Virus record (IMG/VR): IMGVR_UViG_3300044700_000345
Span: 16,983-80,982 of that record
Length of the DNA stretch: 64,000 bases
Direction: 5' to 3' (one strand)
Source: a virus
Shown here: in pieces, positions 1 to 64,000 of the stretch
Numbering within the stretch: position 1 is the stretch's first letter
Layout of the letters: the number at the start of each line of letters is the position of its first letter
Position numbers and translations under genes: made by a program
The notes under the pieces: generated by a model
Databases searched by the model: none
Seen by the model: the letters and a program-made list of their open reading frames with translations, nothing else
Told to the model about the DNA's origin: nothing

Positions 1-694
1 GGAACATGCCAAGAAAATCGTCAGGTAAGTCTTGAGGCCGGGGAGCATCATGAGAATAAGACATTAACCCCTGGAGAAGAGGATCAATACCTTGTTGTTG
101 TTGTTGAGCCAAACGTGAGGCAATAACTTTCTTGATAATTAAATCTGCTAAGTTATTTCCCTTATCAATTTTTTCCGCAGTGGTTGTTTCAGTAGGTGCG
201 CCAGGGAGCTGCGGGGGTGGTGGAGTTGCCATGGAATCCAAGGGATCTCCAAGGACACGTTGAGCGTTTGCATATAAATCTCCACCAGGCTTGAATCGCT
301 TGGCGGCAGAGTTGACGGACGTACCAAATGAATCCTTGTCATTTAAAGATGCGTTTGGATTTCCACGAAGGACAGTTGCATATGCTCTTTCAATACCCAT
401 TCCAGGTTTAAAACCTCGGTCTTGAAAATATTGAAGAACTTTAGGTATTTGTCCGGTACGAGTTTGCGGCCCTTGGATACCGTACTTCTGTTGTTCGCTT
501 TGTCCAAATTGAATAAGGCCTTTGTGCCTACCGCCAGCGCCGCCAACCTTATTTGGATCCATGTTGAAGCCTGATTCCAAGGAAAGGAATCCGCCAAATT
601 GATAGGGATCAAGGCCTAAGTTTTTGGCTGCATCAAAAATTGCCTGACGATCAGTAGCAGGCAGGGTTCCAATACGAGCTTTGGGAGTAGCCAT
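1..694 (-). CDS. Lytic transglycosylase/lysozyme-like virion protein (runs off window start; absent from ORF track)
   Basis: Manual translation from ATG at 694: MATPKARIGTLPATDRQAIFDAAKNLGLDPYQFGGFLSLESGFNMDPNKVGGAGGRHKGLIQFG..., with SLT-type 'ES' and 'GLIQF' motifs; no stop before position 1. Confidence 0.75.
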   Translation of the reverse strand, partial: MATPKARIGTLPATDRQAIFDAAKNLGLDPYQFGGFLSLESGFNMDPNKVGGAGGRHKGLIQFGQSEQQKYGIQGPQTRTGQIPKVLQYFQDRGFKPGMGIERAYATVLRGNPNASLNDKDSFGTSVNSAAKRFKPGGDLYANAQRVLGDPLDSMATPPPPQLPGAPTETTTAEKIDKGNNLADLIIKKVIASRLAQQQQQGIDPLLQGLMSYSHDAPRPQDLPDDFLGMF

Positions 695-710
695 GATTGC
701 TTGTTTATTA

Positions 711-830
711 TTAACTTTCTCCTACCCAATTTGACGCTGCCTGGAGTGCCGGAGAGAATACGGCTTGTAGCGTTACGATAACGCTAAGTTTGGCAATAAG
801 GCGACGTACAAAGTTTGGGCAAAGAATCAT
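711..830 (-). CDS. 39-aa micro-ORF resembling a Sec signal peptide plus short mature peptide
   Basis: MILCPNFVRRLIAKLSVIVTLQAVFSPALQAASNWVGES*; basic n-region, hydrophobic h-region, small-residue cleavage region; downstream of a TGnTAGACT -10 box and structured leader. Confidence 0.5.
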   Translation of the reverse strand: MILCPNFVRRLIAKLSVIVTLQAVFSPALQAASNWVGES

Positions 831-923
831 GAGACTTTAGCGACAACATTGGCTTCCGTGCTCCAAGGAGCAATGCCAGTTGGAGCCCACAAGAACTGTA
901 GGCTGGCTTTAGTCTACCAAAGG

Positions 924-2369
924 TTATTTCTTGGGGTAGGCTTGCATGAATTTGGAGAACAACCCAATATCTACCTTGTCGGGATTAAATCCCGGATAGT
1001 TGGATAGCAGATCTGTTATAGGTGCACCAGGAACTTGGAAGCCTGATTGCAGTGCTTCTATTGGGAAAGGTGTTGGTGTAACTGAAGGAGGCGGCGTAAA
1101 CGATAGTTGGGTAGGCGGTTGAAAACCAATGTTTGCTACACTGCCTGCAAGGGTATTTTGAATTGCACCAAATCCTGATTGGCCTGGCCGAACTTTACTT
1201 GCAAGATCGTTCTTGCTACCAGGACCATACTTCTTGGCCCAAATAGCCATACCCATGTCCTGAGCAGTTTGTGCGGCACCAGGTAATGGTCCAGAAGCTG
1301 GATTGTAACCTTGTAAAGATTGACGAGCAAGCTCTGCTTGATCCGAGTAGCTAATTGGCAGACTAGGATTTTGTTTAGCTTGTTGAGCAGCGCTAGAGCG
1401 TTCAGCTTGGTAGGCACGTTCTGCTGCTGCGCCACCAGGAGGAGGGGGAAGTGTGGGAGCAGGCGGGGCTGTACGAGGCTGAGCTTGGTTTGAAATATTT
1501 GTTTGCGGAGGAGCTCCTGGAGTAGTGGGTAAATTAGCACCAAATAATTTATTAAAACTTTCAGGTGATTGAAACCCATAATCTTTGCCTGCCCATCTCA
1601 AGCTACCGTCTCTATTTTTAATGTTGGGATCTCCGGCTTGAGATTGACGCCAATATTCCGGCCTGCCCCTGTGAGTTACTATATTTCGAGCCTCTTGTGC
1701 ATCAGTAAGTCCAAGAGGGTTATACATATCATTTGCAGCAATGGCGGCTACAACTCCCAAAGGCGTGAGGCCTCCTAGGGTAAGGGCACTCTGTAGAGTC
1801 GCTTGATTTTTTGCGCCAATAGGCAATAAGTTTACCGCCGCTCCTGCTGCAGAATTTTTTAAATTAACAGGATTTAAAGGGTTGAATGCTTTACCAATTT
1901 TGCCAAGCGCAGTACCAGGTGTCCTGGTGGCAAAAGGATTTAATGCTGTAGGCAATGCACCTTCGAGTCTTTGGAGACCGCCTTGTACGCCTTGCTGAAT
2001 TGATCCAATTGAAGGACCTGCAGCTCGGCCCAGGATATTGGTTATACCACGTCCAGTATCTACTGCAGCGCCTAAGGCATTTCGTGCATTGGTTAGGCCT
2101 GTGCGGGTTGCATTGTAAATGCGCTCATCAATGAATGGCGCTTGAGGCGGATACGGAAGATTTGCTGCTGGATTAAAACGAACAGAGAGAGGTGATGGGG
2201 AAATAGCATTTGGCAGTTGCTGACCAATACGTGCTGCACCAGGGGGAAGTTGCCTGGTGGCACTGGGTACCGACCCGAAACCACGAGAAATTGCATTAGT
2301 AATTTGCTGGGCACTGCCAGGTAGCTGCCTCAGCAAGCTGTTGATACCACCAAAGTTAAAATCAGCCAT
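924..2369 (-). CDS. Pro/Gly/Gln-rich putative internal virion protein
   Basis: 481-aa ORF, low complexity, coupled to adaptor gene in the structural operon. Confidence 0.6.
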   Translation of the reverse strand: MADFNFGGINSLLRQLPGSAQQITNAISRGFGSVPSATRQLPPGAARIGQQLPNAISPSPLSVRFNPAANLPYPPQAPFIDERIYNATRTGLTNARNALGAAVDTGRGITNILGRAAGPSIGSIQQGVQGGLQRLEGALPTALNPFATRTPGTALGKIGKAFNPLNPVNLKNSAAGAAVNLLPIGAKNQATLQSALTLGGLTPLGVVAAIAANDMYNPLGLTDAQEARNIVTHRGRPEYWRQSQAGDPNIKNRDGSLRWAGKDYGFQSPESFNKLFGANLPTTPGAPPQTNISNQAQPRTAPPAPTLPPPPGGAAAERAYQAERSSAAQQAKQNPSLPISYSDQAELARQSLQGYNPASGPLPGAAQTAQDMGMAIWAKKYGPGSKNDLASKVRPGQSGFGAIQNTLAGSVANIGFQPPTQLSFTPPPSVTPTPFPIEALQSGFQVPGAPITDLLSNYPGFNPDKVDIGLFSKFMQAYPKK

Positions 2370-2830
2370 TACCTGTTAAATTGGCGAAGGAACATGCGGG
2401 TGCCAACACCTGCGTCGGCTGGGCCAGGGAGTGCCTGGATGAATTCTGCACCAGAACGCTCGTAACGATAACGTGCCTGATACGGATCTTTGTAGTTTGG
2501 GACGTAAAGAATGTTGGCTAGACGATTTGTCTCATAGAGATAAATCTCATCCCATACCTTAAGAGCTTCTTTTGCATTACTGGAACGAATCGTACGATCA
2601 ACGTCGCCAGCAATACTTTCAAGTCTTGTGGAAGGAGATGTTGCAACCTCAGTCTTTTTCTCTGCTGTATCACAGCGTCCAATTTGAATAATGATCTTGT
2701 CGTAAAAGTAAGAATCGGGAATTGTGTTTATGGATTCTTCTAAGCGGGCGTAGTCGCCTGCTGGGACGGATACTACAAAATACCCCAGGTGATACCTGAC
2801 TCTACTTTTGTCAAAATCGCTTAACTGCAC
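2369..2830 (-). CDS. Putative head-tail adaptor / head completion protein
   Basis: 153 aa, N-terminal 'DKSRVRYHLGY' resembling adaptor N-termini; lies downstream of capsid genes. Confidence 0.5.
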   Translation of the reverse strand: MQLSDFDKSRVRYHLGYFVVSVPAGDYARLEESINTIPDSYFYDKIIIQIGRCDTAEKKTEVATSPSTRLESIAGDVDRTIRSSNAKEALKVWDEIYLYETNRLANILYVPNYKDPYQARYRYERSGAEFIQALPGPADAGVGTRMFLRQFNR

Positions 2831-2869
2831 TTATGAGATTCTTTGTTCTTTTATTATAAAAGACAACAA

Positions 2870-3583
2870 TCAACTTAAGGACAACATTGACGGATTCAAT
2901 ATCTTGTCTTCATATGGGTTAATACCAGAATTCATAAAGCTAGTTAAAAAGTCTTGAGGTTTTTTGGGCGTTAATTTCTGTTCAAGCATTGACCCAATAA
3001 GTTGCTCTGTTAGTGTTGGTTGCTTTTCTTGCTGACCAAAGATTGTAGCAAGAATTTTGTTAGCTGCGTTCTCAATAGCATTTTGATCAGAAGTTGAAGA
3101 AGTAGTTTGTGGTGGTGTTTTTCCAGGGAAATTTGCTTCTTTACCTAATGATTGCAAATGGGCTACCCCAATTTCGTATCGTTTATCAGGAGTAATAAAA
3201 ACCCCTTGATTACCAAAGCCAGCTTGATTTGCTCTTGGAATATATTGTCCTCCTTCCGATACAAATTTTACGGGCGTTCCACGGGGGCCAGCCACGTCCC
3301 AACCTTTATGGTCACTAGATGCGCCCCCAGTAGGTGCCGTCCTGGGGCCATAATCAGAAGTAAGGGATAGACCGGTTTCTGGATTAAACTCAAGGCTTCC
3401 TTTTTTACTTTTCCTAATTAATGGAATTTCATTTTGGCCTACGCGATAACCAGTGAGTAGATGCTTAAATAATGCCGGGTCTTTATATTCATTTGTTTGA
3501 AGATCCCTTACGGAAAAATGCCCATGAACACCGGTAGAAATGCCAGTGTCTCCCAGACCACCAATATAGTATTTTTGCGCCAT
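2870..3583 (-). CDS. M23-family peptidase-like virion protein
   Basis: 'TGISTGVHGHF' (HxH) and 'HKGWD' (HxxxD) motifs, present in permuted order. Confidence 0.7.
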   Translation of the reverse strand: MAQKYYIGGLGDTGISTGVHGHFSVRDLQTNEYKDPALFKHLLTGYRVGQNEIPLIRKSKKGSLEFNPETGLSLTSDYGPRTAPTGGASSDHKGWDVAGPRGTPVKFVSEGGQYIPRANQAGFGNQGVFITPDKRYEIGVAHLQSLGKEANFPGKTPPQTTSSTSDQNAIENAANKILATIFGQQEKQPTLTEQLIGSMLEQKLTPKKPQDFLTSFMNSGINPYEDKILNPSMLSLS

Positions 3584-3613
3584 TAGAAACCTGTATTGAT
3601 TTATTTTAAGATG

Positions 3614-3641
3614 AAAAAACCCCGTCGAATTTGACGGGGTT
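3614..3641 (-). terminator. Rho-independent terminator
   Basis: CCCCGTC/GACGGGG stem followed by T6 on minus strand after the 3651-4061 gene. Confidence 0.75.
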
Positions 3642-3650
3642 AGAAGTTAT

Positions 3651-4061
3651 TTAAACTCGGATTAGGTCTGCCGCCAAAACTGAATCCCAGTCAATTCGCT
3701 TGATCTGTTTGAGCTGGTCAAGACTGTTGAATTTTTCCCCCGATAAGGACATCTGGAGATCTTTAATCTCTCTGGCAGTCTTGAGACCAATACCCTTGAT
3801 GTGATCAGCGATCATCTGGGCGGTTGCAGCATTGACGTTTAATCGTGTATCAGGAGGAAACTTACGAGGTTCTTCTTGAGAAGCTCGATCTTTTATCTGA
3901 AGAGTTTGCACCTTCTTGGTTGCAGTCTCATCAGGTGTAAGTTCCGTCTTGTAAGCAGTGTAAAGGCGACCGTCCTGATCTTCGACCATGAACCAATCGC
4001 CATTATCCCATTCGCTTACAATCTTGACACGAGCACCGGTTTTACGATGTTGGTAAAGCAT
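3651..4061 (-). CDS. Helix-hairpin-helix (ComEA/PsbU-like) DNA-binding protein
   Basis: 'LNVNAAT...IKGIGLKTAREI...FNSLDQLKQIKRI' HhH signature. Confidence 0.75.
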   Translation of the reverse strand: MLYQHRKTGARVKIVSEWDNGDWFMVEDQDGRLYTAYKTELTPDETATKKVQTLQIKDRASQEEPRKFPPDTRLNVNAATAQMIADHIKGIGLKTAREIKDLQMSLSGEKFNSLDQLKQIKRIDWDSVLAADLIRV

Positions 4062-4102
4062 AGGAACCAGAAGTTTTGTTATCTGGTTCCAGTGTAACCT
4101 AA

Positions 4103-4939
4103 TCAGCTAACAGTGCGGTTGTTAAGGTAAGATTCGATATCTTCGTAACTGGGAGCGTCATCCGGACGAACGTAGCACACTTCAACAACCAGGTAACCAG
4201 TGCGTCCTGCAGCAACATCAGCATCAGAAATGTACACACCACCAGAAGTGGAAGTGTCATTAGGAGCGCCTTTAGCAAACACACCAAGAGTAGTGGAAGC
4301 AGTAACGGGATAACGAGAAATGGTACCAGAACCAACACCAGAGATAGCGGGAACGCCAGTACTGGTAATGAAAGGGTTAGTACCAAAACCTTGCGTACCG
4401 CCAGCAAAATAAATCTTGGCAGCAGCATCACCAGAGACCGTAGAGGTCATGTTGGCTTGAATCGAGCCTTCAGCAACACCGGAAAAAGCAACGCCAGTGG
4501 CGGCAGCAGTAGTACCGATGTTACGTCCAAACGAAATGATGTTACCGGTAGCAGCATACACACCGGAAGCGGTGCGGCCATCACCCCAGCCAGAAGCCAC
4601 GGAGATCGCAGTGCGATACACATAAGCAGGCTGTGTGGCGCTACCAGAAATCACCATGCCTGTGATGTCGGTACGGGTGTCGTCCTGCCGGTAAGGCGAA
4701 GGAACAATCACGCTCATAAAAGCGCCGCTAGAGGTAGCGTTACCTGAGGCCCAGGTTACGGGTACATAGCCACGTTGCTGAAAGTAACGGTAACCAGGAA
4801 CAGCCAACACGGAAGTGGGGCCACCTTTAGAAGAATCGTTGGTACCATCAGCGGGGTTAGCGTCAATGTTTTTGTACCAACCATTAAGAGCATTACTCCA
4901 GTTACCTGGATAGATCTTTTTAGCAGACAAGTAGGTCAT
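4103..4939 (-). CDS. Putative capsid decoration/cement protein
   Basis: 278-aa Ser/Thr/Gly-rich protein immediately downstream of the major capsid gene. Confidence 0.5.
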   Translation of the reverse strand: MTYLSAKKIYPGNWSNALNGWYKNIDANPADGTNDSSKGGPTSVLAVPGYRYFQQRGYVPVTWASGNATSSGAFMSVIVPSPYRQDDTRTDITGMVISGSATQPAYVYRTAISVASGWGDGRTASGVYAATGNIISFGRNIGTTAAATGVAFSGVAEGSIQANMTSTVSGDAAAKIYFAGGTQGFGTNPFITSTGVPAISGVGSGTISRYPVTASTTLGVFAKGAPNDTSTSGGVYISDADVAAGRTGYLVVEVCYVRPDDAPSYEDIESYLNNRTVS

Positions 4940-4977
4940 TTATTTCTCCTATGAGATTTGAGGTTTAGGTATAATTA

Positions 4978-6141
4978 TCAGATGTTGCCGTCATCAGAGA
5001 CGTAGCTGAATGCAGTGGTAACAAAATCCTTGTTGAGGATTTCAAAACCAGCGTACAGTTGCCAGATCAAGATGATAAAGCGGCTGAAGTCATCGTTGTT
5101 ATTGATGAGCACCTGAGCGTTAGGACCGCCGATACCGACGCCAATAGCTTGAGGACCAAAGAAATAACCTTGAGCAACTTCTTGGCTGGTAAAAGTGGAA
5201 CCAGTGTCAAAAGATGTGCTGATATTCTTGGTCGGAAAGTTAGTCGACTCGAAGAACTTAACGCCTTCAAACTGCACACCAGTAGGCATGACAGGTTCAC
5301 CAGCAAGGAAGTAACCTTGGCCGGCTTGAGGACCCTGGAAGAAGCTGGCGTTGTTAGGCATCATGGGGTTACCCATGTACATGCCTTGACCAGGATTACC
5401 AGCGTAACGAGCGATCTCGCGGAAGTCAGTATCACGACGCAGGTGCATCATGAAGGTAGGATCGCAAATGCAACGATACAGACCATCGGAATAGGTCGGT
5501 ACGTTACGCTTACGCAGGTCCTTAACAATATTCAACAGGTCAGTACGCACCTGGAACTGTTGGACGTCAGCGGTGTACTCAGCAGTGGTATAAGAAACAG
5601 AGCCGTTAGAGGCTTTAGTCTTATTGCCAGGGAAGTAGTAACCACCTTGAGTGGTGTCAGCTTTACCGTTAGCTTCAGCTTTGGACAGCTCGTCAATAAA
5701 GACGCGGTCACGCCAACGACGATAGTCATCAAGCAGCGTCAAGCTACCGATTGACTGGTGGAACATATTGAGGTTACCTGAGTCCAGCAGCATGCGCTGG
5801 GCAGTGATCAGGGTCTCACGAGCAATCTTAAAGGTCGAAGGCTGGGTAGGATCGCCGGGGTCAGCAGGACCGGTGTATTCCTTAAGCACCACCAGGACTT
5901 TCTCCTTGGTGATGTTACGGCTATTGGCAGTACCAATAGTTTGGTCGGCAATACGCTCGCGGGCGTCCTTAGTACCAGGGGAACCCCAGAACTTGTAGCG
6001 GTCTAGCTGAACGGTTTGACCAGGTTGGCGAGTAAAGTCGTGGACGACCACGGGCTCTACAGCCATCTCAGCAATGTAGGCAGGGTGAGGACGGTAAAGT
6101 TCCGCACCAAGAATCTTCGGGAAATCGTTATCAAGAAACAC
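4978..6141 (-). CDS. Major capsid protein (HK97 fold, N4-gp56-like)
   Basis: 387 aa; 'HDFTRQPGQTVQLDRY', 'EGVKFFEST', 'DDFSRFIILIWQLYAGFEIL' typical of this MCP type; follows scaffold and portal. Confidence 0.8.
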   Translation of the reverse strand: MFLDNDFPKILGAELYRPHPAYIAEMAVEPVVVHDFTRQPGQTVQLDRYKFWGSPGTKDARERIADQTIGTANSRNITKEKVLVVLKEYTGPADPGDPTQPSTFKIARETLITAQRMLLDSGNLNMFHQSIGSLTLLDDYRRWRDRVFIDELSKAEANGKADTTQGGYYFPGNKTKASNGSVSYTTAEYTADVQQFQVRTDLLNIVKDLRKRNVPTYSDGLYRCICDPTFMMHLRRDTDFREIARYAGNPGQGMYMGNPMMPNNASFFQGPQAGQGYFLAGEPVMPTGVQFEGVKFFESTNFPTKNISTSFDTGSTFTSQEVAQGYFFGPQAIGVGIGGPNAQVLINNNDDFSRFIILIWQLYAGFEILNKDFVTTAFSYVSDDGNI

Positions 6142-6243
6142 TTTGCTCTATCCTCCAGGATCGCAGAAATTTATCGGGGGAAAGATTTAGACACTTACAT
6201 GTCTTATCTATCACACATTTTAGCAGTGGGTAATTTATTATGC

Positions 6244-6774
6244 TTAAACGTATTGCATAGTAGGCGTCTTATAACGAGCGCCTATTGAATTACTGGAGCC
6301 ATAAGACTCAGGATCCATAGGTGCCTGTTGTTGGAAACCAGGCATTCCCATGGCACCTGGAATAGCACCAAGGGCAACACCACCTAATCCGGCAAGCGCT
6401 GCAGACCCAGGAACTAGGCCTCCCGCCATTACCTTTCCAAGGTTACGTGGTGTAATACGATCAGCAACATTGCCTGCAGCACCAGAAAGGTCTAGCAAGG
6501 CCTCTGAAACTAGATCATTCTTTGCTCCATAACTAGAACGAGACAGACTATCTTCTGCCCGGCCAAGTAAGTTTTGAGTTTGTTGTGCAAGCTCTGGGCC
6601 ATACTTACCGGCCAAGGCAAATTTTCGAGCACCAAGTAAACCAGCGGCGCCGCCAAGGGTACCGCCAATTCCTGCAAGAGCAACAGAACCTGGATCTTCG
6701 CCTTGGGAAAGGGCGTACCCACCAGCCGCTAAACCAGCAATACCGGGCACACCAGTATTAAGACGTAAGCGCAT
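6244..6774 (-). CDS. Gly/Ala-rich membrane-like virion protein with internal LAGKY motif
   Basis: Gly-zipper hydrophobic segments; located between scaffold and capsid genes. Confidence 0.55.
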   Translation of the reverse strand: MRLRLNTGVPGIAGLAAGGYALSQGEDPGSVALAGIGGTLGGAAGLLGARKFALAGKYGPELAQQTQNLLGRAEDSLSRSSYGAKNDLVSEALLDLSGAAGNVADRITPRNLGKVMAGGLVPGSAALAGLGGVALGAIPGAMGMPGFQQQAPMDPESYGSSNSIGARYKTPTMQYV

Positions 6775-6777
6775 GAC

Positions 6778-7746
6778 TTACTCCATCACAAACAGTTTGC
6801 CGGCGACAACTTGGGGAGCAGCTTGATTCAGCATGCGCCAAGCATTCTGGGGATCACGTGCCATCGTCTCGTTGAAACCGCCCCAGAAATTCTCGGGCTG
6901 TTGCATACCAGCGGCAGCAGGAGGTGCAGGGAAATTGCCGTAAGCTGCTTGCACTTGTTGCGTGGGATAACCACGGGTCTCAAGTTGAGCTTCGTTTTCA
7001 TACACGGGATACGGACCTTCGGGACCGAAGAAACGCAGCGTGTAATCGCTGAGAACATCGGGGTTGGTCAGAATCTCGTTATATGCCAGGTTCTCCTGGT
7101 GCTCATTTACAGCGAAGTTGGCATAACCTTGGATGTTATTTGCGGCCCGGTTTCCCCACGCCACTGCGCTGTCCAGCATTGCCTCTAGTTGGAGGGCGTA
7201 CTGGTTTAGCACCGCTGGAGCTTCCACCCCGAACGCGTCCAGCACTTGGCGGCTGTCGTTGCTCAGTTGTAGGTAGTCCGCGATCGCCTCCAAGGAGGGA
7301 CCCGAGGAAGTTTGGGAATAATTGGGCGAGTAGTCCTGGCTGAGATACGAGGTCGGCGCTACCGATTGTTGCGTAGCTTGGTAGCTGCCCTGACCGTAGT
7401 TGGCCGGGGTATACGCTGTCGGTGTCGGCGCTGACTGTTGACCCTGGAACGGGGATTGGACTGGAGCGCTCAGTAGGTTCACTACTTTGTTGAACGCCGA
7501 CTCCCATGGATTCCCCGCTGTTTCCGCCTGTTGGTATTGGGGGGCGTACTGAGTAGGGGCTGATTGGTAGCTGGGGGCTGCCTGAGGTACCGCTTGGGGG
7601 TAGCTCATACCCACTTGATACCCCACTGGAGCCACCTGGTAGCTGGCCTGGGCCGCTTGCGGTGCTGCCACCACGTAGCTGCTCGGGGCGACGGCTGCTG
7701 GTGCTTGGCTCGTCTGTGGGATCGATTGGACGATAGCGTCCTGCAT
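6778..7746 (-). CDS. Putative scaffolding protein (5' part overlaps the portal ORF)
   Basis: AAGGAG SD 7 nt upstream of ATG 7746; Q/P/A-rich N-terminus and helical C-terminus; located between portal and MCP. Confidence 0.7.
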   Translation of the reverse strand: MQDAIVQSIPQTSQAPAAVAPSSYVVAAPQAAQASYQVAPVGYQVGMSYPQAVPQAAPSYQSAPTQYAPQYQQAETAGNPWESAFNKVVNLLSAPVQSPFQGQQSAPTPTAYTPANYGQGSYQATQQSVAPTSYLSQDYSPNYSQTSSGPSLEAIADYLQLSNDSRQVLDAFGVEAPAVLNQYALQLEAMLDSAVAWGNRAANNIQGYANFAVNEHQENLAYNEILTNPDVLSDYTLRFFGPEGPYPVYENEAQLETRGYPTQQVQAAYGNFPAPPAAAGMQQPENFWGGFNETMARDPQNAWRMLNQAAPQVVAGKLFVME

Positions 7747-9493
7747 AACTCATCTCCTTTTGTAGAGCTTCTAAAGTTCGATACAGATATGGAGTTAAAT
7801 CCAATCTCGGATCCGCAGCCATCGGTAAATCCGGTGATTGCGGGTGAGGGGTCTGCATCATGCCCCCCACTAGGCCAGCGAACGCTTTGTATGCACTCTG
7901 CAATTCTCCAACCATCCTGAACGGGAAACCCGAAAGCATCCCGGCCCTTTCTTCATCTGTTTTAGATGGGAAAAGATATTTCAGTGCTTCAATGCTATCA
8001 ACACCTAACTCCTGGAGGTTCCTAACCACAATAGAATTGTTAAGTGTATCCTGCGTGGAGTCTTCATACACAGGTCCCATCCAACGCCATAACATTGTTA
8101 CGTCGCCATCAGGAATCAGTCCAAGCACACCAGGTGGAATCTGTTGTGACTTGAGACATGCCATCATTAAACTTTTAACTTGCTCTTCAAATGCACTACG
8201 TGCATCTGCATACATCTTTGCTTCTTCAGGAGTAGCAGTCTCTGGTAGCTCCAGGGGTTTTTCAATTCCTGCAGTAGCAGCAAGCGTTTCACGGAACAGG
8301 CGTTCCTCTTGGTAAATAATTAATTCAAGACAACGACAAATACCGTACGTATAGATGGCAGTTGCTTTTTTCTTTGATGTTGCAGATACACGTCCAAACA
8401 ATGATTTGTATTCTGTTGCAGTTACGCCTGCGGAAATTGATAGCTCATCTACACCACCAAGAGCAGTTCTAATTTCTTCTCGATATTGACGAGAGAATGA
8501 ATTCTGGTCACCAGTGATGGCATCTGGAACAATATAGCCAACTCTATCGTTTGGCTCTAGGTTTGCAATAACGCGTGGCACACGAATTTGGCCATCAACA
8601 CCACGGCTAACTGGATCCGATTTAAATGTAGAACGGCTCAAACCATTGGGACTATTAAACCCAGAGTTTGCTGCAATAGATGGACGCTGTACAACGGAAT
8701 CACCACCGGATTCCATTAGGTCAGTTTTTGGCCTGGAGGAGAGAAGAGTTGGATTACCAAAGAATTGAATATTCTTACGCATGGTGCGAACCATTTCATC
8801 ATGCGTACAAATGTGATTAGCAAATGCCTCAAATTCCCCAACACCTTCGTTAGAAAATCCCTTGGGATTATTAAGGATTTCTACGCAAGGAATAAAACCA
8901 AGCGTATTTTTAAACGTTTTTGTTTTACCAGATACAGCGTAGTTAGGTTGTTCAAATGAAATCTCACCTTCTGAGTGAGTCTCTTCAATTGTCTTATGTT
9001 TGATTGAAAGTCTAATGTAACGTTTGGCACCTTGCCCCATGGTACCTTGACCAGTTAAACTGGCAGCCTGGATATCTTGATCAAAACCAAAACCACGACG
9101 CACCTTATAGCTATAGATGATTACAACTTCATCCAGTTCTCCGTCTACGTTGTAGTATGTGCGATACTCATGTTTACGAAAGAAGTACAGCCGATAGTTG
9201 GCCTCTGTTGGTCGGATATAAAAAAGACCCTGGCCATCAGCCAGGACGTAATCCCAGATTGAATCAAGGCGAGTATCAAGTTGATTGTATTTAACTACAC
9301 GATCAATAAAATCTTTGCGTTGGTTTCCAAAGTTATCTTGCCCTGGGAAAAATTCAACACCTTGGCGGATACCAAATAGCCGCATCTGTGCCAGGTGCGA
9401 TGCCACGATGCCAGTATCAATTGCAGACCCACCATCTTTTTCAAGATACGAGTCAATGATTTCCCTTAATCGTGTTTTAGCATCGACTGCCAT
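7136..9493 (-). CDS. Portal protein with long low-complexity C-terminal extension
   Basis: 785 aa between TerL and scaffold; 'KNTLGFIPCVEILNNP...EGVGEF' portal-like segment. Confidence 0.75.
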   Translation of the reverse strand: MAVDAKTRLREIIDSYLEKDGGSAIDTGIVASHLAQMRLFGIRQGVEFFPGQDNFGNQRKDFIDRVVKYNQLDTRLDSIWDYVLADGQGLFYIRPTEANYRLYFFRKHEYRTYYNVDGELDEVVIIYSYKVRRGFGFDQDIQAASLTGQGTMGQGAKRYIRLSIKHKTIEETHSEGEISFEQPNYAVSGKTKTFKNTLGFIPCVEILNNPKGFSNEGVGEFEAFANHICTHDEMVRTMRKNIQFFGNPTLLSSRPKTDLMESGGDSVVQRPSIAANSGFNSPNGLSRSTFKSDPVSRGVDGQIRVPRVIANLEPNDRVGYIVPDAITGDQNSFSRQYREEIRTALGGVDELSISAGVTATEYKSLFGRVSATSKKKATAIYTYGICRCLELIIYQEERLFRETLAATAGIEKPLELPETATPEEAKMYADARSAFEEQVKSLMMACLKSQQIPPGVLGLIPDGDVTMLWRWMGPVYEDSTQDTLNNSIVVRNLQELGVDSIEALKYLFPSKTDEERAGMLSGFPFRMVGELQSAYKAFAGLVGGMMQTPHPQSPDLPMAADPRLDLTPYLYRTLEALQKEMSYAGRYRPIDPTDEPSTSSRRPEQLRGGSTASGPGQLPGGSSGVSSGYELPPSGTSGSPQLPISPYSVRPPIPTGGNSGESMGVGVQQSSEPTERSSPIPVPGSTVSADTDSVYPGQLRSGQLPSYATIGSADLVSQPGLLAQLFPNFLGSLLGGDRGLPTTEQRQPPSAGRVRGGSSSGAKPVRPPTRGNAGQRSGVGKPGRK

Positions 9494-9540
9494 TAACTAT
9501 TGTCCCCTTTATCTTTATTGATCTTAGCAGTTTTTAATGA

Positions 9541-9762
9541 TCAAGAGATTGTTTTATTTTGGAAACCAGTAGGCATTTGTTGTTCGTATTGAGAAGCAGC
9601 AAAGAATCCAGCGTTACCCATGGGAACCATGCCGTTTGAAGAAGCCAGAGGTACCTGGATCTCGCTAGGATTTATATGTGGATGGCGTACCATCAGCGGA
9701 TTAGGATTGGCCTGTGCTTGATATCCGGTATTACCTGGGGCACCAGGGAAATTGTAATACAT
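9541..9762 (-). CDS. Hypothetical small late protein
   Basis: 73-aa ORF with own -10 box (TAAAAT) upstream. Confidence 0.5.
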   Translation of the reverse strand: MYYNFPGAPGNTGYQAQANPNPLMVRHPHINPSEIQVPLASSNGMVPMGNAGFFAASQYEQQMPTGFQNKTIS

Positions 9763-9787
9763 TTCAAATTTTGCTTGTTGTTTTATT

Positions 9788-9970
9788 TTACTCTTCTATA
9801 ACCTCGTACCCAGCGCTGTCGTTGATCTTGGTCAGAAGAACACCATTTCCTTTGAGCTTCCATTCCAGAACATCACCTTCTTGCCAAGCAAGGGTTTCTA
9901 TGATGTCATCCGGAAAAGTGATGAACGATTCCCCGTTTTCGTCTTCTTGTATTTCCAGGATGTAGCTCAT
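9788..9970 (-). CDS. AbrB/SpoVT-like DNA-binding protein
   Basis: 'ITFPDDIIETLAWQEGDVLEW' AbrB-like motif. Confidence 0.65.
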   Translation of the reverse strand: MSYILEIQEDENGESFITFPDDIIETLAWQEGDVLEWKLKGNGVLLTKINDSAGYEVIEE

Positions 9971-10260
9971 TTTGTCAAAAGCTTTTCCACAAGTTTATCA
10001 AGCTTCATGTTGATCTGTTTAAAATTGTCGTGCATTTCTGTAATTTCCCTTAAGAAGTCTACCTTCAAAACGTAGTCCAAGGGCATACGGTTCACCTTTT
10101 CTTCTAGCTTATCCAACTCTCTTTCTTGGTTTGCCAATGCGTTATCAATTTGCTTTGCTTGTACTGAAAAACGATTTAAAATTTTATTGGCGGTCCAACT
10201 CCCCCCGGAGACGCCTGATATAACCAACGTTACAAATAACGCTAAATATTCTGGACCCAT
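9967..10260 (-). CDS. Membrane-anchored coiled-coil protein (holin-like candidate)
   Basis: N-terminal hydrophobic helix followed by heptad coiled coil. Confidence 0.5.
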   Translation of the reverse strand: MGPEYLALFVTLVISGVSGGSWTANKILNRFSVQAKQIDNALANQERELDKLEEKVNRMPLDYVLKVDFLREITEMHDNFKQINMKLDKLVEKLLTK

Positions 10261-10288
10261 GACTAAAACCTTTTCTCTATTCTAGACT

Positions 10289-11815
10289 TCAGTAATCGAG
10301 ATGGAGGTTTCCTTTTCTGGCCAATCCTGTTACCAACCATACCAAGGCGTCGACACAATCGTCATGGCTACTAACACCGAAATTAGTGAGTTCCTCGAAG
10401 AGATTACTGAAGTTCCTGAAACGGTTGAAGATAATCTTACGGTCTTCAAACATACCAATGATGCCACGGAATCGTGCAAGCTTATCTGCACGGAACCCTT
10501 TCACTGGGTGCCAAAGCAGATTGTAGAGTCCTTCATTATTCAGGCAAACACGTTTGAAGTCGGCCTCCAAGGAAGCCTGGTATTGTACGGCTTCTGACCA
10601 AATATCACACGTTGAGTATGTTGGGAAGTACGAACCGTTTTCATCACAACCAAGAATAGACCAATCGTTTAAAAGCTCCTTCATGGCATCTAGTTTTTCC
10701 AGGTTTCCCATGACTCTGATGCGTCGGTAATCAATGATGTGTATACGGTCTCCAATACGTCCTCCAAGGATCATTACGGTGTAATCGTTTTTCTCTTTGA
10801 TACCAGCGGAAAGATCAACACCAATACCAAGAGCGTCAAATTCTGTTGAGATTTCTGCCTTAACAATTAACTCTGGTGCCAAGGACAATTCATTTTGTCG
10901 TATAACTTGATTCATGTACTGGAAAGAAAATGCAATAGGTGCTTGCCTTTTCTTTTCCTTTAGGTATTCCAAGGGCCACATCTCCGGCCAGTATGACTTC
11001 TCTTCTCCTGTTTTAACATCATTTTGAATAGCAGATAAAACAATTTGCATCCAGTTGTTTTGTTCATTAAATGTTGTCGAGTGAATATCATCATGCCTAA
11101 ACCTGGTACCAAGGCAGATTGCCCTGGCACCTTCAAACATGGTTGGTGAAATCACTGCGTTCCAGTTATCCTGCATCATTTTTCTAATGTCAGGGTTTGA
11201 GATGTCTGCGGCTGACTTGATAGCGTCATCAATCATTACCAAGTGCGAACGCTTAGAGGTCACCGAACCTTTCAAGCCTGCAGCACAAAGAGTAAATTGT
11301 TCATCACCAATTACTTCAATACCAGCAAATTTATGGTCAATAGACCAGTATTCATTACTGGTTACGTTCTTCAGGAGACGTACCCTAGGGAAAACTTCTT
11401 GATACCTTTTGCTTTCAATGATGCGTTTAATAGTTGCAGACTTGGAACGAGCAATGTCTACCGTGTAAGACAAGTAAAGAATTTGGAGCGGAAGTTTGGC
11501 AGTAGTGTGAATTCCAATTGCCCAGGCGGTAAGCAAACCTAGAACTGTGCTCTTTGCTGAACCGCGAGGAGCAAGTAGGTCAATGTTTGGACCAGCAATT
11601 TTGATCAAACAAGAGCTATCTTGATTGGTTATAAATTGCTTATGCCATTCTTTATGGTGCTCTGCCGGTGGTTTATCTGCTACGTACTCACAAAAATAAC
11701 CAAAATCTTCCTTTGCAAGATCCAGTTTATCTTGGTTTTTGTTTTCTTTAAGTTTAAAGTTTTTTGTTGCAGCACGAGCATTACGACGATGTGCCAGGTA
11801 AGTATAAGCGGGCAC
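10289..11815 (-). CDS. terL: Terminase large subunit
   Basis: Walker A-like 'APRGSAKST', Walker B 'VMIDD', 'LGTRF', nuclease 'GVDLS' and 'HDDCVDA'. Confidence 0.92.
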   Translation of the reverse strand: MPAYTYLAHRRNARAATKNFKLKENKNQDKLDLAKEDFGYFCEYVADKPPAEHHKEWHKQFITNQDSSCLIKIAGPNIDLLAPRGSAKSTVLGLLTAWAIGIHTTAKLPLQILYLSYTVDIARSKSATIKRIIESKRYQEVFPRVRLLKNVTSNEYWSIDHKFAGIEVIGDEQFTLCAAGLKGSVTSKRSHLVMIDDAIKSAADISNPDIRKMMQDNWNAVISPTMFEGARAICLGTRFRHDDIHSTTFNEQNNWMQIVLSAIQNDVKTGEEKSYWPEMWPLEYLKEKKRQAPIAFSFQYMNQVIRQNELSLAPELIVKAEISTEFDALGIGVDLSAGIKEKNDYTVMILGGRIGDRIHIIDYRRIRVMGNLEKLDAMKELLNDWSILGCDENGSYFPTYSTCDIWSEAVQYQASLEADFKRVCLNNEGLYNLLWHPVKGFRADKLARFRGIIGMFEDRKIIFNRFRNFSNLFEELTNFGVSSHDDCVDALVWLVTGLARKGNLHLDY

Positions 11816-11847
11816 AGCAGGTAATCAAACTATGCTTAAATACTAGC

Positions 11848-12006
11848 TTATTTTTTAGCTTTACGTTTCTGCTCTTGATATTTCCTGGCTTTATCTAGAG
11901 CTGCCTTACGTTTTTCCTTATCGTTCATCTCCGTACCATCCTCCTTCTTAGCTTCCTTCTTCTTGAGGTACTCAAGAAACTGAGGAGGCATTTTACCCTT
12001 GGCCAT
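11848..12006 (-). CDS. Small Lys-rich protein, 52 aa (not in ORF track)
   Basis: MAKGKMPPQFLEYLKKKEAKKEDG...QKRKAKK*; GAGG upstream. Confidence 0.6.
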   Translation of the reverse strand: MAKGKMPPQFLEYLKKKEAKKEDGTEMNDKEKRKAALDKARKYQEQKRKAKK

Positions 12007-12141
12007 GATTATTCCTCTGAGCGGAACCAGGTTGCCGCTTGGGCGTGTAGTAGGTACATCCTGTGGTCACTCTTCCTGTTTCCAGGTGAGAGGCCCCTTG
12101 GAGAGGCCCCTGGGCACTTGACACTAACATGGTGATAGTTT

Positions 12142-12447
12142 CTAATTACGCTCTTGTGCAGCTTTATCGATCTCACGCATGTAAGCTTCTCGATAAGCAG
12201 GGCCTACCTCTTTAGCTCTACGTTGATCGTATACAGGATCCGGGCCGTTGTAAGCAAACTCTCTATTTTCTGGCATCTCTAAACGCCTCATAGGAGTATT
12301 TTGATTCTGTGTGTCTTGCATGGCTTGCCCTTGCTTAGCCTGCATGTTGCGATTGTATGAAGAGAAGCCTGCGCCACTATTTCTTTCTCGCGTTCTTGGC
12401 GCGGCAAATTTGTTGCCCGCCATAGGAATTGATTTACCTGCACCCAT
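12142..12447 (-). CDS. Hypothetical late protein
   Basis: 101-aa ORF with GAGG upstream. Confidence 0.55.
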   Translation of the reverse strand: MGAGKSIPMAGNKFAAPRTRERNSGAGFSSYNRNMQAKQGQAMQDTQNQNTPMRRLEMPENREFAYNGPDPVYDQRRAKEVGPAYREAYMREIDKAAQERN

Positions 12448-12449
12448 GA

Positions 12450-12623
12450 TTACTTCCTCTTGGTAGGGACAGGCTTACCTTTGCCTTTAGCGGGAGGCAC
12501 AGCTCCTTTCTTGGGAGGCACTGCTCCTTTTTTAGGAGGAACTGGTGCGCCCTTCTTACCCATTTCTTCCTTGCCCACTGGAACAAGGCCCTTGCCAGGA
12601 ACAAACTTTTTCTCTACGGCCAT
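12450..12623 (-). CDS. Small Lys/Pro-rich repeat protein, 57 aa (not in ORF track)
   Basis: MAVEKKFVPGKG...KKGAPVPPKKGAVPPKKGAVPPAKGKGKPVPTKRK*. Confidence 0.6.
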   Translation of the reverse strand: MAVEKKFVPGKGLVPVGKEEMGKKGAPVPPKKGAVPPKKGAVPPAKGKGKPVPTKRK

Positions 12624-12659
12624 AGTTAGAAGATAGCTCTTGTTTAAGTATACTGTTAT

Positions 12660-13292
12660 TTATTCTTCCAGTTGCATTCTGGCCCACACACTCATAATTG
12701 CTTCTTCCAGTGGGGTTTCAATTGGGTCATCTTTAAAGATAAACGCAACTTCGCGCATTGCTCGGTCGGCACCAGCCATCAATAGGCCCTTACGATCTTT
12801 GACCGAAGTAAACTCTTCTACTTGTGCAATGGTGCCACGTAGTTCACGTTGCATACCAGCAATTCGGGCAACACCGTGATCTCGTTTTACATTACCTTCT
12901 CCCGGCATCTCCATAGACTCCCGCAACTTGCGGATGTCTTCTTGCATCTCTTCAATTTCGTACAGAAGAGTCTTACGGTGATCCGGTTTTTTGTACTTAC
13001 TTTTAACCCAAGCTTCACACGCAACAATACTGCCGTTGTAACCAAGGAAACGGCTATAGAGAAAAACTTCAATTATGGAGTAGTTGTCGGAGGCAAAAGC
13101 AAGGAATGATTCCTGGACAGAACAATCTAAATTGTCTACCCAGTAATCAAATACCTCAATATCGATAAGCTCGCTGGGCCTGTCCGTAGTCACGTGACTC
13201 GTCGTCTTGCTTAAACCGCTGTCCTTGCTCCGCTGACGTACGCTGCTCTTGGGCGCCCTTGCCGATAGTTTCTCGTTCTTGGGATCCAACAT
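12660..13292 (-). CDS. Helical protein, terminase small subunit candidate (true start probably near 13195)
   Basis: Helical/coiled-coil protein upstream of terL; 5' part overlaps the 13156-13404 ORF. Confidence 0.4.
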   Translation of the reverse strand: MLDPKNEKLSARAPKSSVRQRSKDSGLSKTTSHVTTDRPSELIDIEVFDYWVDNLDCSVQESFLAFASDNYSIIEVFLYSRFLGYNGSIVACEAWVKSKYKKPDHRKTLLYEIEEMQEDIRKLRESMEMPGEGNVKRDHGVARIAGMQRELRGTIAQVEEFTSVKDRKGLLMAGADRAMREVAFIFKDDPIETPLEEAIMSVWARMQLEE

Positions 13293-13404
13293 CTTCCGCC
13301 TTCTTCTTGGAGAATTCGTAGGCTACACCAGCAGCTTGCTTGTACTTGTCTAAATCAAACCAGTCATCAACATCTGTCTGGCCTGCGGGCACGCTACTGG
13401 TCAT
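13156..13404 (-). CDS. Small virion-associated protein
   Basis: 82-aa ORF in late operon. Confidence 0.55.
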   Translation of the reverse strand: MTSSVPAGQTDVDDWFDLDKYKQAAGVAYEFSKKKAEDVGSQERETIGKGAQEQRTSAEQGQRFKQDDESRDYGQAQRAYRY

Positions 13405-13427
13405 GGTAATTAACTCTCAAGAAAAGA

Positions 13428-13619
13428 TTAGAAGTTACCCATCATGCTAGCAAGGCCCTGGGAGAAGATATCCCGACGGCCTTCAACAGACTTCTGACGT
13501 TGTTGACGACCCTTTGATGCTTCCAGGCGGGAAAGCAATTCTTCAAAACGGTTAATGTCAAAGTCCTTGGAGGTATCGGTACCGGTGTCGGTAAGTGCGT
13601 TGCCACCCGTGTAAGTCAT
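13428..13619 (-). CDS. Small virion-associated protein
   Basis: 63-aa ORF with TATAAT box upstream. Confidence 0.55.
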   Translation of the reverse strand: MTYTGGNALTDTGTDTSKDFDINRFEELLSRLEASKGRQQRQKSVEGRRDIFSQGLASMMGNF

Positions 13620-13659
13620 TGATAGAAAATCTTACTTTACAAATTATAGCAAAGGTATA

Positions 13660-14601
13660 TTAGCTCCAGAAACCAGAGACCAGATTTGAGGCGACATTGC
13701 CAAATGATTGAATCTTTTGTTGTTCTTTCAAGCCTTCATTTTTAATCTTCTGAGTATTGGAATCAATCTCCCCTTGGAGGTTTGTCAAGCCAGCACTGTA
13801 CAGATACTGCCTGGTATCTTTAACATTCTGTTGTTGGTCTTCAATTTCTGCAGGGGTACCAGTAAAGCTACTACCAAAATCAGGTGTAGTGATTTTAGTT
13901 TTACTTGCCAAGTCTCCGCCATAGCTGGGGAGAAGGCTCTTATCAAAAGTGAATGCACGCTTTCCGGTCTTCTTCCCTGCTGCGTCGGTAGTCTGCTTAC
14001 CGAACATTGTGTCATAGTAGTTATCTAGGTAGCTACTATTAAACTTGTCTTGGTACTCAGAACCCTTGGTAAGTGAGTTAACAAGATCTTGGTTGGTAGT
14101 ATAGAACCCTTGGTTGAAACGTTCAGTTGCTTTACCTAGTTCCTCTTCTGTTGCTTGACGACCAAGTGTTTCTTCGTAGGCTGCTTTAATACCAGTCTTC
14201 CTGCGACCAGGGAGCAGCTCTTTGGTATAGACATCAGTTAGTGACGCAACATCCGTTTCCGGCGGTGTGAGGTCATATTTAGAGGCGTAGTCACGTAGCT
14301 GCTGAGTAGCTGATTCGTAGCCAAGGAGCCCCTGACGCATTTGTGATTCAACACCAGTTCTTAGGCCGGAGTAACCAGCGGCACCAGCAGCTTTACGTGC
14401 AGCAGCTTCTGCTTTGGTTTCTGCCCTTTCAGTTGCTGCACGCTCTTCTGCAAGGCCTTCTTTTCTCTGTTGATAAGCAAGATACTTTTCAAAGGTATCA
14501 TCCTTTTGAACAGCAGGAGCATTGTAAGTAGGACCGCCGCCACCCATAATTTTTCTCCTATGCGTTTTTAGTGAATCGGCTGCTAAAACCGGTTGGACCA
14601 A
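13660..14601 (-). CDS. Putative internal virion/ejection protein (likely start at MGGGG, about 14547)
   Basis: MGGGG N-terminus with AGGAG SD upstream; this N-terminus is typical of phage internal proteins. Confidence 0.6.
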   Translation of the reverse strand: MVQPVLAADSLKTHRRKIMGGGGPTYNAPAVQKDDTFEKYLAYQQRKEGLAEERAATERAETKAEAAARKAAGAAGYSGLRTGVESQMRQGLLGYESATQQLRDYASKYDLTPPETDVASLTDVYTKELLPGRRKTGIKAAYEETLGRQATEEELGKATERFNQGFYTTNQDLVNSLTKGSEYQDKFNSSYLDNYYDTMFGKQTTDAAGKKTGKRAFTFDKSLLPSYGGDLASKTKITTPDFGSSFTGTPAEIEDQQQNVKDTRQYLYSAGLTNLQGEIDSNTQKIKNEGLKEQQKIQSFGNVASNLVSGFWS

Positions 14602-15022
14602 ACATTGCGTCTGTTGCTACTAGTTTATCAAACCCTGTTTTACGATTTTCATTTAATAATGCTTGAAAGCCTGCTTCTCTTGCGCTGGGATCCAGACTAG
14701 CACCAATTGACCAGCGAGCATTCTCTCTGTTCATTGCATTTTCTTTTGGTGCCAAGAAATCAAATTTTTGTTTTTGTGCTGTGAATTGCCGTGCTTGGTC
14801 TAGGTCTGGTCCAAGTACGTTAGAGAATAGATTATTACTTATGCCTTGCCCAAGAGAGGCATTTAGGCCCATCATATTGTTGGCAGCATTTTGCTGCGCA
14901 ACATAGTTTTGTAGTGCCCAGTCGCCTTCTATTTGTCTATTCTTAGAGCCTTGACCAAGCAAACCACCAGCTAAGCCGCCAAGAGTTTCTATAGCTGCAG
15001 ACGTTACGAGACCATATGCCAT
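14558..15022 (-). CDS. Putative ejection/pilot protein
   Basis: Gly-rich hydrophobic N-terminus (LGGLAGGLLG) followed by Q/N-rich helix. Confidence 0.55.
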   Translation of the reverse strand: MAYGLVTSAAIETLGGLAGGLLGQGSKNRQIEGDWALQNYVAQQNAANNMMGLNASLGQGISNNLFSNVLGPDLDQARQFTAQKQKFDFLAPKENAMNRENARWSIGASLDPSAREAGFQALLNENRKTGFDKLVATDAMFGPTGFSSRFTKNA

Positions 15023-15062
15023 TGTTTTGTTACTTCTTTGTTGATTTCATTTTAAACCCTCT

Positions 15063-15608
15063 TTACGAATAATAAGGTCGAGATTGGAATTGTGCTATTG
15101 ACAAAGGTTGAATTGTTGAGGGATTGATGCTGTTAATGGCCGTAAGGCCACTTTGCCGATTCCTTTCAATTGTGTCCCAGGAGGGTCCCCCAAGTGCAGT
15201 GGATAAGGTTGAGCCAAGTTTTCCAATGGAGTTCATTAACAATGCCTGTCCAGAACTCTGCCTGCCTAATTCTTGACGATAGTCTGCTTGTCTTTTTTGC
15301 ATTGCTTCTACATCACCTAGCTGTTCTTTGAATCCGCCTTTATCCGCGTAGCCTGGTGTCTTTGGACCTTTAATTGCATTTACTAATGCAAAGTTGCTAA
15401 TAGCATTTGAATCAAGTTTGATTCCATGTTTTTTGGCAGTTTTAAAAAAATTGTCTAGACCATCAAAACTTTCATCTTGCTCTCCAAGAACAGAAGACAA
15501 GCTTTTACTTAAATCACCAGTATTTAAGTACTCACCAAAAGGAATGCTTTTAATTTTTTCAGCATTAGCCCAATCAACATTAGACCAGTCAACATTTGCC
15601 ATGATCAA
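15063..15608 (-). CDS. Putative internal virion protein
   Basis: 181-aa ORF coupled in late operon. Confidence 0.55.
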   Translation of the reverse strand: MIMANVDWSNVDWANAEKIKSIPFGEYLNTGDLSKSLSSVLGEQDESFDGLDNFFKTAKKHGIKLDSNAISNFALVNAIKGPKTPGYADKGGFKEQLGDVEAMQKRQADYRQELGRQSSGQALLMNSIGKLGSTLSTALGGPSWDTIERNRQSGLTAINSINPSTIQPLSIAQFQSRPYYS

Positions 15609-16549
15609 CCAAAACTAATGGAAGGGGCCGATAGAGTTGCACCCAGGTACGGGTTCTGTGAGATTGCTGTGCGAAGAGTAGCCCCAGTCTCAGTCCGATC
15701 GATTCCAGCAAGTTGGAATTGTCCAGCTTGGCGTCCCAAAGCTTGGTACACGGCGCCTTCGGAAGCAATCTTGGCTTGTGCATTAACCAAGTTTGAACGA
15801 CTAATTTGTTCCTGGATTGGTAACATTGCTTTCTCAAGTTGGATCTTCATTTCCAATTGATCTTGCATACCTTTACGAGTAAGTGCCCGTTCTTGTTCAC
15901 CTAGAGCTTTGTTTGACCTTAAAGTATAATCAAGGTCACGGTTGCGAATATTTTCATACGCAGCTCCTTTGGTAAGCGGAATATTTGTACCAGGGAAATA
16001 CATGGGCTCAGTAGTTTCTTTGGCTTTAGCGCCCAGGCCACCAGTAATTGCTTCTAACATATTGCCGCCCGCCATAGCTCCAATAATGGGAGCGCCAATC
16101 CTTGCTACCACCCCTAATGCACCTGGTAGTTTGATGCTGTTAACCAAGGCTGAAGCTGCTGCGCCGCCACCAAGGCCACCTAAGCCTTGTGAGAGTGCCC
16201 CCATAATATCCCCTTGCATTGCTTGACCGGTTGCCATTAGGCCTGCGGTACCAAGGGTTGACATGCGTCCCAGTGGCCTCTTCTCTAGTCCTGCAGACGC
16301 AGCCCTTGCTTTTGTTTTAAATTCCTCTCCCATTGGACCAAGTCCTTGCAACCGTGATTCTACTGAGGAACGCATGCGTTCAAGAACCCCAGGATTAACA
16401 CCAGTTGTGCCTGGTTTAATTGTTGTGGCCCCACGAGAACCTAAGGTTTCCGCAGGAATATTTCCTGCACGAGCCTGAGCGGCAAGATCAAAATCGGGGT
16501 AGTACGCTCTTGGGTCAACCCCTGCGCGTAGCATATCTTCTGGAGTCAT
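15605..16549 (-). CDS. Putative ejection protein with Gly-zipper segments
   Basis: GLGGLGGGAAA / IIGAMAGG segments plus coiled coil. Confidence 0.6.
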   Translation of the reverse strand: MTPEDMLRAGVDPRAYYPDFDLAAQARAGNIPAETLGSRGATTIKPGTTGVNPGVLERMRSSVESRLQGLGPMGEEFKTKARAASAGLEKRPLGRMSTLGTAGLMATGQAMQGDIMGALSQGLGGLGGGAAASALVNSIKLPGALGVVARIGAPIIGAMAGGNMLEAITGGLGAKAKETTEPMYFPGTNIPLTKGAAYENIRNRDLDYTLRSNKALGEQERALTRKGMQDQLEMKIQLEKAMLPIQEQISRSNLVNAQAKIASEGAVYQALGRQAGQFQLAGIDRTETGATLRTAISQNPYLGATLSAPSISFG

Positions 16550-16599
16550 TATTAAACTGTACTTTTATTTCTGTAGTCTAATTCTACCAGTACCTTTAT

Positions 16600-17547
16600 T
16601 TAACTCATCGGTAATTGTGAGTCAAGTTGTTTTGCTGCAAGTGATTGGTTGATTAGATTACCTGCCATCACACCAAGTGCAGAACCTGCTAAGCCTCCTA
16701 CTGCACCACGTACTCCACGAGCATTAGGCTTGGATCCTGCGCTAGAAAGTGATGGATTTTCTCCAGGAAAAATGCTAGGTTGCACCACTACTTCTCTTGG
16801 TACACTACTAAGACCAAGCCTAGCGCCAGCAATACCACCTGCTAGACCAGTAGCAAATGGGATGTTTACGGGATAACCAAAGACACGCGCTTCTGGAACA
16901 CCTTGAAGGTTTTCAGGTGTCGCCTTAATGGCTCCAAGGAATGCAGGTTCGTTATACAAAAACTGCATGTAGTTTGCATAACGTTGATGAGTAAGTCCAG
17001 GGATCTCCTCTCTGGCAGTTTCTTCTTTTAGTGGCCGCCCCTGGCGACCTTGAAAAAAACGTTCAAATACTTCAGTTGCTGGGTCACGACTTTTTCTAAA
17101 ATCTTCAGGAGTTGGCTCATTTTGCTTGTATCCTTTAGGCCTGCCCAGCTCACCAATATTTGTTATATCATATGCGCCCATTGACGCAACTGCTGGCTGC
17201 AAAGCACCAGCAAGAATTAAAGAAGATGTGTAGCGAGGCAGAGTTCCTTTTGGATCAATTGCTGCGGAAGCAAGTTTATCTGCAATGGCTAGGGGATGGT
17301 TAATCCTCCACCACAAGCCACGAGTTTGTTCGTCTGCAATGTCGCCCAAAAGCCTGGCACTATAAGCTCCAAGGTATGCACCAGGGGATCCCTTTAGAGA
17401 TATGTCTGCATCTTTTAACCGACTTTGAAATTCTGGATCACGTAAAGAACTGTTTGGTTTTACGCCGCCGGCAGCGGCTTGTTTCATGGCGTTAATGCCA
17501 TACTTGAAACCTGCTACTGGGCCTCGTACCTCCAGGGGATTAGCCAT
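16600..17547 (-). CDS. Putative internal virion protein
   Basis: 315 aa with C-terminal Gly-zipper helices. Confidence 0.6.
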   Translation of the reverse strand: MANPLEVRGPVAGFKYGINAMKQAAAGGVKPNSSLRDPEFQSRLKDADISLKGSPGAYLGAYSARLLGDIADEQTRGLWWRINHPLAIADKLASAAIDPKGTLPRYTSSLILAGALQPAVASMGAYDITNIGELGRPKGYKQNEPTPEDFRKSRDPATEVFERFFQGRQGRPLKEETAREEIPGLTHQRYANYMQFLYNEPAFLGAIKATPENLQGVPEARVFGYPVNIPFATGLAGGIAGARLGLSSVPREVVVQPSIFPGENPSLSSAGSKPNARGVRGAVGGLAGSALGVMAGNLINQSLAAKQLDSQLPMS

Positions 17548-18101
17548 CAGTACGCCTCGGCTAGTAGGCGTAAAGTTTCATCTGACAAGGTGATGCCCGG
17601 CACTGGAGACTGAAACCTAGGTAGTCCGACAGTTTGGTACATAGTACCAGGCGCAAGTTGTTGTGCTTGTTGCTGGCGGTTGATAGCTTGACGTTGTAGT
17701 AATTGTTGCTGCTCTTGTTCAAGTTGAGAAACTGCCTGTGGTTGAATTTGGGGGTACAAAGAACCTTGGGTTACGTAATCAACGAGAGGCATCGAGCCCA
17801 GTGAAGCGGCAAAGTTTACTCCCTTTTCCAGACCAGACGGAACAAATTCTTTGGTTATCACTCCCGTTGCTACATCTTTTATTTCTTTTTCTACAGCAGG
17901 AGATATTGTACGCGCTAGCGCAACCAAGGGATAGTTGAGAAGAAAATCTCCCCCTGCATAGGCTAGACCTGCTTTAGGTCCTGCGCCAAGCATTCCCATT
18001 GCCAAGTTCAAGCCGGCCCCTGGAAGCGCTTGTGCAGCTGCCTCACGAGACGTCTTGCTAGCAATAGCTGCGCCTAAATGTTTTAATGCGTTACCTAACA
18101 T
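17547..18101 (-). CDS. Putative internal virion protein
   Basis: 184 aa, Ala/Gly- and Gln-rich. Confidence 0.55.
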   Translation of the reverse strand: MLGNALKHLGAAIASKTSREAAAQALPGAGLNLAMGMLGAGPKAGLAYAGGDFLLNYPLVALARTISPAVEKEIKDVATGVITKEFVPSGLEKGVNFAASLGSMPLVDYVTQGSLYPQIQPQAVSQLEQEQQQLLQRQAINRQQQAQQLAPGTMYQTVGLPRFQSPVPGITLSDETLRLLAEAY

Positions 18102-18111
18102 GAGCTACTTC

Positions 18112-18789
18112 CTATTCCTCTATTTTACTCTCAGGTGTTTTTAAAGTTTTACCAGGGGAGATATTTTCTTCTTCTTTTGAGATCTCTTCTCCTCCACGTG
18201 TTTCTTCTGCTTTGGCTTGTTCAGAACTAATAGTTGATTTGCGTTCCAGTAACTGAGCAACAGATGGAGTATTTTCCGTTTCGCTCTTGACTTCTCCTTC
18301 TGCCTTACGCATAAGAATACCGTTTGGATCTGGGTTCTTAAGGCGCGGCATTGGGTTTTTAGCAGCCTTCTCTGGCCTGAGCGTTGGACTTAAGTTGTAC
18401 GCCTCCATCCACTTGGGATCGTAATCTGGTTGATCTTGTGGGCGCTGCTTGGTACGTGGGCGGCCCTCATCAAAGTCATACGACACAGGTCGTTCAAAAC
18501 GCCCCAGGCCTTCAAACATTTCGTAACTTGGAGTTGTCTTTTCGTTGTCGTCAAAAAATGGTGAGTTAGAAACAAAGTTTAAGTCTGGGTTTAATGTCTC
18601 TTTCCGAGACATGAAACGATTAATTAAATCTTCTTCGTTAAATCTTGAGTTGTTCCAAGGGGCAGCACCTGTTTCAGGCTTGGCACGAAACAAATCGTTA
18701 AAATTTAACTTCCGAGGAATTTGGCCTTGGCGGTTAAAAGGATTTGTTATGTAACGACCTAAGTCAAGCCTTGCGTCTTGCGCCATCAA
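18112..18789 (-). CDS. Hypothetical late protein
   Basis: 225-aa hydrophilic ORF coupled to upstream gene. Confidence 0.6.
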   Translation of the reverse strand: MMAQDARLDLGRYITNPFNRQGQIPRKLNFNDLFRAKPETGAAPWNNSRFNEEDLINRFMSRKETLNPDLNFVSNSPFFDDNEKTTPSYEMFEGLGRFERPVSYDFDEGRPRTKQRPQDQPDYDPKWMEAYNLSPTLRPEKAAKNPMPRLKNPDPNGILMRKAEGEVKSETENTPSVAQLLERKSTISSEQAKAEETRGGEEISKEEENISPGKTLKTPESKIEE

Positions 18790-19043
18790 TCCTCAGGTGT
18801 TTTTTGTTTTTTGCGTTGATGTAATCCTACCAAGGTCTTACGAAGGTTTGCTTGCTTAACGGTTGTGTCATTGTATTTGTCTGGATTAGACAAAACATTT
18901 TCCTGCAGTTGAGCAGTGGTAATACCTTTACGTTCTGCCTTGTTGGTGAAAGCGCCTTCCTTCATCTCGGCATCTTTAATCCACTTGGTAGGTTTTTTCT
19001 TTTTTTCAGCCATTGTTTTAAGGGGTTGTTTTAACTTTACCAA
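18786..19043 (-). CDS. Small basic late protein
   Basis: 'KWIKDAEMKEGAFT...KQANLRKTL', a pattern common in small basic phage virion proteins. Confidence 0.6.
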   Translation of the reverse strand: MVKLKQPLKTMAEKKKKPTKWIKDAEMKEGAFTNKAERKGITTAQLQENVLSNPDKYNDTTVKQANLRKTLVGLHQRKKQKTPED

Positions 19044-19045
19044 AA

Positions 19046-22000
19046 TTATCCTTTGTAAGTGCGGATTGGTCCACCGCGCCTGTATGCAGATCGCATAAGG
19101 TCATTTCTCCAATCTTCAGTACCGGGATCAATGCCATACGGTGGAATATTGGTAACTTTACTACCAAGGAAGCCTTCTGCTGTAACAGGTTTATCCATAC
19201 GTGGGTAAGCAATTCTTTGTCCTTGAGTAGTAGATTGAATAACCGGCATGGCACCTTGTGAACCAGCGCCCATTACTATTTGTTCTTGCCAACCACCAAT
19301 ACGAGATAAACCGGGCGATTGTGTCAACGGACCAATTGCTGCTGGCTCCAAGCCGGTCACAAACCTTTCTTGAGGAGCGTTACTGTAATAACGAGCTTTT
19401 TCACCACGACGAGTTAAATTCATGTTTTGGGAAGGGGTTCCAATGTCACGCCTAACATTAGGGTTAACACTTGTTGTTGGTTGAATAACCACGGTACCGC
19501 CGGTCATGGCACCAATAAACGGGCTTATAGGAGTTTGTCCACTACGCCCTGGTTGATATTGCGCATAAAGAGTACGTTTGCTAGGTTCTTGCCCAGGGAG
19601 GCCAAGCGTCGACTGAAGACTTAAAGGAGACATCCGTGATACTTGAGCTGATTCACCGGTATTAGATAAAAGTTCTAATTGATTTAATTGTGTTCTTCCT
19701 GGCGTTACAAACTTTTCTGGAGATGCAACGGCTTTTGTTGTGAGACCACCCGTCAAAGCATCTGCTAAGAAAGCCTGTGCGTTTGCTTCAACTTGAGCTG
19801 AGATTGCGCGGTTTGCTTTAGTGCCTGCAACATTGTAAACAGTACCTAAAACATCAGGATTGTTTTGGGTTGAATAACGACCTGTCGGCGTCTCAATAGA
19901 GCCAGTAATGCGCGGTTGGCGAAGGACGCTATTTGCTTTGCTTTTACCTGTAAAAATTACAGGTCCAGCAGCTTCGGCAGCGGCTCCTGTATAAACATCA
20001 GCGGCTCCCAGGATGGGGCCAAGGTCTTCGTCAGTGGCATACCCAGTTCTAAGTTGATTAACGCTTGGAAGAACTGGCTGCTGTTCGGAAGGATCAACAA
20101 TCATTCCGCGTCTTAACGTTTCCATTGAGCGAGCTACGTCTTGTGCAGGCCCAGGACGAACCGTTGGGCGTAGATTACGAGCCTGCTGTAACACATTCTC
20201 CGAAGCAGCAACAGAAACCCTGGCACGATCCAAAGCACCTAACTGTACAGGTGTAGGCGTTTCGCTTCTAGATGCCCTGGTACGCAAAACATCAGACGCC
20301 ATTCGAGCAAGGCGCTCATCAAATTCACTACCAAAAGTCTGTTCAAGATCAATAGATTGAATAGGTAAGTTTAATTGTTGCGTTGCGCCATATTTTGTAA
20401 ATTTAGACGTTACAAGATTTTTGAGATATTGATTCATCGGGGCTTGCTGACCCTTTAAAATTACTTCCGTTAAGTCTTCATCAGAAACTTTATTAAGCTC
20501 ATTTAAAAGACGTGCTTTTATTTCATACTCTGGACCTTGCTTTAACCTGGTTTTTAACCCTGTATCCGCAGAGACAAACTCACCGGCTGGATCTTGATAA
20601 ACAATATCGCCAGTAACATTAGGTTTGCCGCCGCGCAAGGCATTGCCTCGCATAGTGGTTTCAATTGGAGAAGCGCCACCTGTTAACAAAAATTCAATAT
20701 CTTCACCTAAGTTTGTAGCTTGTGCCCCACGTAATTCAGCGCGTTGACGAGCATTGTCAACAAGTTGTAATTGATCGTTTAATTCTTCTCTGTAGGTTTT
20801 GTTGAATTCTGCGGCAAATTGTTCGGGTGATAATTGTTTGCGCGGTGGTTGATTTTCATTTCTGATGTCAGCAAGAATTTGTTCGGATTGTGATTGAAGA
20901 CTTCTTGCCTTTTCTATGCGATCTCGAACCTGTGCCGCTTGAATTTTATTTTCTGCGGAGTAATCAAAATCCGTGTCAATTTCTTTTGCAAGCAAATATT
21001 GGCGTGCTTGCTGTACCAGAGGATCATTAGTTTGTTCTTGATTTAAAGCCCTAGGAGGACTACGAAAAGATTGTTTATTTTGAACATCAAGTGCCGTCAG
21101 TCCTTCTGCTTGATCAACTGGCAGTCCATCAGGAAGTTGTGATGCGGCTCGATTAATTGCATCGTCTTGTTCTAGGGTTACTGGTCTGCTTGTCTGCGCA
21201 ATATTCTCAAGGTTCTCAACCTGCCCTAGGTCTAAATCTTCGTTTCGTTGGAGCTGAGACTTGATGCGTCCTGTTTGCTGGTCTTCTCCAGACTCAACAG
21301 CGTTTGCGGCTTGACGACGAGCTTGGCTTAAAAGATTTTCTTGCAGATTAGTTAAGTCTGCAAAATTTCCAGGTTGTGAAACCGCTATTGCTTGTTGGAT
21401 TCGTTCTTGCCTACGACTAAGTGGCTGGTCTTGCTCCATACCCTGAAGCCGGCTATACTCAGCCATGTCATTAAGAACACTGGCTTCATCTGCGGCTTCT
21501 TGCCGTAACTCTAAAAGAACACGCTCACCTTTGCCTTGAATCTCCATGTCACGTTCACGAAGTCTAGCTTGGATGCGCTGATCAGCTCGCGTTTGATTTC
21601 TTGCAAGTTGTTCGTATTCTTGAATAAAACGATCGCCGGCATCTGGTTTAGCGGCAGGTAATAAAGACCCTTTGCTTTCCAGGAATGAACGAGGAAATCC
21701 TTGTGTAGGAACCGTTGGTTCCCAAAGTTCACCTAAGGGTTCCTGTGTCGCTACTTTAGATGGTGCAGGTGTTTGAACAGGTGCTTCAGATCGCACTGGA
21801 GCGGTGGTATAGCCTGCCGCACGACGCAAATCTTCAAGATTTTGGTACTTAATAACAGGATCGACTGCAGCTTCGGCTGTGCGGGCCGCAGCGGCCGCTT
21901 TCTTGGTAAGTGCACCACGTAAGCCATACGCTCCTAGCCCCAGGCCCAGGCCCGCAGCACCGATGCCTAGGGCGTTGGTCAGATTAAAGCCTTCATCTTT

Positions 22001-22141
22001 CTCCTTGGCAGGTGCACGGAGTTGATTACGTCGGAAATTAATTACGTCACCCGCCATCTGTGCCCTTTCTTCGTCACTATCCGGTACAGGCGTACCTGTT
22101 GCACGGCTGTAAGCGTAGAAATCAGCGGGGGAAATTGCCAC
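19046..22141 (-). CDS. Large (1031 aa) putative internal/ejection protein
   Basis: Long ORF, N-terminal Gly-rich hydrophobic helix, helical body; first gene of the late block. Confidence 0.65.
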   Translation of the reverse strand: MAISPADFYAYSRATGTPVPDSDEERAQMAGDVINFRRNQLRAPAKEKDEGFNLTNALGIGAAGLGLGLGAYGLRGALTKKAAAAARTAEAAVDPVIKYQNLEDLRRAAGYTTAPVRSEAPVQTPAPSKVATQEPLGELWEPTVPTQGFPRSFLESKGSLLPAAKPDAGDRFIQEYEQLARNQTRADQRIQARLRERDMEIQGKGERVLLELRQEAADEASVLNDMAEYSRLQGMEQDQPLSRRQERIQQAIAVSQPGNFADLTNLQENLLSQARRQAANAVESGEDQQTGRIKSQLQRNEDLDLGQVENLENIAQTSRPVTLEQDDAINRAASQLPDGLPVDQAEGLTALDVQNKQSFRSPPRALNQEQTNDPLVQQARQYLLAKEIDTDFDYSAENKIQAAQVRDRIEKARSLQSQSEQILADIRNENQPPRKQLSPEQFAAEFNKTYREELNDQLQLVDNARQRAELRGAQATNLGEDIEFLLTGGASPIETTMRGNALRGGKPNVTGDIVYQDPAGEFVSADTGLKTRLKQGPEYEIKARLLNELNKVSDEDLTEVILKGQQAPMNQYLKNLVTSKFTKYGATQQLNLPIQSIDLEQTFGSEFDERLARMASDVLRTRASRSETPTPVQLGALDRARVSVAASENVLQQARNLRPTVRPGPAQDVARSMETLRRGMIVDPSEQQPVLPSVNQLRTGYATDEDLGPILGAADVYTGAAAEAAGPVIFTGKSKANSVLRQPRITGSIETPTGRYSTQNNPDVLGTVYNVAGTKANRAISAQVEANAQAFLADALTGGLTTKAVASPEKFVTPGRTQLNQLELLSNTGESAQVSRMSPLSLQSTLGLPGQEPSKRTLYAQYQPGRSGQTPISPFIGAMTGGTVVIQPTTSVNPNVRRDIGTPSQNMNLTRRGEKARYYSNAPQERFVTGLEPAAIGPLTQSPGLSRIGGWQEQIVMGAGSQGAMPVIQSTTQGQRIAYPRMDKPVTAEGFLGSKVTNIPPYGIDPGTEDWRNDLMRSAYRRGGPIRTYKG

Positions 22142-22242
22142 GGTTAGGTATTGTAACTATTTTTGCCTTTTTGTATTCTATGATTTACAACTCTTGGACG
22201 CACAACAGTTATACTAAGTAAATAAGTGTATTTGTTCCAGGG

Positions 22243-22455
22243 ATGGACGTTGGTGCTCGCCAAAAGAAGGTTGAAGGCCTAGAAGCCATCAAAGGTAAGG
22301 CCATGAGTATGGCAAAAGATGGCAAGGATTCACTAGAAGTGCGTGATTTTGTTACCAATGCCAAGAAAGAGTTGGCATATGAGCTTCCAGATGAGGAAGC
22401 ATTTCAAAAAGCAAAGGCTGCGACACTTGCATATAAGCGACGGTCAGGGAAATAG
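22243..22455 (+). CDS. Hypothetical helical protein
   Basis: 70-aa ORF between a TATACT box and a terminator. Confidence 0.55.
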   Translation: MDVGARQKKVEGLEAIKGKAMSMAKDGKDSLEVRDFVTNAKKELAYELPDEEAFQKAKAATLAYKRRSGK

Positions 22456-22479
22456 AATTTTATTTACAATTTGTAATAC

Positions 22480-22505
22480 ACCGGGGCTAATCCCCCGGTT
22501 TTTTT
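22480..22505 (+). terminator. Rho-independent terminator
   Basis: ACCGGGG-loop-CCCCGGT followed by T run. Confidence 0.75.
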
Positions 22506-22835
22506 GTCTAAAAACTTGGGCAAAGTGGGCTATACCATGACAAAAACAGGATTTTACTTATTTTTTTAGAAACAAAATCTACATAAAGTCGAATAGGAAA
22601 ACAATTTTACAAGTGCTCCTGAATATACCCGTCCGAAGTGGAATGTGGGAAGAAAAAAAGAAAGAGTGGTGTGCATGTAAAAGTTCCCCGGCTGCGCCGG
22701 TGTGAAGTTGACTCCGTTGCGAGAACGCGTCTGACTACGTTGTGAAGCAAAGTAAGAAGAAGGGAAGAGTGAGTGTAACGGGGGCTGCGCATCCGAAGAA
22801 CGCAGGTTACCACAGATTCCAACGAGGACAGATTA

Positions 22836-23015
22836 ATGGATGTGTTTTTTGTTTACGCAACAAGGGAAGCTACCTACCATTTTGTGGTTAACAAGGAGGT
22901 TGGCTTAGCGCGGATCACGAAGTTAATAAGGAAAGGACAGAAGGGTTACGACTGTTCTACCAGTATGAGTGTGGACCGCGCACGTAAGTTTGTTAGGCAG
23001 CTGCAGGTTGCCTGA
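22836..23015 (+). CDS. First early gene, 59 aa (not in ORF track)
   Basis: GAGGA SD; MDVFFVYATREATYHFVVNKEVGLARITKL...QVA*; followed by GC-rich hairpin at about 23038-23055. Confidence 0.5.
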   Translation: MDVFFVYATREATYHFVVNKEVGLARITKLIRKGQKGYDCSTSMSVDRARKFVRQLQVA

Positions 23016-23199
23016 CTACGGTGAAGGATTGGCTGTGTCCCCGCGAGAGCGGGGGCATGTAGCCCTTACACACATTATTAATACGATTGATACGAATTCG
23101 TATCGCTCGGTGGGGTAATACGTTATCGTATAGCCCCTAAATTAGGGGATTTTCCACGCATCAGTATTCTCCACAAGCAACTGTGGTCCACAGGATACA

Positions 23200-23224
23200 C
23201 GTCAAGCTGGACGTTAAACGTAGC
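23200..23224 (+). ncRNA. Leader pseudoknot motif, divergent copy 1
   Basis: CGTC-AAGCTG-GACG-TTAAACG-TAGC. Confidence 0.45.
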
Positions 23225-23310
23225 AGACATAGGCTGATGGTCAGCCATGGATAACCTGCTTGGCAGCTGCAATTCAGCAGCGTAAGCCCAAGTGTTCCGA
23301 GGTAACTTCC

Positions 23311-23475
23311 ATGGCTAAGATCATCTACCCCGCCGCTTACTACGTCATCAAAGTTGATGGTGTAATCGTAAAGGTAACTGAGGATGACTCAGTTGCACTT
23401 GATTACATCGTTGACTATCCAGGGCGTGTAACGGTGGATCCCGTAGAACAAGGTAAGTTCTACGGGGAAAGCTGA
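23311..23475 (+). CDS. Small early protein
   Basis: GAGGT SD; MAKIIYPAAYY... Confidence 0.55.
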   Translation: MAKIIYPAAYYVIKVDGVIVKVTEDDSVALDYIVDYPGRVTVDPVEQGKFYGES

Positions 23476-23567
23476 TCCGTTAAAGCGGGTTGGGAGGTGC
23501 AAACCCTCCCACAGCTATTGCCTTCCAGGGAGATAGGCACCCTACACACAGGAGTAATCCCGTGATC

Positions 23568-23771
23568 ATGTCATCAAAGCAAGTTGGATATTTAGCTGTT
23601 GCTATCTATGTAACTGCAGTGACGGGAACTACAGCAGGGATCATGACGTTCGGTGTTGCAAAGTTAGATCAAGCAACGGCACTTCAGTGTCGTACGCATG
23701 ACTGGCCTGTTAACGCACATATGGTTCATATGGACTGGTGTAAGGCCAATAATTACACCACCACCAAGTAA
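23568..23771 (+). CDS. Small early membrane protein
   Basis: AGGAG SD; hydrophobic helix then 'QCRTHDWP...WCKANNY'. Confidence 0.55.
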   Translation: MSSKQVGYLAVAIYVTAVTGTTAGIMTFGVAKLDQATALQCRTHDWPVNAHMVHMDWCKANNYTTTK

Positions 23772-23841
23772 CAAGCGTGATGCCGGGGGATCAAATCCCC
23801 CTACTTGGTATTGCCACACACTGAGTGTGGCTAACAGAACA

Positions 23842-23994
23842 ATGCTACGCAAAGCACTTGCTGCTGCACTGATCGCTACTGCAACTGCAGTAACTAAAGA
23901 TCAGACTAAAGAACGCATTAGTGAAGTTGTTAAAGATGGCAGGCGTAAGCTTGCTATCTGGATACAGCCTAAGGACACACGTCCTATTGTCTAA
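23842..23994 (+). CDS. Small early protein
   Basis: MLRKALAAALIATA... after a structured leader. Confidence 0.5.
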   Translation: MLRKALAAALIATATAVTKDQTKERISEVVKDGRRKLAIWIQPKDTRPIV

Positions 23995-24049
23995 TGTTCC
24001 AGAGGGATGCGTCTCTGTGATAACGCATACATCCCATTGTATTCAACTC

Positions 24050-24250
24050 ATGTCAGCCATCAAGAACGCCTACGTTTGTGTTGTTAACGGTGAGCCAGAG
24101 CTATTTGAGACGCAGCAACAAGCAGAGGATTGTGCCATGGAGCTTAGCTTTGCATGGTACGATGCAAACCTTGATGTACCTGCTCCAAGGCTGGCAGTTA
24201 TGTCAGTGACTAATTGGTTGCAACTGCAATCACGATTAGCGCTTGTCTGA
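24050..24250 (+). CDS. Small early protein
   Basis: MSAIKNAYVCVVNGE... Confidence 0.5.
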   Translation: MSAIKNAYVCVVNGEPELFETQQQAEDCAMELSFAWYDANLDVPAPRLAVMSVTNWLQLQSRLALV

Positions 24251-24339
24251 TGTTTGCACTGAGGGCTTCGGCCCTCTCTGCAGACTTCATTGTCTGCCGT
24301 GGTACATATGTACTACCTACCAACTCTATTCAAATCAAC

Positions 24340-24597
24340 ATGGAAATCTCCTACGTTGAAGAGCTACTTACTCAGCGTGCTAGGCTGCTAGCTCGTCGAG
24401 ACTCTACCAGTGCACACCCGTGCATTGACAGGGAGATCGAAGAGCTTAGGCAACAAGCACTAGAGCTATTCTTTAGGTTCCAGGATGGCATGGCTCAGTT
24501 CTCTGATCTAATGCCCATCTGTATGGTACTAGAGAAACGAGTTAATACCAATCGCGCTTTCCTTAAATGGGAACGTGACTTTGGTATACAGGAATAA
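24340..24597 (+). CDS. Small early protein
   Basis: MEISYVEELL... after AC-rich leader. Confidence 0.55.
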   Translation: MEISYVEELLTQRARLLARRDSTSAHPCIDREIEELRQQALELFFRFQDGMAQFSDLMPICMVLEKRVNTNRAFLKWERDFGIQE

Positions 24598-24822
24598 GTA
24601 ATGGAACACACATTATGGCGCGTGTGGTACCAAGATTCTGTCATAGAGCTTTATGCTTTTACAAAGACAGAAGCTTTGGTTAGAGGCGGAGAGCTACTCA
24701 ATAGATTACCTGTTGAGTTAAGCGTAATACGCATCTACGACTAATAGAAGTCTGCGCTGGGCCAGCGATGGCCCTCCGCAGAACTCACAAGGTTCTGCGC
24801 ACACCCTACCAATGGAGGTTCA

Positions 24823-25128
24823 ATGCTTACCAAGGTTGTTTACAATACTTGTTATGGAGGATTCAGTATTTCACCTGAAGCCTTGACAAGGATGAAAGAG
24901 TTGGGATACACAGGTGACGCTAGTATCTACAACAGATATGCATACTTATATGAGTGTGTTCGTCACAATCCAATCTTAGTGCAAGTTGTAGAAGAACTTG
25001 GCAAGAGGGCAAATAGCCCAGGTTCTGACCTATGTATTGCACAAGTGTTTGGTCCCTATTGTATTGAAGAATACGATGGGTCAGAAACAGTTATGGAACC
25101 AGATGATTACACTTGGATCACACCATGA
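24823..25128 (+). CDS. Conserved phage hypothetical protein
   Basis: 'KVVYNTCYGGFSIS...RHNPILVQVVEELG...IEEYDGSETV', a widespread phage protein pattern; GGAGG SD. Confidence 0.7.
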   Translation: MLTKVVYNTCYGGFSISPEALTRMKELGYTGDASIYNRYAYLYECVRHNPILVQVVEELGKRANSPGSDLCIAQVFGPYCIEEYDGSETVMEPDDYTWITP

Positions 25129-25282
25129 AAATTCAAATGCATCCCATGGATTCATTCAAGTACTACAGCAGTAGAGTCTTGGCCTATGCCATTTTAGTTG
25201 GCATTGTAACTACGGCTTTTGCTACATTGTACAAATCAGATTCTTCTGCAATGTACAAATCAACTACCCACAAAGGTCACTA

Positions 25283-25519
25283 ATGCAAAGTTATGTTGCA
25301 CTTGTTGCCGATATGACAGGGCGTTATGCCCATGTCTACGGCACTGCTATAGACTGGCCTAGCTTCGCTGAACAACTCGAAGAGGTGGGATGTGAAGTAA
25401 TTGAAAACCAGACAGAAGACTATGAGCCTCTCGACGAGCTAACACTTGACGAGTTGCACGAGTACGATGTTGTTACCGTACAAGAACTGATTACTCACAC
25501 TGACGCAGTACTAGCATGA
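25283..25519 (+). CDS. Acidic hypothetical protein
   Basis: 78-aa ORF coupled to neighbours. Confidence 0.55.
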   Translation: MQSYVALVADMTGRYAHVYGTAIDWPSFAEQLEEVGCEVIENQTEDYEPLDELTLDELHEYDVVTVQELITHTDAVLA

Positions 25520-25893
25520 CCACTCAATCCAACATTGATCTCAACACCTGTGTACGAGGGCAGAAGGTTAAGCTTCGTGATGGAAAAATTGTTACATACG
25601 AAGGAGTCATAGATGAAAACGAAATATACACACACGCAGTAAATGGCTACAGCTATACAAGGCGCGGTACTTTTTGGATGGAAGATGATCGTATTAGTCC
25701 CAAGGATGTTGTAGAAATTCTTCCAATGGAAGAAGAACCTGCTAAGCCAACACCAGAGCTAACACATTCAATCACTGATCAGATTGATGTGGTAAACCCA
25801 GATCATGTATCGATCATTCCTCATGAGCATGGGGTAACCATATGTATTAAGAAGGGACTGACAACTATTAGCTGGAGGCATTACAACCATTAA
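25516..25893 (+). CDS. Hypothetical protein, paralog of 28430-28933
   Basis: Shared N-terminus IDLNTCVRGQKVKLRDG vs VDLSTCVPGQKMYLRNG, and DVVEILP. Confidence 0.6.
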   Translation: MTTQSNIDLNTCVRGQKVKLRDGKIVTYEGVIDENEIYTHAVNGYSYTRRGTFWMEDDRISPKDVVEILPMEEEPAKPTPELTHSITDQIDVVNPDHVSIIPHEHGVTICIKKGLTTISWRHYNH

Positions 25894-26006
25894 GTATTGG
25901 TTAGCTTACTGATCTAGCCAATACCTGCCATGTATTGGATGATATGCCAATACATGGCAACCCCCCATGCCCCCATTGTTACAGCCACTACCAAGGTGGA
26001 AGGCTG

Positions 26007-26279
26007 TTATGTAGTCATTGCATCCATACGTGCGTTGTCTAGTTGAATCATTTGCATTGCATGTTCCAAGGGTTTGGGTTGTAGTGATCGTATGTCTTGT
26101 ACAGCACTAGCCCAAAACAATCCAAAGCCTGGTCCACCATCAACCAAATGATCTCCCATTTGATATTTATTGATAACCTTTTTGTCTAATATGTTTTCAC
26201 CATGGGGATGACCTTCGCTTGGATATGCAATCATTCGTTCATTGTTTAACTTTGTAAAATACTTGCCCGCTAAATCCAT
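26007..26279 (-). CDS. LAGKY-motif protein (antisense insert in early region)
   Basis: MDLAGKYF...; AAGGA upstream. Confidence 0.55.
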   Translation of the reverse strand: MDLAGKYFTKLNNERMIAYPSEGHPHGENILDKKVINKYQMGDHLVDGGPGFGLFWASAVQDIRSLQPKPLEHAMQMIQLDNARMDAMTT

Positions 26280-26333
26280 TGTTAATTCCTTGTGTAACTC
26301 TATGTTATTACAAGTTATTAACTGAGTGAAGCC

Positions 26334-26363
26334 CGTCCAGAACCATGACGTTAAACTGGATCA
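26334..26363 (+). ncRNA. Leader pseudoknot motif copy 2
   Basis: CGTC-CAGAACCAT-GACG-TTAAAC-TGGATCA. Confidence 0.7.
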
Positions 26364-26385
26364 TTCCACTTATTCATTCAATCAA

Positions 26386-27282
26386 ATGAACTCAAAACAA
26401 CTTAGAAAAATTGAAGAAACGTTGCCGTATAACTGCAATACTCCAAAGAACTATGTTAAATGGGCAGTGCTTGTGACACGTATTAAGAAAGGCATTAAAT
26501 ATGGTTCAATAATATTAGACCGAATTAGAAGGAACATAATAAAGCGAAAAGATGTAGACAAGTTTACTGACAAAGAGTATAGCGCAATTGCTGTAGCCCT
26601 ACCTATTCTTTTTAAAGTGCCTCCTATTTGTGTACACGAAAACATATTGGATTCATTGTTGCAAACAGCAGTAAAGGAAATGGATATACCAAAACGTTCA
26701 CTGCCTGGATACATTTTTCTTTTGCCGTTAAATGCAAATAAGTTTTTTGAAAATTTCAAATTTAAAAATAACATCCAACTAAATATTAATTCAATTTTTG
26801 TAGATGTTTCAAACACTAAAAATTGCGATTGGTTTCATGTTACACTTTTAACTAAAGATAAAGTTCATTATCGTTATTATTTATGGAGCAAAGCTGGTGA
26901 TTACAGTCACTTTTTAAATCCCTGCATTGAAACTGAAGTATTACTTGAACGTTTGATTAAGAATTTAATTCTTATTTATACGTATGAAACCAAGCAGATA
27001 ACAGAAGAACAAGTTAAGGTGACAACACCAGGCAAAGGATTTACCAAGGACAAAGAAGGTGTTAATAAAGATATGGCATCACCTATTCGTTGGTTAGGCA
27101 AAACGTTTGTCCGCCAACAAACCAAATACTTGTACGCTGCAAACAAATCCAAAGACAATAGTAGAACTGTTGCTTCTCATTGGAGACGCGGACATTGGCA
27201 TACAGTATGTTGTGGTCCCAAACGCAAACAACGTAAACAACAATGGTTTAAACCTGTATTAATTAATACCAATACAAATTAA
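26386..27282 (+). CDS. AT-rich hypothetical protein with C-terminal HWRRGHW motif
   Basis: 'SHWRRGHWHTV...WFKPV' phage motif; start reassigned to ATG 26386. Confidence 0.7.
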   Translation: MNSKQLRKIEETLPYNCNTPKNYVKWAVLVTRIKKGIKYGSIILDRIRRNIIKRKDVDKFTDKEYSAIAVALPILFKVPPICVHENILDSLLQTAVKEMDIPKRSLPGYIFLLPLNANKFFENFKFKNNIQLNINSIFVDVSNTKNCDWFHVTLLTKDKVHYRYYLWSKAGDYSHFLNPCIETEVLLERLIKNLILIYTYETKQITEEQVKVTTPGKGFTKDKEGVNKDMASPIRWLGKTFVRQQTKYLYAANKSKDNSRTVASHWRRGHWHTVCCGPKRKQRKQQWFKPVLINTNTN

Positions 27283-27287
27283 CTACA

Positions 27288-27317
27288 CGTCCAGAACCAT
27301 GACGTTAAACTGGATCA
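27288..27317 (+). ncRNA. Leader pseudoknot motif copy 3 (identical to copy 2)
   Basis: 30-bp exact repeat of 26334-26363. Confidence 0.7.
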
Positions 27318-27343
27318 ACCCATCCACACTCGGAGGTAACTCA

Positions 27344-27535
27344 GTGCAACAACCAGTGTCAACATTTGATCAACCACATGCTGATCATTGGGAAGAACTA
27401 GCCGACATGGCGTACTACCAACGTATGGCCATGCAAGAAGAACTAGATGAAGATGACATTCCACTTGGCTGGCTGACAACCAAGCCATCAGGATGTCAGC
27501 AAACCAACACATCATTACAGGAGGATTGCACTTGA
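27344..27535 (+). CDS. Small acidic protein
   Basis: GGAGG SD then GTG start. Confidence 0.5.
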   Translation: MQQPVSTFDQPHADHWEELADMAYYQRMAMQEELDEDDIPLGWLTTKPSGCQQTNTSLQEDCT

Positions 27536-27981
27536 CCACCAAGGTCCGATCATCTGAGGCACCCGACACTCTTATTGTGTGTATCGGTGTCATCTATTGC
27601 CTCAGCATTCTATTCATCCAACTCATTACGGAGATCGCATCATGGCTCTTACAACGGAACAGCAACTCATTGGCCAAGCCCTTGGCTACGAACCACTCAC
27701 CGAAGAAGAAGCAACCGGACAATACCCTGCCGATGCCGACTTCCAAGACGCGCCGAAGGGCAGCATCCCCAGCACAGGTAACGTCTATCGTACCAAGCGA
27801 GGAGTCCTGCGTTGTTTCTGGATACCAACAGGACGTAACTACACCACTGTCGAGTCCGAAGAACTCACCGGATGGTACGATGTCCCAGACCTTGAAGACA
27901 TCGAAGAGTGGACCTTCGACTCGTGCTGCCCGACCCCGGCGGGTGACGAAGTCGAACATGACCACCCCGATAGCTGGCTGA
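27532..27981 (+). CDS. Possible overprinted membrane protein
   Basis: AGGAGG SD before TTG; hydrophobic segment; overlaps the next gene in another frame. Confidence 0.35.
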   Translation: MTTKVRSSEAPDTLIVCIGVIYCLSILFIQLITEIASWLLQRNSNSLAKPLATNHSPKKKQPDNTLPMPTSKTRRRAASPAQVTSIVPSEESCVVSGYQQDVTTPLSSPKNSPDGTMSQTLKTSKSGPSTRAARPRRVTKSNMTTPIAG

Positions 27982-28001
27982 GAATCCTCAGCTTAGTTTG
28001 A
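27642..28001 (+). CDS. Conserved phage hypothetical protein
   Basis: GGAG SD; C-terminal 'CPTPAGDEVEHDHPDSWLRIL'. Confidence 0.65.
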   Translation: MALTTEQQLIGQALGYEPLTEEEATGQYPADADFQDAPKGSIPSTGNVYRTKRGVLRCFWIPTGRNYTTVESEELTGWYDVPDLEDIEEWTFDSCCPTPAGDEVEHDHPDSWLRILSLV

Positions 28002-28129
28002 TTAACAAACCATTTACCTTTGAAATTTTAATACCAATATGGTATGCTTTCTAGCGTGCTTCCGAAAAGAACCACGTTCTTCTCTCTGGTCAATTCTGAA
28101 ATCCATCCTGTCCCATCGCATTTGACATC

Positions 28130-28390
28130 ATGAGCAACGCACTGTCTGATTTAAGTCCCGCCCAGAAAAAAGTTTTTGATGAATGGTCAGATGCTCACAA
28201 AGCTCATATTGAAACTTATTGTTTATGGTTTGAACTAGGGCAAGCTCTTGTTGTAGCAAATAAAACTCTTGGCATAGCTCGTTTGCATTGTGAGGAGAAG
28301 AATATTCCCGATGAATGCTATGTGGCTGTACATCAAATGGCAGTTGACATCCTGTCTGATTTAACTCCTGCCCAGCAAGAAGAATCCTGA
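28130..28390 (+). CDS. Hypothetical protein
   Basis: 86-aa ORF; LSDL(S/T)PAQ repeated at both ends. Confidence 0.55.
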   Translation: MSNALSDLSPAQKKVFDEWSDAHKAHIETYCLWFELGQALVVANKTLGIARLHCEEKNIPDECYVAVHQMAVDILSDLTPAQQEES

Positions 28391-28429
28391 TCCTCGTTTT
28401 AATTATTATTCACCACCGCATTAACAATC

Positions 28430-28933
28430 ATGACTGTTGACTTGAGCACTTGTGTACCAGGGCAAAAGATGTATCTTCGCAATGGAGATATTGCTACATA
28501 TATTGGAACAGCGCCATACTCATGTCAAATTGATGATCGTACTTACACGGTAAAAGGAGAATATTGTTTATCTGGACAAGGGCCATTTGATGTTGTAGAA
28601 ATTCTCCCGCTAGAAACAATTGAACCAACTACATCTGACAAACATCCAAGCGTTGCATGGTGGGAGTCATGCCCATGGATTACAGACAGGAAACCCACTC
28701 CTTTGGATGGCGATGTGTATGGAAGAGTATACATAAAATCTAGCAAAAACAAAGTGCTTACATCTAATTGGAGTGAGGTTGGCGCTCATGAGAATTGGAT
28801 TCATCTTTGCGGTTGGCAACCTCCTGTACTTACTGACAAAGAGAAAGCATTGGAATTGTTAAACAAACATGAAGGTGTTTGGACACCCACACTACGTGAA
28901 TGGAATGTTATCCGTAAAGGATTAACAGAGTAA
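28430..28933 (+). CDS. Hypothetical protein, paralog of 25516-25893
   Basis: Shared N-terminal domain; 'WITDRKPTPLDGD' segment. Confidence 0.6.
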   Translation: MTVDLSTCVPGQKMYLRNGDIATYIGTAPYSCQIDDRTYTVKGEYCLSGQGPFDVVEILPLETIEPTTSDKHPSVAWWESCPWITDRKPTPLDGDVYGRVYIKSSKNKVLTSNWSEVGAHENWIHLCGWQPPVLTDKEKALELLNKHEGVWTPTLREWNVIRKGLTE

Positions 28934-29107
28934 CTAAATGATTAACTTCATGTGTGCAAGCATTGCTTGCTTAAGTCAATACCTTGGGACTGGTTTAATT
29001 ATGTACCAAGGGCAGAATCAAATTTTGTATCAACGTGCACACCAATTGTACTATTGTGAACGGCAAGATTATGTTTATCGTTGCGACACTGATGCTGCCA
29101 AAATACG

Positions 29108-29572
29108 TTACCAATAACGAGCCTGTGGTAAACGCATAGCATTGATCTCAGCTTGTGCAGCAGCATCACGAGGGTCAACCATTTGAGGTTGGCTTAAAAA
29201 CTGTTGCATGTTTACTGGCTGAATAGACTGTGGACTGTTAAGTTTTGTATCAAACTTTAGGTTGACTTGTGGTTCAGTACTCCCACCAGGAGTAGTGTAG
29301 ATACCGCCTGACAAATCAAACATGCCTTTACCTATAGATGCATTTTGATTTGCAGCATCAATGCCAAATCTAAATCCATTGTTAGCATTGCCAACAATGG
29401 AACCACGAGGATCTATTGTTACAGTCCCAGTGGGATCTTCAAAATTAAATGGTTGACTAACTGCCATGTTAACTAAAGGATTGTTGATTCGTTTATTAAA
29501 TTCAGTAGATGCAACACCAATTCCTTGGTTGACACTATTAAGTAAATTTTGAAATGCTTCTGGACCTGGCAT
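29108..29572 (-). CDS. Late-type hypothetical protein (antisense insert)
   Basis: 154 aa, composition like virion genes; TGaTAGACT -10 box upstream. Confidence 0.55.
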   Translation of the reverse strand: MPGPEAFQNLLNSVNQGIGVASTEFNKRINNPLVNMAVSQPFNFEDPTGTVTIDPRGSIVGNANNGFRFGIDAANQNASIGKGMFDLSGGIYTTPGGSTEPQVNLKFDTKLNSPQSIQPVNMQQFLSQPQMVDPRDAAAQAEINAMRLPQARYW

Positions 29573-29590
29573 ACATCTAATGTTTTAAGT

Positions 29591-29987
29591 AGTCTATCAC
29601 CGGGTTTTGTCAGATAACTACTGACCAACTCTTACCAATCTGTATTGTTTATTGGCGGCAAACGATTTAATACTTCAGCTGGAAGAGATGGAATTGGTCT
29701 TGCTGACGGATAATGTTGAGAATTAAACAAGTTTAATTTATTAATTGTGTCTTGATCGTACGCAAGATCAATCATTGCTTGGTTTTGTTGTGCTTCAGTA
29801 GATCTTGGATTGCTTAAAATCTTTAATGATTGATCTATTCCTTCTTGCATTGTTAATACAGGAATGCTTGGTGATTGATTTAGTCCTTCTTGTATTTTAC
29901 GATTGTATTTGCCGGCCAGTTCCATGCTAAAGTCTTAAGGCTTTAATCAGTCTATCACCGGGTTCTGTCAGATAACTACTGACCAAC
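29591..29987. repeat. 39-bp direct repeat (29591-29629 and 29949-29987) flanking a gene
   Basis: agtctatcaccgggtt(t/c)tgtcagataactactgaccaac, one mismatch. Confidence 0.9.
29632..29925 (-). CDS. LAGKY-motif protein
   Basis: MELAGKYN... Confidence 0.55.
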   Translation of the reverse strand: MELAGKYNRKIQEGLNQSPSIPVLTMQEGIDQSLKILSNPRSTEAQQNQAMIDLAYDQDTINKLNLFNSQHYPSARPIPSLPAEVLNRLPPINNTDW

Positions 29988-30058
29988 CCCCCACACCCCC
30001 GTAAAGATCTACCAGGGAAACCTTTAATCTTTATAGGACTATCCCATTGAATTGACAC

Positions 30059-30385
30059 ATGATTACTTCAAGACTATTCCTTCTCACACTAACTGTTCTA
30101 AGCTGTGTACCAGCACAAGCAAGACCAGTGGTTGCTACTGTTTATCACCAATATTATGACGGTAGACCAGCATATTGCGGTGGAATTTACAGTGATAACA
30201 AGGTGAGTGCTGCACATCCTTGGTTGCCATGCGGCACACGAGTTACTGTGCAACACAAAGGTAGGTCATTGGTTGTTCCAATCACAGATCGATGTGAGTG
30301 TGACAGCATTGACCTAAGCTATCGAGCTGCCAAGATACTGGGTGTTCCAGTGGATGGCATTGCTCGTGTACACATTCATTACTAA
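30059..30385 (+). CDS. RlpA-like double-psi beta-barrel lytic transglycosylase
   Basis: Signal peptide; 'SAAHPWLPCGTRVTV...VPITDR...IDLSYRAAKILG'. Confidence 0.85.
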   Translation: MITSRLFLLTLTVLSCVPAQARPVVATVYHQYYDGRPAYCGGIYSDNKVSAAHPWLPCGTRVTVQHKGRSLVVPITDRCECDSIDLSYRAAKILGVPVDGIARVHIHY

Positions 30386-30392
30386 ACACATC

Positions 30393-30686
30393 ATGCATCA
30401 ACTCTATTTTGTTCCACGTGTACTCATCAATCGTGATGGTACCAAGCGAGTGATCCAAGCTGACACCGAGGTTAAGCTTCAGTTGATAACAAATACTCTA
30501 AAGGATATGTTCCTAGAACCTGGTTTAAATGTTGTACAGCGAGATTATTTAGATGCCGCAATAGAAGCGTTAGATGTTGCATTATCATGCTTTGGTGATC
30601 CAGGTGATAGCTTTGGCGAACCACCTGTCACCTTAGATGAGATGCATACTGCTGCATGGCAGCAACATCAGGAGATGCACAGCTAG
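30393..30686 (+). CDS. Hypothetical protein
   Basis: C-terminal 'GEPPVTLDEMHTAAWQQHQEMHS'. Confidence 0.55.
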   Translation: MHQLYFVPRVLINRDGTKRVIQADTEVKLQLITNTLKDMFLEPGLNVVQRDYLDAAIEALDVALSCFGDPGDSFGEPPVTLDEMHTAAWQQHQEMHS

Positions 30687-30866
30687 TATATGCACGGAGC
30701 GAAGAACAACTTCGATAGCTCCATACTTCAGGGCACTGTAGTTTTTGAAGTTTCCTACAGTGGGTAACAGATCAGCCCTGCCGGTCGCTCCGGTGGGGCT
30801 GCTCCCTGCTGCTGTGCTACCATTGACAGTGTCGATAGCTTCAACACACACATTACAATTCAACAC

Positions 30867-31076
30867 ATGACCAGTCCACAGCTACCAAAGATTCCTGATT
30901 CAGTTGATCAACAACTACTTGAAGCAATGCACTACATTGCCAAGTTAAAAGAGTCAGCTGATAAGTTTGGTATTGGATTCATTGGGGGCTTTATTGCCCC
31001 CAATGGAGAGAAGTTTGTAATGACAAACATGGATGAAGATGACCAAGAACTACTCATGCCTGAGCATCTGAAATGA
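30867..31076 (+). CDS. Hypothetical protein
   Basis: 69-aa ORF with AC-rich leader. Confidence 0.55.
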   Translation: MTSPQLPKIPDSVDQQLLEAMHYIAKLKESADKFGIGFIGGFIAPNGEKFVMTNMDEDDQELLMPEHLK

Positions 31077-31426
31077 CTGACCAACAACACCCGATCACCC
31101 CACCGCCTGAATTGGTGGAGAAGTGGGTGGAAAATTGGCACTCCACCCCAGGACTTCCTGACTGCCGCTATGAGTACATCGCCACCCGCGCCGCCCAATG
31201 GGGTGCCGACCAGGAGCTGGAGGCGTGTATCGAGTGGTTTGACAATCAGTCTCTGGTCTATCACCGTGACCTTGAAGAAGAACTCCGCGCCGCCCGCCGC
31301 CCCAAGCCAGCAACGCTGAACAGTATTGCCTTGCAAATGCTGGGCACTATTGAGCGCGACGCTCACTACCTGCCCGAGATTACTGACACTATCCGCCGTG
31401 CCCTGGAGGCCCTGCCCAATGACTGA
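31073..31426 (+). CDS. HPITPPPELV-family hypothetical protein (GC-rich module)
   Basis: 'AAQWGADQELEAC...TIRRALEALPND'; paralog at 38467. Confidence 0.65.
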   Translation: MTDQQHPITPPPELVEKWVENWHSTPGLPDCRYEYIATRAAQWGADQELEACIEWFDNQSLVYHRDLEEELRAARRPKPATLNSIALQMLGTIERDAHYLPEITDTIRRALEALPND

Positions 31427-31616
31427 CAAATCACCAATCAACTTTGACAAGACTGTCGCTGGGTTTAACATAACCGAGCGAGGTGTTAGATCATTTACCA
31501 AGTCAATTCAACTTGGTCCATTCCAGATAACACTCAATGCCCGCGACTCAGGAGTCCGGGCATCTGTATCCTTGCCGGGTACAGGACTATCAAAACGTAA
31601 CATCAAATTGTTTTAA
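31419..31616 (+). CDS. DUF4236-like small protein
   Basis: 'SVSLPGTGLS' motif. Confidence 0.5.
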   Translation: MTDKSPINFDKTVAGFNITERGVRSFTKSIQLGPFQITLNARDSGVRASVSLPGTGLSKRNIKLF

Positions 31617-31710
31617 GTATTATGATTGCAACTTTCCTTATTGGTTATCTAGTTGGTTACCTAATTAGGTATCTAACTAAAATTGATCACAAAAAATAAA
31701 AATAACTATA

Positions 31711-31736
31711 CGTCCCAAGCATGACGTTAAACTGCC
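31711..31736 (+). ncRNA. Leader pseudoknot motif copy 4
   Basis: CGTC-CCAAGCAT-GACG-TTAAAC-TGC. Confidence 0.65.
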
Positions 31737-31755
31737 GTCCACCTACTCAACTCAC

Positions 31756-31977
31756 ATGCAAACTATTCACACCGGAACACTAATGGTTGCCTGGACTGCT
31801 AGCTCCAAGATTCAGGATGAGTACATGCGCCTTTGGCAGGATGAACTACAAACTTGGATCAAGTTGTATGACATGCACCCTGCTATTGCTAAGTGTGCAT
31901 ATGACCGGGCAATGAATGCCAAGGGCGGATACGAAGGTACACGCAAAGTTACCAACATACTGTGGGGTATTCACTGA
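31756..31977 (+). CDS. Hypothetical protein
   Basis: ORF 20 nt after motif. Confidence 0.55.
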   Translation: MQTIHTGTLMVAWTASSKIQDEYMRLWQDELQTWIKLYDMHPAIAKCAYDRAMNAKGGYEGTRKVTNILWGIH

Positions 31978-32213
31978 TGGATGTTCTTGAGATTATCAAA
32001 ACACAACTTGATTCAAATGGATACACAATCTTTGCAATGGTTGATGACATGCAGTTGCTTTATCAACAGACTATGTACGAACCTGCTGAGTATTGTCCTG
32101 CAATATGCAAGGCTTATCTACTTGCAGATGACGAAGCTGATCTCCCTACTGGAGACAATGAGTTGCTTGCGTACATTAATGATTGCAATCTGAGCTGGAC
32201 TCAGGTAAGCTGA
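31977..32213 (+). CDS. Acidic hypothetical protein
   Basis: TGATG coupling; 'YEPAEYCPAIC'. Confidence 0.55.
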   Translation: MDVLEIIKTQLDSNGYTIFAMVDDMQLLYQQTMYEPAEYCPAICKAYLLADDEADLPTGDNELLAYINDCNLSWTQVS

Positions 32214-32218
32214 TCATT

Positions 32219-32245
32219 CGTCCTGGTCATGACGTTAAACTGACC
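32219..32245 (+). ncRNA. Leader pseudoknot motif copy 5
   Basis: CGTC-CTGGTCAT-GACG-TTAAAC-TGACC (compensatory GGTCA/TGACC). Confidence 0.7.
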
Positions 32246-32278
32246 TATCAACACACACATCACCCAAGGTTTATTTCA

Positions 32279-32683
32279 ATGTCTTTTCCCACTAACGAAG
32301 TTATCAACTCCTGGTTCCAAGATGCACATACCGCTGCTGTTGCAGCAGGCGGTAGTGTATATGTCATGGAGAAACGCGCAGAGCAAGAGGTAGTTAAAGA
32401 TGTTCTTCGCTGGGCTTATCTAACTATGTTAGATGAACTAGAAGATCTCAACTATCCAACCAGCTCACGTGTTCGCATTCGTGTATATGAAATACTTAAC
32501 AAACTTTACATCACGGATGGTGTTGATGACACTGAAAATGATGAACTAGTAGATGATTACAATGATGAGGCTAGTTTGTTACCAGATGAGGATGAAGATG
32601 AGGAGCCTTCAACAGAAGTAGAACCTACACTAGCTCTTGAAATTATCAATGCTTTAATCAAAGCACTGATCGATAAGAAGTAA
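32279..32683 (+). CDS. Acidic hypothetical protein
   Basis: MSFPTNEV...; start reassigned to the ATG after the motif. Confidence 0.55.
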   Translation: MSFPTNEVINSWFQDAHTAAVAAGGSVYVMEKRAEQEVVKDVLRWAYLTMLDELEDLNYPTSSRVRIRVYEILNKLYITDGVDDTENDELVDDYNDEASLLPDEDEDEEPSTEVEPTLALEIINALIKALIDKK

Positions 32684-32692
32684 ATGCTTGAC

Positions 32693-32722
32693 TGTCCTGA
32701 GCTAAGACATTAAACTGGCTTA
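32693..32722 (+). ncRNA. Leader pseudoknot motif copy 6
   Basis: TGTC-CTGAGCTAA-GACA-TTAAAC-TGGCTTA (compensatory change in stem 1). Confidence 0.7.
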
Positions 32723-32749
32723 ACCCACACAATCACATCACACTCAACC

Positions 32750-34510
32750 ATGGAATTTAGACTCCCAGAAAATCTGCACCACCAACTGCTGGCCTATGAT
32801 CCAGCATTGAAAGCATTGGCCAAGGAAAAGAAAGCTGCCGAGAAACCAGGGGGAGCACGTAAGAAAACCAAGTATCCAATTGGAAACATTAATGATTTGA
32901 TCCCAGCTAATATTGTTGATCCTGCTGTTATGCAGAGAGTAATTGATCAACTTAATTTAAGTGTTGCACCTGAAAAACATCATGTATTTTATACTCATTC
33001 TATCGGTTACGCCGCCGCCTCCAGTTACGCCAACACCTTTCCCAATGAAAGCACTGCAATCAGGCTTCCAATAGCTTCTGTTACAGATAGAAAAGTAAAA
33101 GCTATTCTCTATTACTGGGAATCAGTATGGGTAGCAGCATGGTTTCCTAATGCAGATGAAGATTATCTATATGGGTTTAGCTATGCAATATCAACTACCA
33201 AGGCAGAAAAGAAACGGTGTACGCGAATTTGTTTCAATAGAGCAAGTATGAATTTAGTATTGGCTGATATGGAAACAAGGAAGTATGGACGAGTTGATTA
33301 TCATGTGCACACAGCAACAGTTACTTTAGATACAGTATGTAGCTCAGTTAGTTATCATTGGGATCCATTTAACGTGAACGAATGGTCTGATAAAGGTAAA
33401 CGTGTGAAACGAAATTGTATTAAATTGTTTACAGAAGAAATGAGAACACGCATTCCAGTATGGAAAGATGAATGTGTATTTTCTCGTGTTGATAAGAAAA
33501 TAAATAACTTGGATTATTTGTTTGGTCAAGGCCTGAATATGTTCAGTCATAAAACACCTGAAGAAGCAGATCTTAATTGGGTGCCGACTGCTGCAAATAT
33601 AGGTAACAAAATATGTAAGTACTTAGATATCCCTGTTGTTATCTTTGCAAAACCATTTGTACAAAAGGAATTGCAACTTGCATGCGATGCAGCTATTGAT
33701 ATGTTTAATGATCCTACTGCTACTAATAGTCGCAGTGCACTAAAGCCTATCAAAAGATTCATTGAATACATGGAAGGTATCAGATGGATCCATAGTATTT
33801 GGCCAGATGCGCCTATTGATTACTATCAAACATATAAAGAAGCATTAAGCAGCGTTGACTTTAATAGTTGGGGAATGTCTCATCTTATTAATCATTATAC
33901 AAAAGCTAAGCAATGGGTACAAGACCATATGCCTATTACTTCTATGTTTTTAATTCTTGATAAAACAGTTAGAGAAGAAAGGCTTAAGTTCCATGATATA
34001 GTTACTGGATTAACAATGTATGCTTTACGTGATACATTCACAATGATCAATACTGTATTAGATGCAGGCCAACCACTTGAACCACCTGCACGTTGGCGTC
34101 TCACTGAGTTCCATGATCATGTGCAATCAGAAGCATGGAAGATCAAGAATATAAAACAAGATTTGCCCCAAGATTTATTCCCTAATCCAATTAAGATTAC
34201 TCATCAAGAACACACGTGGACATTCTTACAACCAATGGATACACACCAGCTATCTCAATGGGGACAAGCAGTACGTAACTGTATAGGTACCGGTGGGTAT
34301 GCAGAGGATGTTAAGAAACGTTTACAGTTTATTGTGCTTTGTATGGTAGATGGTAAGCCTAAGTTTACTATTCAGTTGAAACTTAATCATGGCTTGATGT
34401 CTGTACAACAAATTGCTGGTATTGGCAATGCTCGTCTTAATGATGATGAGAAGGCTTTATATACTGACACATTCAGGCAGGCACTGGCTGTCCGCAGTGC
34501 AGTAGAGTAA
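32750..34510 (+). CDS. PcfJ-like domain protein
   Basis: C-terminal 'FHDH...LSQWGQAVRNCIGT.GY...FTIQL...QQIAG..N'. Confidence 0.7.
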   Translation: MEFRLPENLHHQLLAYDPALKALAKEKKAAEKPGGARKKTKYPIGNINDLIPANIVDPAVMQRVIDQLNLSVAPEKHHVFYTHSIGYAAASSYANTFPNESTAIRLPIASVTDRKVKAILYYWESVWVAAWFPNADEDYLYGFSYAISTTKAEKKRCTRICFNRASMNLVLADMETRKYGRVDYHVHTATVTLDTVCSSVSYHWDPFNVNEWSDKGKRVKRNCIKLFTEEMRTRIPVWKDECVFSRVDKKINNLDYLFGQGLNMFSHKTPEEADLNWVPTAANIGNKICKYLDIPVVIFAKPFVQKELQLACDAAIDMFNDPTATNSRSALKPIKRFIEYMEGIRWIHSIWPDAPIDYYQTYKEALSSVDFNSWGMSHLINHYTKAKQWVQDHMPITSMFLILDKTVREERLKFHDIVTGLTMYALRDTFTMINTVLDAGQPLEPPARWRLTEFHDHVQSEAWKIKNIKQDLPQDLFPNPIKITHQEHTWTFLQPMDTHQLSQWGQAVRNCIGTGGYAEDVKKRLQFIVLCMVDGKPKFTIQLKLNHGLMSVQQIAGIGNARLNDDEKALYTDTFRQALAVRSAVE

Positions 34511-34569
34511 GCTCGGCCCTCACAGCCGCTGGCAGTCAGGCTTCCCCTACGTAAGTCCAGCCCTCTACT

Positions 34570-34800
34570 ATGACTGAACATCGTGACATAACACCAGAAG
34601 AAGAAGCATTGCTACAACAAGCATTGCAAAATCTTGGTGCCTACATTACAGAGCAAGGTCAACCCCAGTACATATTGTTTGAGGACAATGATCCTCGCAA
34701 TGAAGATGATTTTGATACATGGGATTATGGTACTGAGCCATTACCTCATGACCACACTTGGCGTTCAACATCAATTGAAATCAAATTCACTGAAGTATAA
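34570..34800 (+). CDS. Acidic hypothetical protein
   Basis: 76-aa ORF. Confidence 0.55.
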   Translation: MTEHRDITPEEEALLQQALQNLGAYITEQGQPQYILFEDNDPRNEDDFDTWDYGTEPLPHDHTWRSTSIEIKFTEV

Positions 34801-34935
34801 TGACAAAAGAACTGCTTGATCAAGCTTATCGGTTTTGCAAAAATCTTGAGAAGCTGTGTTGGCAAATGGCAATGGATCAAAACGAACCATTGTACAACAG
34901 ATACAAACAACTAGAGTATAAATCTTGGGCTCGTT

Positions 34936-35910
34936 ATGAACGGCGTTTTAAAAAGTATCGGTCAAATAATTAACCCTGTTCGCTCTTCTATTACAAAAGA
35001 AGAGTTGTTTAATCAATTGTTTTCTCAAACAAAACAAAAGTTTGCAATTGAACCTGGGCCTATTGTTACAAAACAAAACAACGGTGATTTAACACAAGCC
35101 TTGCAGAAGTCTCAGCAATTTGCTCAACGCACATTGCAGCAACATGTTGATACAGGAGCCTTGGAACTTGATCGTGTTCTTGGATCTATTGGAATTTCTT
35201 CTAACTTATCTGAGACATTAAAGTATCCTACAACTCATTATGTACTTGAGCCAGGTGTTTATTATAAACGCCAACATAAACTTCCAGTAAATCAATCAAG
35301 AGCTACAATGCAATCTCCGGGTGTTATTCAAGAGTTCATTGGATTTAAAGACACACCAATGATGGATTGGGATGTGGCTGGTCCTTACCATGCAGAACGC
35401 AATGCAACTATCAGACATCTTGGGGATGTAGAAGATCGCATTCAAAACTATCTCCAACAAAACCCACAAGCAACCATTAAACTTTACCAATCACCAGGGG
35501 GTTATCGTGCTTTTGATTTAACTACAAGACAATCTCCTATTCAATATAATTCTTCATTTGATTTATTGGATGTTGATCCGGATTATCGTATGATTTCACA
35601 ACAAAAACCAGATGCACTTAAGTATGAAGGAACAATTCCTGTAAATGATACAGAACGATTCAACTCAAGGATTAATCCAAAACTTGGACGGGTTGACTGG
35701 GTTGCTCAACCTATTGCAGAAATTGCTGGAACACAAGCTGTTGTTGATCCAGAAAGCATGCGCCGTGTACGTATGTATCATGATGAACCTATTGAGAGAA
35801 ACTTTTTAAAAGGGCAAGCTCAAGCAGCTGGCCTTGAAAAAGTAACAGAAAATTTACCTACTGCTTCACAATTCTTACAAAAACAAATTCGTTCTTACCT
35901 TGGGTTGTAG
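34936..35910 (+). CDS. Protein with AEP primase-like catalytic motifs
   Basis: 'MMDWD', 'LYQSPGGYRAF', 'DVDPDY', 'FNSRINPK'. Confidence 0.45.
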   Translation: MNGVLKSIGQIINPVRSSITKEELFNQLFSQTKQKFAIEPGPIVTKQNNGDLTQALQKSQQFAQRTLQQHVDTGALELDRVLGSIGISSNLSETLKYPTTHYVLEPGVYYKRQHKLPVNQSRATMQSPGVIQEFIGFKDTPMMDWDVAGPYHAERNATIRHLGDVEDRIQNYLQQNPQATIKLYQSPGGYRAFDLTTRQSPIQYNSSFDLLDVDPDYRMISQQKPDALKYEGTIPVNDTERFNSRINPKLGRVDWVAQPIAEIAGTQAVVDPESMRRVRMYHDEPIERNFLKGQAQAAGLEKVTENLPTASQFLQKQIRSYLGL

Positions 35911-35932
35911 GTTAAACTGTGTGTTTGGTAAT

Positions 35933-36019
35933 GGGGATGTGGTGGAATCGGTAGACACAACAGACTTAAAATCTGTCGGCCGTTAGGCCATGCGAGTTCA
36001 AGTCTCGCCATCCCTACCA
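35933..36019 (+). tRNA. tRNA-Leu (anticodon TAA), CCA encoded
   Basis: GGGGATG/CATCCCT acceptor stem, D-loop GG, ACAGA-CTTAAAA-TCTGT anticodon arm, long variable arm, TTCAAGT T-loop, 3' ACCA. Confidence 0.95.
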
Positions 36020-36035
36020 AACCTACATTCAACTC

Positions 36036-36398
36036 ATGAACATCTTTGCTTGCTTCCAACATCTCATCCCTGAAGTCCATGCATTCAGTGATGAAGACCA
36101 ACGCTACAACTTTGGTGCTACCTGGACAGCAGGTGATGGTCTCAAAGATTATCACAACCTTGAGCTAAGGTATGTACACAATTCAGAACGGCTTGCCCTC
36201 CAAGGGGAACCACAGCCTGACGGAAGCTGGGTCTACAAAGAACCAAGCGGTACCCTCCATCGCATCAGTGCAGAACGTGCAGCTCACTTCATGGAGCAGA
36301 CGCATCAGCATGCAACGGTCATGTGCCAAATGTTAGATAAACTTACAAAAGCTGGGGTCGCTGCTCCAATAGTTGACACGGAAGCTCAGCCTGCGTAA
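36036..36398 (+). CDS. Hypothetical protein
   Basis: 120-aa ORF directly after the tRNA. Confidence 0.6.
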   Translation: MNIFACFQHLIPEVHAFSDEDQRYNFGATWTAGDGLKDYHNLELRYVHNSERLALQGEPQPDGSWVYKEPSGTLHRISAERAAHFMEQTHQHATVMCQMLDKLTKAGVAAPIVDTEAQPA

Positions 36399-36434
36399 GC
36401 TGGCTACAGAATGGTCGTCTGCGTATGAAGCCCC

Positions 36435-36639
36435 GCAGAAGCCTTTGGTTTTCCAAGGGCTTTTGTGCTATATTGATTCAATCACCTAGGCCTCTGCTCT
36501 CGTCAAGTCACGCTTAGGATTTAAGTCCCGCTGCAGCGGGCCGGGAAATTGACCACTCCTGTCAAAGAGCAGAAGCCTTTGGTTTTCCAAGGGCTTTTGT
36601 GCTATATTGATTCAGTCACCTAGGCCTCTGCTCTCGTCA
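36435..36639. repeat. 71-bp direct repeat (36435-36505, 36569-36639) bracketing a structured segment
   Basis: One mismatch (A36481/G36615); each copy contains a TGcTATATT extended -10. Confidence 0.9.
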
Positions 36640-36647
36640 TAGGGTTT

Positions 36648-36672
36648 GCCCCCTGCGCAAGCGGGGGTTTTT
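36648..36672 (+). terminator. Terminator-like hairpin
   Basis: GCCCCCTGC-GCAA-GCGGGGG-T5. Confidence 0.65.
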
Positions 36673-36687
36673 CTTACTTACACAACC

Positions 36688-37005
36688 ATGCCTGAACTCA
36701 CTTCAGTTGATCGTGACTTAGCCAATCAAGTTGTTGCAGTAATTGCAGACGATGATTGGCCTAAGGTACGTGAACATTTCATTGACAAAATCCTTGATGC
36801 AATGCCTACTACAATCATGCAAAGGTTGACTGGTACCAGGGATGACTTTGATCAGGCAGAAAAGTTTCTGTTTGAGTACTACGAACCAACTGAACGCAAC
36901 AAGACTTTAATCTTGGATGCATTTCAAATCCTTGGTACAACACAAACATGTTACATGTTGGATTTAATTCTGCCAAAGGGAAAGGATGAACTGCCGAGCA
37001 TGTAA
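36688..37005 (+). CDS. Hypothetical protein
   Basis: MPELTSVDRD... Confidence 0.55.
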   Translation: MPELTSVDRDLANQVVAVIADDDWPKVREHFIDKILDAMPTTIMQRLTGTRDDFDQAEKFLFEYYEPTERNKTLILDAFQILGTTQTCYMLDLILPKGKDELPSM

Positions 37006-37318
37006 CAGTACCAACACCCGCGTTACATGCACTGAACAAGCAGGCGATGTTACTAATCGGTGGTGTCGTTGTCTTGATTGCAAATCAAAGTTCAAAACTA
37101 TTGAGCGCTATGCAGTTGCTAAACCAATCCCACTTGACCCACATGTATTGCGTGGAGATAAAAATCCAAACGCAAAACTAAATGCAATTCAAGTACAAAC
37201 AGTTAGGCATCTGCATCAGCAAGGATATAGCAATGGACAGATTGCATTAAGACTTAAGATGCACCGCAGTACTATCTGCAAAATTGTCAACTACAAAACC
37301 TACAAGAACATTAAATGA
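36986..37318 (+). CDS. NrdR-like Zn-ribbon plus HTH regulator
   Basis: 'CRAC...TRV...RCLDCKSKFKTIE' and C-terminal HTH 'GYSNGQIALRLKMHRSTI'. Confidence 0.7.
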   Translation: MNCRACNSTNTRVTCTEQAGDVTNRWCRCLDCKSKFKTIERYAVAKPIPLDPHVLRGDKNPNAKLNAIQVQTVRHLHQQGYSNGQIALRLKMHRSTICKIVNYKTYKNIK

Positions 37319-37623
37319 CTCGAAACAAAACAGTGTTTCAAGTTGGTGACCGTGTCGCTGAGCGCCCTAAGAACATGATCTTTTCTGGTCTTAGTACCAA
37401 GGCAAGGCAGACGGCAGCAGCCAACAACCAACAGCGTTATGGTATAGTGACTGGGCTTACCACCAAGGTAAGTACCAGTAAGCAAGTAACAAAGTATGTA
37501 CTTGTGAAGTGGGATCACCTGCAATCAGCAAGTGAGCACAGCCAGTCACGCATCTGTCACATAGCAGATGTGCATTCAATCGTTGCAAACTACCGCACTT
37601 CCCTTGGAGAAATCAACCCATGA
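37315..37623 (+). CDS. SH3-like hypothetical protein
   Basis: 'FQVGDRV...GIVT...VLVKWD'. Confidence 0.55.
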   Translation: MTRNKTVFQVGDRVAERPKNMIFSGLSTKARQTAAANNQQRYGIVTGLTTKVSTSKQVTKYVLVKWDHLQSASEHSQSRICHIADVHSIVANYRTSLGEINP

Positions 37624-37850
37624 CTAATTTATTTGATCTTACAAGTAAAGAATTGTTTAGCTATTCCAAGCCTACGCCTGTGGAATCTACTAAAGAAAAA
37701 CGTACTTATCACATTGAAGTTGATGACAATACTCATTGGGCACTAGTAAGTATTGCTGCTAAACAAAAATTACATCAAGAAGATTTTGTTGAGAATTTAC
37801 TTGTTGGGTTTGTTGAAGAGTGGCGTGCTGTTCATGGGGCAACATCATGA
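37620..37850 (+). CDS. Ribbon-helix-helix-like small protein
   Basis: 'TYHIEVDDNTHWALVSIAAKQ...FVENLL'. Confidence 0.45.
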   Translation: MTNLFDLTSKELFSYSKPTPVESTKEKRTYHIEVDDNTHWALVSIAAKQKLHQEDFVENLLVGFVEEWRAVHGATS

Positions 37851-38470
37851 ACGTTACCTTTGTTCACTGCTCACCAGATGCTGAGAATCTTGTTGTCAGA
37901 ATGGCGCGGGTATCTAACCCAGCCAATGAAGACAACATGGCAACAGCACCAAAACTTTTGCGGTATCTAATTGATCACCAACATTGGAGCCCGTTTGAAA
38001 TGTGTAGCCTTTGTGTAAAGATTGACACTGAACGTGACATCTCTGCACAGATATTACGCCATCGTTCATTTAGTTTTCAAGAGTTTAGTACTAGGTATGC
38101 CCAGGTACAGGAACTTACTATTCCAAAATTGCGTAAACAGGATTTAAAGAATAGACAAAATAGTACAAATGATCTTGATTTAGGTACAGTGAATGTTTTA
38201 ACCGAAGAAATTATGACGTTATACATGCAAGCTAGCGAACTTTATCAAGACATGCTTGACAATGGTGTAGCAAAAGAATGTGCACGTCGCATTCTTCCAC
38301 TCAGTACACAAACTACTTTATATATGCACGGCACTTTGCGGTCGTGGATTCATTATGTAACTGTCCGTGCATCAAAAGAAACACAGCTAGAGCATCGGTT
38401 AATTGCAGAAGGCTGCAAGCAAATCTTCATTGAACAATTCCCTACTATTGGAGAGGCTGCTTTCAAATGA
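37847..38470 (+). CDS. thyX: Flavin-dependent thymidylate synthase
   Basis: 'HWSPFE', 'RHRSFSFQEFSTRY', 'ECARRILP', 'QLEHR'. Confidence 0.95.
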   Translation: MNVTFVHCSPDAENLVVRMARVSNPANEDNMATAPKLLRYLIDHQHWSPFEMCSLCVKIDTERDISAQILRHRSFSFQEFSTRYAQVQELTIPKLRKQDLKNRQNSTNDLDLGTVNVLTEEIMTLYMQASELYQDMLDNGVAKECARRILPLSTQTTLYMHGTLRSWIHYVTVRASKETQLEHRLIAEGCKQIFIEQFPTIGEAAFK

Positions 38471-38826
38471 CTAATCAAAAACACCCGATCACACCACCAC
38501 TTGAGATGGTGGAGCAGTGGGCAGACATGTTAAGCTCACGTTCAAATTATGCTGTATTCAGTCTTGCTGCTCAATAGGGTGCCGACCAGCAGCTGGAGGC
38601 GTGTCGTGAGTGGGTATCCAAGTATCTTCCATACCTTGGAGACTTCCCCATGCCTGAAGACAAACTCCGCATCGCCTGCCGCCCCAAACCGCCGAGCTTG
38701 AAGGAGCAGGCTATCGCTGAACTTGAGAAGGTGGACATGCTCTGGGATACAACAGAGTTCAGCCAAGACACCCTTGACTCTCTAGACACCATCCGCCGCG
38801 CACTTGAGGCCCTGCCCAATGACTGA
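38467..38826 (+). pseudogene. Paralog of 31073-31426 with in-frame TAG at the conserved Trp
   Basis: AAQ*GADQQLEAC vs AAQWGADQELEAC; TAG at 38575-38577. Confidence 0.75.
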
Positions 38827-39127
38827 CCCCACCCCGAACGCACCAATGACTAAACTCTCACCCGTTGCTCAAAAAGCACTAGATGCCGCCTACGTTGCAG
38901 ACAGTCATGTGCATCACGAGCGCGTTTCGCATGTGATTGCCGTCGATGTTATTCGTGCGGTTACGGATCTACCCAACGAGCTTGAGATCCCATTCAACGT
39001 GATTACAGATTGGGAAACCATCCCTGGCACCTGCGCCAGTTTCTATGCCGCTGCTGAGTGGGGTTACAACCAGGCCTTAGCAGCGCAACGCGACATCGCC
39101 ACCGAACTGGAGGGCCATAGTCAATGA
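38819..39127 (+). CDS. Hypothetical protein (GC-rich module)
   Basis: 'LSPVAQKALDAAY...IATELEG'. Confidence 0.5.
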   Translation: MTDPTPNAPMTKLSPVAQKALDAAYVADSHVHHERVSHVIAVDVIRAVTDLPNELEIPFNVITDWETIPGTCASFYAAAEWGYNQALAAQRDIATELEGHSQ

Positions 39128-39315
39128 AAGTATCAGAGGTAAAAAAATTGATCGGGCAGAAAGTGTCTATTCGAAAATGCTATTCTGGCATTACTGACCA
39201 CGTAATCATCTTAAGTGTTAAGGGTCGAAATGTTGAAGTTGATTTTTACGGTATGACAGATTGGCTTTGGCTTCCTGATTACATTATCAAACCACTCCCC
39301 GAGGTGACACCATGA
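39124..39315 (+). CDS. Small hypothetical protein
   Basis: ATGA coupling. Confidence 0.5.
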   Translation: MKVSEVKKLIGQKVSIRKCYSGITDHVIILSVKGRNVEVDFYGMTDWLWLPDYIIKPLPEVTP

Positions 39316-39608
39316 CCACCCCAGCCCCTGACTTCCGCGAATTGTGCGCTGAGCTGCTTGACGAACTGCAATATCAAACTTCCTATGAGACTAATGCTGA
39401 ATTACAAGACCGTGCCCGCGCCGCCTTAGCCACCCCAACGCCGGAGCCGCCGACGGATGAGGAGATACTAAAACTTACAGAAAATATCTCACCCGTACAT
39501 TTGTATAAACATAAAAGCTTGCCTAGTGATTGGGATTTTGGCAATTACGCTTGTAGTCCTAAGGGATTAATTGACATTGCCCGCGCCGTCCTTGATAAGT
39601 GGGGTTAA
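39312..39608 (+). CDS. Hypothetical protein
   Basis: 'DFRELCAEL...RARAALA...ARAVLDKWG'. Confidence 0.55.
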   Translation: MTTPAPDFRELCAELLDELQYQTSYETNAELQDRARAALATPTPEPPTDEEILKLTENISPVHLYKHKSLPSDWDFGNYACSPKGLIDIARAVLDKWG

Positions 39609-39627
39609 GTCGCCACAATAGTCAACA

Positions 39628-39654
39628 CGTCCCAAGCATGACGTTAAACTGCTT
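39628..39654 (+). ncRNA. Leader pseudoknot motif copy 7
   Basis: CGTC-CCAAGCAT-GACG-TTAAAC-TGCTT. Confidence 0.7.
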
Positions 39655-39689
39655 ATTAGTTTTGCTTATCATTCACTTCATTCAACACC

Positions 39690-40499
39690 ATGCAACTTCT
39701 TAAATTCTCCACAGGTAATGCCAAGCTTGGTAAGCGTTTAATCTTTAGCTTGCCAGCAGGATACTCTTGCCCTAACGCAGGAGTATGTAAGACAATGGCT
39801 GATCGCACCACAGGTAAGATCATGGATCTACCGCAGCAACCTATTGATCCAACTACGGACTATAGGTGCTTTGCTGCCATGGCGGAGGCTATGTATCCAA
39901 ACGTACGTGATGCACGTTGGCACAACTGGGATCTGTTACGTGAGACAATGTATGGCGGTGACTATGGTAGCTACAGAGAATTACAAGGCAAGAGTTATGA
40001 ACAACAGGTTGAGTTGATTGCAGGTCTTATTGAGTTGTCACTACTGGTACAACCAGCGCTTGAAATGTGTCGTGTGCATGAGAGTGGTGACTTCTGGGCA
40101 CGTGCTTACATGGAAGCATGGGCACGTGTTGCTACCAGGTATCCAACTATAAAGTTCTATGCATATACCAAGATGCTTAATGATTGGCTGGCTATACACG
40201 AGAAGATGCCAGCAAACTTTATGTTGACCGCATCGATCGGTGGTATGCTTGACCGTATGATTCCACGCAATCCCGATGTGTTTAAGCGTGTTGCTTATGT
40301 TGTGTACACAGAAGAGGAAGCAGCAGAACTAGGGCTTGAGATTGATCATGACGACAGTCATTGCTTTGGTGACAAGCCATTTGCATTACTGGTCCATAGT
40401 CCACAACGTGCTGGTTCAGAAGCACAGGCTGCTCTTAATGCTCGGCGTAAGCAGGGTAAGTTTACTGGTTACAACAAGAACAAGAAAGTTCGTACGTAA
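39690..40499 (+). CDS. GP88-family protein (radical-SAM-like Cys motif)
   Basis: 'GNAKL...FSLPAGYSCPNAGVC...CFA...RVHESGDF...FYAYTK'. Confidence 0.7.
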   Translation: MQLLKFSTGNAKLGKRLIFSLPAGYSCPNAGVCKTMADRTTGKIMDLPQQPIDPTTDYRCFAAMAEAMYPNVRDARWHNWDLLRETMYGGDYGSYRELQGKSYEQQVELIAGLIELSLLVQPALEMCRVHESGDFWARAYMEAWARVATRYPTIKFYAYTKMLNDWLAIHEKMPANFMLTASIGGMLDRMIPRNPDVFKRVAYVVYTEEEAAELGLEIDHDDSHCFGDKPFALLVHSPQRAGSEAQAALNARRKQGKFTGYNKNKKVRT

Positions 40500-40581
40500 A
40501 ATTGTGGCTATGTTAACACTGTCCTAATTTTCTTACACAACTTCTAGATGTGTTAACATTAGCCAGACTTCTTTTACATCC

Positions 40582-40815
40582 ATGAGCTACATCATTGTTA
40601 CACAGGAGACAGACATGCCCTACGCAGTTAGGGCTTGTTCTGACAGTAACAGTTTTAAGTTGATTCCACTAGACTCTGATGTAGCAATAAACAAGATTTA
40701 TTCGCATCCGCATCGAGCGGGAGCACAACAAATCTTAACTTGGATTAATAAGAATGACCCAGCTCTCACCAGTCAAAACCTCTCAATTCAAGATGAAGCC
40801 CGATTCAGAAAATGA
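40582..40815 (+). CDS. Hypothetical protein
   Basis: 77-aa ORF overlapping polymerase start. Confidence 0.5.
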   Translation: MSYIIVTQETDMPYAVRACSDSNSFKLIPLDSDVAINKIYSHPHRAGAQQILTWINKNDPALTSQNLSIQDEARFRK

Positions 40816-42619
40816 ATCTTGGCTGGTATTTGATTTGGAATCAGATGGATTGTATGACGATGTAACGGTCATCCATTGCATTGTCATACATGACATACAA
40901 ACAAACCAAACACACAAGTATGGACCCACTAACATCGCTGCTGCTCTTAAGCATCTTGCTACCGCAGATGTTTTAATAGGGCAGAATATTCTGTTCTATG
41001 ACATTCCAGTAATTCAAAAACTTTTCCCTGATACTGCAAAGTTTCAGGGAAGAATTATTGACACACTCATTTGTACACAACTCATTTGGCCCAAGGAGGT
41101 TCTCTATGATCTCGACACAGAACAATATCCGGAGGTACCAAAGGGCCTCAAGGGTAGAGCCGGCCTTAAAGCGTGGGGTTACCGCCTCTCCAATTACAAG
41201 ATTGAGTTCAAAGATTTTAGTGAGTACTCCGAAGAGATGCTTTTATACTGTGAGCAGGACGTTAGGGTCACTCTTCAACTTTTTCAACTCATCCAGAAAC
41301 AAAACTATGCGGAGTCGGCGCTTAAGTTGGAACATGACTTTGCTCTTGCAATTAATAAGCAAGTGCGAGCAGGTTTTCCTTTTGATGTGGATGCATGTCT
41401 TGATCTGGTGGATGATCTCAGAAGAAAGAAAGATGAACTCCATGTCAAGGTGATGGAAGTATTCCCACCTATCAAACAAGAGTCAGTGTTTGTACCAAAG
41501 GTAAACAATAAAGCACGCGGGTATATTAAAGGTGAGCCATTTACCAAAGTAAGATATCAAGAATTTAATCCTGGTTCTCGCCCTCAAATTGTTAGTAGGC
41601 TCAAGGGTAAGTATGGGTGGGTACCAGAGGAGCTAACTGATAAAGGTAATCCAATTCTTGATGACGAAGTATTGAGTGCATTAGATTATCCAGAGGCTAA
41701 AGTGTTGGGTGAATATTTGACTATCAGTAAACGACTAGGACAGATTGCTGATGGTCAAAAAGCTTGGCTTAAATATGTAAACAATCAAGACTCATGTATG
41801 CATGGTGAGGTTGTAACTAATGGTTGTATTACTGGACGTTGCGCACACCGTAATCCAAACATGGGTCAGGTACCAGCATCCTATAGCCCGTATGGTAAAG
41901 AATGCAGGAGTTTGTTTCATGCACCAGATGGCTGGGACTTATTAGGTGTAGATGCCAAGGCATTGGAGTTACGTTGTCTTGGTGGATATCTCGCCCTATG
42001 GGATGACGGTGAATATGGCAACCTTGTGACAGATGAATCAGTTGACATTCATGTATACAACCAAGAAAAGTTTGGTGTGCCTACCAGGGATATTGCCAAG
42101 CGTTTGATTTATGCAATGCTCTACGGGTGTGGTAATGAGAAAGCTGGTGGCATTGTAGATGCTGAAGAGAAAGATCCTATGCGTCTAAAAGAATTGGGAC
42201 GTAATGCAATCAATGGTTTTGTAAATGGTGTGCCAGCGCTTAAACAATTGAAGAACAAGTTGGCAAGTGCTATACAAGAACGTGGATACCTGCGTGGATT
42301 AGATGGGCGTGCATTGTTTTGTAGGTCAGACTTTAGTGCATTAAATGTATTGCTCCAGGGATCAGGTGCTGCCCTCATGAAACAAGTGGTGATTAATATT
42401 CACAATAACCTTGAGGGCAAAGGGTTAGTGCATGGTCGTGACTGGATCCAGCACGCCATGATTCATGATGAGATTCAACTGTCTTGTCCCAAGAATTACA
42501 CAGCCTTGGTCAAGGAGCAGGCGTTGTTAGCCTTCCCGCAAGCGCAACAATTCTTTGCATTCCAATGTGAAATAGAAGGCGATGCTAAGGTAGGCTGGTC
42601 TTGGGATCAGACTCACTAA
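40793..42619 (+). CDS. polA: DNA polymerase family A (T7-type) with 3'-5' exonuclease
   Basis: ExoI 'FDLESDG'; motif A 'DAKALELR'; motif B 'RDIAKRLIYAMLYG' (Tyr at 762-equivalent); motif C 'HDEIQ'. Confidence 0.95.
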   Translation: MKPDSENESWLVFDLESDGLYDDVTVIHCIVIHDIQTNQTHKYGPTNIAAALKHLATADVLIGQNILFYDIPVIQKLFPDTAKFQGRIIDTLICTQLIWPKEVLYDLDTEQYPEVPKGLKGRAGLKAWGYRLSNYKIEFKDFSEYSEEMLLYCEQDVRVTLQLFQLIQKQNYAESALKLEHDFALAINKQVRAGFPFDVDACLDLVDDLRRKKDELHVKVMEVFPPIKQESVFVPKVNNKARGYIKGEPFTKVRYQEFNPGSRPQIVSRLKGKYGWVPEELTDKGNPILDDEVLSALDYPEAKVLGEYLTISKRLGQIADGQKAWLKYVNNQDSCMHGEVVTNGCITGRCAHRNPNMGQVPASYSPYGKECRSLFHAPDGWDLLGVDAKALELRCLGGYLALWDDGEYGNLVTDESVDIHVYNQEKFGVPTRDIAKRLIYAMLYGCGNEKAGGIVDAEEKDPMRLKELGRNAINGFVNGVPALKQLKNKLASAIQERGYLRGLDGRALFCRSDFSALNVLLQGSGAALMKQVVINIHNNLEGKGLVHGRDWIQHAMIHDEIQLSCPKNYTALVKEQALLAFPQAQQFFAFQCEIEGDAKVGWSWDQTH

Positions 42620-42621
42620 CC

Positions 42622-42903
42622 ATGGCCGACTCAATTTCACTTGAACCAGAAGAACTTCGTGACATTATTAAAGGAAACATTCCTGTCCGCAAGTGTCCTG
42701 ATTGCTTAGGTGAAGGAGAAAGTTGGACACTTCACTATGTTCTTGCTAATGATCCTGATGAAGACAATGAACAGTTTAAAGATGTAAGTTCACAATTTGC
42801 TGCTGATTTTAATGAAGATGATTTACCGCCAGAGTATTCTGACGGCGCATGTCTTTCGTATGATTGTGAAACTTGTTCCACAGTTGGTTATGTATGGAAT
42901 TAA
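42622..42903 (+). CDS. Zn-finger acidic protein
   Basis: CPDC...CETC. Confidence 0.55.
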   Translation: MADSISLEPEELRDIIKGNIPVRKCPDCLGEGESWTLHYVLANDPDEDNEQFKDVSSQFAADFNEDDLPPEYSDGACLSYDCETCSTVGYVWN

Positions 42904-42933
42904 TAGTCTATATCCTTTAACTAATTAAATATT

Positions 42934-42960
42934 CGTCCCAAGTAAGACGTTAAACTGCTC
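42934..42960 (+). ncRNA. Leader pseudoknot motif copy 8
   Basis: CGTC-CCAAGTAA-GACG-TTAAAC-TGCT. Confidence 0.7.
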
Positions 42961-42980
42961 TCAACCACACTCTCGATCTC

Positions 42981-43790
42981 ATGAATTTTGTTACACTCTG
43001 CGCTCAAACTGCTGAAGCGCCACGCGAAGTTTACATCAGTGCTACCTCCACAGCAACTCGTTGCTTAGTGTTGTTGCCACCTGTTAGTAACAAAGCACCT
43101 ACTGCAATTGAACTTAATGTCTACGGCAAGAATGCTGAACGCTTTTCTCGTGTTACTAAAGGATCTCAGATCTACATCCATGGTGCAAAACTGCGGTTCG
43201 ATCTGGAGACTAAAACTTACTCTCTCCATGGAGGAATCATTGCTCAAGTTAATGATCAGTTCCCTATCCTCAACACGGTAATCCTTAGTGGACGCTGTGT
43301 TAAAGACATTGATCAGCAAGATGCACGTGCCTTCAAGACAACTACTGATGGTACTATGATTTGCAACCAGACATTAGCTGTTAACACTGGACGTAATCAG
43401 TCTGACCTGTTTAACTTCTATGCAATTAACAGTGCAGAAGACAAGGTTAAACAAGCGGAACTTCTTGTTAACTTCACACGTAAAGGTGTTGGCCTTACTA
43501 TTCAAGGCCGTATTGTTACTGACGCTTGGGTAGATAAAGATACAAAAGAACGGCGTAGTATTACCAAAATTCAATTGGCTTCTATGACGTTGGCACCTAA
43601 GGCACAGGCCGGTGCACAGGAAATTAAACCACAAACAACGGTAGCTGCATCGGATAATGTGGCTCCATTGTGGGGTGGACGCACAGCCGATGAAGGAAGT
43701 GACCCTTGGAATGTGACATCTGGTGGTGGTCTGCCAGAATTACCTGGTCAATACGGCACTGCACCGGAGCTAAGCAATGAACCCTTCTGA
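42981..43790 (+). CDS. ssb: Single-stranded DNA-binding protein with tandem OB folds
   Basis: Two SSB-like repeats ('VYGKNAE...KGSQIYIHG' and 'LNTVILSGR...KGVGLTIQGRI..DAWVDK'), C-terminal 'EPF'. Confidence 0.75.
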   Translation: MNFVTLCAQTAEAPREVYISATSTATRCLVLLPPVSNKAPTAIELNVYGKNAERFSRVTKGSQIYIHGAKLRFDLETKTYSLHGGIIAQVNDQFPILNTVILSGRCVKDIDQQDARAFKTTTDGTMICNQTLAVNTGRNQSDLFNFYAINSAEDKVKQAELLVNFTRKGVGLTIQGRIVTDAWVDKDTKERRSITKIQLASMTLAPKAQAGAQEIKPQTTVAASDNVAPLWGGRTADEGSDPWNVTSGGGLPELPGQYGTAPELSNEPF

Positions 43791-44055
43791 AGAAGTTACA
43801 GAATTGATGCAAATGACTATTCCTCTTGAGAATTATTGCTTTGGCTATGCAGATGAAAACAATACGGTTCAGGTTGCTACCAGGAATACTGAGCCGATTG
43901 ATTTAGTTGGTGCTTTTGTTTCTTATATGAAAGCAGTAGGCTTTAGCGTTGAAGATATTGAAATTGCCTTAGCTAACCAAGCAGATCTAATGAGATCTTT
44001 TAGGTTGCCATTTCGTTGCAAAACAGAAATCAATGCTTTAGATCCTAAAGATTAA
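43777..44055 (+). CDS. Hypothetical protein
   Basis: 'AFVSYMKAVGFS'. Confidence 0.55.
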   Translation: MNPSEEVTELMQMTIPLENYCFGYADENNTVQVATRNTEPIDLVGAFVSYMKAVGFSVEDIEIALANQADLMRSFRLPFRCKTEINALDPKD

Positions 44056-44061
44056 GTTGAT

Positions 44062-44089
44062 CGTCCTGAGTATGACGTAAAACTGCTCA
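44062..44089 (+). ncRNA. Leader pseudoknot motif copy 9
   Basis: CGTC-CTGAGTAT-GACG-TAAAAC-TGCTCA. Confidence 0.7.
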
Positions 44090-44113
44090 CCAACAAACCT
44101 AATCGACCTTGAC

Positions 44114-45136
44114 ATGACTACGAAGACTACTGCACTTGCAACACGTGGAATCAAATCATTTCAGCTTTTTCAATCTAAAGAATTTGTTTCGGGGTACCAA
44201 AACCTCGTCACCATCCAGCCCCTCAACAAGTCTAAGACAAGAGGTTGGTTCGTGCGGAAGTCAGACTTAGATACTTGCGGATGGAGCGCAACTGAAGATC
44301 AATTTGATAAAGGTTCAGTTATCTGGAACTACAAGCAGACTTTTGGTATGGCTCCCAACACTTCAATTGAAGAAGGACTCAATTTCACTGAGCCTAGAAT
44401 TCAAGTGCTTCTACGTTCTCCCCTCATGGTTGAGGAAACAACTGGGATGCGTATGACCATTGGTACGTTTGACAATCCCGATGTCAAAGATCTATGGGAT
44501 GCTGACAAGGCTGCCGCTGATCTTTCCAACAGCAAAGGTGAGATGTACAAACGTAAGTTCAGTGTGCGTACCAAGTATCTTGTGTATGTCCTTAACAAGG
44601 ATAATGTACGTGCCCATAAGATTCCTATGGTGCTAACACTGAAGGGATTGAATGGTACTGATGCAGCTGAAAAGATCAAGCTGTATGAAAAAGAAATGTC
44701 CAAGTGTCTTAGCAAAGCACTATCAGTTGAAGTCCCACTTTCATTCAATGAAAAGTTCTATGCAACTACCGTATTTACTCCGCTACTTGTCAACGACATG
44801 CGCGGCGCCAACAACGTTGAGATCTGTGCAATTGAATCTTTTAATATACCTGATTACAGCACAGAAGAAGCCGCCATCGAATCATTGAATCGCATGTCGA
44901 TTCCTGATGAAGATCGTGAATCAACTTGGAAATTCCAAGAGTTGTTTGCTGATTACATCAATCAACATTCCAAGCAGGATGCTGACAAGCTAGGTGGTGC
45001 CTATGGAATTAAAACAGGTGTAGAAATACTTCCTGTTGCCAGGGGAACTGACCGTGCAATGTTGCAACCAGCAAGTGATGTAGAGGATGGGATGATTTCC
45101 TATGCTTCTATCACTGGAGAAGACAGCTCACTTTGA
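44114..45136 (+). CDS. DUF5895-like protein (possible ssDNA-binding/annealing)
   Basis: 'KYLVYVLNKDN..AHKIPMVLTLKG' resembles cyanobacterial DUF5895 proteins; lies in replication module. Confidence 0.5.
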   Translation: MTTKTTALATRGIKSFQLFQSKEFVSGYQNLVTIQPLNKSKTRGWFVRKSDLDTCGWSATEDQFDKGSVIWNYKQTFGMAPNTSIEEGLNFTEPRIQVLLRSPLMVEETTGMRMTIGTFDNPDVKDLWDADKAAADLSNSKGEMYKRKFSVRTKYLVYVLNKDNVRAHKIPMVLTLKGLNGTDAAEKIKLYEKEMSKCLSKALSVEVPLSFNEKFYATTVFTPLLVNDMRGANNVEICAIESFNIPDYSTEEAAIESLNRMSIPDEDRESTWKFQELFADYINQHSKQDADKLGGAYGIKTGVEILPVARGTDRAMLQPASDVEDGMISYASITGEDSSL

Positions 45137-45397
45137 TGTAACCTCTGGGTTGGTAATAGTTGTATCATCTATAACAACATTGTTAAAGATGTGTATATCT
45201 TTTACCAGCCCTCTGATTACGCCCTGTCTTGTGGTTGCAATGGTTACCAAGAGTGTTGCAATCTCACGTAGTTCTTTGACTGATGTGGATTCTTGAATCA
45301 ATCTTTTGATTTTTTCTTCCCAGAACTTATCAGTAAGAGTGGGCTCTATGTCAAACTTACTGAGGGGGACATAGGTACCAGATTCAAGCTCTTCCAT
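45128..45397 (-). CDS. nblA: NblA-like phycobilisome degradation adaptor
   Basis: 'EPTLTDKFWEEKIKRLIQE...ELREIATLL...RQGVIRGLVKD' helix-hairpin pattern; own TAGACT box. Confidence 0.5.
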   Translation of the reverse strand: MEELESGTYVPLSKFDIEPTLTDKFWEEKIKRLIQESTSVKELREIATLLVTIATTRQGVIRGLVKDIHIFNNVVIDDTTITNPEVTSK

Positions 45398-45462
45398 GTC
45401 AGTCAGGGTTTTGTTTAGTCTACAGCCTACTCCATTTCAACTCAACCACTTAATCTGTATCA

Positions 45463-46410
45463 ATGACTACACTTTTAAATGAAACGCTCAACACTGCTCA
45501 GTCTTCAATTTATTCTCGTACTAACATATCTCGTGCTTTCCCTGGTGTTGATGACACAGGGATTAGCGACATCTCTTTACTTGACACTAATGTTGTTGTG
45601 CGTCGGGATGATAATACTACTCAGTGTTATGATCGCGCACTAATCAAGCAAGCTTACCTTGACTACACATTCAGACTCAAAGATTTCTTTTCCTATCTCG
45701 GAGCAAACTACCGTGGCCCATCCATTTGGCACAGGAACGCCTATGTCATTTTTAAGGGGTGGAATTATGTCCATAGCTTGGGATATCTCACTGCTTCCGC
45801 TAAGCTTCAGACGACGTGGGCTGACAAATTTATTCACATCAAAGACAAGACACGCTTGGAGACGTTACTTCAATCTGACCAGACTGATCTGGGTCATCTT
45901 ATTGCTCCGGACGGCTGGCGAGCTGAGTCACTACCTATTGATATGGAGTCTGAGTTTGGAGAGGAAACTAATGGCAGTGGAGTACAAACACTGGCGCCGT
46001 ATTGCTCGTGTGGATCGTTTACCAGGCAGTTAAATACCTTGGCTGATTTCCAGGCTGAGATAGAGGGATACAAGCCGTGGTGCATTCACCTTACTTGGTT
46101 TAACAAGTATCGTGAGCTGCTTGCCAAGCGCACAGACGTACGTAATAGCGCACGTGGTGGAGTTAGTGAGAAATGTGTAGCGTGGTGGTACGCTCCTCCA
46201 AGTGACAGCACTAGTGATGGACGGTTTGTATTGCTGCACACTCAGTCAGGATCCATGGCGCCGCTGACGCATTGGCGGTCGTACAAGCCACGTACTGTAT
46301 TTACACAACACGATGCCTGGACTTTGTTTGACAGTATGATGGATGCGGGTTACGTCCCGTTTCCAGGTACGGCCCTTCCTCAACTAGCCTCTGCTATTAA
46401 AAAGAAATGA
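45463..46410 (+). CDS. SWIM zinc-finger protein
   Basis: 'YCSCGSF...WCIHL' (CxC...CxH). Confidence 0.65.
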   Translation: MTTLLNETLNTAQSSIYSRTNISRAFPGVDDTGISDISLLDTNVVVRRDDNTTQCYDRALIKQAYLDYTFRLKDFFSYLGANYRGPSIWHRNAYVIFKGWNYVHSLGYLTASAKLQTTWADKFIHIKDKTRLETLLQSDQTDLGHLIAPDGWRAESLPIDMESEFGEETNGSGVQTLAPYCSCGSFTRQLNTLADFQAEIEGYKPWCIHLTWFNKYRELLAKRTDVRNSARGGVSEKCVAWWYAPPSDSTSDGRFVLLHTQSGSMAPLTHWRSYKPRTVFTQHDAWTLFDSMMDAGYVPFPGTALPQLASAIKKK

Positions 46411-46628
46411 AATTCAACACTGGCGAATGGATTTTTCCTGTCTGGTTTGCAATGGTCTTTGCCGTTATTACGATTGGGCCAACCACTTTTATTATAAAAA
46501 CAACTACCACTCAACAAGCACTTAATCAAGAGTGCAAAACTAACTACAGCTTTCTTCAAGTTGCTGTAGCAGGAGACAACCTGTCTCGCCTTTGCCAAAT
46601 TAAACAACAAACCATCACAATCAAATGA
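46407..46628 (+). CDS. Small membrane protein
   Basis: N-terminal TM helix. Confidence 0.55.
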   Translation: MKFNTGEWIFPVWFAMVFAVITIGPTTFIIKTTTTQQALNQECKTNYSFLQVAVAGDNLSRLCQIKQQTITIK

Positions 46629-46801
46629 CTGACTTTCTAAACTTTAAAGATTCTCAAAAACAAATTATCTGTCCTAAACACGGTACCCACAAGCACTACA
46701 TCAGCAGCAGCATTAAATATTATGAAGGTAACTAGTGCATGTTGTGCTGGCTAAAAAGTCTTGGCCCCTCTCTTCCAACTATTGAGCAATCAGATGACTG
46801 A
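46625..46801 (+). pseudogene. Small Cys/His protein with in-frame TAG
   Basis: ICPKHGTH...EGN*CMLCWL; TAG at 46733-46735, frame stays open afterwards. Confidence 0.55.
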
Positions 46802-46949
46802 CACACAATTTGACCATCTCTGGGATCTGATTGATTCGCTAAGCGATCGTATTGGAGACCTTGAGACGGAAGTGCGAGGACTAAACTGCCGAGCCGATAA
46901 GGTTGAACACGAAATCAACAGATTGGATTGGTGGATTAGCCATGACTAA
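46794..46949 (+). CDS. Small coiled-coil protein
   Basis: MTDTQFDHLWDLI... Confidence 0.5.
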   Translation: MTDTQFDHLWDLIDSLSDRIGDLETEVRGLNCRADKVEHEINRLDWWISHD

Positions 46950-46976
46950 TCAACACTTTAACAAAAAGTAAACCTA

Positions 46977-47004
46977 CGTCCTAAGCATGACGGTAAACTG
47001 CTTA
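46977..47004 (+). ncRNA. Leader pseudoknot motif copy 10
   Basis: CGTC-CTAAGCAT-GACG-GTAAAC-TGCTTA. Confidence 0.7.
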
Positions 47005-47205
47005 ACACAACCACACACTTGGTATCAACTCATGTTTGAATTCTTTGCTGTTTCAGTTCTTCCAACGCTAACCAGTGTTCTTTACAACCTTTTGACTGCA
47101 GCGGCAGGGGCGCTTATTGCCTGGGCTATTGGTAGGCTGCGTACCAGCTTTGCCTAATCGCTTCATTCACCTTGGCTAATCGCTTTATCCCTACGCAACT
47201 CAACA

Positions 47206-47919
47206 ATGACTCAACTAACTCACGCCAACTTGCCTAAGTTAAATGTATTAAAACTTTACGAACATTATGCTGCCCTGGAACGTAGTCTTCCTTTGCTTGA
47301 TCCTGCATCCGAGGAGTTGGCAAAAGCAGAGCTTGAAGCTTGTGCCAACCTACGCTCAGAAAAGATTGATCGTATCTATTACGCAATCTCTTCCCATGAG
47401 GATGCCTTGGAGCGTGTCAAGAAAGAAGGTGAGCTACTCACGGAAGCCAAGCGCCATCACGACTCCCAACTGCGAAGCCTCAAGGGGTTGCTAGGTTGGT
47501 TGCGTCGGTCCCTGCCAGTAGATCACAACAAGATTACAGGGCGCAACTATCAGTTCACCCTGGTACCAAAGAAGAATCTGACAGTGGAGGTAACGTCAGA
47601 CATCAATGCCTGGGATCCTGAAGAGCAACAAAAGTTTGGTATGATTCAAGAAGTTACCACAACAACACAAACTGTGGTACGTTCTATAGATGGGACAATC
47701 CTTGAAGAAAAGGTTGTTCCTAAAACCAAAACTGAACTGTTACCTAACCTTGACAACATCATCAACGCCTACCAAGCAAATGAACAACTACCAAGCGGAA
47801 TCAAAATCAGTCAAGAATATGCGGTCCGTTCCAAGCGAATCCTCACTGAACGCAAAATGGAACTGGACTCATCCGAATATTTCGGAGACGTTCTACCTGA
47901 AGCTGGAGCCACCGATTAA
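47206..47919 (+). CDS. Siphovirus Gp157-like protein
   Basis: 'LKLYE...EKIDRI...VKKEGELL...LKGLL...KITG..YQFTL...LPSGIKI' pattern. Confidence 0.6.
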   Translation: MTQLTHANLPKLNVLKLYEHYAALERSLPLLDPASEELAKAELEACANLRSEKIDRIYYAISSHEDALERVKKEGELLTEAKRHHDSQLRSLKGLLGWLRRSLPVDHNKITGRNYQFTLVPKKNLTVEVTSDINAWDPEEQQKFGMIQEVTTTTQTVVRSIDGTILEEKVVPKTKTELLPNLDNIINAYQANEQLPSGIKISQEYAVRSKRILTERKMELDSSEYFGDVLPEAGATD

Positions 47920-48160
47920 TCTTGATGATGCACATGTGCGAATGGTATGTCATCAACATTCGGTTGATGACTTTCAATTGCAAATTGATATGTGTTCATT
48001 AGAGCTGTCCATGTTGTGTGGTGATGATGAGGTAGCGCCTTATCAGGTCAAACAGATGGATGACCTTGAGGGTAAAAAGCTCAAGCTAATGGCAGGCAAA
48101 CGCTTCCATACAAATGCCAAGAATGCCTATTGGTATTATGGTATTAAAGCTGATAAGTAA
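47690..48160 (+). CDS. Hypothetical protein (start uncertain; overlaps Gp157-like gene)
   Basis: C-terminal helical region lies outside the overlap. Confidence 0.45.
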   Translation: MGQSLKKRLFLKPKLNCYLTLTTSSTPTKQMNNYQAESKSVKNMRSVPSESSLNAKWNWTHPNISETFYLKLEPPINLDDAHVRMVCHQHSVDDFQLQIDMCSLELSMLCGDDEVAPYQVKQMDDLEGKKLKLMAGKRFHTNAKNAYWYYGIKADK

Positions 48161-48194
48161 CTCAGTTTATACTGAATAAAAGACAAGGGGTACC

Positions 48195-48458
48195 ATGGCA
48201 GTAGAAGATCGCTTGACTCAAATGATGGCGAACTTTACAGCGGAAGGTACCCCTCTTTCTGCCATAATAGGTAACCGTTTGGAATGGCAGGCTACTATCC
48301 TTACGGCAGGTATGTTATCTAATAGTAATTTAGCAGCTAGCATGGATGCAGAAGAGATGGTAGATGCAGCAATTAGTTACGCAACAATCATTCAAAAACG
48401 TTTAGGCCATTACCAAAGCAATCAAGTGCATTCATTAGAAAGATTAATGGAAAGTTAA
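48195..48458 (+). CDS. Hypothetical protein
   Basis: 87 aa, TATACT box upstream. Confidence 0.6.
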   Translation: MAVEDRLTQMMANFTAEGTPLSAIIGNRLEWQATILTAGMLSNSNLAASMDAEEMVDAAISYATIIQKRLGHYQSNQVHSLERLMES

Positions 48459-48532
48459 GTATCTACTCATAAAAAGGGTAGTGCAACCCACAGTTGAAGT
48501 AGTGTAGAATTTGCACAGCTTCATTAAACATC

Positions 48533-48751
48533 ATGGCAAACGTTCAAGAAAAGACGGCTTCTCTTTTTAGTGAGCTTGAGGCTGCTGTTGAGAAGTATAA
48601 TCAAGCACTTGGTATTGTAAATAGTACCAAGGAGCAAATCATTTCTCTTCAAGGAGCGCTTACTGCATTGCGTGAGCTAGCCGAAGAGGACAACATCGAA
48701 GCTGCTAATGCAATTGTTGATGCTTCTTGCTCGGTAAAAAGCAACCTATAA
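48533..48751 (+). CDS. Coiled-coil small protein
   Basis: TGTAGAAT box upstream; followed by long terminator-like hairpin at about 48786-48838. Confidence 0.55.
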   Translation: MANVQEKTASLFSELEAAVEKYNQALGIVNSTKEQIISLQGALTALRELAEEDNIEAANAIVDASCSVKSNL

Positions 48752-48843
48752 CTCTCCTTTTTAGAAACGTAACACAACTTATAACTCCCTCTGGACTGGC
48801 AGATCAAAAACCTGCTAGTCTAAGGGGGTCTTTCTTTTGTGTA

Positions 48844-49047
48844 ATGGATCCCGTTCCCGTTCCAGTCGTCAGGGTTTCTTTTGCTGTTGATATTGAGATT
48901 CAATACGACCCATTCAAGGGGCGTACACCAGAAGAAACTGCCGGATTATTAGAAGAATCCGTAAATGACATTTTGTTTGAAGCACATCCCCATGTGCTAT
49001 CAACTTCTGCTCAAGTCACCAACATTGAGGTACTAGGTAATGCCTGA
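48844..49047 (+). CDS. Hypothetical protein
   Basis: MDPVPVPVVRVSF... Confidence 0.5.
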   Translation: MDPVPVPVVRVSFAVDIEIQYDPFKGRTPEETAGLLEESVNDILFEAHPHVLSTSAQVTNIEVLGNA

Positions 49048-49279
49048 GATTAATTTTAGTTACGAAACAATTCTTCACAATTGGGACGCTAAAAAAGAAC
49101 AACAGAAGGCCGACTTTATTGAGCATGTCTACCAGTGCTACCAACCAGGTAACCATTGTTATACAGGATTGTGGGAACGTTTTTGTAGGGAGGAAGCTGG
49201 TCCTTACTGCAGAGATATTCACTTTGAACGGAAGGAAGCTCTTGAACAATTCCTGAAGGAAACGGAAAATGCCCACTGA
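49040..49279 (+). CDS. Hypothetical protein
   Basis: 'FIEHVYQCY...YTGLWERF'. Confidence 0.55.
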   Translation: MPEINFSYETILHNWDAKKEQQKADFIEHVYQCYQPGNHCYTGLWERFCREEAGPYCRDIHFERKEALEQFLKETENAH

Positions 49280-49520
49280 TTTACTTTACTATCACACCCT
49301 TTCTAAAACAAATCCTAACCTTGTGACTGATCTTTCTCCCAAAGAAAAAGCTACTAACTATTTTGCAGATATTATTTGTGAATTCAGTGAGCAGTTAACA
49401 CCTTGTGAGGTGTGTAAATGTTTAAATGATGCAATAGAAAAACATTGCCAATACACTAAAAAAGAATATGATTCGGCTTTTGAGCTGCGTAGATTGTTTA
49501 CAGGTCTTAAAAATGGCTAA
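49269..49520 (+). CDS. Hypothetical protein
   Basis: 83-aa coupled ORF. Confidence 0.5.
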   Translation: MPTDLLYYHTLSKTNPNLVTDLSPKEKATNYFADIICEFSEQLTPCEVCKCLNDAIEKHCQYTKKEYDSAFELRRLFTGLKNG

Positions 49521-49731
49521 GCCCTACCCTGCATGGATATGTAATGACTGTGGCCCCAGGCTAGGCAAGTGGTTTGCTACAAGTGCATACACTGGCCCCA
49601 AGGGGCATTGCGCTACTATGCATTACGATACCTGTGATGTATGCGGTAAACATGATGTCCCGTGCACTGAGCCACGGGACTATGGTCATCTTGTAGATGA
49701 TTGGGATTTAATTGCCAGGGGTAATCCCTAG
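49513..49731 (+). CDS. Zn-finger small protein
   Basis: 'YPAWICNDCG...CDVCG...TEPRDYGHL'. Confidence 0.6.
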   Translation: MAKPYPAWICNDCGPRLGKWFATSAYTGPKGHCATMHYDTCDVCGKHDVPCTEPRDYGHLVDDWDLIARGNP

Positions 49732-50009
49732 GCAAACACCCGACACGGCTGCTTTGGTGCCACCACAAACTCCTCCCATTTGGACGGCAGGTCCCCGCTA
49801 TAGTTGACGTGGAACCCCGCCAGTACCGTGGGCGCAACGATCACATCGCTGGTCTCGGGGTCGTACTCACCGCCACGGGTGATGGTGCCAACCACGTCGA
49901 TCGCACGGTCATGCGTGTAGGCAACGAGGGTGTCGTCGGCCATGAACCCAGCCTCAGACGCAGCAGCGGTCCAGGTGTCAGCGTCGGGGAATCGTAGGAA
50001 CTGCGTCAT
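49728..50009 (-). CDS. Fibre-associated (chaperone-like) protein
   Basis: 'IDVVGTI...GFHVN...P.RVFA', a pattern typically found just after fibre genes. Confidence 0.6.
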   Translation of the reverse strand: MTQFLRFPDADTWTAAASEAGFMADDTLVAYTHDRAIDVVGTITRGGEYDPETSDVIVAPTVLAGFHVNYSGDLPSKWEEFVVAPKQPCRVFA

Positions 50010-51310
50010 GGCTGCGTGATGGAAACTAGAGTGGGGTTTGGCAATCTGACGGGCCAGTAGGTTAGGCGCTTGATGGTGCCCGTTAAGGCTGTGCCAATAG
50101 TTACTTGCGAAACAGGGGGAACAGTTACTGATGTATCAGTTCCTAGAATAGTCGCTCCGTAAACGGCAGATGTGTTGTTTTCTGCGACGCCAAAGGCTGC
50201 TTTGATGGGAACGTTGAGTGTTGGCGCACCACCATAAATCTGCACTTGCGATACTGAGCCGGTGGTTACCTCAAAAGTGCTGCTGTTACTTGCGGCGTCC
50301 CAATAAGAGAACCAGCGGTTAGCGGTAGTGTTATCGCTAAACCTAAATCTGTCAGGAAAACTTGTAGTTGTTGCCCTACTACCTTCCCAATAAACAGTCC
50401 CCTCCGTCTGGTTGTAGAACGAGCTAAACGCAGTCCCGGTAATGCTCGCCAGATCAGCAGCGCGGGTGGCGGTTGCGGTTGTGGTGGGGATGTAGGAGGT
50501 GGGGAAAGATCCGGCTTCTAGTTGGGCGCCCCAGATGAACAGTCCTTTAGTAACATCACCAGCGTAAGATCTGGCAAAACTACTATCAATAATAAAATTG
50601 CTCATTCGTGACGAAGAACCCGACGCACATGTGTTAGTCGCCGAACACTTATACCAATCATTTCCATAGGCTTGGATGCTAGCGGTTACGCCAGCATCAG
50701 AACCTTGAACCGAACCGCTGCCAGAAAGGTTAAAGCGGGCAAATCTGTCTGTAAAAATACCAGTGGGGTAACCAATCTCAAAATTTCTACCACCAATGCT
50801 TTTGACAAAAACGGAGTATGTATAGACTGTGCTCGTAACGAAAGTGAAGGGGGGACTATCTTGAACGTGCAAGCCAGTTACTGCCGTTTCTAAATATTGA
50901 TCAGCCGTTAAAGCGCCATTCGGTGCAGTCGTTTGGTTTTGCGACAGGGTGACGTTTGTCGGTGTCAACCATTGGCTAGTGTCCTCCGAATAAATCAAGC
51001 CATTTGTCCTAGCCTCCTCCACCAACAACCCAAGGCTTTCACCCGTGGTCGGGTTGTGGTCGAAGCGTGCCTCGTTGGTGGTGGCCGTCTTCAACAACCC
51101 ATCACTGCCGACGAACGTGCCGGTGCTGGCGCGGGTGAAGGTGACAAGACTGGCGCCAGTTTTGGCATCAGTCAATGATTTATTCTCAGCAAAACGTAAG
51201 TCCAAACTCGGAACAGCACGTGCATTTTTCCACAACGAATTGGCTACCCATGGACCTGCAAGGGCACCACCGGGTACAATACTTGTGCGAAATGCTCCAG
51301 TGCCGCGCAT
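50006..51310 (-). CDS. Tail/head fibre protein with carbohydrate-binding-like domains
   Basis: 'PSLDLRF...TFTRAST...GLLVEEARTN...GAQLEAGSFPTSYIPT...TRAAD'. Confidence 0.75.
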   Translation of the reverse strand: MRGTGAFRTSIVPGGALAGPWVANSLWKNARAVPSLDLRFAENKSLTDAKTGASLVTFTRASTGTFVGSDGLLKTATTNEARFDHNPTTGESLGLLVEEARTNGLIYSEDTSQWLTPTNVTLSQNQTTAPNGALTADQYLETAVTGLHVQDSPPFTFVTSTVYTYSVFVKSIGGRNFEIGYPTGIFTDRFARFNLSGSGSVQGSDAGVTASIQAYGNDWYKCSATNTCASGSSSRMSNFIIDSSFARSYAGDVTKGLFIWGAQLEAGSFPTSYIPTTTATATRAADLASITGTAFSSFYNQTEGTVYWEGSRATTTSFPDRFRFSDNTTANRWFSYWDAASNSSTFEVTTGSVSQVQIYGGAPTLNVPIKAAFGVAENNTSAVYGATILGTDTSVTVPPVSQVTIGTALTGTIKRLTYWPVRLPNPTLVSITQP

Positions 51311-51930
51311 CAGAGTCCTGCCTCTAAAGTTAATATTGCTAAATCAAATGTAATAGCAGATGCAGGAGTAAAAGCTCCCTTAGTTTCAATTTCAATAAAT
51401 AAACTTGTACTACTTGCTGCTAATTTTACTAACCTGCCGGGATAATCAGTTTGCGTGTAAATTGAACTGCCAAAATCTTGTGGTGCAGGCAGATCAACAT
51501 AACCTAAATACTTGCCATGGTCAGCAGTTAGAAGATCAAATGCTGCGTTATCGGCAATAGCAGTGGGGCTTGCGTTGTAAAAATGTATTCTGAATGAAGC
51601 CATTCCTGATGGCACCGAAGTATCATGCGTTACCATTGCAATTGATTGTATTAAAACATAGCCTCCGCTAGGTCCTGCTGTAGTCAATGTATGTATTGCT
51701 GATCCACCAGTTGCGCCAACTACATCGCCTGCGGTATAAGCAGTAGTATTGCTAGGACGGTTAAAAGCAACGGTGCTTCGATAGGCTTTACCATCAACTG
51801 TTAAACTACTTGTATTGTCATTGACAGAAAGAGAAGTACCACTAATAGTGGAAACTGCAATAGGAACTCCACTAACGGTACCAACTTTAATTACTTCATA
51901 TAACTGAGAATTTTCTTTGACTAACGGCAT
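51310..51930 (-). CDS. Putative structural protein
   Basis: 'RPSNTTAYTAGDVVG' beta-rich domain, upstream of the fibre gene. Confidence 0.55.
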   Translation of the reverse strand: MPLVKENSQLYEVIKVGTVSGVPIAVSTISGTSLSVNDNTSSLTVDGKAYRSTVAFNRPSNTTAYTAGDVVGATGGSAIHTLTTAGPSGGYVLIQSIAMVTHDTSVPSGMASFRIHFYNASPTAIADNAAFDLLTADHGKYLGYVDLPAPQDFGSSIYTQTDYPGRLVKLAASSTSLFIEIETKGAFTPASAITFDLAILTLEAGL

Positions 51931-52052
51931 GATACTTGACTCTTTTTTTAATTCTAACAGAAGTTGATCAGAATTAAAAACTTGTTGCTTTGACCTTCTG
52001 CATAGAATTATTGCTGCATTTCACCTTATAATAGAAGTACAGCAAGAAAATT

Positions 52053-52610
52053 ATGCAAAGCACTGGTTACCAACAGATGCCTTCAGTTCCTGTGATGCAA
52101 GTAGAGCAGCTGTTGCCGCAAGCACAGGATAAACCTAAGGCTCCCGCTAAGTCAAAAGCTGGTGGTGATGTTGGTGCATTTATTCAGCAATTGATTGGGC
52201 TGTCTGCTTACGTTAAAGAACTTGAAACTCAATCTCATTTGATCCATTTAAACATAGAGTGTGCAAACTTCCTCAGTATCCATGCATTTTTAAAAGATCA
52301 ATACGAAGCACACCTAGAACAATTTGATACCATCGGTGAGTTTGTTAGGTCAATGGATTATCTTATGCCACTTTGTGGTTGCAAGTTAAAAGATATGGCG
52401 CCTCCCATGCAAGAAGTTACTTCTTACGAATGGAAAGGAATGCTTGGAGTGTACTATAAAAACCTAGAAGATCTTGGCATGCAAGCCAAAAAGTTAGAAG
52501 GCATGGCCCAAAAAGTACATGCTATTGACATCCAAAACTACATGGCTGATCTTGTGGGTCAAGCATTTAAATCCGCTTGGTTTGTTAAATCAATTTTGCG
52601 GCATCCTTAA
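52053..52610 (+). CDS. dps: Dps/ferritin-like protein
   Basis: 'HLIHLNI...FLSIH...QYE...D.IGE..R' ferroxidase pattern; C-terminal 'KSAWFV'. Confidence 0.8.
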   Translation: MQSTGYQQMPSVPVMQVEQLLPQAQDKPKAPAKSKAGGDVGAFIQQLIGLSAYVKELETQSHLIHLNIECANFLSIHAFLKDQYEAHLEQFDTIGEFVRSMDYLMPLCGCKLKDMAPPMQEVTSYEWKGMLGVYYKNLEDLGMQAKKLEGMAQKVHAIDIQNYMADLVGQAFKSAWFVKSILRHP

Positions 52611-53046
52611 GATAAGTAATTGCAGATTCAAAAAACTTAATATTATCGTTAAGCATTCCTAGCGCAGTGTTGCATTTTTTGCATAACAATCCCCGAACTG
52701 CATTTGTTTTGTGACAATGATCAACAGATAAACTTTGCCCGGATACACATTTTTTTTCACAAATTTTGCACGTTCTATTTTGTTGGTTAAACATATCTAG
52801 ATACATTTCAGGAGTCACCCCATATCTTTTAATCCACCTGGCGTGTTTTTTCTTGTCATCCAATTTGTTCCAGTGTTTTAAACTAGCTTTTCTGTAAATT
52901 TCAGGATTTTTTTTGCGATACTCTGCAGTAATTTGACCAACGCATGTTTTGCATTTAGCTTGCTTGCCATCCTTAACTCTTGATTCAGCGTAAAATTCTG
53001 AAAGATTTTTAAGTTGTTTGCATACAGTGCAGGTTTTCGAAATCAT
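52585..53046 (-). CDS. Endonuclease VII-like HNH homing endonuclease
   Basis: 'CKIC...LSVDHCH...VRGLLCKKCNTALG'. Confidence 0.9.
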   Translation of the reverse strand: MISKTCTVCKQLKNLSEFYAESRVKDGKQAKCKTCVGQITAEYRKKNPEIYRKASLKHWNKLDDKKKHARWIKRYGVTPEMYLDMFNQQNRTCKICEKKCVSGQSLSVDHCHKTNAVRGLLCKKCNTALGMLNDNIKFFESAITYLKDAAKLI

Positions 53047-53200
53047 TGTTTTATTTTAATTACGAATAAATACTAGCACATGGTTAAGTGAACGGGGCTG
53101 GTTTTACCTAAAAACAAATCAACTCCTAAGTTACTTCAAATTAGGAGCAAATTAGAAGTTGGTGAGGGGCAGGGCCTAGTTTATGGGCGACCCTTGTCGT

Positions 53201-53935
53201 TTAAGATTCGAGGCCTGCGAGATCCCCCTCGTTACCAATTTTCATTTTTGTGTGTTTTTGCGATTCACTGAAAAAACGTTGCCACGCCTCTGATGGTGGT
53301 TTAAGTGAAGAGATAAGAGTTGTTTCGTACAAGAAGTGATTGGACGTTTCAATCATACGTGAATTTTCAACACTGTACTCAGTCAGGTCAATCTCGTAAC
53401 CGGGATTTTTTTCAATCCTGTTCTTAAGCCAGGCATCATCGTACCAAATGATTCGGTTGTTGGGGTAGGCGTAGAAATTGCCATCATCCATTCGGAAAAA
53501 GTGCGCACATTTGTGCTCAGGTGTCTCACTGAAATTGGTATTAAGAATTGACTTGGATTCCCAGGACCAATCCATTGTGAACATATAGATGCCACCATTC
53601 TTTTCACCTTTGAAATTGATTAATTGTGCACGTAAATTTGAAAGGCGTGCCCTGACTTGTACATCAATATACGGAGAGAAACAATCCCACCACATACAAT
53701 CATTTAGTTCTGGCTTAGGTGCATCTGGTTTCCAGCAAAGAGCATGGATGGGACGCCTTGTCCAGTTGACACCATTCTCCAGGAACACTTCAAACAGTGG
53801 TACGTGTTTCTCTAGGGATGCAACAGAATGTACGTCACATAACGTTACATCACCGTGCCCTTGCTTGTGGTTGTATAGGAATTCGTTTCGGATGTAGCAA
53901 GTAAATGTAGGTAGGTTGTGATTTAAATAGCTCAT
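53201..53935 (-). CDS. Conserved phage hypothetical protein
   Basis: 'YIRNEFLY...WWDCFS...EHKCAH...AYPNNRI'. Confidence 0.7.
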   Translation of the reverse strand: MSYLNHNLPTFTCYIRNEFLYNHKQGHGDVTLCDVHSVASLEKHVPLFEVFLENGVNWTRRPIHALCWKPDAPKPELNDCMWWDCFSPYIDVQVRARLSNLRAQLINFKGEKNGGIYMFTMDWSWESKSILNTNFSETPEHKCAHFFRMDDGNFYAYPNNRIIWYDDAWLKNRIEKNPGYEIDLTEYSVENSRMIETSNHFLYETTLISSLKPPSEAWQRFFSESQKHTKMKIGNEGDLAGLES

Positions 53936-53993
53936 TTGATTTGCTGGTGTCTGCTCACTATAAAGTATCTAGCAGGCTACAGGGATATAAGAG

Positions 53994-54203
53994 CTACTTA
54001 TCTTTGTGCCGCTTAGCTGCACGGGCTGCCTTGCCTGCTTTCTTTGCTGTCTCTGTGTTAGGTACAAATTGTTTTCCTTGTTTGCTGCCAGTGCGTTTCT
54101 TTTGGTCGGTCTCTTCTCTTTCCTCTTTGGATAGAGAAGCCCACGCTTTTTCGGGCAGGTAACGTTTTGTGTATCCGTCTTGGATTGCTTTATCACTTGC
54201 CAT
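53994..54203 (-). CDS. DUF5872-like C-terminal half (small basic protein)
   Basis: 'RYLPEKAWASLS...KKRTGSKQGKQFVPNT'. Confidence 0.65.
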   Translation of the reverse strand: MASDKAIQDGYTKRYLPEKAWASLSKEEREETDQKKRTGSKQGKQFVPNTETAKKAGKAARAAKRHKDK

Positions 54204-54500
54204 CTTGATATCTCTTGGCTGCTGATTTAGCTTTAGAACGTTTTTCGTATTCGTCTTTGGTTTGCCACTTTTCTTTGTCCCATTTTTCTAGTGATTTTTG
54301 CCCCTCACCTTTGCCACCTTTATATCCTCCACCGGCTTCTTTGTATTCTTGTGCTACGAGTTGAGCCTTGCGGGCCGAATTAGTTAGCCTCCCGGCTACG
54401 ACCATTCTCCTGGTTTACCACCACGGCTTTCACGCATTACACGATTTTTAATGCGTTCCCGCAATTCAGGTTTTGTGTACTTGGTTTTATCTTCAGCCAT
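54193..54500 (-). CDS. DUF5872-like N-terminal protein interrupted by a 23-nt insert (54376-54398); 94 aa if bypassed
   Basis: MAEDKTKYTKPELRERIK...GGKPGEWS [TAG...TCG] ARKAQLVAQEYKEAGGGYKG...; GAGG SD upstream. Confidence 0.75.
54376..54401 (-). other. Candidate translational-bypass (byp-like) element
   Basis: TCG|TAGCC-GGGA-GGCTA-ACTAAT|TCG: matched codons, stop, GNRA hairpin, GGAGG 9 nt before the second TCG. Confidence 0.55.
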
Positions 54501-55101
54501 AGCTTCCTCGTTGTTTAAGGTAAAGAACTGCACTTGTCAGTACTTCTATATTATCACCGAACAAGCCCAAGGCCCTGTTGCATTCTTTGCAAAGCAAGCC
54601 ACGGAACTCGTTTGTTGCGTGATTGTGGTCCATTGCTAGATCGTGGGTGTCTTTAGGCGGGCTTTTGCAAATAGCGCATTTACCTTCTTGCACTTTAAAC
54701 ACCTGTTCATATTGTTCTTTTGTAATTCCTCTGCGTTCATATTTTTTACAAGAATGGTGCAACTTGTTTTGACCTTGTTTCTTAACCGCAAGGTAATGTT
54801 CTTTATTGTTTTCTACCCATTTGTCCCATTTGATTTTGTTACATGATTTACATGAAGAATGTAAATATAAGTTGCCATCCTGTTTTCTTCTTCTAAAGCA
54901 ATCCCAATTCAAATAGTGAGCACATTTAGAACATTGTTTTTGACCCTCGGCTCCATATAAAAGTTTGAAGCGGCAATTTACCAAGGACCTGCAATCTTTG
55001 CAAACACTGTCTCTTTTTGTATTGCCAGCTGAAGTGTGCCCTTTGTTGTGAAAATTTTCATGTAGTTTTCTGATTCCGCACTCACGGCAGAGTTTTTGCA
55101 T
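54493..55101 (-). CDS. Endonuclease VII-like HNH homing endonuclease with two N-terminal Zn fingers
   Basis: 'CAIC...LAMDHNH...FRGLLCKECNRALG'. Confidence 0.9.
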   Translation of the reverse strand: MQKLCRECGIRKLHENFHNKGHTSAGNTKRDSVCKDCRSLVNCRFKLLYGAEGQKQCSKCAHYLNWDCFRRRKQDGNLYLHSSCKSCNKIKWDKWVENNKEHYLAVKKQGQNKLHHSCKKYERRGITKEQYEQVFKVQEGKCAICKSPPKDTHDLAMDHNHATNEFRGLLCKECNRALGLFGDNIEVLTSAVLYLKQRGSYG

Positions 55102-55108
55102 TGGGTTG

Positions 55109-55135
55109 TCTGTGCTTTTCTTACAATAGCACAGA
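55109..55135 (-). promoter_or_regulatory. Hairpin/promoter in front of the HNH gene, derived from target-gene sequence
   Basis: TCTGTGCT/AGCACAGA 8-bp stem containing a TGcTATTGT extended -10 and remnant codons AGA AAA GCA CAG (RKAQ). Confidence 0.55.
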
Positions 55136-55136
55136 A

Positions 55137-55235
55137 TTATTGACCCGGCTTACCCACCTTAGATCCTGCCATCACGCGATCTTTAATGTTCTCGCGTACT
55201 TCAGGCTTAGTGTATTTAGTCTTTTCCTCTGACAT
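55137..55235 (-). pseudogene. Truncated 5' duplicate of the DUF5872-like gene
   Basis: MSEEKTKYTKPEVRENIKDRVMAGSKVGKPGQ* vs MAEDKTKYTKPELRERIKNRVMRESRGGKPGEW. Confidence 0.8.
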
Positions 55236-55489
55236 TATTTATACAACCCCATTCGACGAGCTTCGTCAAGTGTTCCCGGAGCAGTTGCTCCTGCATTTAT
55301 TGTTGTAAGACCAACAGCAGGTAAAGATAAATAAGGTGTTCCAAATAAATACCCGGCAACTTGATTTACTGGGTCTTGGGTTGAAGATGCAAAACCATGC
55401 CCTAAACCAATTTTAGCTGCTTCATTTAGTCCCCCTGGGATAGGTCCAGGTTGACGCATAAATTTGCCGGCTAATTGAAATAGATTCAT
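55235..55489 (-). CDS. LAGKF-motif protein
   Basis: MNLFQLAGKFM...; TAAAAT box upstream. Confidence 0.55.
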   Translation of the reverse strand: MNLFQLAGKFMRQPGPIPGGLNEAAKIGLGHGFASSTQDPVNQVAGYLFGTPYLSLPAVGLTTINAGATAPGTLDEARRMGLYK

Positions 55490-55538
55490 TTTGAAATTAT
55501 TTCTTTCTTTTATTTTACTTGGTATTGTCGTTACATAA

Positions 55539-55775
55539 TCAACGCTCCTGGAATCGAACCAGGTAATGTAAACCCTTGTCGGGTTGCCTTATCCTTTCGG
55601 CCTAGCGCTGAGGTGTGGGTCCCATCCCCACTGGATCCATCAATGAGGCTAATGGATGCAACCCCTCCGTATCAGCCGGATGGCACGCCGGATAGATGAC
55701 TTCCAGTTCAGGATGAATCGGGTGTGTCGCCTTTTAAACTATGTGTCTAACGCGCACAGGGACCCGATCTCTATC
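55539..55775 (-). ncRNA. Structured ncRNA ending in a tRNA-like domain (55540-55610)
   Basis: Acceptor CAGCGCT/AGCGTTG, D-arm GCC/GGC with GG, T-arm CCTGG-TTCGATT-CCAGG, aberrant anticodon arm; several upstream helices; TGtTAGAAT box at about 55782-55790. Confidence 0.6.
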
Positions 55776-55883
55776 AATCAGAATTCTAACAAAAAATCTC
55801 CGGGTGTCAAGCCGGAGAATAATAGATTTACTTACCGCTTCCATTCGGTTGTTACAGAGAAGTTGACTACTTCCGGTAGAAGT

Positions 55884-56087
55884 CTACAGCCCAGTTCGCT
55901 CTGTCACGGGTCCATTGAATTTACTCATGAGTTCATCCATGTGCTCCAGGGATTCGATGCGCATGAGGATGTCGGTCAATGTGTGAATGGTGATTGGCTT
56001 TTCGGTTCTTGCAGCAAATGCAAGAGCTTCCCGTAGATTGAGTGTGGCTGCATCTACGGAGTCTTTGACGGGTGTCGTTAGGGCCAT
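55884..56087 (-). CDS. Hypothetical protein
   Basis: MALTTPVKDSV...LREALAFAARTEKP. Confidence 0.55.
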   Translation of the reverse strand: MALTTPVKDSVDAATLNLREALAFAARTEKPITIHTLTDILMRIESLEHMDELMSKFNGPVTERTGL

Positions 56088-56127
56088 GGTTGGGGTAATA
56101 ATTTTTATTTTACAGTAGCAAGGGACT

Positions 56128-56769
56128 TTATTCTTCCCAAATCCAGCCAACCTGGTAGTCATCAAAGTACGGTTCACCGCCAAGGGCTTCGATGAGTTCG
56201 TAGACTAGGCGACCTTTACCTAGGCGTTTGCCTTCGGGAGTCACAATATTGTCATCAATTACAACAAGGGTTCCGGGTTTTAGGCAGTGACGTGCAGCAA
56301 ACAACTCTTTGAGATGATGAGCTGCCGGTTCGCAGTCACGGTTCCAGTCAGTAATGTTATATGAATCCATGTAGAGAAGGTCAATTTTACCCTCCAGGGA
56401 TGCAAGGAATTCTACTGAGTCTTGGCATACAACAATAGCGTGATCAGTTTCGGAGAATGCTAGGTCACAAGCTTTTTGTTCATTGTCTACTGACCAGAGA
56501 ATCCCGCCATGAGCAGCCACATACTGATCAAACAAAAGGGTTGAGCAGCCGTCGCCTTCGTAATTGTTTTCCTCACGGTATGTGCCAGTTTCAACAATGA
56601 CTGGCTCTCTAATGCCCCCCAGGTAGTCAAAGATTTGTTCAAAGGTGTTGGCGCGTTTGCCAAGGCGTGGTTTGATTTGATCCCAGTAGATATCCCAGCA
56701 TGTTAATTCGCTAGTTGTCGATTCGGATGTAGTCAATTTTTTGGTCTTTGAGGAGGATTTCGTGGGCAT
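56128..56769 (-). CDS. Class I SAM-dependent methyltransferase (Methyltransf_24-like)
   Basis: 'IVETGT', 'WSVD', 'DSVEFL', 'IDLLYMDS', 'LKPGTLVVIDD'. Confidence 0.8.
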   Translation of the reverse strand: MPTKSSSKTKKLTTSESTTSELTCWDIYWDQIKPRLGKRANTFEQIFDYLGGIREPVIVETGTYREENNYEGDGCSTLLFDQYVAAHGGILWSVDNEQKACDLAFSETDHAIVVCQDSVEFLASLEGKIDLLYMDSYNITDWNRDCEPAAHHLKELFAARHCLKPGTLVVIDDNIVTPEGKRLGKGRLVYELIEALGGEPYFDDYQVGWIWEE

Positions 56770-56863
56770 CTGCTTCGTCTAGAGCATAGTCATCAAATGC
56801 TAGCTTACGGAAGGTCTCTCCGTCTTCTTCGCCATAATAGAAACGGACGGTGTTGCTAACCAT
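56711..56863 (-). CDS. Small acidic protein, 50 aa (not in ORF track)
   Basis: MVSNTVRFYYGEEDGETF...YIRIDN*. Confidence 0.45.
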   Translation of the reverse strand: MVSNTVRFYYGEEDGETFRKLAFDDYALDEADAHEILLKDQKIDYIRIDN

Positions 56864-56902
56864 GATTTGTTGTTAGAATAAAACCAATATACAAGATTAT
56901 GC

Positions 56903-57736
56903 GTGGGTACCTCCAAGAATTCCAGCCTTAAGGTATGGGAACCCACGCTTCAGGTTCTGAATAAGAACCCTGTACGCATTACGTTGAATGGGAAAAGGCA
57001 CTATACTACACCGCTGAAGCAAGGTGCCGCGCCATCGGTTACCACAATTCTTTCGCAGACTGCATCAGAAGCAAACAAGCAAAAGCTTGAGATGTGGTCT
57101 AAGAATAATCCAGGTGTGAAGGAGGCTGCTGCCGAGAGGGGCACAGCTATACACTATGGTATGGAGTGCTACTTAAAAAAAATTGAACACGAAGTTCCAG
57201 CGGAGTATGCAGAGTTTTGGACGGGGATGCCAGGGATACTGGATCAGTTTGAAGAAATTATTTGGGCGGAATCCCCGCTACTGGAAGCACATCAATTCAC
57301 TGTGGGTGGCGATAATGTGGCTCGTGTTTGGGGTTGTGATGATCAAGGTCGCGCTTGGGCTGGCGCTCCTGATATTATTGGCGTGGTCGGTGGTAAGTTG
57401 ACGCTGGCCGACTTGAAGACTTCGGTTAAACCATATAGCAGAAGGTGGCCAAAAGATTTGGAGAAGGGGTCTCCAGAGTGGAGAGACCTGCTCGGTGGTC
57501 ACATGAAATTCAAAAAGACATGTAAACAATTAGCGGCTTACGATTTAAGCATTGAACAGACGTTGGGGATGAAGGTACAACAGGCAGCCATATTGGTATC
57601 AACTCCTGTGCGTACCCAGGTCTTTAAGATTTCACGGCGCTTCCTGGATATGTTGAGGACTGACTGGCTGGCAATTGTTAAGGAATACTACGCTCAGGTG
57701 AATGAATACGGGATGCAAGACCGAGATTTAATTTAA
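56903..57736 (+). CDS. PD-(D/E)XK exonuclease (Cas4/RecB-like)
   Basis: 'PSVTTIL', 'RGTAIH', 'AGAPD...ADLKTS', 'QLAAY'. Confidence 0.85.
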   Translation: MGTSKNSSLKVWEPTLQVLNKNPVRITLNGKRHYTTPLKQGAAPSVTTILSQTASEANKQKLEMWSKNNPGVKEAAAERGTAIHYGMECYLKKIEHEVPAEYAEFWTGMPGILDQFEEIIWAESPLLEAHQFTVGGDNVARVWGCDDQGRAWAGAPDIIGVVGGKLTLADLKTSVKPYSRRWPKDLEKGSPEWRDLLGGHMKFKKTCKQLAAYDLSIEQTLGMKVQQAAILVSTPVRTQVFKISRRFLDMLRTDWLAIVKEYYAQVNEYGMQDRDLI

Positions 57737-57791
57737 CATTTGCCTTTGGCTAGGGAGCTGTAGGATAAAAAGAACGACCGCCCCCAACCCC

Positions 57792-57977
57792 GTGGAGATC
57801 CGACTTTCAGTTGGTGAGTGGATGAATGCGCTCCAACGTCACATGGAAAATGCGACGGATGGAGATTGCTTTTTTCTTCCAACCGACATACATCTTCATG
57901 CTTATTGGCTAGTGAAAGAGGCCTCGTTCCCCCAACGGCAGTTTAAAGTAAAAAGAGTGGACCCCATCAACGCATGA
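57792..57977 (+). CDS. Small hypothetical protein
   Basis: Coupled to primase start. Confidence 0.5.
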   Translation: MEIRLSVGEWMNALQRHMENATDGDCFFLPTDIHLHAYWLVKEASFPQRQFKVKRVDPINA

Positions 57978-60631
57978 GCAGCGAAATTGTACAGGCCCTT
58001 CGGCCAGGCGAAATTAATCTTGGTTACATTCCTTTAGACTGGCCACTTACCCCACTGGGCGGCAACAAGAATCCTTATGTTGATGGTTGGCAAAATAAAC
58101 CTTTTAGTCTTCGGGAAATTGAAGAAGAGATTGCTGGTGGTCAATGCAAAGCCATTGGACTCATTGGTGGTCCTGTCTTCAACTTGCCTTATGGTTTGGT
58201 GTGGGTGGATGTGGATGGCTCAAGTGTATACCCCCTCATCGAAAAAATTACAAACAAAAGTTTTGCAGATGCCCTGCCAAGGACGCTAACTATTTGTAGC
58301 GGTAAGACTGGCAGGGAACGGCGCCTGTATAAGATTGCACGCGATAAGCAGTTGCACTTTGTTCGTAACAAATATACATGGACTGCTGAGGTAAAGGGCG
58401 AGAAGCTAGAGATCCTTTGGTCAAAGCACCAGGGTGTATTGATGGGTTTGCATCCGGAAACGGATGGATACTTTACGCCAGATGGGTTGGGTTATGAGTG
58501 GGCAATGAACCTTCCGGAATTTCCGGAGTGTTTGTTGAATGAGATTATTACCAAGAATGTAAAGCAAGGTGTACCTGCCAAAGAGGTGACCCGAATGGTT
58601 GGTCCGGGGTTTGTGGTGCAGGCTGAAATCTCCTTGGAGAGAGACATGCAGCTTGCCGTTGAAGCAATGCAAGCCCTGCCCGCAGAGGCAGCAGATGACT
58701 ATGACATCTGGCTCACCATTGGTCAATCATTACATTCACTAGATGAATCATTGCTTGAAGAGTGGGATGAATGGTCTAAGCAAAGTGATAAACACAAAGA
58801 AGGTGAATGCCACAAGCGTTGGCTTTCTTTTAGTAAAGGTGGTGGACGTGGCATTGGTTCATTGTTTTACATCGCCAAGGAAAATGGTTGGTCTCCCCCT
58901 GAAGATCACAAGGTAAAAAGCGTTGATGATGAGATGCTTGAACAATTGGCAAAACTTCCTACAGACACGGACACACAAGAGATGGACACAATTTTAGCTG
59001 TGCAAGCAGTCAAAGCAACAGAAGCAAAGCAAGCAGAACCTAAGGCAAAGCGCGGGCCAGGTAGGCCGCCACTACCTAAGACGGAAACAGTAAAGAAAGA
59101 AAGTAGGCGCAACGCTTCGGCTGATGTTGTTGCAGATGTAGTGCTGCAAATGTATGAAGACAATTTAGTGTTTAGCTTGAAGCATAATCAATTTTTTATG
59201 TATGAGCGAGAGGGACAAGGGCTTTGGTCTCCCATGAGTAAGGTTGAAGTGGCTGGAGATATCCGTAGCAAACTGCTACAAGTACGAAATAAGGGCGGAA
59301 TTATTGAGGGATTTAATACCAAGTTGATCAATGATGTGAACGATCAACTTCAATCGGCACTGTACTTTAAGGAGTGGTATGAAGGTAGTCGTTACCTTTT
59401 GTTTACCAATGGGGTACTAGATATTGAGACTAGGGAACTGCTTCCTTTTAATAGGGAACTGTACCTGACGCAACAACAACCATACGCATATGATTTGGCT
59501 GCCACTTGTGAAGAAATTGTTAAGTGGTTGAAGCATGTGCAACGTGATAGTTGGAATCGCACCCAAGTGTTAAGGGCCTGGCTGCGTGCAACACTGCTTG
59601 GTCGCTACGAAATGCAGAAGTTTGTTGAGATTGTTGGACCAGGAAAGTCTGGGAAATCAACCTACGCAAATTTAGCTGTAGCACTGGTGGGTAGGAAAAA
59701 TGTATATTCAACTGACTTTGAGAATCTAGAGAAGAACCGATTTGAGGCAGCCGGTTACATGGGTAAAAAACTCTTGCTGTTCCAGGATGCTGATAGATGG
59801 GGTGGGTCGGTCTCAAGGTTGAAAGCGATTACAGGTAGTGACTGGATTCGGTCGGAACGTAAGTATCAGAATGAGAATCAAGAGCCTTTCCAATTTAAAG
59901 GTGTCGTAATTATTACGGCAAACGAAGCTATTCAATCGACAGACTATACGTCAGGCTTGGCACGTCGTCGTCTTACTATTCCATTTGACCGACCGTTCAC
60001 GGGCGGGCCTAATGAACAAAGAGAATTGATTAAGTTCAACCAGAAGGGTGAACCGGAGGGAGATTTTGCTCCGTTGCTGCCAGGGTTGGTGAACTGGTTA
60101 TTGGATATGACGGAGGAAGAGATGCGGAGTTACCTGATGGAAACCTCCAAGCGGGTGGAGTTCTTTAAGAAGTATGAGAAGATGCAGAACCTGCGGTCCA
60201 ATCCGCTGCTTGATTGGCTGGAGCATAAGGTAATTTATGATCCGGGTGTTGCCAGTGCAATTGGTTTTACAAAGAATGCACCGATGGGTTCATCCAATAT
60301 TTATGCCAACCAAGACAAGTGGTTGTACGCAAGCTATGCAGAGTTTAGTAGGCAGTGCAATACGGGGGTCATGTCTCGTAGTCGTTTTGAAGTTTTGTTG
60401 ATGGATATCTTGACCCATCAGTTGGACTTGAAGGTGTTCAGTAAGCGCACTACTAGGGGAGTACGTATTATTAATGTGTCGGTACGGGAGTCTAGCCCTA
60501 AGTATGAGGGGTGGCCAAGCGTAGTAGAGATTTCGTCAGACCGACTGAAATACAAAGAATTTTATGGTATTGACTACAGTGCAGAATCTGATGTCAGAAT
60601 GGAAGATGATTTAGAAATCAGCGATGAGTGA
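57974..60631 (+). CDS. Primase-polymerase / PriCT-2 / D5-type SF3 helicase
   Basis: 'VDVDG', PriCT 'DYDIWL.IG..LH...WDEWS', AT-hook 'KRGPGRP', D5_N 'FTNGVLD', Walker A 'GPGKSGKST'. Confidence 0.9.
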   Translation: MSSEIVQALRPGEINLGYIPLDWPLTPLGGNKNPYVDGWQNKPFSLREIEEEIAGGQCKAIGLIGGPVFNLPYGLVWVDVDGSSVYPLIEKITNKSFADALPRTLTICSGKTGRERRLYKIARDKQLHFVRNKYTWTAEVKGEKLEILWSKHQGVLMGLHPETDGYFTPDGLGYEWAMNLPEFPECLLNEIITKNVKQGVPAKEVTRMVGPGFVVQAEISLERDMQLAVEAMQALPAEAADDYDIWLTIGQSLHSLDESLLEEWDEWSKQSDKHKEGECHKRWLSFSKGGGRGIGSLFYIAKENGWSPPEDHKVKSVDDEMLEQLAKLPTDTDTQEMDTILAVQAVKATEAKQAEPKAKRGPGRPPLPKTETVKKESRRNASADVVADVVLQMYEDNLVFSLKHNQFFMYEREGQGLWSPMSKVEVAGDIRSKLLQVRNKGGIIEGFNTKLINDVNDQLQSALYFKEWYEGSRYLLFTNGVLDIETRELLPFNRELYLTQQQPYAYDLAATCEEIVKWLKHVQRDSWNRTQVLRAWLRATLLGRYEMQKFVEIVGPGKSGKSTYANLAVALVGRKNVYSTDFENLEKNRFEAAGYMGKKLLLFQDADRWGGSVSRLKAITGSDWIRSERKYQNENQEPFQFKGVVIITANEAIQSTDYTSGLARRRLTIPFDRPFTGGPNEQRELIKFNQKGEPEGDFAPLLPGLVNWLLDMTEEEMRSYLMETSKRVEFFKKYEKMQNLRSNPLLDWLEHKVIYDPGVASAIGFTKNAPMGSSNIYANQDKWLYASYAEFSRQCNTGVMSRSRFEVLLMDILTHQLDLKVFSKRTTRGVRIINVSVRESSPKYEGWPSVVEISSDRLKYKEFYGIDYSAESDVRMEDDLEISDE

Positions 60632-60986
60632 TGGACGGCACTTAATTCTGGACCTGTACGGATGCAGTCCAGAAATCTTGGATGACTATGGCGAGCTTCA
60701 ACGTTTCTTGGAGATTGCGTTGGTGCTTGCCAAGGCAAACATCTTGAGGATTATCGGTGAGAAGTTCGAGCCTCAGGGGGTTACGCTGCTAGCACTGCTA
60801 TCAGAATCCCATGCCAGTATCCATACCTGGCCTGAGTTGGGTTATGCAGCAATTGATTTGTATACCTGTGGCGATACTACACTTACGCATAAGGCTGCTG
60901 AATTTTTAAAAGTAAAACTTAAAGCAACAACTGCGGACGAAAGAGAGTTACGTAGGTCCACAACATTGCCCAGTAATCTGCAGTAA
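60624..60986 (+). CDS. speD: S-adenosylmethionine decarboxylase proenzyme
   Basis: 'GRHLILDLYGC', 'FEPQGVT', autocleavage 'ESH', 'HTWPE', 'YTCG'. Confidence 0.92.
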   Translation: MSDGRHLILDLYGCSPEILDDYGELQRFLEIALVLAKANILRIIGEKFEPQGVTLLALLSESHASIHTWPELGYAAIDLYTCGDTTLTHKAAEFLKVKLKATTADERELRRSTTLPSNLQ

Positions 60987-61056
60987 ATCGGAAATTATCC
61001 GATCTTCCTTGGATTTGTTATAATTGTGAGGTAGCGAAGCGCTAACTTCCTACCTC

Positions 61057-61686
61057 TTGGCAACCACTACTACTGGTCACATGACTATCTTATCAGAATG
61101 CCCTGGAGAGGGCTACAAGCTGTGCAGAAAAAAACTGCACTGGTATCAAGGCAAAACATGTAAAGCCTGTCGCAATATCAAAGCTAATATTGATTATCAT
61201 GAAAAAGCTGCAAAAGGAATTGCATGGCATCAACAAAATAAAGAAGCGCATAACGCGGCGGGAAAAAAACAATATTGGCAAAACCGTGAACAAAGAAAAA
61301 ATAAATGGAAGGAGTGGCGCACAAATAATTTAGAACACGACTTGAAACGCAACCAAAACTACGCACAAAAAAATAAAGACGTAGTAAAACGCAAGGCGGC
61401 ACGTCGTAGGGCAAATAAAAAAACACAGACACCAGAATGGGCAAATCTTGAAAAGATTAGTTATGTGTATCGGAACTGCCCCGATGGTCACCATGTAGAT
61501 CACATCTATCCTTTAAAAAGCAATTATATGTGTGGTCTTCATATTGAAACTAACTTACAAATTCTTTTGAGTACTGAAAACATGTCCAAAGGCAATAGAA
61601 CTTGGCCCGGTCAGCTCGACTGTCAAAAGCTGCCAATATCGGTTATATTTTCTAAAGAGTTAACAAACTTATTAAATGACAACTAA
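61057..61686 (+). CDS. HNH homing endonuclease
   Basis: 'TPEWA...HVDHIYPL...CGLH...NLQIL...N.SKGN'; upstream TGtTATAAT and GAGGTAG/CTACCTC hairpin. Confidence 0.85.
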   Translation: MATTTTGHMTILSECPGEGYKLCRKKLHWYQGKTCKACRNIKANIDYHEKAAKGIAWHQQNKEAHNAAGKKQYWQNREQRKNKWKEWRTNNLEHDLKRNQNYAQKNKDVVKRKAARRRANKKTQTPEWANLEKISYVYRNCPDGHHVDHIYPLKSNYMCGLHIETNLQILLSTENMSKGNRTWPGQLDCQKLPISVIFSKELTNLLNDN

Positions 61687-62944
61687 AAAACCTAAGCTGC
61701 TTTGGGTTGGAGACATCGTGGCAATGACAGGATTTGCTCGTGTCACGGAAAATGTTTTAGAGCGTATTCGTAATCAATACGAAATCATTGTTCTAGGAAA
61801 CAATTTTTGGGGCGACCCGACACCGTTTCAGAGCAAGTACAAGATGTATCCGTCATCTAATCGTTTCCAGACGGCGCCCTTTGGTGAGGATCGCATCAGG
61901 GAAGTAGTAGAGAAAGAGAAGCCGGACATTGTGTTTACTATCAATGATATGTGGCTTATTAATGAGCAGTACAAGCGCATTAAAGATTTGCACGACCAGA
62001 AGCTATTTAAGTTTGTGGGGTATGCCCCCATGGATTCATATGGGTGGACTGGGTGCCTTGATGAGACCGCCAACAATTGGGATGGTGTTGTTTCGTATAC
62101 GGAATTTGGTGCGCACGAATTTATTCAAGGAGGAATCAAGAAGCCTATTACGATTATTCCACACGGTATTACGTCAAATCAGTTTTATCCAATTGATAAA
62201 TCAGAGGCGCGTAAGCGGCTTGGATTAAAGGACGATAGTTTCATTGTGTTTAATGGGAACAGGAATCAGTTCCGCAAACGTATAGATATTACGGTTGAGG
62301 GATTTGCAAAATTTGCAAAAGACAAACCGAACACGCAACTATATCTCCACATGGGACTAAAGGATCAAGGTTGGGATCTTATGCCTTTGTTTGCCAGGGC
62401 AATGCGTAGGGAAGGGCTTGATCCTAATGGTCGCATCATCCTTACAGCACAGACTCAGGGTCCTCCAAACGTGGAGGTTGACTTTCTTAATGCCATCTAC
62501 AACGCTGTTGATATTGGTGTCAATACCTGTAAAGGAGAGGGCTGGGGGCTGGTCTCCCATGAGCATGCAGCCTGTCGGGTAGCGCAGGTGGTACCAAACC
62601 ATACGTCATGCAAGGAGATCTTTGAGGGCTACGGACGCCTCATCCGTTGCGATCACGTCGATGTGGACACCAACTACGCAAGGGAGATGCCCTGCCCCTC
62701 CAGTGACCACCTAGCAGCCATCCTGACCGATCTGTACGAGGACCGGGAGAAGTTGGCGGCTACCGCTGAGCTGTGTTACCTGCGGGCCACGGAGGAGCGC
62801 TTCAACTGGGATACGATCGCACACCAGTTTGGCGAGGTGTTCCAGGAGGTGTTGAATCCTGTGAGCGAGACTCCTGAGACGCAACCTAAGAAGAAGAAGA
62901 AGGGTAAGCCGGTTAAGCGATCGGTTTACTCGGAAAGGCAATAA
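61676..62944 (+). CDS. Glycosyltransferase family 4
   Basis: 'TGFARV', 'RNQFRKR', 'YNAVD...EGWGLVSHE'. Confidence 0.88.
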   Translation: MTTKKPKLLWVGDIVAMTGFARVTENVLERIRNQYEIIVLGNNFWGDPTPFQSKYKMYPSSNRFQTAPFGEDRIREVVEKEKPDIVFTINDMWLINEQYKRIKDLHDQKLFKFVGYAPMDSYGWTGCLDETANNWDGVVSYTEFGAHEFIQGGIKKPITIIPHGITSNQFYPIDKSEARKRLGLKDDSFIVFNGNRNQFRKRIDITVEGFAKFAKDKPNTQLYLHMGLKDQGWDLMPLFARAMRREGLDPNGRIILTAQTQGPPNVEVDFLNAIYNAVDIGVNTCKGEGWGLVSHEHAACRVAQVVPNHTSCKEIFEGYGRLIRCDHVDVDTNYAREMPCPSSDHLAAILTDLYEDREKLAATAELCYLRATEERFNWDTIAHQFGEVFQEVLNPVSETPETQPKKKKKGKPVKRSVYSERQ

Positions 62945-62970
62945 CGGCCATTTATTAAGGAAACAAGTAG

Positions 62971-62996
62971 GCCTCCACATGAGTGGGGGCTTTTTT
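62971..62996 (+). terminator. Rho-independent terminator
   Basis: GCCTCCAC-ATGA-GTGGGGGC-T6. Confidence 0.75.
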
Positions 62997-63010
62997 GCGC
63001 CAGGAATTGA

Positions 63011-63270
63011 CCGACTTTACGGACTTTAGGTAGGGACTCTTGGGACTTTGCGGACTTTAGGGGTCGTCCTGAAAACTCTGCCTAAGGAAATTACAAGAAA
63101 ATTCAAAGTTGTAATGGTTGTGGTGTTTTGTAACGAGCATGAGAGGGTTAACACTTTGTAACAATAATGACAACTTGGAATTTTCTTGTAATTTCCTTAG
63201 GGAAAGTTTTTAGAAGAGACCCTAAAGTCCGACAAACACCCTCAAACTCTGCACATAACCCCTAAAGTCT
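63011..63270. repeat. Large inverted repeat with GACTTT iteron-like repeats (candidate replication origin)
   Basis: 24-bp perfect arms at 63081-63104 and 63178-63201 with imperfect extensions; GACTTT repeats on the left, AAAGTC on the right. Confidence 0.8.
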
Positions 63271-63271
63271 G

Positions 63272-63628
63272 GTGCTAGAGTCCAATGACACCACTCAGTT
63301 CGCCATGCCAGCTCCAGTAAAAACTCTTCCACCCCTGGAGGACCTACGGAAAATTGTTCGGTTGTCGGATTCCTACCCTTCGGGCCTGGAGTGGGCCGTC
63401 AGTGATCGTTGGCGGGAGGAAGGGAGGCAGGCCGGCGTACTCTCCACACCTAACCCCTACTACGTCGTCAGGCTCCTGGGAGGCAAGTATGTGGCCCATC
63501 GAATCGTGTACTACATGCGGACAGGCCGAGACACACGCAAGGAGATCCTGCACTTGTCGAGCAACCTTGACCGGGACAACCGCAAAGAGCTGGTTGAAAA
63601 CACCCGTGGTTCCAGGAAAGTAGGCTAG
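63272..63628 (+). CDS. Degenerate HNH-like protein
   Basis: 'YVAHRIVYYM.TG...ILH...DN' HNH_3-like pattern with altered catalytic residues. Confidence 0.55.
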   Translation: MLESNDTTQFAMPAPVKTLPPLEDLRKIVRLSDSYPSGLEWAVSDRWREEGRQAGVLSTPNPYYVVRLLGGKYVAHRIVYYMRTGRDTRKEILHLSSNLDRDNRKELVENTRGSRKVG

Positions 63629-63633
63629 TTGTC

Positions 63634-64000
63634 ATGGCAAACCTGTACCAACCATTTCAACCACAGCTTTTTCGTTTCGTTAGTCTTATTGACAACCTCA
63701 ATGAGACTCAACTTGAGAATGAGGGCTACTATCGTGGCTACCCATGCCCCCATGGGCACATCATTAGGGACATTGAACAACATTGGTGTTACCATTGCGC
63801 CAGAAAAATTGCTTCCAATGTTTGTGGTTTTGACGTAAACTATCTTCACAAAGCATACAAAGTAAGATACGCTACGCTTTGGCACCAAATTGATATCGGC
63901 CTGTCCCAGGACTGCTGGGAAATTCAAGGCGCTACTGAACGTACACCCAAGAGAATCTGTATTCCATCCTATAGATCTGATTACAGCAAACAAAAATCTG
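63634..64000 (+). CDS. Zn-finger/HNH-like protein (runs off window end; not in ORF track)
   Basis: MANLYQPF...CPHGH...WCYHC...DCWEIQG..., open to the end of the window. Confidence 0.55.
   Translation, partial: MANLYQPFQPQLFRFVSLIDNLNETQLENEGYYRGYPCPHGHIIRDIEQHWCYHCARKIASNVCGFDVNYLHKAYKVRYATLWHQIDIGLSQDCWEIQGATERTPKRICIPSYRSDYSKQKS

Follow-up and report, generated by a model that had tools for sequence, protein, structure and literature searches.

The genome of a cyanophage carries nine canonical copies of a small H-type pseudoknot, a number far beyond chance, and the element acts as sense-strand RNA, not as a plain promoter. The best reading, to which we assign a probability of about 0.5, is that the knots would be protein-independent roadblocks to 5′–3′ decay by RNase J, giving each cistron a stable 5′ end. 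The fold itself may, at similar odds, be a form, in bacterial viruses, of the coremin-type exoribonuclease-resistant RNA known from plant viruses. If true, this suggests that bacterial viruses could shield their messages as plant RNA viruses do.

Copies, strand and gene context

The analysed window comprises 64,000 nt (positions 16,983–80,982 of IMGVR_UViG_3300044700_000345; whole genome 80,982 nt). When the 80,982-nt genome was searched with the regular expression YGTC-N8-9-GACR-NNAAAC, the nine canonical copies were recovered, all on the plus strand and all within the window, with none in the 16,982 nt of genome outside it; on the minus strand, the sole match in the whole genome is palindromic and lies within an ORF at about 18600. 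A search for GACRTTAAAC with at most one mismatch returned 19 matches in the window compared to 7.9 expected (s.d. 3.3), a count reached in 0 of 100 shuffles. Ten of these 19 are the sites of a first-pass annotation of this DNA, and all ten lie on the plus strand, as it had stated. Its count of ten dispersed copies stands for nine, listed here from the first base of stem 1 (S1; stem 2 is S2), with substitutions in coremin numbering (see below):

26334–26362, plus strand: copy 1, S1 CGTC/GACG, 9-nt loop, spacer TTAAAC, S2 3′ strand TGGATC; ATG 26386 opens a 298-codon ORF with no assigned function; outside the training set of the covariance model, partial match at 19.3 bits (E 0.011)
27288–27316, plus strand: copy 2, same motif letters as copy 1; the preceding ORF's stop ends 5 nt before S1; GGAGG, then GTG 27344 (63 codons, GTG start read by eye), lie downstream
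31711–31738, plus strand: copy 3, 8-nt loop, only 3 contiguous S2 pairs; ATG 31756, 73-codon ORF
32219–32246, plus strand: copy 4, S2 GGTCA/TGACC; the preceding ORF's stop ends 5 nt before S1; ATG 32279, 134-codon ORF
32693–32722, plus strand: copy 5, covarying S1 TGTC/GACA, 9-nt loop, 7-bp S2; ATG 32750 starts a PcfJ-like protein of 586 aa; outside the training set, 23 bits (E 0.0014)
39628–39654, plus strand: copy 6, heads a GP88-family gene (ATG 39690)
42934–42959, plus strand: copy 7, heads the gene of an SSB-domain protein (ATG 42981)
44062–44089, plus strand: copy 8, spacer TAAAAC (U14A), heads a DUF5895 gene (ATG 44114)
46977–47004, plus strand: copy 9, spacer GTAAAC (U13G); ATG 47032, 41-codon ORF beginning MFEF
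23200–23219, plus strand: doubtful, degenerate copy, CGTC and a 6-nt loop followed by GACGTTAAAC
within 26363–47031, plus strand: nine short leaders of 17–34 nt each, from pseudoknot to start codon

The site at 23200 is doubtful as a member of the motif: it has only CGTC and the 10-mer in common with the canonical copies, lacks the conserved loop C and an in-register stem 2, and receives just 10.3 bits (E 1.6) from the covariance model. Start codons (eight ATG and one GTG) follow all nine canonical copies, at a measured 23–40 nt after U19 where about 20–35 nt had been proposed. The assignment of these genes to an early or middle class is plausible because the motif block holds replication genes.

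Related phages show the same strand preference. Across 80 related contigs (1.29 Mb), 215 matches to the motif fall on the gene strand and 0 on the opposite strand, and a sequence-free scan of the relatives (any 4-bp S1, NNAAAC, S2 of at least 4 bp) yielded 199 gene-strand vs 11 opposite-strand sites. Orthologous positions of copy 6 are present in relatives, and an indel joint in relatives (42617 to 42934) ends precisely at the S1 start of copy 7. The leaders of relatives are C/A-rich and poor in G (G 5.5% vs 21.4% background; C 35.7% vs 22.5%), with a Shine–Dalgarno (SD)-like 4-mer in 2 of 157. The motif usually follows closely on the stop codon of the preceding ORF.

A covarying H-type pseudoknot

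Within the window, stem 1 reads CGTC/GACG in eight of nine copies and TGTC/GACA at 32693. Contiguous pairing between the loop and the downstream bases spans, in coordinate order, 3, 3, 3, 5, 7, 5, 4, 6 and 6 bp; among the three copies with only 3 contiguous pairs, those at 26334 and 27288 pair at five of six stem-2 positions with one A–A mismatch (read by eye). An alignment of 145 sequences, six of them window copies and the other 139 from relatives, has 93.1% of its cells paired vs 84.7% in shuffles, and the covariation score is 0.324 vs 0.174 in shuffles (0 of 500 reach 0.324), slid controls remaining at or below 0.092. Pair switches are frequent in stem 2 (AU75/GC59; GC102/UA18/AU16; GC61/AU34/GU18) and present at the first pair of stem 1 (CG129/UA7/AU3/GC1). 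The covariation first noted in a handful of copies, in stem 1 as well as between the loop and the bases downstream, holds in the larger alignment.

Other parts of the element hardly vary. The loop-closing C–G pair is kept in 143 of 144 rows, C is the first loop base in all rows, and 141 of 144 rows pair the loop A with U19, the next pair using position 20. With S1 and S2 as sole anchors, 123 of 123 sites found carry the 6-nt spacer NNAAAC, in which only positions 13 and 14 vary. Since both stems covary in relatives, with many strand-specific G–U pairs, and matches lie on the gene strand only, the element is a sense-strand RNA pseudoknot. The preference for RNA structure over a plain promoter, voiced in the first-pass annotation, is supported by the covariation, by the G–U pairs and by a search for a conserved −35/−10 upstream of the motif, which found none.

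Each copy would be transcribed within a long sense-strand mRNA and fold into a compact knot of about 28–30 nt, with CGUC/GACG as stem 1, a single C as L1, and a stem 2 of 3–7 bp that joins the hairpin loop to U19 and the bases after it. In the 6-nt linker, the invariant AAAC probably runs along stem 1.

Coremin and a proposed exonuclease roadblock

Coremin is an Xrn1-resistant RNA of plant viruses, e.g., xrRNA-C of BNYVV RNA3, with a Watson–Crick variant, xrRNA-WCC; the passages drawn on here number it C1 G2 U3 C4 [C5 G6 A7 A8] G9 A10 C11 G12 U13 U14 A15 A16 A17 C18 U19 A20 C21 (PMC6546385, PMC10520033, PMC10321173). The phage motif is identical at C1–C5 and G9–U19 (CGUC-C...GACG-UUAAAC-U), and both have a 4-bp first stem (hp1 in coremin) with a C–G closing pair. 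According to the same passages, coremin requires a pyrimidine–purine closing pair and a pyrimidine at position 5, and compensatory mutants of the Watson–Crick form prove a 7–19/6–20 register (PMC6546385, PMC10520033, PMC10321173), the register seen in the phage motif (loop A with U19, next base with position 20). As described in parts of two of these papers, U13U14 can be changed to AA, whereas Xrn1 no longer stalls when A16U, A17U, C18A or U19C/A is introduced or U13 is deleted (PMC6546385, PMC10520033); the tolerated positions 13 and 14 are those that vary in the phage motif, where AAAC stays constant. Both systems have tandem copies, and phage contigs of at least 15 kb carry 20 hexaloop copies matching the coremin consensus (CGNNAU/A plus GACGUUAAACUA), one of which precedes an SSB-like gene that begins MNF.

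The two elements also differ. Phage hosts are bacteria, without Xrn1, and the carriers are dsDNA phages, their elements sitting in 5′ leaders or between cistrons whereas the coremin passages place it in 3′ UTRs. The phage loop has 8–9 nt and no YG..AD consensus, leaving the window copies without two features that those passages give as required, and position 20 is G in the phage but A in coremin. The phage element, known here from sequence, has a stem 2 of 3–7 Watson–Crick pairs and no second hairpin (hp2) after the window copies; the longer stem 2 would replace that hairpin.

The first-pass annotation had suggested three roles: blocking a 5′–3′ exonuclease, enhancing translation or binding a phage factor. 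Equality of the conserved core and stem-2 register with those of an experimentally characterised RNA lends strong indirect support to the first, a putative exonuclease-blocking role. In the passages cited, Xrn1 stalls one nucleotide before coremin hp1, independently of other proteins, the nuclease being the only one needed in vitro (PMC6546385, PMC10520033); the assays use Xrn1, and RNase J has 0 mentions in PMC10321173 and none in the passages of PMC6546385 and PMC10520033. In vitro, a flaviviral xrRNA stops bacterial RNase J1 as well, acting as a general mechanical block. The flaviviral and dianthovirus/luteovirus xrRNAs resemble the phage element in this proposed job, a protein-independent mechanical block to 5′–3′ exoribonucleases, but are unrelated larger folds (three-way junction, ring) with no sequence similarity to it.

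In such a pathway, an endonuclease cut, tRNA processing or removal of the 5′ pyrophosphate would expose an upstream 5′ monophosphate, and the host 5′–3′ exoribonuclease RNase J would trim the transcript up to the knot, unable to thread it. The outcome would be a stable mRNA with the pseudoknot as its 5′ end, followed by an unstructured leader of about 20 nt, poor in G and without an SD, just enough for ribosome loading at the start codon. Nine knots would thereby provide nine cistrons of the replication block with protected 5′ ends without promoters of their own. The spacings to the upstream stop codon and to the ATG, given below, and the lack of a conserved −35/−10 upstream suit this reading too. 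In one sequence with the motif (L058), it directly adjoins a tRNA-Met at that gene's 3′ end, and in another (L303) it lies 14 nt before a tRNA-Lys; tRNA processing at such sites would leave a monophosphate 5′ end.

Prophage-like DNA carries the motif too, chiefly in Bacillota and in other taxa with RNase J. The 26 bacterial assemblies with the motif include 18 of Bacillota type, three Patescibacteria, and one each of Synechococcus, Anaerolineales, Bradymonadales, Bacteroidetes and unclassified, with no beta- or gammaproteobacteria by title. RNase J scored above the curated cut-off in four of the five less obvious hosts, and was not found above it in the one motif-bearing Bacteroidetes MAG. Because RNase J is common, this host association is weak evidence.

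Alternative roles and similar RNAs

The knot could instead target the ribosome, as an intercistronic insulator or loading platform that sets the initiation rate of each cistron by halting ribosomes or post-termination complexes from the upstream ORF and keeping the 20-nt SD-less leader single-stranded; we consider this unlikely. At 73 of 176 sites exactly 5 nt separate the end of the upstream stop codon from S1, a spacing at which a structure meets the ribosome at its mRNA entrance while that codon is being decoded, and the distance from U19 to ATG is fixed at 25–28 nt in 108 of 184 sites, with leaders nearly devoid of SD-like 4-mers as noted above. Coremin acts on ribosomes too, stalling scanning ribosomes and stimulating −1 frameshifting, with a frameshift screen in E. 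coli, in the passages concerned (PMC6546385, PMC10520033, PMC10321173), and a ribosome-directed role therefore fits the 5-nt spacing equally well. However, only two of the eight window copies with an upstream ORF have this gap (a third has 6 nt), and the 73 sites are partly orthologous and therefore not independent. The motif moreover adjoins tRNA genes, and in Bacillota it also heads long structured or SD-containing leaders with no upstream ORF ending nearby.

An operator through which one phage or host protein co-regulates the nine genes, in the style of a translational repressor, appears quite improbable. Nine copies ahead of replication-type genes in a single genome, with an invariant sequence-specific core and a freely varying stem 2, would suit such a role, but the core is common to plant RNA viruses, cyanobacterial phages, prophage-like DNA of Bacillota and Patescibacteria, and a giant-virus MAG contig, carriers with no obvious common specific factor. 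Coremin, in the passages cited above, needs the nuclease only, and no candidate binding protein emerged.

A DNA promoter with TAAACT as its −10 box and transcription starting just behind the motif is very improbable. TAAACT agrees with TAnnnT, the copy at 32693 was called sigma-70-like (TTGACT-17-TAAACT), and the most distant relatives have, at the same place ahead of the GP88 gene and some 30 nt from its ATG, a hairpin and a −10-like hexamer (by eye). That copy, however, is the only one of six in the scanned range (22100–42000) to be called promoter-like, such calls fall below chance overall (33 vs 43.2), and no −35 signal lies upstream of the motif. Covariation with G–U pairs in a would-be spacer and discriminator has no promoter explanation, and the same sequence works as RNA in RNA viruses, as the coremin passages describe.

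The smallest riboswitch classes resemble the knot in size and in H-type topology with an A-rich linker, and the Pistol consensus likewise combines a hairpin with an AUAAAU-type linker and a loop pseudoknot; in L125, two copies lie about 230 nt from a true Pistol. Yet a small ligand-sensing riboswitch or self-cleaving ribozyme is hardly credible, as no Rfam riboswitch or ribozyme matches any copy at E up to 10, no ribosome-binding site falls within stem 2, the sequence has no equivalent of P3 or a cleavage site, and the coremin passages report no self-cleavage despite control lanes without Xrn1.

No Rfam family reaches threshold at any copy in cmscan. STAXI (RF01728), a repeated phage/plasmid pseudoknot to which the first-pass annotation had tentatively related the motif, and Pistol (RF02679), whose hairpin loop forms a pseudoknot after its linker, were both rejected as its identity, neither model matching any copy at E up to 10; the phage element differs from them in having no P2/P3 or cleavage site. 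The luteoviral −1 frameshifting pseudoknots of BWYV and PLRV are of similar size, with an A-rich loop lying in the minor groove of stem 1, but in the part of Dilweg et al. (PMC10321173) that treats them they do not stall Xrn1 even when given hp2, and the phage element is intercistronic and has no slippery site. GP20-b (RF03003), which lies upstream of phage GP20 genes, is described as an uncharacterised candidate cis-regulatory RNA (PMC10690425). Only its 5′ half (gGuC...GgCgUAAAAg, with a strand pairing back into the loop) resembles the motif, its second hairpin and conserved tail being absent from the window copies. The cmscan alignments place phage S1, spacer and S2 on this 5′ half, with 11.2 bits at copy 44062 and 17.8 and 25.5 bits at Enterococcus loci, all below the gathering score of 36.2.

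Nine pseudoknots at the heads of cistrons

The window spans bases 16983–80982 of a virus record of 80,982 nt. Its structural genes, including those for terminase, major head and tail proteins, lie mostly on the minus strand, and a plus-strand block at ~23.2–49.7 kb encodes ThyX, a GP88-family protein, a family-A DNA polymerase, an SSB-domain protein, DUF5895 and a PcfJ-like protein, with a primase-helicase encoded beyond it. DNA comparison turned up one named relative, Synechococcus phage S-EIVl, whose polA is 74% identical over 1.2 kb. A 1031-aa ORF without Pfam or PHROG match stands at the edge of the divergent region (19046–22141, minus strand), and a tRNA-Leu gene (anticodon TAA; 35933–36019, plus strand) sits midway through the replication block, with a strong terminator-like hairpin after it at 36650–36667.

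The 10-mer GACRTTAAAC, allowing up to one mismatch, was found 19 times in the window versus 7.9 expected, a count reached in 0 of 100 shuffles. Ten of these 19 matches, every one on the plus strand, are the sites at which the first-pass annotation had placed ten pseudoknots, and nine of them were recovered as canonical copies by a regular-expression search of the whole genome (positions from the start of stem 1):

26334–26362, plus strand: pseudoknot copy with a 9-nt loop
27288–27316, plus strand: pseudoknot copy with a 9-nt loop
31711, plus strand: pseudoknot copy
32219, plus strand: pseudoknot copy
32693, plus strand: pseudoknot copy with a 9-nt loop
39628, plus strand: pseudoknot copy
42934, plus strand: pseudoknot copy
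44062, plus strand: pseudoknot copy
46977, plus strand: pseudoknot copy

The tenth, at 23200, was not retained, as it has only CGTC and the 10-mer in common with the others, a 6-nt loop and no in-register stem 2, and fails the covariance model (R1, E = 1.6). The same regular expression yielded zero canonical copies in the remaining 17 kb of the genome and, on the minus strand of the whole genome, just one palindrome, within an ORF near 18600. Each canonical copy consists of CGTC (once TGTC), a C, 7–8 variable bases, GACG (once GACA), NNAAAC and TG, with the variable loop complementary to the bases after NNAAAC, and all nine have a 4-bp stem 1 with a C–G closing pair. A start codon follows 23–40 nt 3' of U19 (the U directly after NNAAAC, numbered as in the plant-virus RNA coremin) in all nine, namely ATG in eight and, by reading of the sequence, GTG at 27344 after GGAGG, and the leaders after the knot are unstructured and G-poor. 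The copies at 26334 and 27288 have identical motif letters and different flanking DNA. R1 models stem 2 together with a sequence profile, and its scores of 42–48 bits for six of the nine copies are high by construction because those copies trained it; its independent matches are only the three copies with 9-nt loops (E = 0.0014, 0.011 and 0.011), and it found no additional copy in the window.

The conserved letters were matched at no fewer than 136 loci in IMG/VR. Among the matches listed, 128 of 139 showed at least four contiguous loop–downstream pairs, and at least five pairs formed in 92 of 113 distinct sequences, versus a mean of 37.7 (maximum 50) with re-dealt loops and tails. A sample of 80 loci from relatives (1.29 Mb) was fetched via the GP88 protein to keep the motif itself out of the selection, and contained 215 matches on the gene strand (up to two mismatches to the conserved letters; 196 once double alignments were removed) versus none on the opposite strand. 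In an ungapped alignment of 145 copies with 8-nt loops (A1; 6 from the window and 139 from relatives), 93.1% of pseudoknot cells were paired versus 84.7% in shuffles, and the covariation score was 0.324 versus 0.174 in shuffles (0 of 500 reached 0.324) and no more than 0.092 when partners were slid; many of these sites are orthologous and the cells are not independent events, and we take the signal as real because the slid controls keep this relatedness. Stem-2 pairs switched between AU (75) and GC (59), between GC (102), UA (18) and AU (16), between GC (61), AU (34) and GU (18), and between CG (93), UG (39) and UA (7), while the outer stem-1 pair was CG in 129 rows, UA in 7, AU in 3 and GC in 1, with 2 wobble and 2 broken. 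The frequent G–U pairs would be A–C on the opposite strand, and the structure therefore belongs to the sense transcript. When any 4-bp stem 1 was allowed (with NNAAAC and at least four stem-2 pairs), the relatives yielded 199 gene-strand sites versus 11 on the opposite strand, with CGTC/GACG at 160 and TGTC/GACA, AGTC/GACT, GGTC/GACC, AGAC/GTCT and GGAC/GTCC also present. The covarying H-type fold proposed at first pass is thus borne out in a larger alignment, and the element, formed by sense-strand RNA at the head of cistrons, is a conserved pseudoknot of coremin type.

As to position, in the relatives an ATG (ORF of at least 40 codons) begins 25–28 nt from U19 in 108 of 184 sites and 23–40 nt from it in 153, and the stop codon of the upstream ORF ends exactly 5 nt 5' of stem 1 in 73 of 176 sites (5–7 nt in 97). 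G makes up 5.5% of their leaders, against a background of 21.4%, and C 35.7%, and an SD-like 4-mer occurs in just 2 of 157. A sigma-70-type promoter was rejected, since the upstream logo from relatives contains a stop-codon signal only, without −35 or −10, and sigma-70-like calls between 22100 and 42000 numbered 33 versus 43.2 by chance and touched one of the six copies in that range; the earlier view that the motif is no plain promoter agrees with this. Strong plus-strand terminators were found in the same interval solely at 22480–22499 and 36650–36667. Taken together, these observations indicate that the copies are intercistronic elements in long transcripts.

Comparison with coremin and catalogued RNA families

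The motif matched no Rfam family at threshold, and a search of 24 kb at E up to 10 gave no match at any of the copies. The suggested link to STAXI (RF01728) did not hold, with no match at any copy at E up to 10; riboswitch families were set aside on the same searches, as was the Pistol ribozyme (RF02679), which matched no motif copy. A Pistol ribozyme does occur on a 43.6-kb viral contig (L125:16–77; 41.3 bits versus a threshold of 34.5), ~230 nt upstream of two tandem motif copies. The nearest catalogued family is GP20-b (RF03003), an uncharacterised candidate (PMC10690425), a model in which only sequences with the tail and both hairpins can reach the gathering threshold of 36.2 bits: copy 44062 alone aligned to its 5' half, skipping the second hairpin, at 11.2 bits, and two Enterococcus loci with a second hairpin reached 17.8 and 25.5 bits, also below gathering. 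The motif has the first module in common with GP20-b and is not a member. The same 2023 study catalogues more than 10,000 candidate phage RNAs, in which the motif may already sit unnamed; the motif string, "GP88" and "DUF5895" had no match in six of its supplementary files (PMC10690425).

The closest likeness is to coremin, the Xrn1-resistant RNA of plant RNA viruses, printed for BNYVV RNA3 as GUCCGAAGACGUUAAACUAC and numbered C1–C4 (CGUC), loop C5–A8 (CGAA), G9–G12 (GACG), U13–C18 (UUAAAC) and U19, A20 and C21, followed by a second hairpin, hp2 (Dilweg et al. 2023). The phage motif has the same letters at C1–C5 and G9–U19. According to the coremin papers (PMC6546385; PMC10520033; PMC10321173), the first hairpin, hp1, needs 3–5 bp and a pyrimidine–purine closing pair (C–G or U–A); the closing pair is C–G in 143 of 144 A1 rows, with a covarying outer pair, and the phage copies retain the C that coremin requires as first loop base. 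The same papers describe A16–A20 as essential, together with a minimum spacer length, and report that Xrn1 stalling is abolished by A16U, A17U, C18A, U19C/A or deletion of U13, whereas stalling survives a change of U13U14 to AA, and natural variants with U14A or U13C are functional. When a search anchored on both stems allowed spacers of 5–7 nt, all 123 sites had the 6-nt NNAAAC (opposite strand, one site), as TTAAAC (93), TAAAAC (16), CTAAAC (10), GTAAAC (3) or ATAAAC (1), so that only positions 13 and 14 vary, and the window variants at 44062 (U14A) and 46977 (U13G) fall at positions where mutagenesis tolerates change. A15–U19 are identical to coremin with 6 nt before U19, and position 20, paired with the loop, is G in 192 of 215 and A in 11. 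Pairs 7–19 and 6–20 were demonstrated by compensatory mutants in the Watson–Crick coremin (coremin papers); in A1, 141 of 144 rows have the loop A paired with U19, position 20 forms the next pair (CG in 93, UG in 39 and UA in 7), and further pairs covary.

The two RNAs also differ in real ways. Position 20 of the phage motif is G, where coremin has A. Coremin loops follow YGAD (4 nt) or YGNNAD (6 nt), and 7- and 8-nt loops can remain resistant (coremin papers), whereas window loops are 8–9 nt long, with C (a Y) as first base and U, C or A as second. Further, hp2 is described there as strictly necessary for Xrn1 resistance even in the Watson–Crick coremin, and no second hairpin follows the window copies; we infer that a 3–7-bp stem 2 replaces coremin's short stem 2 and stacked hp2. 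Ordinary frameshifting knots do not stall Xrn1 (PMC10321173). A pattern built to the coremin loop consensus (YG-N0-2-AD), whose loops fit by construction, gave 124 matches at no fewer than 118 IMG/VR loci, most on short contigs that may be RNA viruses; among the matches listed, 20, all hexaloops, lie on 19 contigs of 15–159 kb, and one of these (L345) is followed by a gene whose product starts with MNF, as in the SSB-like gene of the window. Upstream of the GP88 gene, stem 1 read by eye is GGAC/GTCC in 16 relatives and GGTC/GACC in 3, their spacers often end in AAACUAC like that of coremin, and some relatives, few in number, have a hairpin ATAAGC-NNN-GCTTAT shortly after stem 2.

Spread across phages and bacterial assemblies

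The cultured phage S-EIVl carries at least five copies, all on the polA strand and with three different stem-1 outer pairs. A stricter 20-base pattern gave 32 matches at 31 loci in 26 bacterial assemblies versus ~2 expected (own arithmetic), 31 of them with at least four stem-2 pairs. Judged from titles, with phyla assigned by us, 18 of these assemblies are of Bacillota type and three are Saccharibacteria/Patescibacteria, with one each from Synechococcus, Anaerolineales, Bradymonadales, Bacteroidetes and an unclassified source, and none of the 26 titles names a beta- or gammaproteobacterium. RNase J is present in Bacillota and cyanobacteria and is not known from beta- and gammaproteobacteria. 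It scored above the curated cut-off in four of the five less obvious assemblies and not in the motif-bearing Bacteroidetes MAG. A viral match (L094) comes from a contig of a giant-virus MAG.

In other phage groups the motif stands before SD-bearing or structured leaders, and tandem copies were found at L109/L110, L125 and L222. Two copies lie beside tRNA genes: one begins at the base after a tRNA-Met gene (L058:226–324, 143-kb contig) and another ends 14 nt before a tRNA-Lys gene (L303:151–259, 35-kb contig). Near non-cyanophage copies, −10 boxes had no preferred position, for which reason the idea that the knot marks the primary 5' end in Bacillota was abandoned. By eye, nine relatives (L173, L179, L186–L188, L190, L192, L194 and L196) have another conserved hairpin, of the CTGGG...GTAAGTCCCAG type, in place of the knot upstream of GP88, with a leader of the same G-poor kind after it. 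In the most distant relatives (L197–L216), this position holds a G+C-rich hairpin and then a −10-like hexamer (TAGGAT, TATACT or TAGACT) ~30 nt before the ATG, with a recurring (T/G)GGCACA-like word often further upstream (by eye).

A possible RNase J stop and a possible role at the ribosome

Coremin needs no protein partner to stop Xrn1, which comes to rest one nucleotide before hp1 (coremin papers). An unrelated flaviviral xrRNA halts bacterial RNase J1, and such folds thus act as general mechanical blocks. By analogy, cuts upstream in the long transcripts would admit RNase J, the knot would halt the enzyme on its way 3', and each of the nine cistrons would keep a stable 5' end ~20 nt ahead of its start codon. 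We tentatively propose, at a probability of roughly 40%, that the coremin fold may be a cross-domain, protein-independent nuclease stop, used also in dsDNA phages and in prophage-like DNA of bacteria bearing RNase J, and that in these phages mRNA 5' ends within long operons would be set not by promoters but by RNase J trimming as far as the knot. Motif copies at tRNA boundaries, where processing makes new 5' ends, are compatible with such a block, and the other hairpin, or hairpin and −10-like box, found before GP88 in distant relatives fits another route to a defined 5' end at a similar distance. Pfam (25 ORFs) and PHROGs (56 ORFs) brought out no phage RNA polymerase or nuclease that would explain the motif.

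The main rival is that the knot is directed at the ribosome. The 5-nt gap between stop codon and stem 1 in 73 of 176 sites from relatives is the spacing expected of a structure at the ribosome's mRNA entrance. Coremin itself, screened in E. coli, also stops ribosomes and stimulates frameshifting (coremin papers). Such a role is compatible with an RNase J block, and the two are not exclusive.

Eukaryotic RNA viruses are known to make exoribonuclease-resistant RNAs, and a counterpart in phages would carry the principle over to bacteria and RNase J. Literature searches found no link of coremin to phages ("coremin" with "phage" gave only an unrelated paper), and no title or abstract opening retrieved for xrRNA with bacteriophage or RNase J concerned a natural phage or bacterial xrRNA. 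If the RNase J reading is true, the phage knot would be the first natural example of an exoribonuclease-resistant RNA that targets a bacterial enzyme, and hundreds of covarying phage copies would give coremin its own long-sought pairing scheme. The 3-D structure of coremin was described as unsolved in 2023, with the pseudoknot deduced from a handful of mutants (coremin papers); the phage copies supply natural covariation for its register, and the phage knot, a more stable 28–30-nt all-Watson–Crick form, is suited to structure determination. The element also suggests how phages with few promoters may endow single cistrons in long operons with a stability and a translation start of their own, and, as a portable unit of ~50 nt (knot and SD-less leader), it would be a useful mRNA stabiliser in cyanobacteria and Bacillota, with S-EIVl as an available cultured system.

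A further observation concerns gene exchange. Related contigs skip 93, 316 and 555 bases of the window (31616–31710, 42617–42934 and 46410–46966), and the skip junctions meet the 5' edge of the motif at 31710 and 42934 and lie 11 nt before a copy at 46966; a loose end was noted at 39627 as well. Swapped gene cassettes thus seem to have the conserved knots at their borders.

What the first reader, a model, noticed from the sequence alone, without database searches (positions are those of the whole stretch)
54193..55235. Homing endonuclease plus 23-nt ribosomal-bypass-like insert: a candidate new T4 mobA/gene 60-type mobile cassette
Seen: a gene starting at 54500 reads MAEDKTKYTKPELRERIKNRVMRESRGGKPGEWS and hits TAG. 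The family motif WSARKAQ (DUF5872-like) resumes 23 nt later in another frame. The insert reads TCG|TAGCC-GGGA-GGCTA-ACTAAT|TCG|GCC-CGC-AAG. It has matching take-off and landing codons, a stop immediately after take-off inside a GNRA-capped hairpin, and an SD-like GGAGG 9 nt before the landing codon. Directly upstream is an EndoVII-type HNH gene, preceded by a dead 5' duplicate of the same gene that stops at the same Trp position. Known: T4 gene 60 bypassing uses matched codons, UAG, a stem-loop and a mini-SD, and its gap protects the site from the adjacent homing endonuclease MobA. Inference: this HNH cuts uninterrupted WSARKAQ alleles, the insert gives immunity, and ribosomes hop it to make a 94-aa protein. 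Alternatives: a -1 frameshift, or re-initiation at the in-frame ATG at 54405 (MVVAGRLTNS...).
Basis: partly seen in the sequence, partly recalled or inferred. Interest (0 to 1): 0.92.

Follow-up and report, generated by a model that had tools for sequence, protein, structure and literature searches.

The report
Homing-nuclease cassette with ribosome-hop gap
A selfish nuclease gene has inserted into a small conserved gene of a lake cyanophage, bringing a new gene start and 20 untranslatable bases that ribosomes most likely hop over, as in the famous phage T4 gene 60 case but in another gene and with an unrelated nuclease.

Summary
On the minus strand lie: the resident gene's 5' end (55235-55137, 32 codons, stopped where Trp33 should be); an EndoVII-type HNH gene (55101-54493); a replacement 5' part (54500-54399) ending in TCG-TAG; a 20-nt gap with a TAGCC-GGGA-GGCTA hairpin; a second TCG (54378-54376); and the rest of the DUF5872-like gene.

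I found 108 loci with such a gap in IMG/VR and metagenomes. Gaps are 20, 21, 24, 26, 29 or 30 nt. Among 73 distinct versions the take-off codon is always TCG, followed by TAG; landing is TCG in 68, TCT in 3 and TCA in 2.

Ten of 57 distinct versions are out of frame and 47 are in frame with 2-4 stops. No frameshift or read-through fits all, and an upstream ATG/GTG fits only 2.

Both halves evolve like working genes (pN/pS 0.13 and 0.18). The gap changes far more slowly than silent sites and persists where the nuclease was deleted.

The stem letters equal those of T4 gene 60; the nuclease is unrelated to MobA.

Programmed bypassing is the best reading (about 0.7) but is unproven. This scan noted the same cassette family before on other DNA. 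The one comparative study I read reports such cassettes only in topoisomerase genes.

The parts
55137..55235 (-). Resident gene's own 5' end. It has 32 codons (MSEEK...GKPGQ) and is closed by TAA at the place of Trp33. It is the left homology arm of the insertion, not a copy made by the cassette.
   Evidence: the ORF listing. Aligned 80.8% to the 5' part of the insert-free relative L014 up to the T of the Trp codon. The same break is seen in L107 vs L020 and L178 vs L018.
54376..55138 (-). The mobile cassette as mapped against insert-free relatives: leader with hairpin, HNH gene, replacement 5' part, coding gap and landing codon.
   Evidence: Breakpoints come from the window vs L014 and from near-identical pairs (flanks 95-97%): L107/L020 and L178/L018. 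In L107/L020 the element replaces the last G of the Trp codon plus the native AGT Ser codon.
55111..55133 (-). Inverted repeat TGTGCT...AGCACA just upstream of the HNH start. It is conserved at the left end of the cassette.
   Evidence: Read. It is conserved in the other cassette loci that keep the resident 5' end. Its function was not tested.
54493..55101 (-). HNH endonuclease of the Endonuclease VII type (202 aa), the presumed homing enzyme. Its stop overlaps the ATG of the replacement 5' part.
   Evidence: PF02945 E 3e-21. Full-length homologues of 72-87% identity lie directly upstream of the gap in 76 of 108 gap-bearing loci. No similarity to MobA (BLASTP E 0.33).
54399..54500 (-). Cassette-borne replacement 5' part of the gene (34 codons, MAEDK...GEWS), preceded by GAGGA 5 nt upstream. 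It ends in the take-off codon TCG (54401-54399).
   Evidence: There are 29 distinct protein versions among the loci, none with a stop. pN/pS is 0.126 over 68 distinct sequences.
54379..54398 (-). 20-nt coding gap: TAG stop (54398-54396); hairpin TAGCC-GGGA-GGCTA (54398-54385); GGAGG (54392-54388); A/T-rich tail ACTAAT.
   Evidence: The hairpin appears in every fold tried. Homologous gaps are 20-30 nt long. The gap varies far less than third codon positions beside it.
54376..54378 (-). Landing codon TCG (Ser34), delivered by the cassette.
   Evidence: Landing is TCG in 68, TCT in 3 and TCA in 2 of 73 distinct versions. Insert-free alleles use TCG in only 3 of 50. In L107 it replaces the AGT of its near-identical insert-free relative L020.
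54193..54375 (-). Resident 3' part of the gene (ARKAQ...QDGK plus stop).
   Evidence: 88% identical to L014. pN/pS is 0.183 over 68 distinct sequences. No internal stop or frameshift in 108 loci.

Best explanation
This is a homing-endonuclease cassette inserted at codons 33-34 (Trp-Ser) of a small DUF5872-like gene of an S-EIVl-like freshwater cyanophage. The cassette is about 760 bp. It truncates the resident 5' end and supplies an EndoVII-type HNH nuclease and a full replacement 5' part with its own ribosome-binding site. Between that part and the resident 3' part it supplies a 20-nt non-coding gap.

Shown here: the anatomy; the exact breakpoints against insert-free relatives; the tight linkage of gap and nuclease; the persistence of the gap after nuclease loss; purifying selection on both halves; and strong conservation of the gap.

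Inferred: (1) The nuclease cuts insert-free alleles near the Trp-Ser codons. Both copies of that site in the cassette-bearing genome are broken, the left by truncation and the right by the gap, so the carrier is immune. (2) The gene still yields one 94-aa protein. A ribosome carrying peptidyl-tRNA-Ser on UCG meets UAG inside a UAGCC-GNRA-GGCUA hairpin. The tRNA unpairs, the ribosome slides 20 nt over an A/U-rich stretch, the tRNA re-pairs with the next UCG, and decoding resumes at GCC (Ala35). This is the mechanism established for T4 gene 60, with a shorter gap and a different codon.
For: (a) 73 distinct versions of the gap have lengths 20 (3), 21 (27), 24 (33), 26 (2), 29 (7) and 30 (1). All have take-off TCG followed by TAG. 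Landing is TCG in 68, TCT in 3 and TCA in 2, and never AGY or TCC. Insert-free alleles use TCT 20, TCA 10, AGT 10, TCC 4, AGC 3 and TCG 3 of 50.
(b) A codon-to-codon hop restores the family's invariant W33-S34-A35-R36 in every version. Ten of 57 distinct versions are out of frame and 47 are in frame with 2-4 stops of up to three kinds. No single frameshift, read-through or stop reassignment fits.
(c) None of 108 loci has a stop or frameshift in either half. 87 are complete, 12 are cut by contig ends, and 9 belong to relatives with a shorter or fused C-terminus.
(d) pN/pS is 0.126 (5') and 0.183 (3') over 68 distinct sequences. Insert-free alleles give 0.139 and 0.111 over 19.
(e) In the 24-nt class the gap differs at 0.014 per site, against 0.175 and 0.468 at third codon positions of the flanks.
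(f) The loop varies only among GTAA, GTGA, GGGA, GCAA, GAGA and TTAG on an unchanged stem in 65 of 68.
(g) The gap is kept where the HNH is reduced to remnants of different length or is gone. This holds for 13 loci with at least 788 nt upstream and no HNH, and 4 with remnants.
(h) The T4 gene 60 gap read from AF158101 starts TAGCC-TTCG-GGCTA right after its take-off codon and ends ATTATT before landing. The 24-nt class here starts TAGCC-GTAA-GGCTA and also ends ATTATT.
(i) Manning and Atkins (bioRxiv 10.1101/2022.08.31.505936; Results and one Discussion subsection read) report the same rules for gene-60 homologues. These are: wobble-matched codons; mostly UAG after take-off; UUCG, GNRA or UUAG loops; an A/U-rich 3' part; a 20-nt gap in one clade; and nuclease loss with the bypass retained.
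(j) A contig from an RNA library carries the gap unspliced.
Against: There is no protein, ribosome-profiling or reporter evidence, so the hop is an inference. The stem never varies, so there is no compensatory change. Two of 68 distinct versions (the L085 type) have no such hairpin, and one has a broken closing pair. Folding energies of the region are not better than shuffles (z -0.17 to -1.45). The SD-like GAGG/AAGG lies 9-19 nt before landing, not the 5-7 nt reported for gene-60 homologues. In 45 of 57 distinct versions an in-frame ATT or ATA lies 3-6 nt before the landing codon, behind those purines. Independent initiation of the 3' part is therefore not excluded there. Homing keeps joining the cassette to fresh, working 3' parts, so some of the 3' conservation may be inherited rather than maintained. 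The take-off codon is invariant and the landing codon travels with the cassette, so matching could partly reflect common descent. The RNA-library contig may derive from contaminating DNA.
Confidence: 0.72

Rival explanations
1. Split gene. The gap ends translation of a 34-aa N-terminal peptide. The 60-aa C-terminal part is started independently within the gap, at ATG/GTG in the 20-nt class or at ATT/ATA elsewhere, using the GAGG/AAGG purines as a Shine-Dalgarno. The two pieces work together or alone.
For: The window has an open ATG frame from 54405, which gene callers used for 70-71-aa products. 45 of 57 distinct versions have an in-frame ATT or ATA 3-6 nt before the landing codon. The preprint's Discussion notes that homing-endonuclease insertions split other phage genes, such as Topo2L and nrdA, into two working proteins.
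Against: 10 of 57 distinct versions have no start or near-cognate codon between the last stop and the landing codon. Only 2 have a canonical one. This reading gives no reason for the duplicated Ser codon that the cassette brings in place of a native AGT. It also gives no reason for the invariant TCG-TAG take-off, or for a hairpin whose stem letters equal those of T4 gene 60. The break falls between invariant residues S34 and A35.
Confidence: 0.12
2. Tolerated knock-out. The gap simply kills a dispensable gene. The halves look intact because cassettes are young and homing keeps pairing them with fresh 3' parts.
For: One decayed copy exists (L065/L115), with indels on both sides and no HNH. Pairs with 95-97% identical flanks, one with the cassette and one without, show recent mobility.
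Against: None of 108 loci has a stop or frameshift in either half. The cassette-borne 5' part, which cannot be refreshed from resident genes, has pS 0.51 with pN/pS 0.126. Within the 24-nt class it has pS 0.31 with pN/pS 0.013. Lineages that lost the HNH in at least six different ways still keep the gap and both halves. The gap itself is conserved far beyond silent sites.
Confidence: 0.08
3. Removal at the RNA level.
For: Precise removal between the repeated TCG codons would also restore the frame in every version. Contigs cannot exclude a minor spliced form.
Against: No Rfam family, and no group I or II intron, matches 53900-55600 even at E up to 10. No cutting register gives both a U before the 5' cut and a G as the last excised base, and the TCT/TCA landing versions fit even less. 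I read this from the letters; the group I rule itself is recalled. The RNA-library contig carries the gap intact. No joint was reported in any of the 4 runs laid.
Confidence: 0.05

Closest known systems
Phage T4 gene 39 / mobA / gene 60 element with its 50-nt translational bypass, and its homologues in topoisomerase genes of T4-like phages (Manning and Atkins, bioRxiv 10.1101/2022.08.31.505936; Results and one Discussion subsection read). The primary T4 papers are recalled only.
   Same: A homing endonuclease inserted inside a gene. The cassette supplies a new start and a homologous replacement of the target region, followed by a non-coding gap. Take-off and landing codons are matched. UAG follows take-off directly. 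The hairpin begins with UAG, has the stem letters UAGCC/GGCUA and a stable tetraloop. The 3' part is A/U-rich and ends ATTATT in one class. The landing codon travels with the element. The nuclease is often lost while the gap stays.
   Different: The target is a 94-aa DUF5872-like gene, not Topo2L. The nuclease is of the Endonuclease VII type, with no similarity to MobA (E 0.33). The take-off codon is UCG (Ser), not Gly or Asp codons. The gap is 20-30 nt, not 50. The stem has 5 pairs and does not include the take-off codon. The SD-like purines are 9-19 nt from landing. The upstream fragment is only 32 codons and gets no added tail. The host phages are freshwater cyanophage-like.
Mitochondrial 'byp' elements of Magnusiomyces (recalled; only a search listing of a 2026 paper that mentions them was seen)
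   Same: Short non-coding inserts of tens of nucleotides within coding sequences, with matched take-off and landing codons.
   Different: They occur in yeast mitochondria, with many insertions per genome and no linked homing endonuclease cassette. No sequence comparison was made here.
Candidate UUA-induced bypassing in Streptomyces phage terminase genes (Antonov et al. 2023, PMC10732093; abstract and outline read)
   Same: A proposed natural bypass in a phage gene other than T4 gene 60.
   Different: It is proposed to be triggered by a rare UUA codon as a sensor of the host's state. No homing endonuclease or stop-plus-hairpin take-off is mentioned in the abstract.
Free-standing homing endonucleases that split phage genes without a bypass (MobE in nrdA of phage Aeh1, as described in the preprint's Discussion)
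   Same: Endonuclease insertion within an ORF, with cassette-encoded termini that keep the gene usable.
   Different: Those yield two proteins that assemble. Here a one-codon duplication with a stop-initiated gap points to one continuous protein.

Membership tests
T4 gene 60-type programmed translational bypass | Matched take-off and landing codons readable by one tRNA | tested here: met
   TCG/TCG in the window. 73 of 73 distinct versions have TCG take-off; landing is TCG 68, TCT 3, TCA 2. That one tRNA-Ser can read UCG, UCU and UCA is recalled, not tested.
T4 gene 60-type programmed translational bypass | [quoted passage not shown] | tested here: met
   TAG in all 73 distinct versions, though the search pattern required TAG. 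A scan for TAA/TGA at that place in IMG/VR gave 6 hits, none of this family.
T4 gene 60-type programmed translational bypass | Stem-loop at the take-off site | tested here: inconclusive
   A 5-bp UAGCC/GGCUA stem with a GNRA or UUAG loop occurs in 65 of 68 distinct versions and in every fold, with the same stem letters as T4. There is no compensatory change. Two versions lack the stem. Fold energies are not better than shuffles. The take-off codon is outside the stem.
T4 gene 60-type programmed translational bypass | SD-like sequence 5-7 nt 5' of the landing codon | tested here: not met
   GAGG/AAGG/AGGG lie 9-19 nt before the landing codon, depending on gap length; 3 of 68 have none. The stretch in between is A/U-rich, as in T4.
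T4 gene 60-type programmed translational bypass | Nascent-peptide signal in the cassette-encoded N-terminal part | not testable with these tools
   The cassette's 5' part differs from resident ones at fixed places (D19N; AGSK to RE[G/S]R; Q32E). It is under strong constraint, with pN/pS 0.013 in the 24-nt class. This is suggestive only.
T4 gene 60-type programmed translational bypass | One continuous protein is made across the gap | not testable with these tools
   It is inferred from conservation only. The RNA-library contig shows the gap present in that library.
MobA mobile element (Topo2L-specific) | MobA-family endonuclease | tested here: not met
   BLASTP of the window's HNH against the intact endonuclease of Salmonella phage pSe_SNUABM_01, which lies next to a gene-60 gap, gave E 0.33. 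That protein has no PF02945 hit.
MobA mobile element (Topo2L-specific) | Insertion in the topoisomerase II large-subunit gene | tested here: not met
   The target is a 94-aa DUF5872-like gene.
Homing endonuclease cassette (free-standing, intron-less) | Presence/absence polymorphism at one site among close relatives, with clean breakpoints | tested here: met
   L107 vs L020 and L178 vs L018 have flanks 95-97% identical, and the element replaces 4 nt at the Trp-Ser codons. The window vs L014 agrees.
Homing endonuclease cassette (free-standing, intron-less) | The nuclease cleaves insert-free alleles and spares its own | not testable with these tools
   Only the linkage was tested: 6 of 7 gap alleles against 0 of 71 uninterrupted alleles have the HNH upstream.
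Pfam PF02945 Endonuclease_7 (His-Me finger / HNH) | Profile match above the curated cut-off | tested here: met
   75.6 bits against a 23.6 cut-off, residues 122-196.
Pfam PF19197 DUF5872 | Profile match above the curated cut-off | tested here: inconclusive
   The 70-aa downstream ORF scores 22.2 against a 27.5 cut-off. Uninterrupted relatives of 85-95% identity carry precomputed PF19197 hits. The fused product was not scanned because I did not build it.
Group I / II self-splicing intron | Ribozyme core, or splice-site rule | tested here: not met
   There is no Rfam match at E up to 10 in 53900-55600. 20-30 nt is too short for a core. No register gives both a U before the 5' cut and a G as the last excised base (letters; rule recalled).
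Programmed -1 ribosomal frameshift | One frame change at a slippery site explains all relatives | tested here: not met
   47 of 57 distinct versions need no net frame change but contain 2-4 stops. I saw no X XXY YYZ heptamer before the stop in the window (read).

The most novel reading that the evidence does not exclude
The stop-plus-hairpin coding gap is a portable RNA device. It consists of UAG, a UAGCC-tetraloop-GGCUA hairpin, an A/U-rich run and a repeated codon. It shares ancestry with the T4 gene 60 gap and has moved between unrelated homing endonucleases (MobA, GIY-YIG, VSR, and here EndoVII-type) and between unrelated genes. If so, translational bypassing would be a general, reusable way for selfish nucleases to break their own target site without breaking the protein. 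The 20-30-nt forms found here would then be close to a minimal working bypass signal, with over 60 natural variants ready for testing.
Probability: 0.3. Interest if true: 0.92.

Novelty: new variant of a known kind. Interest (0 to 1): 0.85.

Why it matters
Efficient programmed bypassing of tens of nucleotides is known in bacteria and phages essentially from one case, T4 gene 60. The only broad comparative study I could read found its relatives exclusively in topoisomerase genes and called the cassette unique.

A second family would show that the solution is general rather than a one-off. It differs in gene, nuclease and take-off codon, and its gaps are 20-30 nt. It would also supply natural experiments on gap length, loop type, landing-codon wobble and loss of the hairpin. 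These bear directly on open questions about what makes a ribosome take off, slide and land.

It matters for annotation too. Gene callers split or mis-start this gene.

A cultured relative, Synechococcus phage S-EIVl, carries an uninterrupted allele and no nuclease. Homing and immunity could therefore be tested at the bench.

Tried and rejected
- **Phage-collection searches.** A DNA search of the locus found nothing. tblastn of the 3' part also found nothing at E 1e-3, yet a local tblastn without the low-complexity filter found the gene in S-EIVl. The blank was therefore a filter effect.
- **Group I intron.** Rejected (splice-rule reading).
- **-1 frameshift, read-through or stop reassignment.** Rejected on the mix of frames and stops. 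The window holds only a tRNA-Leu(TAA).
- **Initiation at ATG 54405.** It holds only for the 20-nt class.
- **Target-site duplication as the source of the repeated TCG.** Rejected. The left TCG lies in the cassette's own 5' part, and the right one replaces a native AGT.
- **Uninterrupted proteins with the cassette-type N-terminus.** A search with the 45-aa ORF (lengths 'longer') listed 15 proteins. None of the 7 I fetched was such a protein. The search is weak, so this does not show absence.
- **Structure.** An AlphaFold model of an uninterrupted relative had mean pLDDT 64.7. That is too low for a fold search, so none was run. It only hints that the break lies just before helix 35-47.
- **Promoter and terminator scan.** It gave no promoter-like site, and terminator-like sites at the chance level.
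- **Coverage holes.** In run X11 no listed contig covers 54386-54411. Runs X12 and X20 leave parts of the stretch uncovered. Such holes prove nothing.
- **Pairing of the take-off flank with the landing flank.** The window's MFE fold pairs GGUCG with CGGCC. It is not better than shuffles, and I do not build on it.
- **Supplements.** Its text says all are in Topo2L.
- **Literature.** Five full-text searches gave no paper describing a bypass cassette in a DUF5872 gene or with an EndoVII-type nuclease. The library lacks most subscription journals.
Full report
**What is there.**
All features lie on the minus strand.
- The ORF 55235-55137 reads MSEEKTKYTKPEVRENIKDRVMAGSKVGKPGQ and stops at TAA.
- After a 35-nt leader with an inverted repeat (55133-55111) comes a 202-aa ORF (55101-54493). 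It matches Pfam Endonuclease_7 at E 3e-21.
- Its stop overlaps the ATG (54500) of a 34-codon ORF, MAEDKTKYTKPELRERIKNRVMRESRGGKPGEWS. That ORF ends TCG TAG.
- Then follow TAGCC-GGGA-GGCTA-ACTAAT, a second TCG (54378-54376), and GCC CGC AAG... (ARKAQ...) running to the stop at 54193.
- The 70-aa ORF that gene callers would take from ATG 54405 matches DUF5872 weakly (22.2 bits against a 27.5 cut-off).
- The window is from a tailed phage with terminase, family A DNA polymerase and primase. Its nearest cultured relative in the collection is Synechococcus phage S-EIVl, from a high-arctic lake. The 785-aa virion protein is 78.9% identical.
- Sequencing runs that hold the stretch are labelled freshwater or freshwater sediment.

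**The gene and its uninterrupted form.**
- A protein search gave 618 relatives. Most listed ones are 93-95 aa and read straight through ...GGKPGQWSARKAQ...
- Nine of the 22 I fetched are 70-71-aa ORFs that start MVVA[G/V]RL[T/F]NSARKAQ. These are translations of the same gap in other assemblies.
- In an alignment of 34 uninterrupted relatives, W33, S34, A35 and R36 are invariant.
- S-EIVl has an uninterrupted 94-codon allele (15196-15477) and no such HNH in the first 40 kb of its record, the part I fetched.

**How many gaps, and what they look like.**
- Pattern and protein scans of IMG/VR and one pattern scan of metagenome contigs gave 108 loci with a gap followed by the ARKAQ frame.
- The pattern also hit 40 other distinct contexts. 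Most are unrelated DNA. One is a decayed family copy (L065/L115), and one (L208) is a family copy cut by a contig end.
- Among 73 distinct family versions, the stretch between the two Ser codons is 20 nt (3), 21 (27), 24 (33), 26 (2), 29 (7) or 30 (1).
- The take-off codon is TCG in all 73. TAG follows it in all; the pattern required TAG. A scan for TAA/TGA found no family member.
- The landing codon is TCG in 68, TCT in 3 and TCA in 2.
- Insert-free alleles use TCT 20, TCA 10, AGT 10, TCC 4, AGC 3 and TCG 3 of 50 distinct contexts.
- Among 68 distinct full sequences the stem is TAGCC/GGCTA in 65. The loop is GTAA 32, GTGA 23, TTAG 6, GGGA 3, GCAA 1 or GAGA 1. Two (the L085 type) have an A/T-rich replacement without that hairpin, and one has a broken closing pair.

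**Why frameshifting, read-through and restart do not explain it.**
- Of 57 distinct versions (60 nt upstream, the gap and the landing codon), 10 are out of frame. The other 47 are in frame but contain 2-4 stops, often TAG, TGA and TAA together.
- A canonical start codon in the landing frame after the last stop exists in only 2 of the 57, the window's 20-nt class.
- 45 have only ATT or ATA 3-6 nt before the landing codon, and 10 have nothing.
- A hop from the first Ser codon to the second restores WSARKAQ in every version.

**The gene behaves as a working gene.**
- None of the 108 loci has a stop or frameshift in either half. 87 are complete, 12 are cut by contig ends, and 9 belong to relatives whose 3' ORF is shorter or fused to the next gene.
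- Over 68 distinct sequences, pN/pS is 0.126 for the cassette-borne 5' part (pS 0.51) and 0.183 for the 3' part.
- 19 distinct insert-free alleles give 0.139 and 0.111.
- The gap is conserved as nucleotides. In the 24-nt class there are 0.014 differences per site, against 0.175 and 0.468 at third codon positions on either side. In the 21-nt class the figures are 0.110 against 0.331 and 0.487.

**The cassette and its mobility.**
- The closest insert-free relative of the window, L014, aligns up to the T of the Trp33 codon on the left. It aligns again from shortly after the landing codon on the right.
- Two pairs with 95-97% identical flanks give clean breakpoints.
- In L107 vs L020 the element replaces the last G of TGG plus the native AGT Ser codon, and identity resumes at the Ala codon. 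The landing TCG therefore comes with the element.
- In L178 vs L018 the converted tract runs 9 nt further.
- The upstream 32-codon ORF is thus the resident gene's own start, and the copy next to the gap is the imported one.
- In the unbiased set of 80 IMG/VR relatives, 6 of 7 gap-bearing alleles have the HNH directly upstream; the seventh, L065, is decayed. None of the 71 uninterrupted alleles with at least 700 nt upstream has it (p 2.7e-8).
- Over all 108 gap-bearing loci, 76 have a full HNH.
  - 10 have a partial one. Four of these have ample upstream sequence and are real remnants; six lie at or near contig ends.
  - 22 have none. Nine of these have under 110 nt upstream; 13 have at least 788 nt.
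- The HNH-less loci show at least six different deletion end-points or none at all. They keep the gap and both halves.

**Comparison with T4.**
- The gene 60 region read from AF158101 shows take-off GGA, then TAGCC-TTCG-GGCTA, then an A/U-rich stretch ending ATTATT, then landing GGA.
- The stem letters are the same as here, and the 24-nt class also ends ATTATT. This could reflect shared ancestry. It could also be the simplest way to put UAG into a short G/C-tipped hairpin; I cannot tell which.
- The T4 stem is longer and includes the take-off codon, and it folds better than shuffles (z -1.8). The regions here do not (z -0.17 to -1.45).
- The window's HNH shows no similarity to an intact gene-60-linked endonuclease (E 0.33).
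- Manning and Atkins describe dozens of gene-60-type cassettes, all in Topo2L. Their rules are the ones found here:
  - codons matched, or differing at an allowed wobble;
  - mostly UAG after take-off;
  - UUCG, GNRA or UUAG loops;
  - an A/U-rich 3' part;
  - a 20-nt gap in one clade;
  - a cassette-encoded N-terminal part with a homologous replacement region;
  - an end at or just after the landing codon;
  - frequent loss of the nuclease with the bypass kept.
- They place a mini-SD 5-7 nt before landing. Here the only purine-rich stretch is the 3' arm of the hairpin, 9-19 nt away.

**RNA.**
A contig of a metatranscriptome library covers 54282-54507 with the gap and without any difference. 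No joint was reported in the four runs laid. This argues against efficient RNA-level removal. It is weak evidence, because contigs drop rare forms and DNA can be present in such libraries. No Rfam family matches the locus.

**Verdict.**
The most likely mechanism has two parts. First, the EndoVII-type HNH homes into the Trp33-Ser34 site of insert-free alleles. Second, the gap keeps the reconstituted site uncuttable, while ribosomes hop from UCG to UCG to make the 94-aa protein.

The anatomy, linkage, mobility, selection and gap conservation are shown. Cleavage specificity and the hop are inferred. I put the hop at about 0.72, a split gene with separate initiation at 0.12, a tolerated knock-out at 0.08 and RNA-level removal at 0.05.

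Earlier notes of this scan describe the same cassette family on other DNA; I did not rely on them. In the searchable literature I found no description of a bypass cassette outside topoisomerase genes of this kind. The supplements of the key preprint were not available to me.

Noticed in passing
window 53994-54203 (-) with 54193-54500 (-): The gap-bearing gene and the next 69-aa ORF (MASDKAIQDGYTKRYLPEKAW...) correspond to the N- and C-terminal parts of longer single-chain DUF5872 proteins of 126-184 aa. Here they are two ORFs that overlap by a few bases. In L139 they are fused in frame. S-EIVl has an extra gene between them.
   Followed up: partly
window 55235-55489 (-): An 84-aa ORF directly upstream of the resident gene start has no counterpart in the closest relative L014, whose alignment jumps from 55494 to 55237. 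It has no Pfam or PHROG match. It may be another small insertion.
   Followed up: no
window 52585-53046 (-): A second Endonuclease_7-type HNH gene (153 aa, E 3.7e-24). It is 36% identical to the cassette's HNH over residues 55-196. No TAGCC-N4-GGCTA motif lies near it.
   Followed up: partly
It has no Pfam match at E 0.001.
   Followed up: partly
window 55111-55133 (-): The inverted repeat TGTGCT...AGCACA between the truncated resident start and the HNH ATG is conserved in the cassette loci that keep the resident 5' end. L029 and L181 have other hairpins at this place. It may control nuclease expression; this was not tested.
   Followed up: partly
L065 / L115 (IMGVR_UViG_3300049043_000164): A decayed copy of the cassette allele. 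It has the gap with a mutated stem, indels in both halves, and no HNH. It is the only broken copy seen.
   Followed up: partly
L230 (KJ410740) 15196-15477: In Synechococcus phage S-EIVl the gene is annotated from an internal ATG (15259-15480, 73 aa). tblastn shows the full 94 codons from 15196.
   Followed up: yes
window 54366-54412 (-): In the minimum-energy fold the take-off flank GGUCG pairs with the landing flank CGGCC around the small hairpin. Four of the five pairs follow from using UCG at both Ser codons. The fold is not better than shuffles.
   Followed up: partly

What the first reader, a model, noticed from the sequence alone, without database searches (positions are those of the whole stretch)
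55539..55775. Roughly 235-nt structured RNA ending in a tRNA mimic with a non-canonical anticodon arm
Seen on the minus strand, downstream of a TGtTAGAAT box. Domain 1: GATAGA/TCTATC enclosing ATCGGGT/ACCCGAT. Domain 2: CCATCC/GGATGG enclosing ATCCATTAG/TTGATGGAT, with an alternative long-range pairing GGGTCCC/GGGACCC. Domain 3: a cloverleaf with a 7-bp acceptor stem, D-loop GG and a canonical TTCGATT T-loop, but AACCC-GACAA-GGGTT gives a 5-nt anticodon loop, U8 and U33 are absent and CCA is not encoded. Inference: not a decoding tRNA; perhaps an RNase P/Z processing handle for the upstream RNA, a decoy for anticodon nucleases, or an undescribed phage ncRNA class.
Basis: partly seen in the sequence, partly recalled or inferred. 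Interest (0 to 1): 0.7.

Follow-up and report, generated by a model that had tools for sequence, protein, structure and literature searches.

The report
Non-decoding tRNA mimic of cyanophages
This lake cyanophage makes a roughly 240-base RNA from its own promoter, and its last 72 bases fold like a tRNA that cannot read codons; many Synechococcus phages carry the same uncatalogued design, and its job is still unknown.

Summary
Window 55539-55775 (minus strand) sits behind a near-consensus promoter and consists of three separately conserved RNA modules.

- **5' hairpin domain, 55775-55691.** Its core hairpin recurs in 25 IMG/VR loci.
- **Three-hairpin module, 55682-55615.** It recurs in 14 loci, and 12 of its 18 pairs show compensatory changes.
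- **72-nt tRNA-shaped RNA, 55610-55539.**

ARAGORN and Rfam do not call the third module as a tRNA. My covariance model places it (65.5 bits) in a family of 82 distinct sequences from 105 loci. These come from S-EIVl-like phages and from tRNA arrays of T4-like Synechococcus phages (S-PM2, S-CREM1, S-RIM8 and others), and no isolate record annotates it.

All four helices covary. The anticodon arm is replaced by a 4-bp stem, usually with a bulged A, capped by a GACAA pentaloop. That loop is kept in 79 of 82 sequences while its closing pair changes. The same loop sequence occurs in P22 boxB.

It is therefore neither a decayed tRNA nor a decoder. Function is inferred only: a processed, stable mimic that offers a protein-binding hairpin, possibly an anti-defence decoy, since relatives place an abiF antitoxin-type RNA 4-5 nt upstream. 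No transcript was seen. Earlier notes of this scan found the same family on other DNA.

The parts
55797..55818 (-). Terminator hairpin of the upstream operon, followed by a T6 run. Its loop holds the -35 box.
   Evidence: 7 pairs, 5 of them G-C, then TTTTTT. The same terminator-promoter overlap is seen in L005, L027, L011, L030 and L054.
55783..55810 (-). Sigma-70-type promoter: TTGACA, 16-nt spacer, TG-extended TAGAAT. The predicted start is near 55776.
   Evidence: 11 of 12 positions match and TG is present. This is a consensus match only. The start site is inferred and was not mapped.
55691..55775 (-). Module M1. Outer helix GATAGA/TCTATC, inner helix ATCGGGT/ACCCGAT, and a core hairpin at 55752-55728 (stem TTAGAC/GTTTAA, loop ACATA, flanked by CG and AAGGCG).
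   Evidence: The core motif was found in 25 IMG/VR loci. On 21 distinct copies 99.5% of cells pair and 4 of 9 pairs have compensatory changes. The inner helix covaries by eye: CGGG/CCCG here against CAGG/CCTG or TCAGG/CCTGA in relatives.
55615..55682 (-). Module A, three hairpins: H1 55682-55677 with 55669-55664, H2 55657-55651 with 55641-55635, H3 55631-55627 with 55619-55615 (loop GATGGGA).
   Evidence: The pattern scan found 14 loci. On 13 sequences (12 distinct) 96.3% of cells pair, 12 of 18 pairs have compensatory changes, and 0 of 500 shuffles reach the covariation score. It also occurs with other downstream partners.
55539..55610 (-). 72-nt non-decoding tRNA mimic: acceptor CAGCGCT/AGCGTTG, 3-bp D stem with a GG loop, ACCC-GACAA-GGGT mini-arm, T arm CCTGG-TTCGATT-CCAGG, discriminator A, no CCA.
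   Evidence: R1 covariance model 65.5 bits, E 1.8e-17. Cloverleaf is the MFE fold, z -3.56. Family covariation. It is a single copy in the 80,982-bp genome.

Best explanation
**Shown.**
- The locus is a promoter-driven string of three independently conserved RNA modules.
- The last module belongs to a large family of tRNA-shaped RNAs that is confined to phages, as far as I could look.
- Family members keep a full tRNA body: acceptor, D and T arms and the elbow nucleotides.
- The anticodon arm is replaced by a 4-bp stem, usually with a bulged A, capped by an almost invariant GACAA pentaloop.

**Inferred.**
- The transcript starts near 55776.
- Host RNase P cuts at 55610/55611 and RNase Z trims after 55539.
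- CCA is then added, giving a stable 72-75-nt tRNA look-alike plus a free structured RNA of about 165 nt (M1 plus module A).
- The mimic cannot decode.
- Its pentaloop has the sequence of the P22 boxB loop, which folds like a GNRA tetraloop with the C flipped out towards a peptide. I therefore read the mini-arm as a specific protein-binding site mounted on a tRNA chassis.
- The most likely role is to bind and occupy a host or phage factor that handles tRNAs, that is, as a decoy or adaptor in the phage-host conflict.
- Releasing the upstream RNA would be a by-product of its processing.

The confidence given is for the whole statement. The 'shown' part alone I hold at about 0.9. The decoy or adaptor mechanism alone I hold at about 0.35.
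For: **tRNA detectors fail, but homologs exist.**
- ARAGORN and Rfam find no tRNA at the site.
- nhmmer and model R1 find homologs in 8 of 30 primase-anchored relatives' loci, including isolate S-EIVl.

**Structure is under selection.**
- On 41 distinct sequences, 94.3% of cells pair and 17 of 20 pairs carry compensatory changes.
- The covariation score is 0.595, against 0.10 or less for slid controls and 0 of 500 shuffles.

**The loop is fixed while its stem changes.** This comes from a scan that fixed only the D arm and T loop.
- Among 44 distinct new sequences the loop is GACAA in 41.
- The closing pair is A-U in 22, G-C in 14 and C-G in 2.
- The bulged nucleotide is A in 42.
- Over all 82 distinct sequences, GACAA occurs in 79 and all four stem pairs form in 74.

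**It is treated like a tRNA gene.** In myovirus arrays it lies 1-5 nt from tRNA-Gly and tRNA-Asn.

**It does not depend on an upstream RNA.** It follows the promoter directly in L015, L016 and L051.

**Loop identity.** GACAA equals the P22 boxB pentaloop, with the C looped out onto the N peptide (passages of PMC12550061).

**Company it keeps.**
- An abiF RNA (RF03085, above gathering score) ends 4-5 nt before the mimic in L039, L054 and L033.
- An abiF-like 3' half precedes it in 15 of 94 distinct contexts.
- abiF motifs are RNA antitoxins of AbiF (abstract of PMC12373285).
Against: - **No transcript was seen.** RNA-library contigs of three runs cover 55823-56742 and 54921-55075 but not 55539-55775. 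Those contigs are shallow and poor at small structured RNAs, so this counts neither way.
- **No partner protein was identified**, and no conserved neighbouring gene was found.
- **Processing, CCA addition and lack of charging are all inferred.**
- **The window's own copy is atypical.** It has A8-G9 in place of U8-A9, a 3-bp D stem, and a U where others have the bulged A.
- **Part of the sample was biased.** 36 distinct sequences came from a pattern that required CCGACAAGG, so only the second scan and the nhmmer and model hits test loop invariance.
- **Close relatedness of many copies inflates the shuffle controls.**
- **Host origin is not excluded.** I could not search cyanobacterial genomes.
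Confidence: 0.55

Rival explanations
1. It is only a processing handle. The tRNA shape recruits RNase P and RNase Z to cut the transcript, giving the upstream ncRNA a defined 3' end or the downstream mRNA a defined 5' end, and the mimic itself has no further role.
For: - In the window it ends a structured RNA and is followed by an ORF with no terminator between them.
- In L039, L054 and L033 it abuts an abiF RNA at 4-5 nt, so RNase P cleavage would release that RNA precisely.
- In L028 a real tRNA-Pro(TGG) follows a structured leader, and L010 also has a tRNA-Pro(TGG) in the upstream region.
- Earlier notes of this scan describe half-size tRNA mimics at gene junctions of S-EIVl-like phages (not checked here).
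Against: - RNase P and RNase Z need only the acceptor/T-arm half (established knowledge). Yet the D arm, the bulged A and the GACAA loop are conserved across 82 distinct sequences while the stems covary.
- In myovirus arrays both neighbours are real tRNAs 1-5 nt away, so no extra handle is needed there.
Confidence: 0.25
2. It is a charged but non-decoding tRNA-like RNA. An aminoacyl-tRNA synthetase recognises the body or the GAC of the loop, as valine-accepting plant-virus tRNA-like structures are charged, and the product feeds a non-ribosomal use or binds EF-Tu.
For: - The tRNA body is intact with a free acceptor end.
- The 1:72 pair is C-G in 68 of 82 sequences and the discriminator is A in 46 of 82.
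- The loop contains GAC, the valine anticodon (noted from sequence only).
Against: - There are 41 different acceptor stems, and the discriminator is A, U, C or G, so no constant acceptor identity set exists.
- A 5-nt loop cannot present an anticodon in the usual geometry (established knowledge).
- The G3-U70 pair of the window copy is absent from its closest relatives, which have A3-U70.
Confidence: 0.06
3. It is an odd decoding tRNA, for instance a doublet-reading or frameshifting tRNA, as the ARAGORN label 'anticodon (ca)' would suggest.
For: ARAGORN labels relatives 'tRNA-??? anticodon (ca)' in L011, L015, L016 and L027, that is 4 of 8 model-positive loci scanned, and in L041, L089, L102 and L109.
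Against: - The closing pair of the loop covaries (C-G, A-U, G-C), so the loop is 5 nt, not 6 or 7.
- No member has U33.
- The arm is shorter than an anticodon arm.
- Long ORFs of the window read normally in table 11, so there is no sign of recoding.
Confidence: 0.03
4. It is a recently decayed tRNA pseudogene or the tRNA-derived half of an integration site.
For: tRNA detectors fail on it.
Against: - 17 of 20 pairs have compensatory changes.
- The loop and bulge are conserved in two unrelated phage lineages.
- Both acceptor strands covary.
- It occurs in lytic T4-like phages.
Confidence: 0.02
5. It is a YrlA-type bacterial Y RNA that tethers a Ro60 (Rsr) protein.
For: YrlA RNAs also mimic tRNA and occur in some phages (recalled: Chen et al. 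2014, Wang et al. 2018; not read here).
Against: - No TROVE/Ro60 gene is found in the complete 80,982-bp genome, while the control search rang in 2 of 14 control genomes.
- No Rfam family matches.
- The acceptor end is free here, whereas YrlA is described as lacking a free CCA end (recalled).
Confidence: 0.02

Closest known systems
Phage T4 stable RNAs C and D (species 1 and 2 RNAs) in the T4 tRNA cluster
   Same: - They are small stable RNAs of unknown function encoded beside phage tRNAs (annotation of NC_000866).
- rnaC ends in a T-arm-like GGTTCGAATCC element followed by a few bases, much as the window's RNA ends in a tRNA shape.
   Different: - There is no homology. Model R1 matches only a 24-nt T-arm piece of rnaC at 13.7 bits, while real T4 tRNAs score 16-38 bits.
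- T4 RNAs have no GACAA mini-arm.
Canonical tRNA (Rfam RF00005)
   Same: Acceptor, D and T arms, G18-G19, the TTCGATT T loop, tRNA length, and tRNA-like spacing within arrays.
   Different: - No 7-nt anticodon loop, no U33 and no anticodon.
- RF00005 gives no match at E up to 10 at this site.
- A grey zone exists. Ordinary tRNAs with the same D arm score up to 49.7 bits with R1.
- The least typical members kept score 44.2-53.3 bits: L295, L088, L126 and L069. L053 at 48.3 bits was left out of the 82.
boxB hairpin of phage P22 (N-peptide binding site)
   Same: Identical GACAA pentaloop on a short G-C-rich stem. In P22 it adopts a GNRA-like fold with the C looped out onto the peptide (PMC12550061 passages).
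   Different: - boxB acts in cis in a nascent mRNA leader with boxA and an N protein. This hairpin sits inside a tRNA body.
- It has a bulged A.
- No N-like protein was found or looked for.
abiF RNA motif (RF03085), RNA antitoxin of AbiF/Abi_2
   Same: It stands directly upstream of the mimic in relatives L039, L054 and L033. A look-alike with an expanded loop stands upstream of the mimic in L027, L011 and S-EIVl (by eye).
   Different: The window has no abiF match. Module A occupies that place here, and it shows no match to abiF or any other Rfam family.
YrlA (tRNA-like bacterial Y RNA) and tmRNA tRNA-like domain
   Same: Both are non-decoding tRNA mimicry with a conserved elbow.
   Different: - No Ro60 gene.
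- No tag reading frame.
- Neither ARAGORN nor Rfam calls a tmRNA here.
- The cloverleaf is contiguous with a free acceptor end.

Membership tests
Canonical tRNA (RF00005) | 7-bp acceptor stem, D arm with G18-G19, T arm with a TTCRANY loop | tested here: met
   MFE cloverleaf; helices covary.
Canonical tRNA (RF00005) | 5-bp anticodon stem with a 7-nt loop, U33 and an anticodon | tested here: not met
   The loop is 5 nt (GACAA), and its closing pair covaries in relatives. No U33.
Canonical tRNA (RF00005) | Score at or above Rfam's gathering threshold (29 bits), or a call by ARAGORN | tested here: not met
   No RF00005 match at the site at E up to 10. ARAGORN finds only tRNA-Leu at 35933-36019.
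   65.5 bits, E 1.8e-17. The window sequence was one of the 36 used to build the model, so this match is partly by construction. Its near relatives L005 and L064 score 67.1 and 64.3 bits.
   ACCC-GACAA-GGGT.
   The window has U at the bulge position, A8-G9 and a U7-A66 pair. Family counts are bulged A 74 of 82, U8-A9 74 of 82 and G-A 49 of 82. The window is a divergent member.
YrlA / Y RNA | Ro60 (TROVE) gene in the same genome and a Ro-binding helix closing the RNA | tested here: not met
   PF05731 is absent from the complete genome. No Rfam match.
tmRNA | Tag reading frame, G3-U70, SmpB-type tRNA-like domain, detection by ARAGORN or Rfam | tested here: not met
   No call. G3-U70 occurs in the window copy only, and its relatives have A3-U70.
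T4 rnaC/rnaD | Sequence and structure similarity | tested here: not met
   R1 with filters off matches only a 24-nt piece at 13.7 bits.
boxB / N-utilisation site | GNRA-like pentaloop hairpin | tested here: inconclusive
   The loop sequence is identical to P22 boxB. The fold was not tested.
boxB / N-utilisation site | boxA partner, an N-type antiterminator and cis action in an mRNA leader | not tested
   No search was made for N-like proteins. Placement inside a tRNA body argues against membership.
abiF RNA (RF03085), for the upstream part | Match to the Rfam model | tested here: not met
   No abiF match in window 55300-56000 at E up to 10. It is met in relatives L039, L054 and L033.

The most novel reading that the evidence does not exclude
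The mimic is an RNA anti-defence decoy. It is a tRNA look-alike whose U-free, GNRA-type capped arm cannot be cut. It docks through the GACAA loop and bulged A onto a cyanobacterial tRNA-targeting abortive-infection RNase or its sensor, for example an AbiF/Abi_2-type HEPN enzyme. S-EIVl-like phages would fire it from one promoter together with antitoxin-like RNAs (abiF RNA in relatives, module A and M1 here), and host RNase P and RNase Z would cut the string into active pieces.
Probability: 0.2. Interest if true: 0.85.

Novelty: new variant of a known kind. Interest (0 to 1): 0.65.

Why it matters
Phage tRNA genes are usually explained by codon supply or by replacing tRNAs that host defences destroy. 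This element is a tRNA-shaped RNA that selection has kept for something other than decoding. It occurs in two unrelated cyanophage lineages and in model phages such as S-PM2, yet it is missing from every annotation and from Rfam.

It gives a concrete, testable handle on RNA-based phage-host conflict in ecologically dominant picocyanobacteria. The features are defined precisely enough to mutate: loop, bulge and chassis.

It also has a practical side. tRNA detectors either miss it or label it 'tRNA-???'. The two upstream modules are further uncatalogued RNA motifs.

Tried and rejected
**Searches that gave nothing**
- blastn of window 55490-55900 against 50,697 phage records found no match.
- Expression. 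Of four RNA-library runs laid as contigs, X15, X16 and X17 cover 55823-56742 and X15 also covers 54921-55075. None covers 55539-55775, and X18 laid nothing. These are shallow contigs, so this is neither evidence for nor against a transcript. One X16 contig ends at 55823, inside the terminator stem, which is no more than a hint.
- Rfam at E up to 10 on the window region and on L011 gave only chance-level matches: Plastid-ycf2, CRISPR-DR24, tRNA-Sec at 20.4 bits, and microRNAs.

**Parent tRNA.** The best-scoring ordinary tRNAs under R1 were His, Cys, Gly, Ile and Arg at about 37-40 bits, with Glu at 29-36. I dropped an early idea that the mimic derives from tRNA-Glu or tRNA-Pro.

**T4 rnaC/rnaD** are not homologous.

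**Ro60** is absent from this genome.

**Cellular genomes**
- I searched 100 of them (L113-L212) with R1 and left L213-L232 unsearched.
- Only L137 (82.6 bits, identical to phage locus L033) and L126 (52.9 bits, a 2.7-kb contig) look like the family. Both are MAG contigs and may be phage DNA.
- None of the 120 is labelled cyanobacterial, which proves nothing for a capped scan.
- To reach cyanobacterial genomes I took a phage psbA from L106 and asked for the contig of a cyanobacterial homolog.

**Rows dropped**
- Before the first count I dropped, by eye, pattern hits that lack a tRNA body or are shifted: L045, L047, L048, L053, L056, L059, L063, L065, L072, L077, L080, L086, L093, L099, L104 and L111. 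I also dropped copies too near a locus end (L105).
- In one search a regular expression kept 82 of 104 distinct aligned sequences. The other 22 were L050, L069 and L053 (family-like with other spacing), five with GACAT or GCAAC loops, and fourteen with an ordinary-length anticodon arm (mostly ordinary tRNAs).
- In one search I searched 100 of the 103 new loci and left out L349-L351 because of the source limit.

**Limits of what I read.** Supplementary tables of the papers were not opened, and they may list ncRNAs of S-CREM1 or S-SCSM1 that I did not see.
Full report
**Setting.** The window is bases 16983-80982 of a complete 80,982-bp virus record with direct terminal repeats. Its primase is 55% identical to that of Synechococcus phage S-EIVl, the only isolate covering most of the protein. 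Runs that hold the DNA are freshwater metagenomes. The finding lies in a 394-nt gap between two minus-strand ORFs, 55884-56183 and 55235-55489.

**The observation.**
- A terminator hairpin (55818-55797, then T6) carries a TTGACA box in its loop.
- Sixteen bases on lies TG-T-TAGAAT, an 11-of-12 match with an extended -10.
- A start near 55776 and an end at 55539 give an RNA of about 240 nt.
- The whole stretch folds better than shuffles (z -2.60).
- The last 72 nt alone fold into the proposed cloverleaf as the minimum-energy structure (z -3.56, 0 of 200 shuffles).
- ARAGORN finds only tRNA-Leu(TAA) elsewhere in the window.
- Rfam finds nothing at the site at gathering thresholds and only chance-level matches at E up to 10.
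- The tRNA model finds nothing there even at E up to 10 in the whole genome.

**The tRNA-shaped part is a member of a large family.**
- Twenty-nine IMG/VR loci were fetched through the primase.
- nhmmer with the 330-nt region found homologs in L005, L027, L011, L019, L015, L016 and in S-EIVl itself (L002). There it lies in an unannotated gap.
- These showed a constant mini-hairpin and T loop with changing stems.
- An exact-pattern scan of IMG/VR for that hairpin plus T loop gave 80 stretches.
- After I dropped 16 loci by eye (named under Tried and rejected), 70 copies and 36 distinct sequences remained.
- I aligned these (A1) and built a covariance model (R1).

**What R1 finds.**
- It hits the window copy at 65.5 bits, and copies in L012 and L030 that the pattern had missed.
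- In those two the mini-stem is GGGC/GCC or GGGC/GCT instead of CCCC/GGG.
- On the model-fitted alignment of 43 matches (41 distinct), 94.3% of cells pair and 17 of 20 pairs have compensatory changes.
- The covariation score is 0.595, against 0.10 or less when partners are slid and 0 of 500 shuffles.
- The alignment was fitted to the model and many rows are close kin, so the shuffle count is generous. The gap to the slid controls is still large.

**An unbiased test of the loop.** The first pattern forced the hairpin, so I scanned again with only the D arm and T loop fixed (capped at 118 stretches, 103 new loci).
- R1 over 100 of these gave 64 matches of 64 bits or more.
- It also gave 34 matches between 42 and 57.5 bits. 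This grey zone holds variant loops (GACAT) and ordinary tRNAs (His, Gln, Glu, Gly, Trp, Asn) that share the D arm.
- Pooling both alignments gives 141 rows, 104 distinct sequences and 82 with the mini-arm.
- The loop is GACAA in 79, AACAA in 2 and GATAA in 1.
- The closing pair is C-G 40, A-U 22, G-C 14, U-G 2 and U-A 1, with 3 mismatched.
- All four stem pairs form in 74. The bulged nucleotide is A in 74.
- In the 44 distinct sequences that came only from the unbiased scan, GACAA occurs in 41 and the bulged A in 42.
- The loop is therefore a true pentaloop under strong sequence constraint, and the stem beneath it is free to change.
- The body is less constrained. There are 41 different acceptor stems, 1:72 is C-G in 68 of 82, the discriminator is A 46, U 23, C 11 and G 2, and 7:66 is a G-A mismatch in 49.
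- CCA follows the discriminator in 2 of 92 distinct copies.

**Where the family lives.**
- BLAST with four family members found it only in Synechococcus phages: S-PM2, S-CREM1, S-RIM8, S-SZBM1, DSL-LC03 and S-RIM32. Every hit had 'none' as the annotated feature.
- In S-PM2 it lies between cpeT and a small ORF.
- In myovirus-type contigs it sits inside tRNA arrays in the order Arg(tct), Gly(tcc), mimic, Asn(gtt), Val(tac), 1-5 nt from its neighbours. ARAGORN labels it 'tRNA-??? anticodon (ca)' there.
- In the 100 bacterial and archaeal loci that I searched out of 120 pattern hits, only two MAG contigs look like the family. One of them is identical to a phage locus.
- I could not search cyanobacterial genomes.

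**The upstream 165 nt are two further modules, not part of one fixed RNA.**

*Module A (55682-55615)* is three hairpins.
- A scan for its third hairpin found 14 loci.
- On 12 distinct sequences 96.3% of cells pair and 12 of 18 pairs have compensatory changes.
- In most of the 14 loci module A is followed by something other than the mimic.

- The core recurs in 25 loci, sometimes twice in tandem (L358) or between two tRNAs (L353).
- On 21 copies 99.5% of cells pair and 4 of 9 pairs are compensatory. The pattern constrained purine/pyrimidine class at several positions.

*How the modules combine in relatives.*
- L054 carries M1, module A, further hairpins, an abiF RNA and then the mimic.
- L027, L011 and S-EIVl carry M1 or a variant, then an abiF-like hairpin with a large pseudoknotted insert, then the mimic, then a second and different tRNA-like RNA.
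- L015 and L016 have the mimic straight after the promoter.
- L028 has a structured leader followed by a genuine tRNA-Pro.

**The abiF link.**
- Rfam places abiF (RF03085) above its gathering score 4-5 nt upstream of the mimic in L039, L054 and L033. That is 3 of the 9 loci scanned.
- It also places abiF beside a tRNA-Arg in L041.
- A simple regular expression for the abiF 3' half matches within 32 nt upstream in 15 of 94 distinct contexts.
- The abiF motif is the RNA antitoxin of the AbiF/Abi_2 toxin (abstract of PMC12373285).
- In S-CREM1 the published ncRNAs wcaG, manA and abiF lie at 9745-10567 (PMC9964418, passages).
- The unmentioned mimic lies among them at 9968-10039.
- The window itself has no abiF match.

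**How it most likely works.**
- *Shown:* a conserved tRNA body, a non-anticodon arm with a fixed pentaloop, tRNA-like packing in arrays, and its own promoter here.
- *Established knowledge:* RNase P, RNase Z and the CCA-adding enzyme act on the acceptor/T-arm half and the elbow, so such an RNA should be cut out and matured like a tRNA.
- *Inferred:* the mature RNA is stable and does not decode.
- GACAA is the pentaloop of P22 boxB. There it folds like a GNRA tetraloop with the C turned out to contact the N peptide (PMC12550061, passages).
- A fixed loop, a fixed bulged A and a free stem are the usual signature of a protein-binding hairpin.
- I therefore read the element as a tRNA chassis carrying a specific binding site, acting as a decoy or adaptor.
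- Its company with antitoxin-type RNAs suggests a role in defence and counter-defence.
- Cutting at its 5' end would also free the upstream RNA. That could be its only role, but such a role would not explain the conserved arm or its presence between real tRNAs.
- I put about 0.9 on 'conserved, non-decoding tRNA mimic'. I put much less on any particular mechanism.

**Comparison with the known.**
- T4's stable RNAs C and D are the nearest precedent in kind: small RNAs of unknown function beside phage tRNAs. They are not homologous.
- YrlA, tmRNA and canonical tRNA each fail a tested defining feature.
- I found no description in five literature searches or in the cyanophage ncRNA lists of PMC9602691 and PMC9964418 (passages).
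- PMC10690425 reports unnamed tRNA-like candidates in IMG/VR, and I could not check these against this family (passages only).
- Earlier notes of this scan describe the same family on other genomes, with the same closest-known and the same open question.

**Verdict.** The finding is real and well delimited. It is a divergent member of an uncatalogued cyanophage family of non-decoding tRNA mimics, preceded by two other uncatalogued RNA motifs. Function and expression remain to be shown.

Noticed in passing
L011 3167-3241, L027 3986-4060, L002 (S-EIVl) about 4831-4905, L019 1793-1893, all minus strand: A second, different tRNA-like RNA starts 2-3 nt after the mimic in L011 and L027, and about 37 nt after it in S-EIVl. 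It has a 7-bp acceptor stem (CACCTGG/CCAGGTG type), a normal T arm and a variable insert of up to about 45 nt in place of the anticodon arm. R1 scores it 15-22 bits. In L011 the hairpin at the D-arm position also has a GACAA loop.
   Followed up: partly
L035 1705-1955 and 2452-2659: A phage contig's tRNA array holds a cyanobacterial-type two-piece tmRNA (Rfam cyano_tmRNA 116.6 bits; ARAGORN gives a permuted tmRNA with tag ANNIVAFSRSKSTALV). It also holds a manA RNA (100.2 bits). The tmRNA lies about 85 nt before the mimic at 2040-2114, and the manA RNA about 340 nt after it.
   Followed up: partly
L041 8281-8317 (minus); L039 6065-6101; L054 3037-3073; L033 3901-3937 (minus): abiF antitoxin-type RNA motifs with no visible toxin gene beside them stand in cyanophage contigs, abutting a tRNA or the tRNA mimic.
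   Followed up: partly
L237, L239, L241, L242, L247: about 100 nt downstream of module A: In these loci module A is followed by an M1-core-type hairpin and then a conserved stretch that includes hairpins of the GCAGCTAGG...CTGC type and the CGCCCCGAAAGTCTGGGGTCGC type. This looks like another conserved composite RNA.
   Followed up: no
L019 1907-1986 (minus): ARAGORN calls a 'tRNA-???' with a four-base anticodon (gatc) in a relative that has module A but no GACAA mimic.
   Followed up: no
L028 2138-2209 and L010 2646-2721 (minus): In these relatives a genuine tRNA-Pro(TGG) lies in the region upstream of the primase. In L028 it is preceded by a structured leader of about 110 nt (AAGTCCTGG...CCAGGCC type), a module that is also inserted in L011 and L012.
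   Followed up: partly
window 55797-55818 with 55783-55810: The -35 box of the promoter lies in the loop of the preceding terminator hairpin. The same overlap is kept in L005, L027, L011, L030 and L054.
   Followed up: partly
window 23764-23809 (+) and 51949-52009 (-): There are sub-threshold matches to the Rfam tRNA model (17.3 and 11.8 bits). Earlier notes of this scan describe half-size tRNA mimics in related phages, so these may be such elements.
   Followed up: no
L253, L274, L297, L303, L308 (R1 44-57 bits): This sub-group has the same body but a GGC-GACAT-GCC arm without the bulged A, and an acceptor stem like that of L033. It may be a sister family.
   Followed up: no
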